Notes under the pieces: generated by a model | The model's database searches: none | What the model was told of the DNA's origin: nothing | The model's input: the letters and a program-made list of their open reading frames with translations, nothing else | Shown here: positions 1 to 39,804 of the stretch, piece after piece | How positions within the stretch are numbered: position 1 is the stretch's first letter | Layout of the letters: the number at the start of each line of letters is the position of its first letter | DNA from: Octopus bimaculoides | Lineage: Eukaryota | Direction of reading: 5' to 3' | DNA length: 39,804 nt | Assembly (NCBI RefSeq): GCF_001194135.2 | Contig: NC_068995.1 | Span: 36,947,063 to 36,986,866, forward strand | Program-made: the position numbers and the translations under genes

Positions 1-96
<96 letters not shown>

Positions 97-253
97 TGTT
101 TTCAAATTTTTCCACAAGGGCAGTCATTTTGGGGGAGGGGACGTGTCGATTACATTGACCACAGTTTTCAACAGGTACTTGATTTATCGACCCCAAAAGG
201 GTAAGCGGCAAAGTCGACCTCGGTGGAATTTGAGCTCAGAACGTAACGACGGC
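1..253 (-). mobile_element. tRNA-derived SINE ('gtcgacctcggcggaatttgaactcaga' family), 5'-truncated, with long (ATT)n tail at 1-92
   Basis: Matches the many other copies of the family in the window; tail is the (TAA)n run on the plus strand. Confidence 0.75.
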
Positions 254-255
254 AT

Positions 256-725
256 AAGATTTTGTGGGACTTTCCTACTCAAACGGACCAGAAGTTAGAA
301 AATGATAGACCAGACATAACAGTTATAGATAAAGAAAGGCGAAGATGCTTACTAATCGACCCATCACGCACGTTTAATTCCAGGATCGTAAAGAAAGAGG
401 ATGAAAATAAAAAAAATACGATCCCTTAACATTTGAAATCGAAAGAATTTGGAGTATGAAAACTGTAAAGGTCGTGCCTACAATAACTGATGCGTTAGGA
501 ACAGTAAGTAAAGCTATAGACAAATGGCTGAAGGAGATTGAAATAGAGCTCCTACAGAAAATTTATCTCTTAGGGACAGCAAGGATTTTCAGGAGGGTTC
601 TAAGCACTTGAAAGACTGCTGAAAACTTCTGGGTACCTAAGGTTACAGGTAGTAACCCGCTACCAACGTATCAGGAATAAAACTGAACTTGAGTCAAATT
701 AATTCATAATAATAATAATAATAAT
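256..725 (+). mobile_element. 5'-truncated R4/Dong(Rex6)-like RLE non-LTR retrotransposon 3' end with (TAA)n tail
   Basis: 256-611 translates KILWDFPTQTDQKLENDRPDITVIDKERRRCLLID...KEDE/KKYDPLTFEIERIWSM...VVP...LGTV...LLGTARIFRRVLST* with one frameshift in the A run near 410; RLE PD..D..K layout; 3' UTR, then (TAA)n at about 708-725. Confidence 0.8.
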
Positions 726-726
726 A

Positions 727-888
727 TGCAATATTGATGTCTTGCAAAAGGCAACCTTATTGGGCACAGCGCACATCTTAAGGAATGTATTATCTGTCTG
801 AGGACCTTGTTGTAACTTGACAGATGACTAAAGACGCCGGTGCATTTTTACCTACACTGTGTTACGAAGGAATAATAATAATAATAAT
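727..888 (+). mobile_element. Second, shorter R4/Dong-like LINE 3' end from a different subfamily, flanked by (TAA)n
   Basis: 727-801 = CNIDVLQKATLLGTAHILRNVLSV*, homologous to the C-terminus above; different 3' UTR; (TAA)n at 871-888. Confidence 0.7.
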
Positions 889-1112
889 TTCTTTACTGCC
901 CACAAGGAGCTACACACAGATGGGACAAACAAGGACAGACAAATGGATTAAGTCGATTATAGCGACCCCAGTGCGTAACTGGTACTTATTTAATCGACCC
1001 CGAATGGATGAAAGGCAAAGTCGACCTCGGCGGAATTTGAACTCAGAACGTAGCGGCAGACGAAATACTACTAAGCATTTCGACCAGCGTGCTAACGTTT
1101 CTGCCAGATGCC
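889..1112 (-). mobile_element. tRNA-derived SINE, same head family, alternative 3' tail
   Basis: Same core as 18226-18440; tail ...ccttgtgggcagtaaagaa(att)n. Confidence 0.75.
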
Positions 1113-1114
1113 CT

Positions 1115-1860
1115 GATGCAGTACCAGGCACTGATTCACATGGCTTCTGATCTTAACTGATTAGAAGTGTTAACATGTACATGTTTTGTCTTCGTATAAA
1201 AGATGGACTACAGCAAATGTTCTGCTCAGTACCATAGATTTACTTCTCAGTTGCTTTACCGTAACCAGTTGAGTATGTTCCTTAGTAGCTGACGATATGT
1301 GCATTTCTGATCACGAGCAGAAGTAGTGGGGAGGGGTGTCATAGCCATGTGTTGAGAGGATTTTTTGGGGGTTTGCCTTGATATGAGATCACCATGTCAC
1401 ACACATATGGTTGTGATGCATGTGCCTGGTGTACCCTTAACAGACGGGTAGTTAAGATGGGAATATTGGACTTCGTATATTTGTACCCCAGTGTCACTTT
1501 GGTGGCATGCACTGCTCTCTCACTCAATTATGATAATAAAAATAATAATCGTCATCATCTTAGTCATCATCATCGTCATCATCATCATCAGCCACGGCAT
1601 CAATAGCAGCAGCAGTAGTAACATCATTATCATCGTCATCATTTAACGTACCACTTTTCCATGCTTGCATAGGTCAGGCGGAATTAGTTGAGGCAGATTT
1701 TCTACTGTTGGATGTCCTTTCTGTTGTTAACCCTCACTTGTTTACAAGCAAAGTAATATTTCCCCATGACCGGACATGTTTTATGGAAGACTGGAAAGTA
1801 AGGACACCGTTTACATGAGTGTGATACTGATTTGCAACTATCATATGATACCGAGACGAA
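1115..1860 (-). repeat. Cluster of further SINE-like repeats and (CAT)n/(TAA)n tails
   Basis: The tail at about 1630-1680 is the reverse complement of 27400-27450 (ccatgcaagcat.gaaaa.tgga..ttaaa.gatgat); boundaries approximate. Confidence 0.5.
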
Positions 1861-1874
1861 AATACGTACACAAT

Positions 1875-1876
<2 letters not shown>

Positions 1877-1954
<78 letters not shown>

Positions 1955-1985
1955 ACACACACGCATACACATACACACATGCATG
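1877..1985. repeat. (CA)n microsatellite, representative of many (CA)n, (TA)n, (GA)n, (CTAT)n, (CATA)n, (CTTT)n and (CAT)n tracts in the window
   Basis: Direct reading; several of the N gaps are bounded by such tracts. Confidence 0.95.
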
Positions 1986-2801
1986 CATCTTATCTATCGT
2001 TTTGATCCCAATTTCTTCTGAAACGTTTCATTTTGAGAAATAGAGGATTGGTTCGCATTTGCTTAGGATACTTGATACTCAAAAAGATATACTCACATGG
2101 ACATACAGACGCGTACAGGGAGAGAGAGAGAGAGGGAGAAGGAAGGTGAGAGCGAAAGCGAGGGAGAGAGAGAGGACTATCTACAGATTACACATTAAGC
2201 CATTTTTAAAAGGGAATTATGATCATAAAAATGAAAGGAAAAGTTACAATGGATTATGCATACTGGACTGGATTATCGATTAGGTTTCCTAGAAAATTAT
2301 GACACTAATCCTTGGTGATTGTTACAATAAGATCTTTACAAGTGAAATATGAAATGTACACTTATAAATTCCTTAACAAAGAGTAGAACTGCTCTACAGT
2401 CACTCAGTCTGCTCGAAATATCAGCCAAATCTTTTAAAAACCACTCCATGTCTTCTTAAAAAAGAAAAGGGAAGCCATTTTGATAATAAAATCCTAGAAG
2501 TGTTATGTCTCATAAAAAAAAACAAAACGGAATGGTCACATCTGACACATTTTTGATCAAAGACCTGCTCCGTCATGACTAATATGGGTCTAAATAAAAC
2601 CAACAGCAGCAACAGCAAATGTATCTTAAGTCTTGAGGACTTCTTAAGAGTAGTTACTCAGCTCAAGATAACTGAATGATACTTAAGCTTTGAGTTAAGA
2701 TTCACACTAGGGAGAAGAGAAATAGATCGGCTTCACTCAGGATAGAATGTTTGTTTACTGCATGTAACATTTCCCAGATGATCTGGTTGTTGTTATGAAT
2801 G

Positions 2802-3112
2802 GAATGAGACTATTGGGCGCAGCTTTTTTGGACGCTGATGAATTGGCGCAGCTGATTAGATAATCAACTTGATTTTGACGACAGTGCTTTTTGGCGCTCG
2901 AGGTAAAGACAAATACAAATACACATGCAAAAATACACATATGCATGCGTGTCCATGTAATAAAATCTGCACAGAGAAAGAGAAAGAGAGAGAAAGAGAG
3001 AGAGAAAGTGGGAGAAAGATAATATTACAATTTATTAATTGAACGCTGCTGACATAAACGCTTTCCCTCTCTTCATACACGTAGAGAGAAGAATGCGCGC
3101 ACACAAAAACAC

Positions 3113-3154
<42 letters not shown>

Positions 3155-3297
3155 GAGAGAAAGAGAAAGAGGGAGGGAAAAAAGGAGATAAATATTAAAA
3201 CGTCTGATGTCAAGTATGTCAGCGTCGAATCAGCGACGCCAAAACAGGGGGCGCGTAAATGGCTGTGCCGAAACGGCTGCGACAAAACGTCTCATAC
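2802..3297. mobile_element. Degenerate MITE-like element enclosing (GA)n/(CA)n tracts
   Basis: Imperfect terminal inverted repeats gaatgagactattgggcgcagc / gctgcgacaaaacgtctcatac (17/22) plus inverted subterminal ttggcgcagctgatt / aatcagcgacgccaa. Confidence 0.4.
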
Positions 3298-3680
3298 TCA
3301 AAGACAAATAAGTCATTCATGCAGAAGTAACAATATGCTCGTTGTAGATTTGAATATTCGATCAATTAGCAGGTTGTTCAATAGCTTATCTGACCCTGTT
3401 ATAATGTTTAACTTCTGTTAATATGAAATTCAGTTGTTGTTGGTAGACCCAGGGTCAACTCTTATGGAGCAAACCAACGATGACAAATATTTCAGTCGTG
3501 ACAACCTCGTGTTTTGAAGGACATATCTAGAGTTAAATTATACAATGTGCCATTTCCTTTTTTAAAGATGTTAGGATGCGATTTGTGAGAGATTCGGCAG
3601 CTATTTATTACAAACCGAGCAATCAAGATGAATCTCGCTTGCTGGCTTGGTGAAATACAGTTGTAAATAAATGTTCTCAC

Positions 3681-3962
3681 CTGATTTATCAGCGATGAAA
3701 AATGTTAACTTCTCTCCTTTTACTTTTTGTAAATCAGGATCATCTGCAACTACGTTCCCTATGAATATACCAGCTTTGTTGTTTTCTAATACATAGAAGT
3801 AAAAACTTCGTTTTATAGTTGGTGGGTGATTTAGCGGAACAAGTATAGTGATATTTGTACTACTGGAAAGACCGGGCGCTCCATTATCTATAGCTTGTAC
3901 CACAATGTTATACTTTGTTTCAACTGGTTCTCGAACAAGATTATCAGCAACGGTTATATCAC
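3681..3962 (-). CDS. Long cadherin, exon type A, cassette 3 (282 nt, phase 1-1)
   Basis: tttttcag|GT acceptor, TCAG|gtgaga donor; GDITVADNLVREP...AIDNGAPGLSSS...VPLNHPP...VLEN...ADDPD...IADKS. Confidence 0.93.
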
Positions 3963-4184
3963 CTGAAAAACAAATATTTAGATAAATCAATAATAAATAA
4001 TAATTTATTAAAAATCACAAAAATCACAACTTTGAAGAAGGGCGTAATTGATTATACCAATTCGCACATATTTTGAAAAATTCAGGATGATTCGGGAACT
4101 AGCGAAGCTGAACATATTCAGCCTATTAAAACAAGGAAATTAATTGAAAAGCCAACTTAACTAGAAATGCAGAATAAAAATTAC

Positions 4185-4437
4185 CTTTGTCTTGGTCAAT
4201 TTTGAACTTGCCAAAACCTCCATCTTTGAGCAAATATGTAATTCGGTTATTCTGAAGACTGCAATCTGAGTCGATGGCACTAACGGAACCAACTTTTGTT
4301 CCTACTTTTGCTGTGATTGGAGTTTTAAATTTATACTGCTTTTTAAATATTGGAGCATTGTCATTTATATCCTGGATGACAATTTTAAGACTGGTTTCGG
4401 TTTTATGGCCAACACCTCCTTGGTCAATGGCAGTTAC
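4185..4437 (-). CDS. Long cadherin, exon type D, cassette 2 (253 nt, phase 0-1)
   Basis: CT-rich tract then ttcaag|GTA acceptor (AAG, less common), AAAG|gtaatt donor; VTAIDQGG...IQDINDNAPIF...AIDSDCSLQNNRITYLL...GKFKIDQDK. Confidence 0.88.
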
Positions 4438-5444
4438 CTTGAAGACAGTGAGAGAGAGGGAAAGAGAGAGAAAGACGTTGAAATCATACAATATAAAATT
4501 GGTGCACGTGTTGTGTGTATGTGTATGTGTGTTCTAGATGATAAAATGAAGATGATACTGAGAGAAGGAGAGAGAGAAATAGAGAACGAGGAAGAGAGGA
4601 ATTTCTAATGTAATAAATAAACGAACAAGAAATTGAATGAGAGATGATGAGAGAAAGAAAGAAAGAAACAAGAGGAGAGGGAGGGAGAGAGAGAAAGGGG
4701 TTGGTGTTGGTCATGTGAATGCTTGAACAGCGTTTCGGCACTGATTAAATAGAATGATAAGACAGATAAACAATTGGAAGAGAGGAAATACATTGTCAGT
4801 CTTAGCTGAATGGGGTAATTGTATTTGTAGAAGTAGAAGAGAAAACGTGAGAGGAAGAGAAATGAAAAAGAGCGAGAAAATAAAACTAAGAGAAAGGCAA
4901 CTTGACTCTGGTTATTCAAAACAATAGCGACAGCTATCAGATGTCAAAAGGTGTGTGTACAACAATCTCATAAAGTAAACAAAAGTGAATTGAGAAATAA
5001 CTCATCATGGCCAGAGGCATGTATCTAAATAACATAGACAAATACAAGTACGTCAAATAACATACAACAAATTCTTGACTTATTGGAGTTATTTTCTCCT
5101 CTAGAGGCTGTATCATAATTACCAAGTAGCAATTATGACAAGGTCCACTTGAGAATGGTAGATAATCACAATTACGTGTTCTCCAAAGCTGACATACTAG
5201 GCCAGGCTTACTGTTTGGAGATATGAGAACAACAGTTGACACGTATTTCTGGCTCTATTGCCGTTATCAGCTCTACGATTGTCCGATCTTATCTCCAGTA
5301 GCCATCGGACTCGGATTTATGCAAAAAAGAGGAGAAAACATTTATGACCTTGGAAATTTTGACAAGGAAATTCTTTAGTAAAATTTCTCACGATAAATAA
5401 TGAAGATAACAAAACCAAATCCAATCAAAGTAATGTACTCCTAC

Positions 5445-5618
5445 CTTCAAGTCATATGTGTCTACAACATCACAGCGAATGTTAACCGGATGTTTCACAC
5501 GAATTGTACCTTCTAGAACGTTAAAGGTGAACAGCTGAGCACCTCCTCCTGATAAGTTGTAGACAATATCCCTGTTATATTCCTCAGCATCTGCATCGGT
5601 TGCAATAATTTCCTGATT
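5445..5618 (-). CDS. Long cadherin, exon type C, cassette 2 (174 nt, phase 0-0); no corresponding ORF in the supplied track
   Basis: tattttcag|AAT acceptor, AAG|gtagga donor; NQEIIATDADAEEYNRDIVYNLSGGGAQLFTFNVLEGTIRVKHPVNIRCDVVDTYDLK; same length as exon 17807-17980. Confidence 0.9.
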
Positions 5619-5809
5619 CTGAAAATATAAAAATTAAATTGATGACATAAAAATATGCGCAGCTTTCTAAAAACTTACTTTTAGATCTATGGGAGTTTCA
5701 TTTTTGATTTTAAGAGGTTGATGTTTAGTACCAAATTTTAAGAATTAAGCTGGTAAGAAATAAATTCTTTACTGATTGGGACGTTATCTGCCTAGCATAG
5801 GTAACCATG

Positions 5810-6125
5810 TGGAAGCGCAATGGCCCAGTGGTTAGGGCAGCGGACTCGCGGTCGGAGGATCGTGGTTTCGATTCCCAGAGTGTTTATTGAGCGAAAAACA
5901 CCTAAAGCTCCACAACACTCCGGCAGGAGGTGGTGGTGACCCCTGTTGTACTCTTTCTCCCCAACTTTCTCTAACTCTTTCTTCCTGTTTCTTGAGTAAC
6001 GTTGCGATGGACTGGCGTCCCGTCCAGTTGGGGGGGGGGACACCTACGCCATAGAAACCGGGAAACCGGGCCCATGAGTCTGGCTAGGCTTTAGAAGGGC
6101 GCATAAAAATAAAAAATAAAAATAA
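5810..6125 (+). mobile_element. tRNA-derived SINE with V-domain-like body
   Basis: A box TGGCCCAGTGG, B box GGTTTCGATTCC; GCGATGGACTGGCGTCCCGTCCAG at about 6004-6027; (AAAAAT)n tail. Confidence 0.7.
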
Positions 6126-7444
6126 GTAACCATATTAAACGATATGATTGTATTTCTACCAGTGGCTAATTCAACTGAGACAGGTCTACGATTTGCTATT
6201 TGCTGAAACACGTGATGGTTTGAACAAAAGATCTATGAGCCACCAAAGCCACTTCTACATTGTCGTTCAATCTGCTATATACTTACACAAACCATATCAT
6301 AAAATCAATGAAAAGAAAGACATATTAGATAATGTTGTCCTAGACGTACTGTATATAGTATATCTGAAAGATGGGTTAGTTACAGTAGGAACACCTTTCA
6401 TCTGTTTGATAAGGACAGTCCCGGAGTTAACAACAAACACAATAAGAAAAACCTAAACAGCAACAAAAGATATATAATGCAACGGTTCACAGTGATATCT
6501 ACTCATGGCATTAAGTAGATAAAAGATAAAATGTCTTTATTTAGGATACTAATTTATTACAGATAAAACTCTATTTTTCTAAATAATGCAGGATTAAAGA
6601 AATGAAAAAAGATCTATGAACTTGAATTACAATACCCCTGCCAGTCATTTCCTTTCTGTATACACAGCAGCTATCTTTAATATAAATAATGCGTTGTGAT
6701 GTAGCATTCCTTAGTGGTATATCTATTATTTGTTACTGCGTAATATTCGGTTTTTAGAAAAATATTTTGATACTTGAATGGAAAGCAGATATACCTGTCT
6801 GTGCATATCTGCGAAAGCATCAAATGATCTTCCCACAAACCAAAAGACCAATACAGCCAGAGTATTCAAATATCGGCTTTTGCAGTATTGAGCTGTTAGC
6901 AAGGAAATTTGATTTCAGCCTTTAGGCACAACTCGTTTATCGCAGATGTTTTATTACACGCAGTTCTTTAACTTGACAACATCGAGAGAAGATACATTAA
7001 TCACTTTGTAGATAAGATCATTATTATCTTTAGTTTAGAATTAAAAGTTTTTGGTCCAAATTCCCTCGAGTACTATATGCATATTTGGAATGTCTATGTA
7101 ATACTAGATCAAATCGATAGAAATTTAGTTCTAGATGTAAATATCAAAATATGCTTCACCTCTAAAGATTGTGTTAATAGACCGGGAATTGTAATATTTT
7201 GTGTTGCCGAGAACTCTTCTTTTTCAGACTGGAGCGAACACGTTACAATGAAGTAGAGAAATTTGAAAAGACAACACGAAACCGGTTATTTCTCAAAATA
7301 CAATGTTTATATACCAAAAAGATTTTCTAACATTTTTCTAACATTTTTCTGACATAATTTAAATATATACTTTAACCATGTAACACAAGCCTTCTGTAGT
7401 TTTTTCACTCTTATTATCTTTTATATATATATATATATATACAA

Positions 7445-7800
7445 ATGTATCTTTTATCTTTTACTTGTGTCAGTCAATAAACTGTGGCCATGCTGGGGTA
7501 CCGCCTTGAGATTTAGTCCACTGAATCGATTCCAGTGCATTTTTAAAGTCTAGTACTTATTCTATTAGCTTCATTTGCTAAACCGCTAATTTATGGGGAC
7601 GTAAACAGACCAACATCAGTTGTGAATCCGTGGTGGTGATGAGAAAAACACAGACACAATGACGCACACATACACACACACGGCTTTGGTGACCCGAGGT
7701 TATAGTAGAAGACACTTGGCCAAGGTTCCGTACAAGGGAACTGAACCTGGAACCAAGTGGTTGGGAAGCAAGCTTCTTACCACACAGCCATCCTTGCTTA
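7445..7800 (-). mobile_element. Major tRNA/CORE-like SINE with internal (CA/TG)n
   Basis: Reverse complement of the full-length copy at 25055-25474. Confidence 0.8.
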
Positions 7801-8479
7801 TATATNNNNNNNNNNNNNNNNNNNNNNNNNNNNNNNNNNNNNNNNNNNNNNNNNNNNNNNNNNNNNNNNNNNNNNNNNNNNNNNNNNNNNNNNNNNNNNN
7901 NNNNNNNNNNNNNNNNNNNNNNNNNNNNNNNNNNNNNNNNNNNNNNNNNNNNNNNNNNNNNNNNNNNNNNNNNNNNNNNNNNNNNNNNNNNNNNNNNNNN
8001 NNNNNNNNNNNNNNNNNNNNNNNNNNNNNNNNNNNNNNNNNNNNNNNNNNNNNNNNNNNNNNNNNNNNNNNNNNNNNNNNNNNNNNNNNNNNNNNNNNNN
8101 NNNNNNAGAACTATATAGTTGTTTGAGTTCTTCACAGCAGAAGAGGCAAATTTCTCTCAGCGAACATAATGTTGTTTATTACTAGAATGAACATTAAAAT
8201 GACGATGATGAAGGTTAATTATATGAACTGCACTTTCACCGGCTGTCAAACGATGGTGGGGAACAGACACTGACTCAATGATGCACGCCCGCCCGCCCGC
8301 ACACATACGACGGGCTTCCTTCAGTTGTTTCGTATACCAAATCCAAGACTTTGATCGGTCCAAAGCTGAAGACACTTGCCCAAGGTGCTATACAGTGTCA
8401 ATAAATCCATGTTGGGAATTAAGCCTCTTGTCACACAGCCACATCTGCGCCTATACTGGATAAAATTGTTGCATGTATT

Positions 8480-8660
8480 TTGTTCTTGTCTCTGAACGAA
8501 GGCAAGTGCTGCTCATAACCGTCATTGAAGGTATTTTCTGTCATTTCAATGTAAAGTTTTATAGTTCCGTTCAAGCCCGAGATGCTGGCCTTGTACACCA
8601 GTTGTTCTTCTTGACACACATTGTCCAGAGATTGATATCGTAGAATCTACAAATTCCAAA
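8480..8660 (-). mobile_element. Penelope-like GIY-YIG endonuclease remnant
   Basis: SGQC/..LVYKASISGLNGTIKLYIEMTENTFNDGYEQHLPSF resembles CxxxxVVYKAxxxxxxxKxYIGxTExxFKxRYxxHxxSF. Confidence 0.55.
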
Positions 8661-8995
8661 TCGTTGTAGGCTGTTCCTAATGTTATTATTCGTATTATAA
8701 TTGAAAATAATCGACCGCATGACGAAGAGGCAACTATATTTAACTTAAACTGTATTTCTATTAAAAATCTTCTGATATTTATGCGAGTGTGGGCAGTGGA
8801 TATCTATGTTTAAAAAATGTTCTAGCTATATTTGCAGCTAATGCAGTGTTAAGCACCCATTCTCCCTATTCGATTCTAGAGTCACTCTCTTTTCCTCCCT
8901 ATATATATATATATATATGCTGCTACTATGAATGTCTGTGTATGTTGCGCCTGTGTGGTGCTTGTTCACAACTGCTTAACGACCGTCGATGATTT

Positions 8996-9155
8996 GCTTA
9001 TGAAGTTTATCGGCTCGGCTAAAAGAGACCGATAGAATAAGTACTAAGTATAAAAGAAAATAAGTACTGGGGTCGATTTGTTTGATTTAACCATTAAAAG
9101 TGGTGCCCTAGCATGACCGCAGTCTAATGACTAAAGTAAATAAAAAATAAAAGAT
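8996..9155 (+). mobile_element. 3' half of the major SINE
   Basis: aaagagaccgatagaataagtact...ggggtcgattt...gcatgaccgcagtctaatgact...aaaaga. Confidence 0.7.
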
Positions 9156-9202
9156 TACAATGAATACAACTACGTATAGGACGACGTTGAAAGATAACTC
9201 AC

Positions 9203-9444
9203 CAATTTCACAACTCCAGACAAATCAGTTTCGGTATAAGTTCCGTAATATCCCACAGTTGATTTAAAGATTGGCTCATTATCGTTGATATCTTCAACTA
9301 TTACCTTCACAGTGGTACTAACTGTATGGGTCGGGGCACCGATGTTTATAACAGAAACGGTGAAAATATATTGTTCCTGTTGTTCACGGTCAAGAAGTGA
9401 TTGCGTTTGGATCAAACCAGTTTCAGAGTTCATGGTAAACATAC
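9203..9444 (-). CDS. Long cadherin, exon type B, cassette 2 (242 nt, phase 1-0)
   Basis: tcttgcag|GT acceptor, TTG|gtgagt donor; MFTMNSETGLIQTQSLLDREQQEQY...VEDINDNEPIF...SGVVKL. Confidence 0.93.
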
Positions 9445-10442
9445 CTGCAAGAATAGATAATTCAGACATATTTCATACGAGAGTTCTGAAAATATATTAT
9501 ATATTTATATGAGTAAATACTCTCAAAACAGTTGTAAGCAATTATATACACCAACATGTACAATATTATACATTTATTAGGTGATTCTTTCATCACCACT
9601 AAGGCAAGTATGTTAAAGCCTATGTTCAGTTGATGATGTCAGAATAGAACTGAAGCATTCGAGGAGTTATCTCACCATACTTATAAAAGTGAAATAATAT
9701 TAAAATAATATCACTCTTCGACCAATAATGTTTTTTCTTCAGTGCATAGTTATTCCTTTCTGCTATAGCCATGTGTTTTGTTTTGTCGTAGTACTCAACA
9801 GAGGCGAGAACATTTTAATGTCAAGGATACTTAGATATTTGAAGACTATTTTCTTCACGCATAAAACATTTTGACACGTAGGAGTGAATAAATTAATTCA
9901 AATACACAACGATAAATTTACGTCCATCTAAAATTAAAACAATGTGTCTGAAAGGATAAGCATATATATATTTGGATAGAGTTGTTAGATATGGTATTAA
10001 CAAGTTTTTATTTGATTTATATATTTATTATTATCAGTTGCTACTACTATGGCCACCATAACTACTGGAGTTTAAGGTTTGGATTGTTCTGAAGATTTAA
10101 ATTGCGTAATATTTGTAATATATTCAATAACTTGATGCTGTCTAATCAAAAGTAATGTAACAATGATATCAATGCTAAGAATAAACATTTTTGCAGCAAA
10201 ACTTCATGTAATCTTCTGAAAGTTGGATTATTCGCGCTCATGTAAAATGAAATGTTTTGTGCAGAAACACAACAGAACACTCGAAGCAGATTTGAACTCA
10301 GACCAATGAGAAAGTCATCGAACATATTATCTGCCTAGCCATTTTGCTCTCTCTCTCTCATATTTTCCCCTAGTATTTTATCAACCTTAAATTGAGTAAA
10401 AGTGAAATTTACATAAGAACACCAAATACTAAACAAATATTC

Positions 10443-10660
10443 GTTTCTACCATAGGCACAAGACTTGAAATTTTAGTGGGAGAGTTTAGCCGATTACATC
10501 GACCGCAGTACTAAACTGGTACTTATTTTATCAACATCGAAAGGATAAAAGGTAAAGTCGACCTCGGCGGAATTTGAACTCAGGAACGTAAAGACGGACG
10601 AAATGCCGCTAAACATTTTTTCGGCGCGGTAAAGGGTAATGATTCTGCCAGCTCGCTGTC
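10443..10660 (-). mobile_element. tRNA-derived SINE (gtcgacctcggcgg family)
   Basis: Near full-length copy matching the other family members. Confidence 0.8.
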
Positions 10661-10791
10661 TTATAGAAAAACAAATATTGAGTATCAACTATGGCTGCCT
10701 TTAGACAGCCATAGAGATCGTTATAGAAAATTGAGCCGACGATTGTATAGTTCTTGGTTTAATGAAAATCAATCTCCTGTGCAAGAATAAA

Positions 10792-11071
10792 CACCATATT
10801 TACTTGTGTATAAGTCACCCCCGTGTATAAGTCGTACTCGTGTATAAGTCGCCTTCCTTATTTAGTATTAAACCTTGGTACAAAACTTCCCCCTCATAGT
10901 TTTAGCTTTACTTCATCTATAAGTTACCCCCTCAGTTAAGTGTGAAGTCTGGGTACAAATTTTTTCCCTTCGTAATTTTAGCTTTGCCCCATGTATACGG
11001 CGCACCCTAGTTTTTGTCTCAGTTAAAATCAAGTATAAAATATTGCTACTTATAAACGAGTAAATATTGTA
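10792..11071. mobile_element. pogo/Tigger-like MITE
   Basis: Termini caccatatttacttgtgtataagtc ... ctacttataaacgagtaaatattgta; internal gtgtataagtc repeats. Confidence 0.6.
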
Positions 11072-11160
11072 AATTCACACAAAGAGAAACATACACACAG
11101 ATACACATAGACACACACCATACATACAACTCGCGTGCATACACATACGTAAGAGATTAC

Positions 11161-11442
11161 CTGTAATATCTGATATGACGTAGACAATTTCTTCTTGTGG
11201 ATTTTGATTCATATCAGGATCGGTCACTGTAATTTTCCCTATTTCAGTGGTGGTTGTGCTGTTTTCTTTGACAAAGAATACATAAGTGTCATTCACGATT
11301 GGTGGTTTGTTCAGCGTCACACGTATCCTCACCTTTGCGAAACCAGAAAGACTCGGTTCACCAGTGTCAAATGCTTGGATAACCAGGTTGTATTCTTCCC
11401 CTTGGGTATTGTCTGTCAGGTTGCTGGAGACATATAATTCAC
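11161..11442 (-). CDS. Long cadherin, exon type A, cassette 2 (282 nt, phase 1-1)
   Basis: ttttcag|GT acceptor, ACAG|gtaatc donor; GELYVSSNL...AFDTGEPSLS...VTLNKPP...VKEN...TDPD...ISDIT; same length and phase as the other A exons. Confidence 0.93.
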
Positions 11443-11639
11443 CTGAAAAGAGATGACAAAAATGAAAAAAGTCAATAAAAGATATTTGCAGATAATTTAG
11501 TGTCATGAGAGAAAAGAAATTATTTTATCAGTACAAAGGCAGTAATATGAGGCTGAGACAACATTGCACCATAATATAATACAAGCAAAGGTAAAATTCG
11601 AATTTCGAAGGCATTGGTGAAACTCTGTTTCAGCTATAG

Positions 11640-12071
11640 TCTTTTATCTTTTATGTTTTACTTGTTTCAGTCATTGGATTGCGACCATGCAGCCATGCTG
11701 GGGCACTGCCTTCAAGGATTTAGTCGAACAAAATAACCTCACTAGTAGTATTTTGTTTTTAGGTTTAGTATTCTATAGATGACTTTTGCCGAACTTCTAA
11801 GTTACGTGGACGTAACCAAATCCACACCGTTGTGAAGCAGTGGTGGGGTCAACACGAACATTAAGACAAACACACACATACATGCATAAACACACATATA
11901 CAACATATACGATGAGCTTTCACACAGTTACTGTTTACCAAATTTACTCACAAGGTATTGGTCATTTCGGAGCTATAGTACAAGAGACATGATCGTGGTG
12001 TCTCGCAGTGGACTGAACCCGACACCCCGTGGTTGCAAAATAGGTTTCTTAACCACGTAGCCATACCTGCA
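11640..12071 (-). mobile_element. Major SINE, full length
   Basis: Tail cttttacttgtttcagtcatt... through head ...aaccacgtagccatacctgcac. Confidence 0.8.
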
Positions 12072-12473
12072 CTATTAAGTTTTTTTTCTACGATTTTTCA
12101 CTTTACTAATTTACCATCCCAATCTGTCCCCCACCTCAACGCATATGATAATAAAAAATAGTCTTGTGTACCTAACATAATTTCTTGCATTGCTCAACAT
12201 TAGCAAACTTAAAAAACAACGTTAAAGAAAATAATTCTAGCAAAAACAGTGAGAATAAAAATAATTTTAAAATTTAAAAGCAATTTTCTCAATGGAATCC
12301 CAAATTTCTTTTGGAATTTTGAAAATTTCCTATTGAGATCGAGGTGGAGATATTTTCAAAGATTAAGAATTTCAGCTTTAAATTATATTAGTATCGAAGT
12401 ATTTTGCCGAAATACCATATCAAAATGAAGGTATGTTGTTGATTGGATAAAGTGTAACATTATTACTGATAAT

Positions 12474-12536
12474 AATAATAATAATATCCCTAGCAGTTAT
12501 TCTATAAGAATAACTGCTAGGGATGTTATTATTATT
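12474..12536. repeat. 30-bp-arm inverted repeat with 3-nt loop
   Basis: aataataataatatccctagcagttattct-ata-agaataactgctagggatgttattattatt; one mismatch (12485/12525). Confidence 0.9.
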
Positions 12537-12984
12537 TGTTTCATAAGAAAATAATCGAATTAAAAAGGAACTGAACGAAAGCATATTTAATGAATGCCAA
12601 ATCAGATTATACATTCAGTAAAAGAGTAATCAATGTTTTTTTCTAATTAGACATCAATGAGAGACCACTTCGCACATGCTTCGTCATATTAAAACTATCC
12701 AGTGAAAGAATATAATTTAGCAAAATGCATTTTTGGTGGTAGAGAGTTCGGGAACTCATGAAAAGCTATTCTAAGAAAGCACCTACATAACAACTTACAA
12801 TTGAATTGGTGAAAGTATGTTTAATGCTTTGAGGAATAAAATAAAAGCCTAAGGGCAGATATAGGGTAGGAAAAAGTACTGGTTGTTGACGAAATATTAA
12901 ATTTAACTTGGCAAAAGCAGGAGCTGAAGTTTTGGTAGTATCTGTCTATACATGAGGACGGGATTGCATTATATTTTATTGTCA

Positions 12985-13403
12985 AAGATACATAAATATC
13001 TTTTCTACTATAAGCACAAGGTCTGAAGATACATAAATATCCTTTCTACTATAAGCAAAGGTCTGAAGATACATAAATATCGATTTCAAATTTTGGTATA
13101 AGGCCAACAATTTCGAGGGAGGGGTTAAGACGATTACATCGACCCCAGTGTTTGACTAGTACTTATTTTTATCGATTCCGAAAGGGACGAAAGGCAAAGT
13201 CGGCCTCGGCGGAATTTGAAATTAGAACATAAAGACGGACGAAACGCTGCTTAGAATATTTCCCGGCGTGCTGACGATTCTGCCAGGTAGACGCCTTAAA
13301 AGGAGAATTTGACCTCGCCGGAATGTGAACTCATGCCGCTAAGCATTTTGCTCGGCGTGCTAACAATTCTGCTAACTCGCAACTTTGAAGATACATAAAT
13401 ATC
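12985..13403 (-). mobile_element. SINE plus extra head fragment and two short SINE-tail fragments, interleaved with four copies of a 16-18 bp target sequence
   Basis: aagatacataaatatc at 12985-13000 and tgaagatacataaatatc at 13024, 13064 and 13386; SINE body about 13082-13297. Confidence 0.75.
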
Positions 13404-14581
13404 AATGACCTGATTGTAAATGTCAAATATCAATGTGGTCATTTTGACTGTAAATAACCGTTAGAGATCCAATTCTTTAATGCAAGTAGGGGTCCATTTA
13501 ACAATAAACGTTATTCCTTAGTAACCTGAATCAGTCAAAATTTCAAACCTTCGACGGTACACTGCTATAGGAACAGAATCAATAACAGCAACAACAATAA
13601 ATAAGTTAACAAAAAGAAATAAGCCGTAACAACTGAAAAAAAATTATTATATTAAAGCAAAAATAAAATTAGATAGTTAAAACTTGACAATCAATTTGAT
13701 TTTAACATGAAAATTATACATTAGTTTAGTTCTAATTGTTTCTTCTTTGTCTTGTATAATTTCACCTGTAATTTTCTCTTTTACTTTCTGAGATCGTTAA
13801 ATTAATTACTCCGCTGATTTAATCAATTGCTTCCGCCCATCAATACTTTTAGTTTTGTACCAATATTAGAAATCATTATTACAGCTAATTTATCCCCGAT
13901 TTTGTATTTATGATTAAGGTTGTTTGGTCGAATTAGCGATTTGCCAGCATTGTTTTGGATTTTAACTAAATATGTCTTTCACCCTCCTAAAGTCAATGAA
14001 AATTAGCAACAATTAAATATATTCGACTCTACCATTGAAGACAATGTATATATACGGCATAAACTAACGGATAAGAGTAGCAATAAATAAATACGCATAA
14101 AAGAATATTATACCACCTCAGACAATATATAAATATAATAAAACTAAAATGATATAAATAAAACATAAAAAAATGAAATTCGTTGTTAGTGACGGAAGCA
14201 GTATTAGTTCAAATGAACGATCTGTATATCATACTTGAAGTATACATACTGTTGAAAACCTTCTAAACTGCAGTATTAGTCTCGAGAAAACATCTCTCAT
14301 ACTTGCTACTGATGAAGCTAAAAAGAAATCAGAAATCCGGACTTAACTATACTACCGCCGCTTCTGGGCAATTTTCGCCTGCGAATGATATATTTTAGTG
14401 TTTTTTATCCTATACATCTATAAAGGATGATTTCGAGACGAATATTGCAGATTAGAAGACATTCAACAGTATACATGATTTAATTATGATATACAGATAG
14501 CTAATAAAAAAATTAATCTTTTAAGAATGAAAACAAAAAAAATAAAAATAAAAATGAAACTCCGAATTAAATGGTATGAAA

Positions 14582-14804
14582 TACACAAATGGATACTGAA
14601 AAGTTCCTGGCTTTGGGTAAAAAAAAATACAGAAGGATCAGTAAATTATGATTTTGTTCAGCATATCCCCCTCGCAGATTCAAACACTTATTGCAGTGAT
14701 CCTTCAGTTTTTCTAAGCCCTGTAAAAGAACTCGGAAGGTTTGGCTTCCAACCAGGCCTTTCGCGACACCCTTAAAGACAGGAACTTTTCAGCAACTCCT
14801 CGTA
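14582..14804. mobile_element. Mariner-type MITE
   Basis: TIRs ...ctgaaaagttcctggcttt / aaagacaggaacttttcagca..., TA ends; same family as 20033-20480. Confidence 0.75.
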
Positions 14805-14817
14805 TGTCTGTTATTAC

Positions 14818-15061
14818 CTGTGATGAAATCAACTCCAAACTTGCCGGCGGATCCTTGGATCAATACGTACAAAACCCGATTGTTCCTTCTAGTAGCATCA
14901 CTATCTTGTGCTTCGACTTTACCAAATTTAGTACCAATTGAAGTAAGAGGTCCAACTTGGTAGGAATAAGTCTTTGGAAATACCGGTGGGTTATCGTTGA
15001 TGTCTTCGACGTTAACAACCAGTTTTGACTTATTTCGGTGTATTCCATCATATACTACAAT
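14818..15061 (-). CDS. Long cadherin, exon type D, cassette 1 (244 nt, phase 0-1); no corresponding ORF in the supplied track
   Basis: ttcatcttag|ATT acceptor, ACAG|gtaata donor; IVVYDGIHRNKSKLVVNVEDINDNPPVFPKTYSYQV...AQDSDATRRNNRVLYVL...GKFGVDFIT. Confidence 0.92.
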
Positions 15062-15089
15062 CTAAGATGAATTATGAAGAATAAGAAAG

Positions 15090-15120
<31 letters not shown>

Positions 15121-15135
15121 CAAAAAAAAAATCTA

Positions 15136-15202
<67 letters not shown>

Positions 15203-15270
15203 GTGTGTGCATGTATATGTGTGTGTTTTGTGTGTGTGTATGAGAAGCTAACTTCTACACCATATGGTCT

Positions 15271-15547
15271 CGTGATACACACGGACTCGGGTTTCTGGGT
15301 AGTAACCCGTCATCATCGCGTGACAATCACTGGTTAGGGATGAGAAGTGATATTTCCAATGCAAATATATATGCTTCTTCCAGTGGCAAAAAGTCGCTGA
15401 TCTCGAAAAAGGAGAAACAAGCAATAAGAAATCTCTGAGCGAGATATAAACAGTAGCAGCACGAAATATCACTTCTCATCCTTAGCCGGTGATTGTCACG
15501 CGCTGATGACAGGTTACTACCCAGAAACCGGATCCGTGTGTATCATG
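15271..15547. mobile_element. Foldback/MITE with about 85-bp inverted arms
   Basis: 15271-15355 pairs with 15464-15547 with few mismatches. Confidence 0.75.
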
Positions 15548-15754
15548 TCAGGTTAGATATGGGAATGGTGATTTCCTTTTGCAAATACTGATAGGGCACA
15601 GACGGTGTGTCATTAGCTAGCTGGAGGAGACGTCTTCCTGGGGCTATAAACTACAGTAGCATCGTCCCATATGGGTCAGCCACATTTAGGTGGCAAATAT
15701 ACTTCACGATGTCGTGCTGCTTCTGTTTATATCTCGCTCAGAGATTTATTATTG

Positions 15755-15806
<52 letters not shown>

Positions 15807-16768
15807 CAAAATAGAGTGAAAAAGCTACAGAAGACTTGTGTTATATGGTTAAAGAATATATTTAAATCGTTATGTTAGAAAAATGTTATAAAATTTTGCG
15901 TATAGTAACATTGTTTTTGGAGAAATAACCAGTTTCGTATTTTCTTTTCAAATTTCTCAAATTTCTTTACCGATATTGCGTTATCTCTTCGCTATGATGT
16001 GAAGTATGAGAGTTCCAGATAGGTGATGGTAATCAGGGATTTTTTCGGTATAAGGGAGGTAATCATAAATGTTGGGATGACTAGGTTTTATTAATTTAAC
16101 AGGATTTGGTTTAGAAAGGATAGAATGTTAGAAATGGTTAGGTTCTGCTTTATATTTTTTTCAATGAGGTAAGTTCCCTTGTTTAAAAATGCTAGAAATG
16201 GTTAAGTTTTGACTTATATTTTTCAATGAAGTAGGTTTCCTTATTTAATCTAACTTGTGTTGGTGTTCCAATGGCACATTGATAAAATGGAAAGATTACA
16301 AATTGTGGTAGCAGTTGCTTTGCTTATTTCTCAAGGTGTTCACCAAAGAGTATCATTCTGTATTCTGGGAATGCAATCTGCTGTCGGTGTAGAGGGCATC
16401 TGCGTCTAAGCGATAATCCTGTGCATTCCCATTTCTAATCAGGATCCAAGGCTCCTTAATTGGAATTTCAACAGTAACAGGGTATTTTTGTATGTATGTA
16501 TGTATGTATGTATGGATGGATGGATGGATTATGTATGTATATATGTATGTATGCATGCATACATACATACACACAGACACACACATACACACGTACAGAG
16601 GCATGCATAGTATTAATAACAGGCTATAAGATTATGATTTATATGTTTGTCATTAACTGTATGAGTGTTGTGTTCATGATCAACATGTCATGTCTAAATC
16701 TATTTAATCGCACCATAAATTCCATAAGTAAAGATAATTCTGCAAGGAGCGGGAACACTGTTTAATTC

Positions 16769-16950
16769 TTTCTAATATAAGGACAAGGCCTGAAAGGTTT
16801 TGAGGAGGGGGCTAGCCGATTACATCGATCCCAGTGCTCGAATCCGAAAAGATTAAATGTAAAGTCGATCTCAGCGGCATTTGAATCAGATCGTAAGGTC
16901 GGAACTAATGCCATTAAGTATTTTGTCCGGTATGCTAGCAATTCTGTCAG
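16769..16950 (-). mobile_element. SINE (gtcgacctcggcgg family), internally deleted
   Basis: gattacatcgatcccagtg...aaagtcgatctcagcggcatttgaatcaga. Confidence 0.65.
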
Positions 16951-17647
16951 CTCTCCGTCTTTGGGAGCACTGTTTAATTAACAAATGTTTTGTTAGTTTG
17001 CAAGGCTCTCTCTATAATTTTGAATTATGGACAAAAATTCTTCACCTCAAAGTCGAATCAGTATGAAGATGAGGTGATGTAAATTCTAACGCAAAATCAG
17101 CAACAGATTACATGAAAATACAAGAATAGAAGAAATAAAATAATGATTTCNNNNNNNNNNNNNNNNNNNNNNNNNNNNNNNNNNNNNNNNNNNNNNNNNN
17201 NNNNNNNNNNNNNNNNNNNNNNNNNNNNNNNNNNNNNNNNNNNNNNNNNNNNNNNNNNNNNNNNNNNNNNNNNNNNNNNNNNNNNNNNNNNNNNNNNNNN
17301 NNNNNNNNNNNNNNNNNNNNNNNNNNNNNNNNNNNNNNNNNNNNNNNNNNNNNNNNNNNNNNNNNNNNNNNNNNNNNNNNNNNNNNNNNNNNNNNNNNNN
17401 NNNNNNNNNNNNNNNNNNNNNNNNNNNNNNNNNNNNNNNNNNNNNNNNNNNNNNNNNNNNNNNNNNNNNNNNNNNNNNNNNNNNNNNNNNNNNNNNNNNN
17501 NNNNNNNNNNNNNNNNNNNNNNNNNNNNNNNNNNNNNNNNNNNNNNNNNNNNNNNNNNNNNNNNNNNNNNNNNNNNNNNNNNNNNNNNNNNNNNNNNNNN
17601 NNNNNNNNNNNNNNNNNNNNNNNNNNNNNNNNNNNNNNNNNNNNNNN

Positions 17648-17700
<53 letters not shown>

Positions 17701-17806
17701 CATCATCATCATCACCACCAACAGTATAAGTAGCGGCAGAAACAATAATAACAACATCAATACAAATAGAAGCATCACTAGCAACAAGAACAATATTATA
17801 ATTTAC

Positions 17807-17980
17807 CTCTAATATGTATTTGTCTTCAGTCTCGGCATCAAACTGTGAAGTCTTTTTAACTTTGATGATGCCTGTCTTTGGATGAATCTTAAACAACGAA
17901 GCATTGGATCTCTTCAGAAAATAACGAACTTTTCTGTTTATAGGGTTCTTGTCTTTATCTTCAACTGAAAGGCTGGGACT
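17807..17980 (-). CDS. Long cadherin, exon type C, cassette 1 (174 nt, phase 0-0)
   Basis: tttgatatcag|AGT acceptor, GAG|gtaaat donor; SPSLSVEDKDKNPINRKVRYFL...FKIHPKTGIIKV...FDAETEDKYILE (DxD, FxIxxxTGxI, DxE). Confidence 0.9.
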
Positions 17981-18027
17981 CTGATATCAAAAGAAAAATC
18001 TCACAACAACAAGAACAACAATAATAA

Positions 18028-18440
18028 TGGTTTCAAATTTTGGCATAAGGTTAGCAACTTCGAGTGAGTGGTACTAGTCGATCACATCGATCCCAGTGCT
18101 CAACTGCTACTTATTTTATCGATTCTGAAAGGATGAAAGCAAAATCGACCTCGGCGGAATTCGGACTCAGAACATAAAGACGGGAAAAATGCTGCTAAGC
18201 ATTTTGCTCGGCGTGCTAACGATTCCTATTTCTTTATTGCCCACAAGGGGCTAAACATAGAGGGGACAAACAAGGACAGACAAAGGGATTAAGTCGATTA
18301 CTTTGACCCCATTGCGTAACTGGTACTTAATTTATCGACCCCGAAAGGATGAAAGGCAAAGTCAACCACGGCGGAATTTAAACTCAGAACATAATGTCGG
18401 GCTAAATGTCGCTATGTATTAGGCAAAAAGCCAAAATTTT
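18028..18440 (-). mobile_element. Two tandem SINEs with the same head family and different tails
   Basis: 18028-18225 has the ...gccaaaatttgaaacc tail; 18226-18440 has the ...ccttgtgggcaataaagaa tail. Confidence 0.8.
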
Positions 18441-18601
18441 AGCAGAAGGGCTTTCCTGCAAAGCTTTACGTGTAGAGCCCACTTTCTCCAAGGCCACTTT
18501 TGCAGCGAACGTCCCAGGTCTAAGACAGTCACATCTGATGACTGTAGGTTTATCAGACATATGCACATTTTACAGTTATGCACTTAGTTTATTCATATGA
18601 T

Positions 18602-18936
18602 GAAGGCGCATGGCTCAGTGGTTAGAGCGTCGGGCTCACAATCATGAGGTAGCGAGTTCGATTCCCAGACTGGGTTATGTGTTGTGTTCTTGAAGAAGAA
18701 GCTTTCTTTCCTGTTTCTCCATTTCATTCAGCTGTAGAAATGAATTGCAACGTCACTGGTGCCAAGCAGTATCGGCGTTTGCTTTTCCCTTGGATAATAT
18801 CGGTGGCGTGGAGAAGGGAAGCTGATATGCATGGACGACTGCTAGTCTTTCATAAACAACCTTGCTCAGACTTGTGCTTCGGAGGGGGAAATTTCTAGGT
18901 GCAATTCCATGGTCAGTCATGACCGAAGGGGGTCTA
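18602..18936 (+). mobile_element. tRNA-derived SINE, distinct family
   Basis: A box TGGCTCAGTGG, B box AGTTCGATTCC, followed by a non-tRNA body. Confidence 0.65.
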
Positions 18937-18968
18937 TCCCCTTTATTCATATGATCGATACACACGCA

Positions 18969-19019
<51 letters not shown>

Positions 19020-19066
19020 TGCCTGACANNNNNNNNNNCGCACACAGACATACTGCCTGACACACT

Positions 19067-19112
<46 letters not shown>

Positions 19113-19135
19113 TACACACGCAGTGAAGTACATAC

Positions 19136-19383
19136 CAAAGATAAGATTACGGGGCCAATATTCGTCTGGTTTTCAACAACTGACGCCTTATACACCTTAG
19201 AGGACAGTATTGGTGGATTGTCATTGACATCTTCAACAACCACTGTAACTGTTGCTGTTGCTGTTGTTGGAGCTGGATCATTGTCAAAAACCTCTACTCC
19301 AAACTGGTACGTTGACATTGACTCCGTGTCCAATTCTGCTGTCGTTACGATGATACCACTCTTATTATTTATTTGGAAAGGCA
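19136..19383 (-). CDS. Long cadherin, exon type B, cassette 1 (248 nt, phase 1-0)
   Basis: ctttcag|TG acceptor, TTG|gtatgt donor; PFQINNKSGIIVTTAELDTE...VEDVNDNPPIL...VVENQTNIGPVILSL with canonical LDxE and DxNDN; in frame with exon 22286-22567. Confidence 0.93.
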
Positions 19384-19534
19384 CTGAAAGAAAATTTAAG
19401 AACTGAAAGAAATCATCATCGGAGAATTTAGATGAAAAAAAACTTGTCTTACACCAGGCAAAATAATCAAGTTTAGAATATATGACTTGGTTTAAAGGTG
19501 AACCTACTCACTACACAGACGACGTCTTAGCTTA

Positions 19535-19914
19535 GTGGCACTCCGTCGCTTACGACGTCGAAGGTTCCAGTTGATCCGATCAACAGAACAACCTGCTCGT
19601 GAAATTAACGTGCAAGTGGCTGAGCACTCCACAGACACGCGTACCCTTAACGTAGTTCTCGGGGATATTCAGCGTGACACAGTGTGACAAGGCTGACCCT
19701 TTGAATTACAGGCACAACAGAAACAGGAAGTAAGAGTGAGAGAAAGTTGTGGTGAACGAGTACAGCAGGGTTCGCCACCATCCCCTGCCGGAGCCTCGTG
19801 GAGCTTTAGGGTGTTTTCGCTCAATAAACACTCACAACGCCCGGTCTGGGAATCGAAACCGCGATCCTATGACCACGAGTCCGCTGCCCTAACCACTGGG
19901 CCATTACGCCTCCA
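19535..19914 (-). mobile_element. tRNA-derived SINE with Nin-like conserved body
   Basis: Head shared with 5810-5992; body ...gtggagtgctcagccacttgcacgttaatttcacgagcagg...atcaactggaacc...gacggagtgcc; the domain name is from memory. Confidence 0.7.
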
Positions 19915-20032
19915 CGATGTCTTAGCAATCAATAGATTACACACAGTATGACGCCGTGAAACAATAGGCTTCACACTGCAGAGCTGACTGTCGCAATAAC
20001 AACAATTATATGGCGAGTCAACGTATATGGTA

Positions 20033-20480
20033 TATAGGGGGTGCTGAAAAGTTCTTCGCTTTGGGTAAAAGAAAATACAAGAGGATCAGTGAATTATGAT
20101 TTTATTCAACATGTTCCTCTCTTAGATTCACACACTTACAGCAGCGGTCATTCAGTTTTTGTAAGCCTTGTGAAAGAACTAGGAAGGTCGGGCGTCCAAC
20201 CAGACCTTTTGCGATACCCTTAAAGCCGAGAACTTTTCAGCACTTTCTCATGTATATATAGACGAGGAGGTGCTAAAATCTTCCTGGTTTTGGATAAAAG
20301 AAAATACAGGAGTACCAGTTAATTATGATTTTATCCAATATATTCCCATGTCAAATTCACACACTTATTGCAACGGCCCTTCAGTTTTTCAAGCCCTGTA
20401 AAAGAACTCGGAAGGTTGGGCCTCCAACCAGGCCTTTCGTGATTCCCTTAAAGCCAGGAACTTTTCAGCACCCCTTCGTA
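20033..20480. mobile_element. Two adjacent mariner-type MITEs
   Basis: 20033-20253 and 20260-20480, each with gggtgctgaaaagttc...gaacttttcagcac termini, separated by (TA)n. Confidence 0.8.
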
Positions 20481-21103
20481 TATTTTGAGTTTGTCTGATG
20501 AGAAATAGCGGTTCCCATGACCATCTTTCCACAATCTTAGGGAAGAAGAAACCATCACATCTTTTGGATTATTTTCAGGTCAGAGACTTGGTGGAAATGC
20601 TTGCCACAGAGTGCGCTCCGTTCACGGTACCCAAGCGGTTAGTCAAACTGGACAACGGATTAAGCCTTCCAATCCAGTAACAAGTCCAATCCACCCGATG
20701 AACTTTCGTATATTCTCCATCTACTTATTTTCAGTCAAAGTTAGGGTCGATTGGCAGCTATCGAATAAGACCATTGTCCAAGATCCCCTGCAACTGCGCC
20801 AATCATTATTGACCGATTTCTCTCTGTCTTTCTTTTTCTCTTTGCAATACAGTGTCCACTTACACTTGAGTTCGGGTCAGTTGAGTGTTTATATGATGGC
20901 AAAGTCAAACACGGCGATGTTTGAACTCAAAACGTAAAGAGTCAGAAGAAATGCTTCTAAATATTTTGTCAGGCGCGGTAACGATGTTGTCTGATCGTCA
21001 GCGATATAGTCTATTATAATGATAACTGCTAGATCTGTTCACATATATATTCATGAATGCACCCATGACCACACTACACCGCACCAGACCAGACCAGACC
21101 ATA

Positions 21104-21155
<52 letters not shown>

Positions 21156-21437
21156 NNNNNNNNNNNNNNNNNNNNNNNNNNNNNNNNNNNNNNNNNNNNN
21201 NNNNNNNNNNNNNNNNNNNNNNNNNNNNNNNNNNNNNNNNNNNNNNNNNNNNNNNNNNNNNNNNNNNNNNNNNNNNNNNNNNNNNNNNNNNNNNNNNNNN
21301 NNNNNNNNNNNNNNNNNNNNNNNNNNNNNNNNNNNNNNNNNNNNNNNNNNNNNNNNNNNNNNNNNNNNNNNNNNNNNNNNNNNNNNNNNNNNNNNNNNNN
21401 NNNNNNNNNNNNNNNNNNNNNNNNNNNNNNNNNNNNT

Positions 21438-21505
<68 letters not shown>

Positions 21506-21509
21506 TCCT

Positions 21510-21553
<44 letters not shown>

Positions 21554-22285
21554 TCGTTTATTCTTCCATATATATGAACAGGATATCATTTAATCTGTAT
21601 AACAACGGACCACGGTCTGGTATTCATAATGATTTTTTTACTTTTATTCTTATCTATAGTCTAAAATGCTTTATCTTCTCTTTTTCCTAGCCACCAGACT
21701 GTGTTTATGCAATAAAACCAGCAATACTGTTATAGAAGTAAATTCATTCAATTACAGAATAACATTCTTTTTACAACAATTGGTTATTTGCCATTTGTAA
21801 ATTGCAGTGTAGGAGCCAGAGTTAGATAAACATAACAGATTGGAGAATTATTACTCTTGCTGTGGCCATATATTCTTATAATCTGAGCTATATTATCTAT
21901 TATCTTAAGATTTAAAGTTTGAAACAGCCGACCGCTATTCTAAGATAAAGAATTTACTGATCCGAATTTATGAGATGGGTTAATGACGACGCAGAAGCAT
22001 TTTTGTTAGTTCAATCTTAACACTTTAAAGATGGTAAGAGTGTTTTTTGCGAAACATTTTTGGCTGCTCTGTTGAGTAAATCGAGTGACTGTGTCGAAGA
22101 AGTTACTTTGTTGTTTAAACTTCATGTTGGTTCTTAGTAAGAATTTACAATTACGTTTTTGAACCCTCTGATATAAGAATGGATTCTATTTATGTCCTGA
22201 TAAATGAAGAAGCATTTATCTCAAGTTTATGTCAATGGTATATATTCAACAGTGTTATGAATCTTAATGGAAAAATTACACTCAC

Positions 22286-22567
22286 CATCTTTGTCAATGA
22301 GGATGTACCATAACGTCTGGTTACTTCCTAACGCTCCGTCCGGATCTGTTGCATTTACTGAGCCAACTTTGGTTCCAATTTTAACACCTTCTGAGACATG
22401 AAAAATGTTGTTGGGTGCAATTGTGACTGGTTTATTTATTGGCACCTCAATCTTTACAATTGTGCTCGATGATAAAGAGGGGTAGCCAAAATCTATTGCT
22501 CTGATATTCAACTCATACAAACGTTTCTGTGGTTCTCTGGTCAAATCATCGGCAACTTTTATCTCAC
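22286..22567 (-). CDS. Long cadherin, internal exon type A, cassette 1 (282 nt, phase 1-1)
   Basis: ttttcag|GT acceptor and G|gtgagt donor; encodes GEIKVADDLTREPQKRLYELNIRAIDFGYPSLSSSTIVKIEVPINKP...ATDPDG...IDKD (end of one EC domain, start of the next). Confidence 0.93.
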
Positions 22568-23295
22568 CTGAAAAGTAAATAGAATAACAAAAGCGTCTTT
22601 TATTAAAGATAATTTGATACAAATATGAATATTATGATTTCAGTGTGCTAAGTGGACGACTTGGTAGCATATTTGTATTAAAATGGAAAAAACACCTGGC
22701 GTTTGTTAATCTGTTCTGTTTTAAACATTTACACATACATTTACTGTCTTAATATTCAGTTTTTTGTACTTCCAATATTTGCATAAAGGAAGCCATAACA
22801 ATGATATTCCTTTATATTTGGAAAACGTTAATGCAACTTGTGAATTTATGACAAATAATTTGCATACATGAGCAGTATTCTGAAATCCATATAACGTTAT
22901 GCAACGAAGAGTTAAAATGCATTCCTTCACAAGAAGAAAAAAAGGGGAAATATTCATAAATTATATAACAAAAATACTGATGTCGCAAACTGTGAAAGAA
23001 AATATTGATGGAAGTAAAACTTTGAAAAATATGTGAATGAAAGATACATTTTGGCTAATATTTTAATAGAAAATTGTACATTTTGACATGTCCTATTGCG
23101 TATGGTTATATACTTTCATTGGTGGAAAAATGTATATTTTTTCTGGAGTTCTAATGTAAAAGTTCATTGATAAAAAGTTTAGTAAATACTTTTTCTCTCC
23201 CAGAAACTTTATTTCACAATAACTTTCTTTTTATGCAGGTGCAAGAGTGGCTGTGTGTAAAAAACTCGCTTTACAACCACATGGTTCCGGGTTCA

Positions 23296-24692
23296 GATAA
23301 AGCAGAACTTTTGGAATAAGACTGAAGGAGATGTATCTGCTAGAGCACAGTGTTTGTATAACTTATTTTCGGCAGAGAAATATGGTTCTACAAACGAATT
23401 TTTGTGTTGAAAGTCCGCTTTGCTTTTGCGGTAACATCGATGGACTTTTCGAATGTTTATCACAAAATTATGATCCTGCAGAGTAGCGTTTGTTTATTGA
23501 CTCTTCAAAATTAAGTTTAAAAGTTGTACTTCTCCATAATGGTAATTTGAAGCCCTCCATTCCTATTGCACACTCCGTTCATGTTCACGAATCATATGAG
23601 AAAATGGAATTTTTATTTCATGCCATTGCCTATGAAAGATACTCATGGAAAATATGTGGAGATTTAGAAGTCATTGGAATGTTAATGGGAATGCAATCAG
23701 GTTTCACAAAATACTGTTGTTTCTTGTGTCTATGGGATAATCGAGCAACTGACAGATATTATTCGAAATCAAACTGGCAGACAAGAACATCATACCAGCC
23801 AGGACTGTCTAGCGTCAAGAATACACCCCTTGAAGATCCATGTAATGTCCTATTGACTCCTTTGCACATAAAGCTTGAACTGATGAAACAGTTTGTAAAT
23901 ACATTAGGGAAGAGAAATGCCAAAAGGTTTGAGTATATTGTAGATAAGTTTCCTAAAATCATACTGGTGAAGTTGAAAGAGGGTATCTTTGTCGGACCCC
24001 AAATTAAAGAAGTACTCAAAGATGTCAACTTCAAGACAACACTGGATGAACTGGAACTGCCTGCCTGGAATGGTTTCAATTGGATCTGTGAGAATTTCTT
24101 GGGCAATAAGAAGGTAATGGACTACAAGGATGGCACCAAGAATCTTCTGTTCTGAAATGTTACTCAGTAATGGGTCGTCGCATGTCACTGAAAGTTCACT
24201 CCTTGGACTCCCATCTGGATTTCTTCACAGATAAACCTGGAGCAGTGTCTGGTGAACATGGTGAAAAATTGCACCAATTCCACCAGGACATTAGTGCTAT
24301 GGAGAAACGGTACCAAGGCTTCTGGAATGACAGTATGCTGGTTGACTACTGCTGGACACTTTACCGTGATCAACCAGATCAGGAACACCACAGGAAATTC
24401 AAATCACAATGCTTCTAACTGTTGTTCTAACTTTGTTTTGTCTGACCCACTTTTTGTGTATTCACTCTTTGTAGAATGATAGTGATGATTTCATTTCTAA
24501 AAATAATGAGTCATTTATTATGTTAATGATTTCATATATACAAATATGTAAATATTTGCATGCATGTACTGAAAAACTGATACGTGCTGCATACAAATAG
24601 GGTGAAATTTTGAAATCAGCATGAAAAGTTAGTCTAAAAAAGTTGGTTTGCATTCATAATGAGTATAATACATTTAATTTTGTTGACCAGTG
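23296..24692 (+). mobile_element. 5'-truncated Chapaev3-like (CMC/Transib-related) DNA transposon with decayed transposase
   Basis: KAELL/RLKE, YDPAE*RLFIDSSKLSLKVVLLHNGN, ICGDLEV..GMQSGFTKYCCFLCLWD, LHIKLELMKQF, MSLKVHSLDSHLDFF, SGEHGE..FHQDISAMEKRYQG; one stop and two frameshifts; right end TTTGTTGACCAGTG followed by TAA. Confidence 0.75.
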
Positions 24693-24781
24693 TAATTTAA
24701 TTACAAATTTGCACATTAAATTTGCATTTATGTGATATGAATGCAAATTCAATGTACAAATTCGTATTTGTAATTAAATTA
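24693..24781. repeat. Imperfect AT-rich palindrome abutting the transposon end
   Basis: 24693-24708 is the perfect reverse complement of 24766-24781; 24706-24728 pairs with 24740-24762 at 21/23. Confidence 0.85.
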
Positions 24782-25020
24782 TTGAGTATTAATTGAAACG
24801 GTTGTAAGAAGCGAAGATGACAAATTTGTTAATAATAAATAATTGTTAACTTCCTTGTCTCCATTTTCTTTTATTCTTTTAACTGGATATAGACTATATG
24901 CTCAATATATGCCTATTGTTTTAAGGGAATTCCATTCCCCAACAATACTAGGTACTGAACCTGTATTTCCTTGGATGCAACCATCCCTATACGAGCTTAA
25001 CATATCCTCTAACTAAATTT

Positions 25021-25054
<34 letters not shown>

Positions 25055-25474
25055 GGTGCAAGAGTGACTGTGTGGTAAATAGCTTTCCTACCAACCATAT
25101 GGCTCCGGGTTCAGTCCCACTGCGTAGCATCTTGGGCAAGTGTCTTCTACTATGGCCTCGGGCCGACCAAAGCCTTGTGAGTGGATTTGGTAGACGGAAA
25201 CTGAAAGAAGCCCGTCGTATATATGTATATATATGTATGTGTGTGTGTGTGTTTGTGTGTCTGTGTTTGTCCTCCCAACATCAACATCGTTTGACAACCG
25301 ATGCTGGTGTGTTTACGTCCCCGTAACCTTAGCGGTTTGGCAAAAGAGACCGATAAAATAAGTACTAGGCTTACAAAGAATAAGTCCTGGGGTCGATTTG
25401 CTCGACTAAAAGGCGGTGCTCCAGCATGGCCGCAGTCAAATGACTGAAACAAGTAAAAGAGTAAAGAGTATACA
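25055..25474 (+). mobile_element. Major tRNA/CORE-like SINE, full length, inserted in (TA)n
   Basis: Head gtgcaagagtgactgtgtggtaa, B box GGTTCAGTCC, cttgggcaagt core, internal (TG)n, tail gtcaaatgactgaaacaagtaaaaga. Confidence 0.85.
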
Positions 25475-25584
25475 NNNNNNNNNNNNNNNNNNNNNNNNNN
25501 NNNNNNNNNNNNNNNNNNNNNNNNNNNNNNNNNNNNNNNNNNNNNNNNNCCTATACGAGCTTAACATATCCTCTAACTAAATTT

Positions 25585-25627
<43 letters not shown>

Positions 25628-25849
25628 GGTAAGACCTGATAAATCATCCATAGCTATACCGTTTCTAGTAACATCAGTGACTCCAAAGTAAGGTAGATAG
25701 AAACAGTTGTACTAAAGGAATTAACTGATGTTCTTTAATCCTAGGCTAGCCCTAATTGAACAGATTATAATAAAAACTTTTTAATCCGTGTGACAATAAG
25801 TTTGCCACACGGATGTAGCAACGTTTTTTTTTTTGTGAGTGGTGATATG

Positions 25850-26156
25850 AAACCCAGCTATGTGAGTGAATTTGAGATAGAGTGAAATTGAAAGAAACCC
25901 GTCGCATATATGTATGCACGTATGTATGTATGTATGTATGTATGTATGTGTGTGTGTTTGTGTTTGACCCACCACTTGATAAACAGTGTTGGTTTGTTTA
26001 CGTCCCCGTAACATGGCAGTTAGGCAAAAAGTGACCGATAAAATAATTATCAGATTTGAAAATATAAATAAGTAGTGGGGTCGATTTGGTCGGCTAAACC
26101 ATTCAAGGCAGTGCCCCAGCATGGGCACAGTCCATCGACTGAAACAAGTAAAAGAT
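25850..26156 (+). mobile_element. Major SINE, 5'-truncated
   Basis: aaagaaacccgtcgcatata...gactgaaacaagtaaaaga. Confidence 0.75.
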
Positions 26157-28626
26157 ACGTATACAGGACTACATTGTCTAATGTTTCTTTCCTTTTTTAA
26201 AACGATAAAGTGCGATTTGAGGGAGTTTTAGATACTACTTCTAACATGTTGAACAGCTGAAGTTGCTCCCTTGTTTTATTGTCATTAACTAAATGTTAAT
26301 TGTCTTTGACATAAAATCAATAACTCAAGAATGGAAGCTATTCAGATGCTATATCGGCCTTGATCAAGCATACTTATAATAAAAACAAAACAGTAGACAT
26401 AATCGATCGCTGGGTTTCATATCACCACTTGGTCTTTGGTTGCCTTTTGTGGAGGTCACTATGTATTATTATTTGGGCAAGTTCTCTGGTTTGAGGATAT
26501 TACTCTTTAACCCTTCGACCATTCTCGGAAGATCTCTAACGGATTAAATAATATCAAAATTCTAGATGCATCTAGAGTATATTATCTAATGCGTGAGTGT
26601 TTTGCTAACACAGTAAAGAGTGATCTGATAGAGGTGTTGCTATTTGTAGCAAACCAAGTAAAGTAGGAGCTCCCTCGTTGAATTGCTTACTATTACTGTT
26701 ATTTTATACACTGGTAGATTATAACACGCTGAAGTAAAATATCCATCTACGCATCATACTTAAGGGATATTCACTGTTGATAGACCAGTTACAGTGGTAT
26801 TCATTCTCAGATAACATGTCTTATGGACGTGTTGTATTAAAAACACAATAAATATTGGAGAGAGACGAAAAATCGCCCCCAAAGCGACCAATAAGAACGC
26901 CAGTCATATTTCAACCTTTTAAAACTTTTTCAGTGTGGTGTACTCGTAGCTAGTCGCATGCTCAGACAAGACTTAATCGTCTACCGCTATAAGTGACAGT
27001 GAATAAAACATTCACTGATGTTGTAATAACCATCTGGTTGAATAAAAATCCGGTATATGCAATTGAGGTTGTATTAAATTTAGATAGTCATAATCAAGTA
27101 TGATATATAAATGGTTATTTTGATTAAATGCTGTTTTAATAGCGGAATGTTTATTTACTCTGAGGTACTTGTACCAAAGGTTGATATGAAGTGACTTTGA
27201 TATAAGGTGACATAATGTAATATGGCTCGCAATCTCATATTGCATTTGATCCAAATAGAGTGTGGGTTGAGGGATGACATATCCCCAGACAGGCGCAGGT
27301 ATGTTTGTGTGGTTAAGTAGCTCGTTTTGCACCTTGTAATTTCACGTTCTATTTTGAGCAGGAAGTGCATTAGGCCGTAGAAAACAGCCTCACGAAATTC
27401 TGTTCGATCCATGCAAGCATTGAAAAATGGACATTAAAACGACGATGAATGATAAAATCGTAGTTACTTTTCTGCGGTATTTAGTTACAGCCTTTTACGT
27501 TCTCGGTTAAAATCCCGCTAGAATTATCGTTACTTAGGGGTGATCTAAGAGCAATCGACCAATTCTTCCCAATAAATTTCTGCCTGTCTGCTTAAGTTAG
27601 ATATCGATATTTCTTTTCCCTAAAGGTAGAACTGCTAATGCATCAGGCAAAATATTTTGAGATATATTCAGTTACAACCTTTTACGTTTTGAGTTCAACT
27701 ACTGTCAGAGTCGATTTTGTCTTTCGTGCTTCTGGCGTTGATAAAACCAATGCCAGTTATATTTAATGGCATAAAAAACGTACGGACATATTAGGCGAAA
27801 TACATTTTCAGCAGTGAATATCCAGGGAAAAAAGATTTTAGTGAATTAAAGTTTATGGAAGACCCGACTTCGCATATAGGATTGGGGGTGATGTTTTGAG
27901 AATTTTTTTTGGAAAAATGTGCGTTTTATATGTCATCGAATACAGTAATTAGTGGTGGTGTGTGGAAAACGATTTAATCGACAATACCCCCTTCCAAATT
28001 TGTGGCCTTGCGTCACTGACCGAAATGAATATTATTTTTTTTCCATATGTATAGTTTATCGGCGGAACCATTATACCTCTGTCAATGGCGTAACTAGAAC
28101 ACTTTTCTTGAAATCAATGTTAGACTCATAGACATTTATATGCTAAACACAGTTTTCTTCTTTCTCTTTAATTTAAAAAAAAGTTTTTTTTGTTGTTGTC
28201 ATATTTCTTTACGAAGTGTAAAAGAATACCATTAAGTACCGCAAGTTATTTTGTCTGAGACGCTATACCGATTCTGCCAGTCCACCGATCTGGTTACAAA
28301 ATCGACATCAACAAAAACAACATTGTTCTATTCTATGTTGAAATATTGAAGCAGCCAGATATTTATATGGTTTTATAACTTGGGGCAAAAAGGTTATTAG
28401 TCTGTCCATTTCAATTTAGTGTTATATAAAGGAAATGTGGTCATTAAAAACGAGAGATTTAAAAGAAAACATAGAAAAATAAGAAATATAAATAAAAAAG
28501 AACGGGTAAAGTAAAGAACTCACAAATAATTTACTTGGAGAAAGAATTCTTGTCTTTTGTCTTCTATATTATAATATATTTTACTTTATTATCTTTGGAG
28601 AGGTTGACAGTGTGTGTATGTATGTA

Positions 28627-28680
<54 letters not shown>

Positions 28681-29390
28681 CTTTAAAAATTTGCAACTTT
28701 TAATTTCGTTATTTCCATTACTGAAAGAATTACTTTATTTCTCATATATTATAAAAAAGAAAACAAAACGAAAACTGACATAAAAGAAAACAAACGAACT
28801 ATTTATTGCAAAAAGAAACAAACAAAAAAAAAAAAATAAAAAGATTGTTCACATACATCTTTCCATACATTTGTATTTGTGAATGTCTGTCAATGTTTCT
28901 TTTTGTACTTATGTATGAATATGGGAAAAATGAAAATACTCATATACATCTATGCAAACATGCATGTACACATATACACATATACATATATACACATGCT
29001 TACACAGATTTACGTACATATCAATTTTTTTTGAAGTTGAAGCTTCTTGAATTGTAAAACAAAACTGAGTTCTACTTTTCAGATTGTTCAAACGATCAGC
29101 GAACATTAGCAGTTCGATAATATACAACCCAAAGATTAATCAATCCGTTATGCAGCACACGTTTCTCTATATTAATGGTTCGTGAATGTGTGATCATAGT
29201 ATCGCGGAAAAATATCGCATTCTATTACAGACTTGAATTTTCTAAGAAAGGATCTGAATAGGTAAATTCTTGCAAAACCTTCATTTACGTCTGAGTAACC
29301 TATAAACTAGTTAGTAAGTGTTATTTCGTACATCATAGATCTATCAGACTCTCAAAAAGGGTTCCATATTTCCCAAAATATTCATGTAGA

Positions 29391-29975
29391 CGCAGGTGTG
29401 ACTATGGTAAGAAGTTTGCTTTCAAACCACATGGTTCCGTGTTTAGTCCATGCAGTGGAACTTTGAGCAAGTGTCTTCTACTATAGCCCCGGGTCGACCA
29501 AAGCCTTGTGAGTGGATTTGGTAGACGGAAACCGAAAGATGCCCATTGTACACACATATATATAAATAATACAGAATGGGACAAGAACGCAAAACATCCA
29601 GACAGTTTAGGAGATACAGGAAAGGGACAAAACATACAGATAGACAATACAAAGAGAACACGGACATGTCATTCGGAGTTTTATACATACGTACATACAT
29701 ACATACATACATACATACATACATAGATATATACATACACATACACATATATGAATATGCCTGTGTGTGTATATCTTTGTATCTGCCCTCGCCCACCTCC
29801 TGACAACCGGTTTTCTTATGTCCTCGTAACTTACCGGTTCTAGAATAAGAGACCGAAAGAATATTAGGTTTATAACAAATAAGTACTGGTATATCGATAT
29901 GTTTGACTAAATCCTTCAAAGCGGTGCCAGCTACAACAGAGCCGCAGTCTAATGACTGAAACGAGTAAAAGATAG
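29391..29975 (+). mobile_element. Major SINE with expanded internal microsatellite region
   Basis: Head at 29391-29545, tail at about 29790-29975. Confidence 0.7.
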
Positions 29976-30726
29976 AGAAAAAAATGAAGGATATACATCA
30001 TCATCATCGTCATCATCATTAATTCTTTCTCTCTTTTTTCTCTCTCCTATTCTCTTGCCTCCTCTTCTCCCATTATTCTATCCTATTACTCTTTCGTTTT
30101 TCTCTCTCTTCCTTTCTCTTATTCTTCCATCTCCCCTTCTCCCCTCCTGTTTTTCTCACTTATCCTATCTCCAATTTTTTCCTCTCTCCTTCACAGTTCT
30201 CTGTCAGTCGCTCTCTCCCCCTCACTCTTCCTCCCTTGCTCACGTGGCTCCCACGTGACCATCGGCCATCTTTCTCCTCCTAACTTGTGTTCCTTTCTTT
30301 CTCTCCATTGTAGCTGGATCAAGGAAGACGTCTTCTTGCCTGTCTCCTGTCCAAGCTTGATTTACTCGTTCGCCACCACAACCTCATTTAGGCTTAGCAG
30401 CCCTTGCTGTTTGTTTTCACTGTTTTGTTTGTGTTACCACTTTTGACCCTCCGCAAAATCCCAAATTTTGTTTAATTTGATTTGCAGGAGCAACTGTTTT
30501 ATCGAAAGCGTATATTGTTGTTAAATGCTCGAAATACGAGAGTAGAAAAACAGCCAAAAACTGATGAAGGGACGTTTTTTGTGTTGCTTGACTTGTTTTC
30601 CATTTGTGTCTTTCGTTGTTCGAAAAAATAGTTCATATTCCATGTACTCGTACTTCGTATTTTTTTTGGTGTACAGGTTTCGTGATTGTTGTACAGGTTT
30701 CGTGACATCCTGTGCCCACATATGCA

Positions 30727-30781
<55 letters not shown>

Positions 30782-30886
30782 ATATATATATATATACGTA
30801 TAGATGTGAGTATGTACATATAGGTATGTATATATGTATATATATTATTTATATTATTTATATGTATAAATATATGTATGTATGCA

Positions 30887-30938
<52 letters not shown>

Positions 30939-31299
30939 CCTTCCATTGTTTCAAAGTGAGTTGGATAAAGCTTTTTACCAAATGAAAGAATAATGCATAC
31001 TTTGTTATATTTATTAAATTAAAGGCATTTAGTGATAAAAAAAAAGTTTGGGAAAGAAATCTCAAATTTTACAAAAGAGAAAGCACACACACGCACGGAA
31101 GCAGGCACGCACACATGCATACACGCACGCACGCACATAGCGTTACCTGTCAAAACACACGAACATACACCATTACACGCTTTGTCTTGTATGAAAGGAC
31201 GAATGGTCTGTAATAGAGCTGGAGTAAAACAAATGTAATCATATTGCATTAAATAAACAACATCTCTGGCTGGCAAAAGTACTAAAAATGTAGTCGTTA

Positions 31300-31497
31300 G
31301 TAGGAAAACTAAACTGATATGCTTAACGGCATTTCGTCCGTCTTTACGTTCTGAGTTCAAATGTCGCCGAGGTCGACTTTGCCTTTCATTCTTTCGAGGT
31401 CGATAAAATAAGTACCGATTGAATGCCAAGGTCGATGTAATCGACTTACCCGCCTCCTCCGAAAATGCTGGCCGTGTGCCAAAATTTAAAGCCGATA
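31300..31497 (+). mobile_element. SINE (gtcgacctcggcgg family), plus orientation
   Basis: gcttaacggcatttcgtccgtctttacgttctgagttcaaat...gtgccaaaatttaaagcc. Confidence 0.75.
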
Positions 31498-32004
31498 TCA
31501 AAAGATATAACTGGAAAGACTTGTGTATGAAACACTCAAACAGTTAATTCAGTAAATAGCAAATTCTTTACAATGAAAATATAATTATGGTGAATGTTAT
31601 TCCTGAAAACATGTTAAAGTGCATTCTATTCCCATGAAGAGCAATAATCTAATGGAAATCATTCTAATGCATCCATTTCTCAGCTTCTGCTAGCTGCCTA
31701 CCTATTTCCTTTACTTCAAACATTTCGAAAGTAATAAAACATGTCACAGTCAACCATTTCTTTCATTAATTTGAATGTCTCTCCCTTCAGTAGAATTTTG
31801 GTAGAGCCAGATCAAGCGAAAACTCACAAGTGGTTTTTCTCTACTGAGAAGTTCTGTGAAGTAATATTGTTGCTTTTGATATCAATCAAATTTTCATACC
31901 AGTATGGCATAAGAAAATTCTTAGTAAAGTGGTTAAATCATGGTAGCATGGGAACTTCCTAGCTAAGCCATTCACTTTTGGTCTCCGTTAATCTCTCATC
32001 TCTT

Positions 32005-32283
32005 AGATTTATCTTATGTCTTTCTCTTGTTTCAGTCATTAGACTGCGACCATGCTGAGGATAAACACAAACACAAAGACAGACATATACACACATACAA
32101 AAACACACACATGCACACATATACACACACTTCCATACAGACGACGAGCTTCTTTCAGTTTCCGTTTACCAAATCCACGCACAAGGCTTTGGTTGGCTCG
32201 AGGCTATAAGTAGAAAATATTTGCCCAAGGTGCTATGCAGGGGGACTTAACCTGGAACCCTTACCACACAGCCACGCCTGCGC
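32005..32283 (-). mobile_element. Major SINE, internally deleted
   Basis: cttgtttcagtcattagactgcgaccatgct...ttaccacacagccacgcctgcgc. Confidence 0.7.
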
Positions 32284-32744
32284 TTATAGACTAGTGTTTT
32301 TTTTTACATACAGCTCCATTGCAACAAGCAGTGACGAGACTCTTTTGTACTCTGGTGTACATTAAGGTTCAGTCATATCTTCAATGCTCTTAACTTCTGT
32401 AAATCAATTACCTAATTCATGTCACTTCTAACAACAAACACTCCAATACAGATGACACCCTTCGCGCCTCCTTAAATTTCTATACACAAGCATCAGCTTT
32501 ATGCATCCTTGACACTCTCCTAGTCTGCCATGCTCTACTTCTATGTTTTGTTTTTAATCGAACAGTCCGGAAAGTAAAACAGTGCTTACGACGCTGTTCA
32601 GGGCAACCCCGAGACTAGTGGGAGGGGAAGGTGGAGGTAGAGGGGGGAAGTTATCCTCACACTGGAGACCTGGCCCAAATGCTTCAAATAGAGTGGACTA
32701 CTCTGTTAAAGGTAACATTGAGCCGAATGATACTGTTATTTTAG

Positions 32745-32944
32745 TATAAGGCCAGCAGTTTCGTGGGGAGGGATTAAGTCGATTACATCGACCTCAGTAC
32801 TCAACTGGTTCTTATTTTATCGACCCCCGAAAGGATGAAAGGCGAAGTCGACCTCGGCGGAATTTGAACTTAGGACGTAGTGGCGGACGAAATGCAGCTG
32901 ATCATTTTAACCGGCGTGCTAACGACTCTGCCAGTTCGCTGCCT
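32745..32944 (-). mobile_element. SINE (gtcgacctcggcgg family)
   Basis: Near full-length copy. Confidence 0.8.
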
Positions 32945-35089
32945 AGACAGGTACAGAGATATTAATACCGTCCTTCAATAGGGTCATAACTAACCTTGTC
33001 TCCCTCTACAATACTAAAACTAAATCACTTCACATTTCAGAGAAGTAATTATGTACCACACACATTTCTGTACAAGGTATTTAAACGTGTTATTTGCTTC
33101 TTTTCCTAGGTACATTGTTTCTCTGCCGAGCTTTCTGCTAGTCATAAGCCCTTTTATATTACTAGCTTCTTTCAGCGAACTTCTCTCAGAAACTTACTAC
33201 AATCGTCTTGTTTTCCTCAGGTCTGTGATATTTAGTTCTTTAAGCTATCTATCAATCAGCATATTTTGAATTTGTAGGCTCCTTCGTTTTCTTCTTTGTT
33301 GTCTCTTACGCTACAGCGGCCTCAAGCCTTGTTTGGCACAAAACCATATTAAAAGAAACATGGAAACACATGAAACACTCCAATTCACTAAAAATAACGC
33401 TATATCTTAATATCAAACAATCTGTTATGGCGACTTCACACAAATAACATTATCGAAAGTGCATCCTCTAAATACTAGGCTTCTTCTGAACTGACTTACT
33501 GGATTCCATCTCTACCAAAACTATCCCAACATCTCTGTCTCGCTTCTTATTATCCTTAAGGTATCTCGTCCCTTTATTCCGTACTGAAGCTTAATCGACC
33601 CTCAGCCAACGCTACAAAAGATACCGTGAAGTCTTTTCCTACCCACTTCCATTTTTGTTTCTTACAGACATTACTCAACAGTTGACTAAACCCAACATTA
33701 ATTCCTGCCTCTTTTTCTGGAGTGGTGACCACTGCAGCTTCCTTCTGACTAACAAGTGTGTGTGTGTGTGTGTATGCATATGTATATANNNNNNNNNNNN
33801 NNNNNNNNNNNNNNNNNNNNNNNNNNNNNNNNNNNNNNNNNNNNNNNNNNNNNNNNNNNNNNNNNNNNNNNNNNNNNNNNNNNNNNNNNNNNNNNNNNNN
33901 NATATATATATATATAGTTTACTTGATTTCGTTTCCTTTTTCTCGTTCCATTTTTTGCATCAATCTTCTTCACGTTTTTCACACATTTTTTTCTTGTTTT
34001 CTTACTGTCCAGTGTCCTTGCTTTTCAAATATACATAACGCATAAATAGAACCTGAAAGATTGCTTTTAAGATACATGGCGTATTTTATAAATATGCCTG
34101 TTCAAGTATCGTAAAAGTATGAAACTATTGGCAGTTCCTTCGGTTGTGTATTTAATTATATATATATATATATATATAAACGCCCCTCACATTCCATAGC
34201 ATAGCAGGGGTTCTCAGCGCCCGAGGGCGAAGGAATTTCGCGACTGTTTTCACTTGTGCCCCGAGAGAACGAAGGTGACAGCGCCTCTTGCAAGCTTGTA
34301 TCTCCTCGTAGCCTCTCGTAACCTTCCGTAGTTCCTCGTAGTCTGCAGTAGCTTAGACTCAACAGCGATTAACGTTAGATACTATTTTGGTCAGGGAAAA
34401 TGTGTTTATAGATTTAAATAAATTTGTGAGTAGGACAATGGTTTTGAAATTTAAGAAGAATTCGAAATTTATCATTGGGGTCTGGTGTAAAAGTTCTGTA
34501 AAGATCAACATGGTTAAGACATAAAATTGTAATATCGTGTTAGATAAACAATATTTATCTACCATGACATAGCAAACTTATTGTCAAAGACGCTCAAATG
34601 CTGACTATTCCACGTCTTTTCCAGATATTTCGTATCTTGTACTACATAATCTAATGTTTCACCATTTTTATTTAAGATAGTAGGGCCTACTTTGAGAGAA
34701 ATTTAGTTTCTATTTCGAGTAAGTCGAACGATCGCTTAAGAATCGCCATCGTTGTCTCGTTTTCATTCGTTTCTTTAGTCGCGTAAGATCATGTTGCAAG
34801 AATATGTAAGGGAGACAATCAATTTAATAGTTGTCTCCCTTGCACGTTCAACGCTATTTTGGCTTCATTTTTATAACTGTTTGCCACAATTTACAAAGTA
34901 AATCAATAATCTTCCAGATTATGAAACCACAATATCAAAAGTACCACCAGTATTATAAATACCACTAGGTATTTTTGTCTGATGTTCTAATGAGTTTTTC
35001 TGTCTTTTGATACCCCACAGCATATTCTAATTCTAATATATTGTCATCTTCTATATGAAAGTTTTCCTTATAAATAGATAAAACTTCAA

Positions 35090-35660
35090 TGCAATGTGGG
35101 AGTAGATATGTTGTTTAGAAAACACTTACGTTTCGATATAAGGGTGCTCTTTCAGGAGGCAGACGACAAGATAGTGGTCATAGCCATGAAGAGTTGCCTA
35201 GGTAGTGCTTTAAGACCTGTAGCCATTCATACTCTGACAGAAACAAGACAATTAGATTTCCCCAGATTGCTGAAGACCTTTTGGATATATCTCTCTCATT
35301 ACATCACCCAACATAGTGTCTCGAAACCTGTAGCAATTTATATTCTGACGAAGGAAAGACCTCCAATGTTTTTAGATACCCGAAGACCTTTCTACATATA
35401 TTTCTCACTCATTAATAGGGACTACAATGATATATTAAAAGCACGCCGGAATCGAGTGACACAATAATTTAGAAGAGTCACAAAAGTTTATCCAAATGTT
35501 ATCATTTGGAGTACCCGGACGTGCCAGTATAGACTTCAACAAATCGCTGGGTTCATTTACACTGTACATACATAAGACTTTTATTAGGACTGTGGATAAG
35601 GAAAAAACTATCGGACAGCTGGTTACTCAGACCGCAGGTTTTTTTACAAATACAGTCAGT
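35090..35660 (+). mobile_element. Decayed APE endonuclease region of an L1/Tx1-like LINE
   Basis: GVDMLFRKHLRFDIRVLFQEADDKIVV...RPVAIH...RDYNDILKARRNR resembles the GVAILF...D..GR..V...V.IYAP...GDFN.VL..xDR series. Confidence 0.5.
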
Positions 35661-36282
35661 CTAAATAAGGCAGGGACTTGGTGTGGTGTGGTGGCAGAAC
35701 CATTAGGCCATCGGAGAAAGAAATGCTTTGCAGTATTTCGGCTCTTTATGTACTAGGTTCAAAGACTGTCGAAGTCAATTATATCTTCATCTCTCCAGAG
35801 TCGAAGACAAATAAAGTACCATTCAAGTCCTGGAGTCTTTCCCCATATTGTTATCCTAGTACNNNNNNNNNNNNNNNNNNNNNNNNNNNNNNNNNNNNNN
35901 NNNNNNNNNNNNNNNNNNNNNNNNNNNNNNNNNNNNNNNNNNNNNNNNNNNNNNNNNNNNNNNNNNNNNNNNNNNNNNNNNNNNNNNNNNNNNNNNNNNN
36001 NNNNNNNNNNNNNNNNNNNNNNNNNNNNNNNNNNNNNNNNNNNNNNNNNNNNNNNNNNNNNNNNNNNNNNNNNNNNNNNNNNNNNNNNNNNNNNNNNNNN
36101 NNNNNNNNNNNNNNNNNNNNNNNNNNNNNNNNNNNNNNNNNNNNNNNNNNNNNNNNNNNNNNNNNNNNNNNNNNNNNNNNNNNNNNNNNNNNNNNNNNNN
36201 NNNNNNNNNNNNNNNNNNNNNNNNNNNNNNNNNNNNNNNNNNNNNNNNNNNNNNNNNNNNNNNNNNNNNNNNNNNNNNNNNN

Positions 36283-36321
<39 letters not shown>

Positions 36322-37148
36322 CACATAAATGCTAAAGATGATGGGAAAAATAATACTCGAATACCGAAGATAGAGTAAGATGTTCTTTATTAAAGCCGAA
36401 AATATCTTCACAAACTGTTATTTAGAGTTTCACGTTACCGTGTCCAGCATAGAAACAACGGTTATATGCATAATAATAAATCAAATAACCTATAATGATG
36501 TTAAAGTAAAAGAATCGAATGTAGCAAAAATATTGCCTCGAAAATATTCAAATATTTTCAATTTAAAGTTGATCGATTTAACACAAAAGTTTTCGGTAAG
36601 ATGAAAGCCAAGACTTAATACGTAAAATCTGTTGTAGTGTAAAAATTTCTAATGTGTTTACAGGTGGTAAATTACGCAGCGAAGTGATGGAAATTAGATT
36701 ACCCGAAAATGCATTTATCTAGGAAGCAAATATATGCCATAGAAATTCTTAGAAACAGAATTTCAATCGTTAAAAGTACCTGAGGGAATTCTAGCAAAAG
36801 AAACAAGAACAAATGCAGAAAATAAAGTCTTCAAGCTGAAAGAGGTAAAGACACACTTTGACGTTATACTACATGCAGTAGGAAAAAGTGAACGCTTGAA
36901 TGAATTCTGTAGAATATATATTCATGGTCACATAGTTAAGTATGTACGCTTGTCAACAAGTTGGAGCAACGTTTCAGTCAATAATGTAAATAAATAACGT
37001 TAACCATTTTGAAATTATCCAAGGAATTCTCAAGCACAATTGAAGTTTGTCTTTTACTTGTTTCAGTTATTAGATCGCGGCCATGCTGGGGCACCGCCTT
37101 GAAGAGTTTAGTCGAATAGTTCGACACTGGCACCTGTGTATTTATATA

Positions 37149-37426
37149 TATTGGGTCATCCCATAAATAATGCGTTTTTTTTAATACTTCTTTTATTTTT
37201 CAAAATTAAGATAAACAAAGTACTTTTTTAATCTAAAATATACTTTCCTTCATTTTCTACAATATTCTTCCATCTATCTGGTAGACTTGCAAGGCCTCTC
37301 TTTCAAAATTCACTCCTCCAGTACTATTCTGACTTCGTCCGCAGAATTCATATTTTTCCCGTCCAAATGATTTTGAAGACTGTGGAATAAATGATAATCA
37401 GATGGAGCAATGTCCGGCGAATATGA
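37149..37426 (-). mobile_element. Duplicate 3' end of the mariner element (probable haplotype overlap across a 25-N gap)
   Basis: Same sequence as 37456-37735 apart from two substitutions seen by eye. Confidence 0.8.
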
Positions 37427-37455
37427 NNNNNNNNNNNNNNNNNNNNNNNNNTATA

Positions 37456-38095
37456 TATTGGGTCATCCCATAAATAATGCGTTTTTTTTAATACTTCTTT
37501 TATTTTTCAAAATTAAGATAAACAAAGTACTTTTTTAATCTAAAATATACTTTCCTTCATTTTCTACAATATTCTTCCATCTATCTGGCAGACTTGCAAG
37601 GCCCCTCTTTCAAAATTCACTCCTCCAGTACTATTCTGACTTCGTCCGCAGAATTCATATTTTTCCCGTCCAAATGATTTTGAAGACTGTGGAATAAATG
37701 ATAATCAGATGGAGCAATGTCCGGCGAATATGATGGGCGAGGCATCGTTTCCCATTCAAACTGCTCCAGCCTTTGGAATGTCATCCTCACTGTATGTGGC
37801 CGAACATTATCCTGATAGAAGAACACCTTTCGTCATCAAACCAAAGATGGTCGTTTTTCTTCTAGCGCTGACTTGAGTCGCTCAAGTTGCTTGCAGCAGA
37901 TCGTTGTTATCATTTGGTTTGGGCTTAAAAGTCCAAAGTAGACTAAACCTTTCATATCCCACCAAACATGTAACAACACCTTACGTGAGTGAAGACCTTC
38001 TTTAGCCTTGCGTGCCAGTGTTTCTCCTTCCCCTCCTCTTGTCTTCGGCGATTGACATTTTTATAGAGAACCCTTTTCTCGTCACCAGTGCTTTT
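37456..38095 (-). mobile_element. 5'-truncated mariner (DD34D) transposon remnant
   Basis: TGDEKRVLY...; FFYQDNVRPH...RPSYSPDIAPSDYHLFHSLQNHL; TIR TATTGGGTCATCCCATAAATAATGCG. Confidence 0.88.
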
Positions 38096-38199
38096 TTAGC
38101 GTGCGGTCTACCGCAGTATCCTGTCTACGCTGTGAAATTAGTTTTAGCGTGTGACCTACCTTTTCTTATCCTCTGAACCTAAGTTAATTTCAACCATTC

Positions 38200-38975
38200 C
38201 AATGCTGTGAAAGGATTTCTATAGACGTATAATTTTTACAGAGGAAACAGCAGACCCTTGTCATCGATTGTGGTAGCGTCATGCAAGACAAACGAAAACC
38301 TAACAGAAGTGAAGGATACCGGCCTATATTTCGCTGTCCTCGAAAAGGGTGCCAAACTTCGCGTTCTATTCGGGAAGGTAACGGTTTTTTTTTCATTATA
38401 CGGACATCAACAAGTTGCACTGCAATTTGAGTTTGTGCGAGATTTTAGAGCTGGTGTTCTTTTTCGTAATGGAGATACCCATGAATAAAGCACAGTACGG
38501 TAAATGACTGGTATAATATGTGCAGAGAGGTGTGTGGAACCATCGTTTCTAATTGTCAAGGGGAGTAAGATGGTTGGAACAAGCAACAACTCCATTGAAA
38601 TTGAGGAGGCAAGATTTGCTGGTCGACGGAAATACAATCGTGGGTGACTGCTAAATAGCGACAATGCTTCTCTTGCTCAAGAAAATTACGTAGATGTACA
38701 AAATAACAGGAACCATGGACGTAGAATTGATGGGCTTTGAGTCTTTGGTCTGAAACAAAGCTCTGACTGTTGATACTTCTATGTACAACAGCGTGACAGA
38801 AACACTCTATTACCAATCATTGAGCGGGAATGTGAAAAAGATTCAGTAATTCACTCTGATGAATGGCCTGCATATTCTAATCTAAATGCCATGGGTTATC
38901 GTCATTTTACAGTGAATCATCAAGAACATTATGTGGATCCAGTGACAGGAGCACATACTTAGGCTACTGGAATTT
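38200..38975 (+). mobile_element. Decayed Merlin (IS1016/IS1595-like) transposase
   Basis: DCGSVM...FRCPRKGCQTSRSIREGNGFF; IEIEEARFAGRRKYNRG; RDRNTLLPIIERECEKDSVIHSDEWPAYSNLNAMGYRHFTVNHQEHYVDPVTGAHT; several stops and frameshifts. Confidence 0.85.
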
Positions 38976-39546
38976 AGCATTGCAATAACCTTTGGTCAGA
39001 CTGCTTGCCTGTTTGTACCTGATTGCGATACATTCCAAGAAATCAACGTTTAGCATTAAAACAAGTATATTCCTTGCAAAATTATGAAATAAAAAAGAGG
39101 AAAAAAAAACGGGGGTGAGATTTGACTGCGCTATACAAACAGTGGAAGCAGACTTATAAGTGAGCGACATTTAAATATCTCATTAAAGCAAATGAGTTTA
39201 ATACTAGAGAGAACATGAAGCCAGCAGTTTTATAGTTATAAATTCAAATATTTTGGTATCTTAAATCATTGATCATCGATAACAACAAAAATAGCAACAA
39301 CGACAACAACAAAAAATAGTTTAGCATTAACAGCAAACACAACAACGAAAGCAACAAAACATGAACAGAGCAGTATCTGTAGTACCAAAAATTGATTGCG
39401 ACCGTAATTATTGGTTATAAAATGGTAATAATGGAGGTAATGATACTAACATGTACTATTATTAGCAGATTTGAGAGCAAGTTAAGATTTCTATTGGTAG
39501 GGTAGTTATGCATGTGTGTGAGTGCTTGTGAATATGTTAGTTTACG

Positions 39547-39584
<38 letters not shown>

Positions 39585-39804
39585 ATCATGGACGGACGGT
39601 AGACACATCGGCTCCCATGTAAGTTGCATTTTTCACCTCTTAAAAGACCTATTTTGTTTTAAAATTTTGTATAAGTTGTGTATAACACAAAATACTTCGT
39701 GAACATATATTTTTCAAATCGGAAATAGCTCTATTTAGAGCCTTATTTCCAAAAATTCAAACATATCTTCCTCGTTCCTAGCCATATTCTTTAAAACGAA
39801 TATG

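Follow-up and report, generated by a model that had tools for sequence, protein, structure and literature searches.

We find that nine exons of a cadherin ectodomain are encoded in a 39,804-nt stretch of Octopus bimaculoides DNA (NC_068995.1, positions 36,947,063–36,986,866; hereafter the window, in whose coordinates all features are given), and we conclude, with a probability of about 0.78, that their gene is one of a group of gastropod and cephalopod cadherins that forms a family as yet uncharacterised. The family layout would comprise a signal peptide, ~630–720 aa of non-periodic EC domains, 4 to ~8 cassettes of three EC domains each, a divergent terminal unit and a short cysteine-bearing tail, with no TM or cytoplasmic region.

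All nine exons lie on the minus strand, a point on which the earlier note is silent, and are thus read from high to low window coordinates. The first cassette consists of exon A1 (22286..22567, 282 nt, phase 1-1), which encodes the end of EC-alpha, a non-canonical linker and the start of EC-beta; exon B1 (19136..19383, 248 nt, phase 1-0), which encodes the remainder of EC-beta, a canonical DVNDNPP linker and the start of EC-gamma; exon C1 (17807..17980, 174 nt, phase 0-0), which encodes the middle of EC-gamma; and exon D1 (14818..15061, 244 nt, phase 0-1), which encodes the end of EC-gamma, a canonical DINDNPP linker and the start of the next EC-alpha. The second cassette consists of A2 (11161..11442, 282 nt, phase 1-1), B2 (9203..9444, 242 nt, phase 1-0), C2 (5445..5618, 174 nt, phase 0-0) and D2 (4185..4437, 253 nt, phase 0-1). 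The last full cassette is opened by A3 (3681..3962, 282 nt, phase 1-1), its B, C and D exons lying beyond window position 1, and the window therefore holds 2.3 cassettes, or 6.9 EC domains. Canonical AG/GT sites are used throughout, each exon having a pyrimidine tract and an AG acceptor upstream and a GT donor downstream, and the joined exons (2181 nt) contain 0, 50 and 75 stops in the three frames. An earlier note made from the letters alone had described nine exons in the order A-B-C-D-A-B-C-D-A in one open frame, with three A exons of 282 nt, two C exons of 174 nt, phases of 1-1 (A), 1-0 (B), 0-0 (C) and 0-1 (D), and cassettes of 948–951 nt; all of this is reproduced on recomputation, the two complete cassettes measuring 948 and 951 nt (~316 aa, three EC domains). 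The spliced product matches Pfam Cadherin (PF00028) with an E value of 3e-94 in 6 stretches of 726 aa, and also matches Cadherin_FAT4_N. A cassette HMM run over all six frames of the window recovers these nine exons and no further exon. Since the upstream D exon and the downstream B exon fall outside the window, the period beyond it is read from the relatives described below.

The exon chain is corroborated by P0001, the protein from Logan transcript L001 of a related species, which provides an independent test of coding continuity across the gapped introns. P0001 aligns to the spliced exons over 721 residues at 61.4% identity with 0 gaps and crosses all eight junctions, which the earlier note had proposed to confirm with transcript reads, without an indel at any of the 8. 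The ungapped alignment indicates that the exon chain is correct and that no exon is concealed in an assembly gap. Exon by exon, identity to P0001 is 50–69% at the equivalent position (64% for A1), as against 24–47% to same-type exons of other cassettes; the best match of each exon is its positional counterpart, indicating that the scaffold order is correct and that no exon is missing. Codon-position identity is 71/77/40% at positions 1/2/3, with pN of 0.25 and pS of 0.79 (saturated), and the nine exons are under purifying selection.

The A-B-C-D cassette, four exons of ~950 nt encoding ~316 aa and three EC domains of distinct type, is repeated in strict register, with the exon borders falling within EC domains rather than between them. 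A diagonal spacing near 316 aa had been suggested as a check, and diagonals against P0001 are found at offsets of −3, 313 and 630, and likewise against P0002 and P0003. Matches shifted by one or two cassettes (~316-aa steps) have 31–34% identity, as against 23–26% out of register, and BLOSUM62 global scores are 60–174 for same-type exon pairs and at most 52 for cross-type pairs. The copies are old, as claimed on the basis of 34–44% identity among A exons: the A-exon proteins are 34, 43 and 34% identical, all copies are open, the cassettes are 41–52% identical in DNA, and comparison of introns between cassettes reveals nothing in common except SINE-like and microsatellite repeats. The cassettes would have arisen as tandem genomic duplications of exons together with their introns. 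A cassette starts and ends in phase 1, so that gain or loss of a whole cassette leaves the reading frame intact. The description as a cadherin ectodomain of tandem 4-exon, 3-EC cassettes is thus borne out by the Pfam match, by the ~316-aa register and by the same structure in the gastropod Gigantopelta (see below).

Cassette trees, computed by neighbour joining on p-distance-derived distances rather than by maximum likelihood, group Win_u1 with Lg_u1 and Win_u2 with Lg_u2 (100% bootstrap each), and recover a terminal-unit clade (100%), a group of first units (98%) and a group of the last full units of the cephalopod and the gastropods (80%). We infer from these groupings that at least three parts of the array, namely its first unit, last full cassette and terminal unit, were in place before the gastropod/cephalopod split. 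Bootstrap values stay below 60% where window cassettes 1 and 2 are paired by position with cassettes of gastropods, and the middle of the array may have been remodelled after that split. Four Haliotis asinina units group together (88%): cassettes have been gained in a lineage-specific manner, H. asinina having added its own copies. Together with the in-register offsets of ~316 aa, this agrees with the growth in triplet steps envisaged in the earlier note.

Each cassette contains two canonical DxNDNxP linkers (W145, 254, 461 and 571 in the spliced protein), while the third, encoded in exon A, reads PxN[KH]P, with most of the Ca2+ ligands missing. Specifically, the EC-alpha/EC-beta linker, in place of DxNDN, is PINKP in cassette 1 (22428..22442), TLNKP in cassette 2 (11303..11317) and PLNHP in cassette 3 (3823..3837), all on the minus strand. 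The Ca2+ linker motifs of the cadherin superfamily (XEX, DRE, DxNDNxP, DxD) are present. A census of 35–41 family cassettes found DxNDNxP in nearly all beta-gamma and gamma-alpha linkers and at no alpha-beta linker; the consensus of the latter is V-P-x-N-[KHQ]-P-P, and the domain before it likewise lacks the Glu of XEX and the Asp of LDRE. An AF2 model of one cassette (pLDDT 86.5) has three EC beta-sandwich folds, and a Foldseek search with it retrieves cadherin ectodomains with E values down to 1e-24, the best matches being PCDH15 EC5-7 and CELSR1 EC4-7. Two of the three linkers per cassette would be rigidified by Ca2+ and every third linker is predicted to bind little or no Ca2+, which would result in stiff 3-EC segments of roughly 13–14 nm joined by hinges.

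The same gene structure is found in another mollusc class. In the Gigantopelta aegis locus (CM027793.1:34.48 Mb; L002), C exons of 174 nt (phase 0-0), D exons of 253–256 nt (0-1), A exons of 273–294 nt (1-1) and B exons of 254 nt (1-0) alternate over at least five cassettes, and the comparison of intron positions that had been proposed places 8 of 8 window junctions on the identical residue and phase. L003, a second cephalopod-like genome contig, has the same layout of D, A′ and terminal exons. With the cassette HMM, whose training set included the window cassettes themselves (406 and 408 bits), a per-unit score of 320 bits or more is reached only in Lottia gigantea LOTGIDRAFT_229554 (V3ZIH1), H. 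asinina XP_067676185.1, Patella vulgata XP_055954782.1, Haliotis rubra (XP_046553353.1), Gigantopelta and P0001, and non-family cadherins score at most 194 bits. The window gene thus shows both the HMM score and the 4-exon phase pattern of this TM-less 3-EC-cassette family. The presence of the window's layout in snails and limpets indicates an old mollusc gene family and not an octopus novelty. The gastropod relatives share with the window gene the 3-EC cassette, the non-canonical linker at every third position, the terminal unit and the TM-less end, at 33–40% identity to the window cassettes. Those of Lottia, Haliotis and Patella have a signal peptide, 5–8 cassettes and a divergent terminal unit; cassette number varies (Gigantopelta, ~6; Lottia, at least 7–8; H. 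asinina, with its extra copies), with up to ~35 EC domains in all. Our literature searches found no experimental study of these gastropod proteins, which are automatically named 'protocadherin Fat 4-like'.

The earlier note had placed the window in the interior of a giant cadherin. The cadherin assignment stands; the mid-gene position does not, as orthology with L001 puts the window near the 3′ end, where it spans the last three full cassettes, followed by the divergent terminal unit and the stop codon. The L001 stop follows the residues CCRVPC, and homologous ends are present in Gigantopelta, Patella, H. rubra and A0A0L8GQ41, a 450-aa O. bimaculoides 'Cadherin domain-containing protein' that covers the 3′ end from C3 through the terminal unit, shares the CCRVPC ending of P0001 and has no overlap with the window exons. 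Judged by sequence, A0A0L8GQ41 and L001/P0001 are cephalopod members of the window gene, P0001 following the window collinearly (61%). L001, Lottia and H. asinina each carry a signal peptide; apart from signal peptides, no hydrophobic segment was found in the relatives, whereas the TM segment of a FAT-like control was picked up. The missing membrane anchor had not been anticipated in the earlier note, and both ends of the protein lie outside the window. The encoded cadherin is probably large and secreted, forming what would be a long extracellular chain, and its conserved terminal cysteines might, more speculatively, cross-link chains through disulfides or tether them. L001 is near full length and implies ~23 EC domains. 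It contains two frame breaks; at one of them a B exon is joined exactly to an A exon, with at least a C and a D exon skipped, and the cassette count of L001 is therefore a minimum.

Two articles (PMC6062618; PMC9115989) credit Albertin et al. 2015 with an octopus cadherin that has more than 70 EC domains and is strongly expressed in suckers. Like the window gene, it is a very long cephalopod cadherin, and the earlier note had raised it as a candidate, but relatives of the window gene have ~23–35 EC domains. If the window were part of it, the cephalopod gene would hold ~20 cassettes, far above the gastropod numbers. Besides the existence of such a gene, several observations are compatible with this reading: cassette number differs between lineages; the B-to-A junction of L001 could skip many cassettes; cassette 1 has its closest paralogue in the upstream A+B unit of L001 (42% over 168 aa), as a cephalopod-specific expansion of middle units would allow; and the orthologous 3′ end in O. 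bimaculoides is annotated only as the 450-aa fragment. However, the sole near-full-length cephalopod transcript implies ~23 EC domains, and the gastropod relatives, in a comparison of long cadherin proteins that included 0 from octopus, have ~6–8 cassettes and at most ~35 EC domains. We therefore consider it unlikely that the window belongs to the sucker cadherin.

Much less probable still is that the window encodes the ectodomain of an ordinary membrane-anchored FAT4-like or Dachsous-like receptor, whose EGF, LamG, TM and cytoplasmic parts would be encoded elsewhere. Such a receptor would fit the names assigned automatically to the relatives, the Cadherin_FAT4_N match and a generic EC similarity of 27–31% to FAT4, CDH23 and PCDH16. 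However, the transcript and four gene models stop homologously right after the terminal EC unit without a hydrophobic segment, EGF and LamG families are absent from the precomputed Pfam lists of P0001–P0003, no more cassette-like exons occur in the 10 kb 3′ of the Gigantopelta stop, and all FAT-like proteins score far below the family with the cassette HMM.

The assembly is fragmented and contains four N gaps in the span, at 21156..21436 (intron A1-B1, 850 nt from the closest exon), 19029..19038 (intron B1-C1, within a (CA)n tract and 98 nt from the B1 donor), 17151..17647 (intron C1-D1, 160 nt from the C1 donor) and 7806..8106 (intron B2-C2, 1097 nt from the closest exon); all four are intronic and 0 of 4 overlaps an exon. 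That the A-B-C-D pattern reflects contigs mis-scaffolded or duplicated across these gaps, or decaying pseudo-exons, is scarcely credible given the divergence of the cassettes in DNA and of their introns outside SINE-like and microsatellite repeats, the positional match of each exon in an independent transcript, the open frames and a third-codon-position pattern typical of a selected gene.

Membership of the window gene in the gastropod and cephalopod family is thus the reading we prefer. Beyond it, we tentatively propose, as a possibility short of even odds, a mollusc-wide and as yet undescribed class of super-repeat cadherins, secreted and TM-less, with stiff 3-EC segments, Ca2+-poor hinges, possible cysteine cross-links and a length tuned by cassettes, of which the octopus member might be the sucker-enriched giant cadherin; if it is, the family would provide an evolutionary origin and a testable architecture for that protein. 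To our knowledge, cadherins are almost always treated as adhesion receptors of the cell membrane. A conserved bilaterian cadherin of ~23–35 EC domains that lacks an anchor and follows a strict three-domain period, with a single Ca2+-poor linker in each repeat, would be an unusual design, resembling a matrix filament more than a receptor if true. Cassette structure, exon phasing and linker pattern match exactly across two mollusc classes, a clean example of frame-neutral exon-cassette growth in which both ancient and recent (H. asinina) copies are visible. For annotation, the gastropod 'protocadherin Fat 4-like' names are misleading, and several of the models are split or truncated.

Among known systems, clustered protocadherins belong to the same superfamily and are expanded in octopus, but each of their large variable exons encodes six EC domains and a TM segment; in the window gene, four exons of 174–282 nt share three EC domains between them, with borders that cut through the domains, and the contrast drawn in the earlier note is correct on established knowledge. 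FAT, FAT4 and Dachsous also contain long EC chains, in which scattered Ca2+-free linkers allow bending, and their similarity to the window gene is the generic 27–31%. FAT and Dachsous are anchored by a TM segment and end in a cytoplasmic tail, with EGF and LamG modules in FAT in addition; in FAT/FAT4, ~32–34 EC domains precede the EGF and laminin-G modules, the TM segment and the tail, an architecture that is absent here as judged on orthologues rather than on the window. No regular 3-EC super-repeat was found in the FAT/Dachsous-type proteins scored with the cassette HMM. CDH23/PCDH15 and CELSR1 likewise have long EC chains, and the modelled cassette is closest in structure to fragments from this group, which presumably include atypical linkers, but they are membrane proteins with non-periodic linker variation and ~25–27% identity to the window gene. 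Although their folds are unrelated and the proteins intracellular, titin and nebulin, super-repeat proteins grown by exon-cassette duplication, offer an analogy in the higher-order period superimposed on a domain repeat (three domains in the window gene) and in growth by whole cassettes.

Cadherin-like open segments of the window (G+C about 36%, eight N runs over 39,804 nt) lie on the minus strand only, and tblastn with the peptides of these segments as queries returned nine exon-sized matches and no others. In transcript order, these are exons A1 (22286–22567, 282 nt), B1 (19136–19383, 248 nt), C1 (17807–17980, 174 nt), D1 (14818–15061, 244 nt), A2 (11161–11442, 282 nt), B2 (9203–9444, 242 nt), C2 (5445–5618, 174 nt), D2 (4185–4437, 253 nt) and A3 (3681–3962, 282 nt), all on the minus strand. 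Each of the nine is flanked by a canonical acceptor (a pyrimidine tract followed by AG) and a GT donor, and the spliced exons amount to 2181 nt that read through without a stop in one frame, the other two being interrupted by 50 and 75 stops. The encoded protein matches the Pfam Cadherin family (PF00028, E 3e-94). The earlier note had described the exons as two copies and a third beginning of a four-exon cassette, and both its assignment of phases (A 1-1, B 1-0, C 0-0, D 0-1) and its cassette lengths, 948 and 951 nt, were reproduced exactly, while its hand-counted identities among the A-exon peptides are borne out by computed pairwise values of 34, 43 and 34%. Furthermore, pairs of exons of the same type score 60–174, as against at most 52 for cross-type pairs. 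Neither tblastn nor a cassette HMM found a D-type exon in window 22632–39804 or a B-type exon in window 1–3603.

The best database match is P0001, the open reading frame of a 7.4-kb Logan contig without introns (L001, run SRR27666075), which represents a transcript of another species and served as outside evidence on exons concealed in gaps and on wrongly joined contigs. The alignment of P0001 with the protein spliced from the window spans 721 residues and all eight junctions, is free of gaps and shows 61.4% identity, and each window exon is 50–69% identical to the P0001 exon at the same position but only 24–47% identical to same-type exons in other cassettes. The gap-free alignment and the best identity at matching positions thus confirm the order and number of exons. 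In the comparison of the two species, codon positions 1, 2 and 3 are 71, 77 and 40% identical, and pN is 0.25 and pS 0.79 (saturated); judged from these substitution patterns, the nine exons are selected coding exons and the two species are deeply diverged. No exon is touched by any of the four N runs that lie in the span of the nine exons; the nearest are the gap at 19029–19038, 98 nt from the B1 donor, and that at 17151–17647, 160 nt from the C1 donor. Long (CA)n tracts at 18953–19130 and 21097–21155 border two N gaps, one of the tracts starting about 25 nt past the B1 donor site, and these gaps are probably microsatellite read-through failures. The window's own protein is not among the proteins listed, where the best match is at 61% and no entry exceeds about 1270 aa, so that full-length cephalopod models could not show up there; in the representative library, no match to it exceeds 37%.

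In-register, non-orthologous matches of the window protein to P0001 and to proteins of Gigantopelta aegis (P0002) and Haliotis rubra (P0003) have 31–36% identity and fall on diagonals spaced by about 316 aa, and out-of-register matches are at 23–26%. HMMER was run exhaustively against 1.84 billion representatives, and scoring with the cassette HMM sets a small family sharply apart; with the window's own cassettes among the sequences from which that HMM was built, the top cassette score inside this family is at least 320 bits, and no other cadherin exceeds 194 bits. The members are Lottia gigantea LOTGIDRAFT_229554 (3166 aa, seven full cassettes), Haliotis asinina XP_067676185.1 (2936 aa, six cassettes), Patella vulgata XP_055954782.1 (five cassettes and a terminal unit), two fragments from H. 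rubra, the Gigantopelta protein and P0001, and their automatic name is 'protocadherin Fat 4-like'. Among library matches, the ten longest come from Monosiga or Sycon or from ENA and JGI contigs, and the match ranked first belongs to Nematostella. This protein (XP_048580321.1, 7285 aa, top bit score) was rejected as a giant relative, as it is FAT-like, has a TM segment and carries a repeat of four EC domains that is different and recent. Its N-terminal region is long and non-cadherin, and its repeat units, about seven in number and about 430 aa each, are almost identical to one another; this cnidarian cassette expansion is much the younger one.

The gene structure is conserved along with the protein. 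Exons rebuilt from the Gigantopelta genomic locus (CM027793.1) include C exons of 174 nt three times (phase 0-0), D exons of 253–256 nt (0-1), A exons of 273–294 nt (1-1) and a B exon length of 254 nt (1-0), the D-A-B-C order is repeated over at least five cassettes, and the gene closes with a 503-nt terminal exon carrying the stop. All eight window junctions fall at the same residue and in the same phase as in the Gigantopelta gene, and a contig of a second cephalopod-like genome matches in layout (D, A′, terminal exon). At positions 8222–9951 of the Gigantopelta locus, about ten tandem copies of the 5′ part of a B exon, spaced by about 130 or 240 nt, stand directly upstream of a complete B exon; they stem either from faulty assembly or from a genuine micro-duplication, and the public annotation splits the gene there into models of 2077 and 1128 aa. 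The gastropod genes of the family are already present in public annotations, and literature searches returned no paper naming the Lottia accession numbers, none joining molluscs with Ca2+-free linkers, and no description of a mollusc family with a three-EC super-repeat, a periodic non-canonical linker and a TM-less end.

Cassette-unit trees (distance-based NJ with bootstrap) pair window cassettes 1 and 2 each with the positional counterpart in P0001 (100%), and unite the terminal units of the cephalopod and the gastropods in a single clade (100%). The last full cassette, which includes A3, groups with the last full cassettes of Patella, Gigantopelta and H. rubra (80%), and in L001 the partial unit at the start of the array groups with its counterparts in Lottia and H. 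asinina (98%). Without bootstrap support, cassette 2 stands beside the second-to-last gastropod cassette, and the NJ trees give no resolution for cassette 1 relative to gastropod cassettes. Four consecutive H. asinina cassettes (residues 1294–2546) are mutual closest relatives (88%), a lineage-specific whole-cassette expansion unlike the family's older positional cassettes. At least the outer units would be older than the gastropod/cephalopod split, and the middle of the array would have turned over after it. Most simply, the four exons would have been duplicated in tandem in the genome along with their introns, a frame-neutral step because the cassette begins and ends in phase 1. That repeat proteins can grow through duplication of exon cassettes is already known; the cassette cadherin is of real interest to specialists in cadherins and gene structure, and no first-order surprise.

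At the DNA level, similarity between the window's cassettes or introns is confined to microsatellites and SINE-like elements, as expected for old duplicates. The intronic short interspersed repeats, which may be octopus-like, belong to two families (about 100–210 nt, 61–82% identical), with copies at 10472–10583, 13071–13280, 16798–16838 and 18018–18442 and also at 14591–14801, 20039–20249 and 20268–20478. Translated repeat copies also lie beyond the gene, for example at 821–1147, 31022–31543 and 32750–32962; none of the window's repeats is shared with the contig of the second cephalopod-like genome, and the short interspersed repeats have no Rfam match. Elsewhere in the window, 23487–24415 (plus strand) holds ORFs of 222 aa (23487–24152) and 102 aa without a Pfam match. 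The 222-aa ORF has more than 1400 relatives at E ≤ 1e-10 in metazoan assemblies (best 65%), including Plakobranchus, tephritid flies, a moth and a turtle, and probably encodes a widespread transposon-borne protein. Remnants broken by stops represent a mariner-type transposase (37620–38060, minus strand; Pfam Transposase_1, E 6e-16) and an ISXO2-like DDE transposase (38774–38959, plus strand; E 7e-12).

Relatives supply the ends of the protein. In the transcript L001, a 5′ UTR precedes a signal peptide (MWKIALLAITLCLSSTGNC); non-periodic EC domains then occupy about 630 aa, after which come a first unit that is only partial and the cassettes, and the protein ends with IQVIQSKQGRKVGCCRVPC before the stop and 3′ UTR. 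The Gigantopelta, Patella and H. rubra models share a homologous end point, each with a cysteine among the last few residues, and the O. bimaculoides fragment A0A0L8GQ41 ends in FCCRVPC. A hydropathy scan that detected the TM segment of a FAT-like control picked out nothing in family members but their N-terminal signal peptides, and the Pfam families listed for P0001–P0003 include neither EGF nor LamG. Given the lack of a TM-like segment and of listed EGF or LamG domains, and the homologous ends, the family looks secreted. Judged by orthology, the window corresponds to the last three full cassettes ahead of the terminal unit. The terminal unit, the more conserved part between cephalopod and gastropods, is 78% identical between O. 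bimaculoides and the species of P0001, which fits 61% in the faster-evolving cassettes. This fit, together with the fact that the nearest relatives of the window gene are cephalopod sequences, makes a cephalopod, probably an octopod, the likely source. In A0A0L8GQ41, about 60 non-cadherin residues (about 56–115) separate C- and D-type parts; the insert looks like a retained intron, so that this annotation would be faulty as well as truncated. In L001, a B exon runs directly into an A exon (3540–3570), the junction coinciding exactly with the 3′ end of the one and the 5′ start of the other; C and D as a minimum, or these two plus whole cassettes, are omitted and the frame is shifted. A second frame break lies at about 330, just past the signal-peptide region. 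Faulty splicing, a non-productive isoform or misassembly could account for these features, and because of the skip the cassette count of L001 is a minimum.

The secreted chain would comprise about 23 EC domains in L001, if C and D alone are skipped, and up to about 35 in Lottia, when completed by orthology with Patella. The earlier note pointed to a very long octopus cadherin, and such a gene, with more than 70 EC domains and highly expressed in suckers, has indeed been reported (PMC6062618; PMC9115989). That the window belongs to this gene is unlikely.

Within a cassette, exon borders are out of step with domain borders: EC-alpha is formed by the second part of D and the first part of A, EC-beta by the second part of A and the first part of B, and EC-gamma by the tail of B, C and the first part of D. 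The beta-gamma and gamma-alpha linkers of the window are canonical (DVNDNPP, DINDNPP, DINDNEP and DINDNAP). The alpha-beta linker sits within every A exon and reads PINKP in A1 (22428–22442), TLNKP in A2 (11303–11317) and PLNHP in A3 (3823–3837), all on the minus strand. In a census of 35–41 cassettes of the mollusc family, the beta-gamma motif D-x-N-D-N-x-P retains its first D and first N in 39 of 41 each and its second D and its P in 41 of 41, the gamma-alpha motif retains D, N, D and P in 35 of 35 each, and the alpha-beta linker reads V-P-x-N-[KHQ]-P-P. Specifically, the XEX position of EC-alpha is P, S or I, with Glu in one unit, and the Asp position of its LDRE is T, L or V; the XEX Glu is present in 38 of 38 EC-beta and 37 of 41 EC-gamma domains.

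As to function, we infer from these motifs that Ca2+ would stiffen two of every three linkers and that every third linker would be a Ca2+-poor hinge between three-domain rods of roughly 13–14 nm each, an EC domain being about 4.5 nm long, the value assumed for this figure. Speculatively, chains could be linked to one another, or anchored to a partner, through the conserved terminal cysteines. One cassette, modelled from an alignment with AlphaFold2 (pLDDT 86.5), folds into three EC beta-sandwiches. A sequence search of the PDB gave generic cadherin matches only; the top structural matches to the modelled cassette are PCDH15 EC5–7 and CELSR1 EC4–7, fragments that themselves contain atypical linkers.

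What the first reader, a model, noticed from the sequence alone, without database searches (positions are those of the whole stretch)
3681..22567. Every third EC-EC linker lacks the calcium-binding motif: a periodic stiff-stiff-hinge filament
Seen: linkers inside B exons (VEDVNDNPP, VEDINDNEP) and D exons (VEDINDNPP, IQDINDNAP) are canonical. The linker inside every A exon is EVPINKP / RVTLNKPP / LVPLNHPP, with both aspartates gone. The preceding domain also lacks its A-strand Glu (YQVGPLTSIG, KFKTPITAKVG) and the Asp of LDRE (LTRE, LTDN, LVRE). Known: these residues bind the linker Ca2+ ions, and Ca-free or Ca-poor linkers create bends or flexible joints in DN-cadherin, Dachsous and PCDH15. 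Inference: a regularly repeated hinge every three domains could let a very long ectodomain zig-zag, coil or act as a spring.
Basis: partly seen in the sequence, partly recalled or inferred. Interest (0 to 1): 0.75.

Follow-up and report, generated by a model that had tools for sequence, protein, structure and literature searches.

The report
Periodic calcium-poor joints in giant cadherin
Nine exons of an uncharacterised mollusc giant cadherin-repeat gene are built from a repeated three-domain cassette whose third junction has lost most calcium-binding residues, a pattern kept since before snails and cephalopods diverged.

Summary
On the minus strand, nine cadherin exons with canonical splice sites join into one open 726-codon frame. 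All four assembly gaps lie in introns. A transcript-derived homologue aligns over 721 columns with no gap, so no exon is missing. The exons form a frame-neutral four-exon cassette encoding three EC domains. Both linker types inside B and D exons are canonical DxNDNxP. The linker in every A exon is a shorter, proline-rich VPxN(K/H)PP, and the domain before it lacks the XEX Glu and the DRE Asp. Gastropod homologues repeat this pattern five to eight times: 0 of 24 A-type junctions keep the Glu, against 75 of 76 canonical ones. Some cassettes are orthologous between cephalopod and gastropods, so the pattern is ancient and selected, not chance. The domain after each A linker mostly keeps its site-3 ligands, as in PCDH15 EC5-6, so the joint is probably calcium-poor (0-1 ion), not necessarily calcium-free. 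Homologues have a signal peptide but no transmembrane segment, so this is probably a secreted filament, not an ectodomain. AlphaFold models the joint as ordered with non-canonical geometry. Hinge or fixed kink remains untested.

The parts
22286..22567 (-). Exon A1 (282 nt, phase 1-1). It encodes the end of a type-3 EC, the non-canonical linker EVPINKP (22448-22428) and the start of a type-1 EC (HVSEG, TDPDGA).
   Evidence: Splice sites and frame. Pfam Cadherin. Motif coordinates.
19136..19383 (-). Exon B1 (248 nt, phase 1-0). It carries the canonical linker VEDVNDNPP (19237-19211).
17807..17980 (-). Exon C1 (174 nt, phase 0-0). It encodes the middle of a type-2 EC (EDKDKN, FDAE).
14818..15061 (-). 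Exon D1 (244 nt, phase 0-1). It carries the canonical linker VEDINDNPP (15010-14984), then a type-3 EC start that lacks the XEX Glu (YQVGPLTSIG, 14962-14933).
11161..11442 (-). Exon A2 (282 nt, phase 1-1). It carries LTDN in place of LDRE, the non-canonical linker RVTLNKPP (11323-11300), and a type-1 EC start with VKEN and TDPDMN.
9203..9444 (-). Exon B2 (242 nt, phase 1-0). It carries LDRE and the canonical linker VEDINDNEP (9298-9272).
5445..5618 (-). Exon C2 (174 nt, phase 0-0). It encodes the middle of a type-2 EC (ATDADAEEYN).
4185..4437 (-). Exon D2 (253 nt, phase 0-1). It carries the canonical linker IQDINDNAP (4377-4351), then a type-3 EC start that lacks the XEX Glu (KFKTPITAKVG, 4332-4300).
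3681..3962 (-). Exon A3 (282 nt, phase 1-1). It carries LVRE in place of LDRE, the non-canonical linker LVPLNHPP (3843-3820), and a type-1 EC start with VLEN and DDPDLQ.
7806..8106 (.). Assembly gap inside the B2-C2 intron (9202-5619). The other gaps lie in the A1-B1, B1-C1 and C1-D1 introns. None touches an exon.
   Evidence: Gap-free 721-column alignment to P0001.

Best explanation
The window holds two and a half copies of a tandemly repeated four-exon, three-EC cassette. The cassette runs B-C-D-A, is 948-951 nt long and is frame-neutral (phase 1 to phase 1). It belongs to an uncharacterised mollusc giant cadherin-repeat gene that automatic pipelines name 'protocadherin Fat 4-like'.

In each cassette two EC-EC junctions are canonical three-calcium linkers. 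In the third junction, every calcium ligand supplied by the upstream EC and by the linker has been replaced. The XEX Glu is replaced mostly by Pro, the DRE Asp mostly by Thr, Val or Leu, and DxNDNxP becomes a VPxN(K/H)PP linker two residues shorter.

Calcium sites 1 and 2 therefore cannot form. Site 3, built mainly by the downstream EC, may survive in many cassettes. The periodicity arose because a cassette that already carried this junction was duplicated. At least some of those duplications predate the cephalopod-gastropod split, and selection has since kept the junction in this state.

Inferred mechanism: the protein is a chain of calcium-stiffened three-EC rods, about 13-14 nm each, joined by short apolar, proline-rich joints. 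These joints are largely calcium-independent and have a non-canonical inter-domain geometry. That gives the filament regular kinks.

Homologues carry a signal peptide, have no transmembrane segment and end in a short Cys-containing tail. The filament is therefore probably secreted rather than membrane-anchored.

Shown: the exon structure, the motif pattern, its periodicity and its conservation. Inferred: calcium stoichiometry, joint geometry and rigidity, secretion, and biological role.
For: - Exon model and open frame.
- Exons A are 282 nt three times and exons C are 174 nt twice, with identical phases.
- The same intron positions occur in Gigantopelta.
- There are three EC types, and the A linker is 2 residues shorter.
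- Family statistics: XEX Glu 0/24 before A linkers (Pro 15, Ile 4, Ser 3) against 75/76 before canonical linkers. Downstream DxD is kept in 24/28 and 21/26 against 76/76 and 75/76. The XDX Asp is kept in 17/28 against 70/73.
- In the A-junction alignment the linker Asn and Val are invariant.
- The period recurs 5-8 times in the cephalopod transcript, Gigantopelta, Lottia, Haliotis and Patella.
- Cassette tree: window cassette 2 groups with Patella c4 and Gigantopelta c1. The terminal cassette of the cephalopod transcript groups with Gigantopelta c2 and Patella c5.
- AlphaFold2 on the A junction: pLDDT 87, pTM 0.70, linker blocks 92-93.
- Foldseek TMq to solved two-EC structures is 0.64 at most, typically 0.50-0.56 at 6-8 A. 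The canonical control pair scores up to 0.84, typically 0.65-0.80 at 2.3-4.8 A.
- Signal peptide and no hydrophobic segment; four independent C-termini end just after the last EC with a Cys.
- PCDH15 EC5-6 has the same motif configuration and binds one Ca2+ at site 3: PMC7547225.
Against: - No calcium-binding or structural measurement exists for this protein.
The geometry was judged only indirectly from TM-scores.
- PCDH15 EC5-6, the closest motif analogue, is flexible in crystals. That favours a hinge over a fixed kink.
- Secretion is inferred from homologues. The window contains neither end of the gene, and Lottia and Haliotis asinina models end abnormally.
- The one transcript contig available (L001) has a frame-breaking B-to-A exon junction. 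The true cassette number in cephalopods is therefore unknown.
Confidence: 0.6

Rival explanations
1. One reading: the A junction is a truly flexible hinge, calcium-free or holding one Ca2+. The filament behaves as an entropic or unbending spring, or as a freely jointed chain with 3-EC segments.
For: - The motif configuration is the same as PCDH15 EC5-6, which adopts three different orientations in crystals and contributes soft elasticity in simulations (PMC7547225).
- Ca-free and partial Ca-free linkers are bendable in DN-cadherin by high-speed AFM (PMC8325961).
- Site-3 ligands are relaxed compared with canonical junctions.
Against: - AlphaFold2 gives the junction high local confidence, and a higher pTM (0.70) than the canonical control (0.62).
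- The linker is shortened by two residues and is rich in Pro.
- The lost acidic ligands are replaced by Pro, Ile, Thr and Val. DN-cadherin EC2-3 and PCDH15 EC9-10 show similar apolar replacements and form fixed apolar interfaces (PMC5120219).
Confidence: 0.3
2. A neutral relic. One EC-EC junction decayed in an ancestral cassette and was merely copied by duplication. The periodicity has no functional meaning.
For: - The periodicity is fully explained by cassette duplication.
- Other giant cadherins show period-4, period-5 and period-6 patterns of imperfect linkers that likewise follow internal repeats.
Against: - The junction is not degenerate. The consensus VPxN(K/H)PP has an invariant Asn and Val, and Pro occupies the XEX position in 15/24 cases.
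- It is kept in cassettes only 30-45% identical overall and across cephalopod-gastropod divergence.
- No A junction has reverted, and no B or D junction has decayed beyond single substitutions.
Confidence: 0.06
3. The A junction is primarily a binding or assembly surface, for example cis or trans dimerisation, or docking of a partner at a 3-EC register. It is not primarily a mechanical element.
For: - Ca-free linker regions coincide with adhesion determinants in DE- and DN-cadherin (PMC8325961).
- PCDH15 flexing points are needed for cis-dimer geometry (PMC7547225).
- The conserved terminal Cys hints at covalent assembly.
Against: Nothing here tests it. No partner is known, and no co-variation or interface prediction was run.
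Confidence: 0.1
4. An artefact: mis-assembly around the gaps, or a pseudogene, creates an apparent repeat.
For: - Four N gaps lie within the span.
- The related transcript contig has two frame breaks.
Against: - All gaps are intronic.
- The frame is open across nine exons with canonical splice sites.
- The alignment to an independent transcript-derived protein has no gap.
- The same structure occurs in five gastropod genomes.
Confidence: 0.02

Closest known systems
PCDH15 EC5-6 partial Ca2+-free linker (Choudhary et al. 2020, PMC7547225)
   Same: - The upstream EC has a modified XEX motif and lacks DRE.
- The linker DxNDN is replaced by a Pro-containing sequence that keeps an Asn (PPNNQ there, VPxNxPP here).
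- The downstream DxD and XDX site-3 ligands are largely retained.
   Different: - The PCDH15 linker is a single site in an 11-EC membrane protein. Here it recurs every third junction in a cassette array of a TM-less protein.
- The linker here is two residues shorter and has its own conserved consensus.
- Calcium occupancy and flexibility were measured there and not here.
Complete Ca2+-free linkers: DN-cadherin EC2-3 (3UBH) and PCDH15 EC9-10 (4XHZ, 5KJ4)
   Same: Acidic ligands are lost and replaced by apolar residues. The linkers are conserved across species and have non-linear geometry.
   Different: - In those linkers the downstream DxD and XDX are also lost. Here they are mostly kept.
- The AlphaFold2 model of the A junction does not superpose on them: TMq 0.44-0.45 at about 14 A for the EC9-10 entries (5kj4), 0.50 for 4xhz (PCDH15 EC8-10) and 0.48 for 3ubh.
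Fat4 and Dachsous giant cadherins (the automatic name of the homologues is 'protocadherin Fat 4-like')
   Same: They have many tandem ECs, and some junctions lack calcium motifs, which allows self-bending (Tsukasaki 2014, as cited in PMC8325961).
   Different: - No EGF, laminin-G, transmembrane or cytoplasmic region is found in any family homologue.
- Non-canonical junctions in 117 Fat4, CDH23 and Dachsous-like hits are not period-3.
- Sequence identity is only the generic 27-31% seen between any ECs.
Nematostella vectensis 'protocadherin Fat 4 isoform X5' (XP_048581442, P0161)
   Same: It has twelve consecutive 3-EC cassettes (303 aa) with two canonical linkers followed by a non-canonical one (VIDVTPKPRN), giving the same C-C-x period.
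   Different: - Its cassettes are almost identical, so the duplication is recent.
- The protein has a long non-EC C-terminal tail, which I did not analyse further; no hydropathy scan was run on P0161.
- The downstream EC has also lost DxD.
- In-register homology with the mollusc cassette was not demonstrable.

Membership tests
Cadherin superfamily (EC repeats) | Tandem extracellular cadherin domains recognised by PF00028 | tested here: met
   All nine exon ORFs hit PF00028 (E 4.5e-13 to 5e-4; six of nine above the 28.8-bit cut-off on their own). An HMM built from the family segments the spliced protein into 8 ECs.
Cadherin superfamily (EC repeats) | Canonical Ca2+ motifs (XEX, DRE, DxNDNxP, DxD, XDX) at inter-EC junctions | tested here: met
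   Present at all four B and D junctions in the window, and at about 95% of B and D junctions in homologues.
Complete Ca2+-free linker (DN-cadherin EC2-3 or PCDH15 EC9-10 type) | Loss of XEX, DRE and DxNDN in the upstream EC and linker | tested here: met
   Met at 3 of 3 A junctions in the window. Across the family the XEX Glu is kept in 0 of 24.
Complete Ca2+-free linker (DN-cadherin EC2-3 or PCDH15 EC9-10 type) | Loss of DxD and XDX in the downstream EC (PMC5120219) | tested here: not met
   DPD is retained three times in the window. In the family, DxD is kept in 24/28 and 21/26 cases and the XDX Asp in 17/28.
Partial Ca2+-free linker (PCDH15 EC5-6 type) | Site 1 and 2 ligands lost while site-3 ligands of the downstream EC are retained (PMC7547225) | tested here: met
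   Same motif configuration.
Partial Ca2+-free linker (PCDH15 EC5-6 type) | One bound Ca2+ at site 3, and variable inter-EC orientation | not testable with these tools
   This needs crystallography, ITC or SAXS. AlphaFold2 gives only an ion-free single model.
Fat / Fat4 atypical cadherins | EGF and laminin-G domains, a transmembrane helix and a cytoplasmic tail after the EC array | tested here: not met
   Tested on homologues only. Pfam finds only Cadherin domains. There is no hydrophobic segment, and the proteins end just after the last EC. The window itself lacks the gene's 3' end.
Tip-link cadherins (CDH23, PCDH15) | Membrane-adjacent domain and transmembrane helix, plus orthology by sequence | tested here: not met
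   No TM segment. Identity to CDH23 and PCDH15 is the generic 22-28%.
GPI-anchored cadherin (T-cadherin type) | Hydrophobic C-terminal GPI signal | tested here: not met
   The C-termini ..QGRKVGCCRVPC..SESPCK..NNINNSC and ..TPSNSTC are short and polar.

The most novel reading that the evidence does not exclude
The family is a secreted extracellular fibre built only from cadherin repeats. It has no membrane anchor and is tethered or polymerised through its terminal cysteine. Regularly spaced calcium-insensitive joints, one per three ECs, give it a defined zig-zag or helical super-structure that works as an elastic element. On this reading the same C-C-x design arose independently in a cnidarian membrane cadherin, which would point to a general design rule for long cadherin filaments.
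Probability: 0.2. Interest if true: 0.8.

Novelty: new variant of a known kind. Interest (0 to 1): 0.55.

Why it matters
Calcium-free and calcium-poor linkers are known as isolated sites that bend or soften long cadherins such as PCDH15, DN-cadherin, Fat, Dachsous, CELSR and LI-cadherin. How their number and spacing shape a filament is hard to study, because natural examples are irregular. This family offers a natural periodic array: two stiff junctions followed by one altered junction, repeated five to eight times. It has been conserved across deep mollusc divergence, and its cassette boundaries coincide with frame-neutral exon sets. That makes it a convenient model for measuring how linker chemistry sets persistence length, kink angle and calcium sensitivity. 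It also suggests a cadherin-repeat protein that is secreted rather than membrane-bound, whose biological role is completely unknown.

Tried and rejected
- **Missing exons in the assembly gaps.** Rejected. The alignment to P0001 has no gap and the exon phases are consistent.
- **Further exons in 1-3600 or 22650-39804.** None found with window exons, three homologues or the full transcript as queries. The intron 5' of A1 is therefore longer than 17 kb, or the upstream exons lie outside the window.
- **Period-3 as a general cadherin property.** Rejected. 0 of 117 other hits show it. A few of 145 giant representatives matched my loose pattern filter for x-C-C-x-C-C-x; I did not inspect those individually.
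- **L-shaped (PCDH15 EC9-10) or V-shaped (DN-cadherin) geometry.** The AlphaFold2 model does not match: TMq 0.44-0.48.
- **Membership of Fat4 or CELSR, as the automatic names suggest.** Rejected on domain content.
- **Deep homology between the mollusc cassette and the Nematostella 3-EC cassette.** Inconclusive. All window EC types score best against the most canonical Nematostella EC.
- **Taxon of the window from the intronic ORF at 23490-24155.** Failed. Its relatives are unnamed proteins scattered over insects, spiders and a sea slug, with no Pfam hit.
- **Literature on this family.** Nothing was found for the Lottia identifiers, for a periodic Ca-free linker, or for a secreted mollusc cadherin. 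Jin et al. 2012 (PMC3271863) is not held.
- **Inter-domain angle.** It could not be measured, because model coordinates are not exposed.

Full report
**What is in the window**

The window is AT-rich, microsatellite-rich animal DNA with eight N gaps. Every cadherin-like ORF lies on the minus strand, and all nine hit Pfam Cadherin PF00028. Each has a canonical AG acceptor behind a polypyrimidine tract and a GT donor.

The exons are A1 22567-22286, B1 19383-19136, C1 17980-17807, D1 15061-14818, A2 11442-11161, B2 9444-9203, C2 5618-5445, D2 4437-4185 and A3 3962-3681. They sum to 2181 nt and give one stop-free frame of 726 codons.

The three A exons are all 282 nt (phase 1-1) and the two C exons are both 174 nt (phase 0-0). 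B exons run from phase 1 to 0 and D exons from phase 0 to 1. A B-C-D-A set is 948 or 951 nt and runs from phase 1 to phase 1. The cassette is therefore frame-neutral and can be duplicated through its introns.

**The gap question**

The four N runs flagged by the scan's program all fall inside introns: A1-B1, B1-C1, C1-D1 and B2-C2. P0001 is a protein encoded on a 7.4-kb Logan contig from run SRR27666075. It aligns to the spliced window protein over 721 columns at 61.4% identity without a single gap, including across each junction that flanks a gap. tblastn with three homologues and with the whole contig's translations finds no other cadherin exon in the window. The letters on both sides of each gap are therefore in the same gene and in frame, and no exon is hidden in a gap.

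**The observation**

An EC-domain HMM built from this family cuts the protein into eight ECs of three recurring types.

- The junctions encoded inside B and D exons are VEDVNDNPP, VEDINDNEP, VEDINDNPP and IQDINDNAP. Their upstream XEX Glu and DRE-type motifs are intact.
- The junctions inside A exons are EVPINKP, RVTLNKPP and LVPLNHPP. They are two residues shorter than the canonical linker.
- The EC before each A junction has Pro or Ile instead of the XEX Glu (where that position lies in the window, A2 and A3), and LTRE, LTDN or LVRE instead of LDRE.

Within the window alone the x-C-C-x-C-C-x arrangement has p = 0.028 by permutation.

**The rest of the gene, through homologues**

The window does not contain either end of the gene. 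Contig L001 encodes, in order:

- a signal peptide (MWKIALLAITLCLSSTGNC);
- about eight N-terminal ECs with mostly canonical linkers;
- an array in which A-type junctions (TTVNQQP, VPVNKP, VALNKAP, VPVNHPP and a variant ..YNDHAP) alternate with pairs of canonical junctions;
- a stop 17 residues after the last EC strand.

An exhaustive HMMER search of 1.84 billion cluster representatives, followed by linker scoring and cluster look-up, found these family members:

- Lottia gigantea LOTGIDRAFT_229554: 3166 aa, 7-8 periods;
- Haliotis asinina XP_067676185: 2936 aa, 6 periods;
- Patella vulgata XP_055954782: 1890 aa, 6 periods;
- two Haliotis rubra models;
- Gigantopelta aegis 'protocadherin Fat 4-like'.

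The Gigantopelta locus has the same intron positions. Two more A exons (VPINKPP, VPMNYPP) sit in the adjoining upstream gene model.

Pooled over 29 A-type and 78 canonical junctions:

| Ligand | At or after A-type junctions | At or after canonical junctions |
|---|---|---|
| Upstream XEX Glu | 0/24 (Pro 15, Ile 4, Ser 3) | 75/76 |
| Downstream DxD, first Asp | 24/28 | 76/76 |
| Downstream DxD, second Asp | 21/26 | 75/76 |
| Downstream XDX Asp | 17/28 | 70/73 |

Permutation p is 9e-5 for Lottia and 6e-4 for Patella. None of 117 Fat4, CDH23, Dachsous-like and other hits from the first search shows the pattern. The period does apply only to the cassette array, not to the N-terminal ECs.

**Origin of the periodicity**

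Cassettes within one species are only 30-45% identical. In a neighbour-joining tree, window cassette 2 groups with Patella cassette 4 and Gigantopelta cassette 1. The terminal cassette of the cephalopod transcript groups with Gigantopelta 2 and Patella 5. Haliotis asinina cassettes 2-5 form a lineage-specific cluster.

The cassette, with its altered third junction, was therefore already duplicated before cephalopods and gastropods diverged, and it has been re-amplified since. The altered junction is not degenerate. In an alignment of ten A junctions the linker Val and Asn are invariant and the motif VPxN(K/H)PP is clear. This argues for purifying selection on a specific junction state rather than decay.

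**How many calcium ions?**

The downstream EC keeps its DxD motif (DPD at all three window junctions). Family retention figures are in the table above.

For PCDH15 EC5-6, Choudhary et al. describe exactly this configuration: modified XEX, no DRE, PPNNQ in place of DxNDN, and DxD and XDX retained. They observe one Ca2+ at site 3 and variable inter-domain orientation (PMC7547225). In the fully Ca-free PCDH15 EC9-10, by contrast, DxD and XDX are also lost (PMC5120219).

By established motif logic, sites 1 and 2 are abolished here and site 3 may persist in many cassettes. 'Ca-free' is not established.

**Geometry**

AlphaFold2 on the type3-type1 pair (window residues 261-467, with a 10-sequence family alignment) gives mean pLDDT 87, pTM 0.70 and pLDDT 92-93 over the linker. 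A control pair across the canonical B linker gives pLDDT 87.5 and pTM 0.62.

Against the PDB:

- The control superposes on solved canonical two-EC fragments with TMq up to 0.84, typically 0.65-0.80, at 2.3-4.8 A.
- The A-junction model reaches only 0.64, against CDH23 EC12-13. Its typical values are 0.50-0.56 at 6-8 A.
- The A-junction model scores 0.44-0.45 at about 14 A against the PCDH15 EC9-10 entries (5kj4). It scores 0.50 against 4xhz (PCDH15 EC8-10) and 0.48 against DN-cadherin EC1-4.

The prediction is therefore an ordered junction whose geometry differs from the straight canonical arrangement, but is not the known L or V shape. The models are ion-free and rest on shallow alignments. 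This is a lead, not a measurement.

**What kind of protein**

Pfam finds only cadherin domains in the N- and C-terminal parts of the homologue. No family protein has a hydrophobic segment other than a signal peptide. Four independent C-termini (the cephalopod transcript, Gigantopelta, Patella and Haliotis rubra) end 6-17 residues after the last EC with a cysteine at or one residue from the end.

This does not fit Fat4, CELSR, tip-link cadherins or GPI-anchored T-cadherin. It suggests a secreted filament, possibly disulfide-tethered. I found no paper on the family in the held library.

**Verdict**

The best-supported reading is a cassette-derived, selectively maintained, calcium-poor joint at every third EC-EC junction of a probably secreted giant cadherin-repeat protein. 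Whether the joint is a fixed kink or a flexible hinge is open.

This is a new variant of a known kind. Ca-free and partial Ca-free linkers are known as individual sites. A strict C-C-x array is not described in what I could search.

Noticed in passing
L001 nt 3549-3560 (Logan SRR27666075 contig): In the related transcript contig, the exon equivalent to A1 is joined directly to a B-type exon, with the expected C and D exons absent. This shifts the frame (..KVNLGR*). In the window, A1 is preceded by more than 17 kb without any cadherin exon. The cause could be exon skipping, a repeat-induced assembly collapse, or a real difference in gene structure.
   Followed up: partly
Homologues P0001/L001, P0002, P0136, P0164 (C-termini): The family has a signal peptide but no transmembrane or GPI-like segment. 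Its members end a few residues after the last EC with a Cys at or one residue from the end (..CCRVPC, ..SPCK, ..NNSC, ..NSTC). A secreted giant cadherin-repeat protein would be unusual.
   Followed up: partly
P0161 = Nematostella vectensis XP_048581442: This protein has twelve nearly identical 303-aa three-EC cassettes with two canonical linkers and then a non-canonical one (VIDVTPKPRN). Annotated isoforms differ in length by multiples of 303 aa. It is an independent or very distant case of the same C-C-x period.
   Followed up: partly
P0202, P0218, P0253 (Bulinus truncatus), P0263 (Mactra antiquata), P0257 (Protopterus annectens): Other giant cadherins show imperfect linkers with periods of about 4, 5 or 6 ECs (for example DVNEFSP or DENEFAP every fourth junction in P0202). 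Cassette duplication may commonly produce periodic linker chemistry.
   Followed up: no
L002 8565-9842 (Gigantopelta aegis CM027793.1): Four tandem copies, about 370 bp apart, of a partial B-type exon fragment (..GTVLDADTVIFCSLTIIV..) lie between the two NCBI gene models. This probably explains why the gene was split into a 2077-aa and a 1128-aa model.
   Followed up: no
window 23490-24418 (+), in the DNA 5' of exon A1: A 221-aa ORF is followed by an 82-aa ORF. The 221-aa ORF has 45-64% identical unnamed relatives in tephritid flies, spiders, a pseudoscorpion and a sea slug, and no Pfam domain. It is probably a mobile-element protein.
   Followed up: partly
window, last cassette of homologues (L001_C 904-1008; P0002 810-914): The final A-type junction is a different variant with an insertion and a partly canonical tail (NAPHMVYNDHAP, APDLQYNDYPP, APYFDFNDHPP). 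It is conserved between cephalopod and gastropods.
   Followed up: no
window 1700-2000, 18900-19130, 21050-21600 and elsewhere: Long (CA)n/(TG)n and (TTTC/GAAA)-type microsatellites flank several of the assembly gaps. This probably explains why the gaps exist.
   Followed up: no
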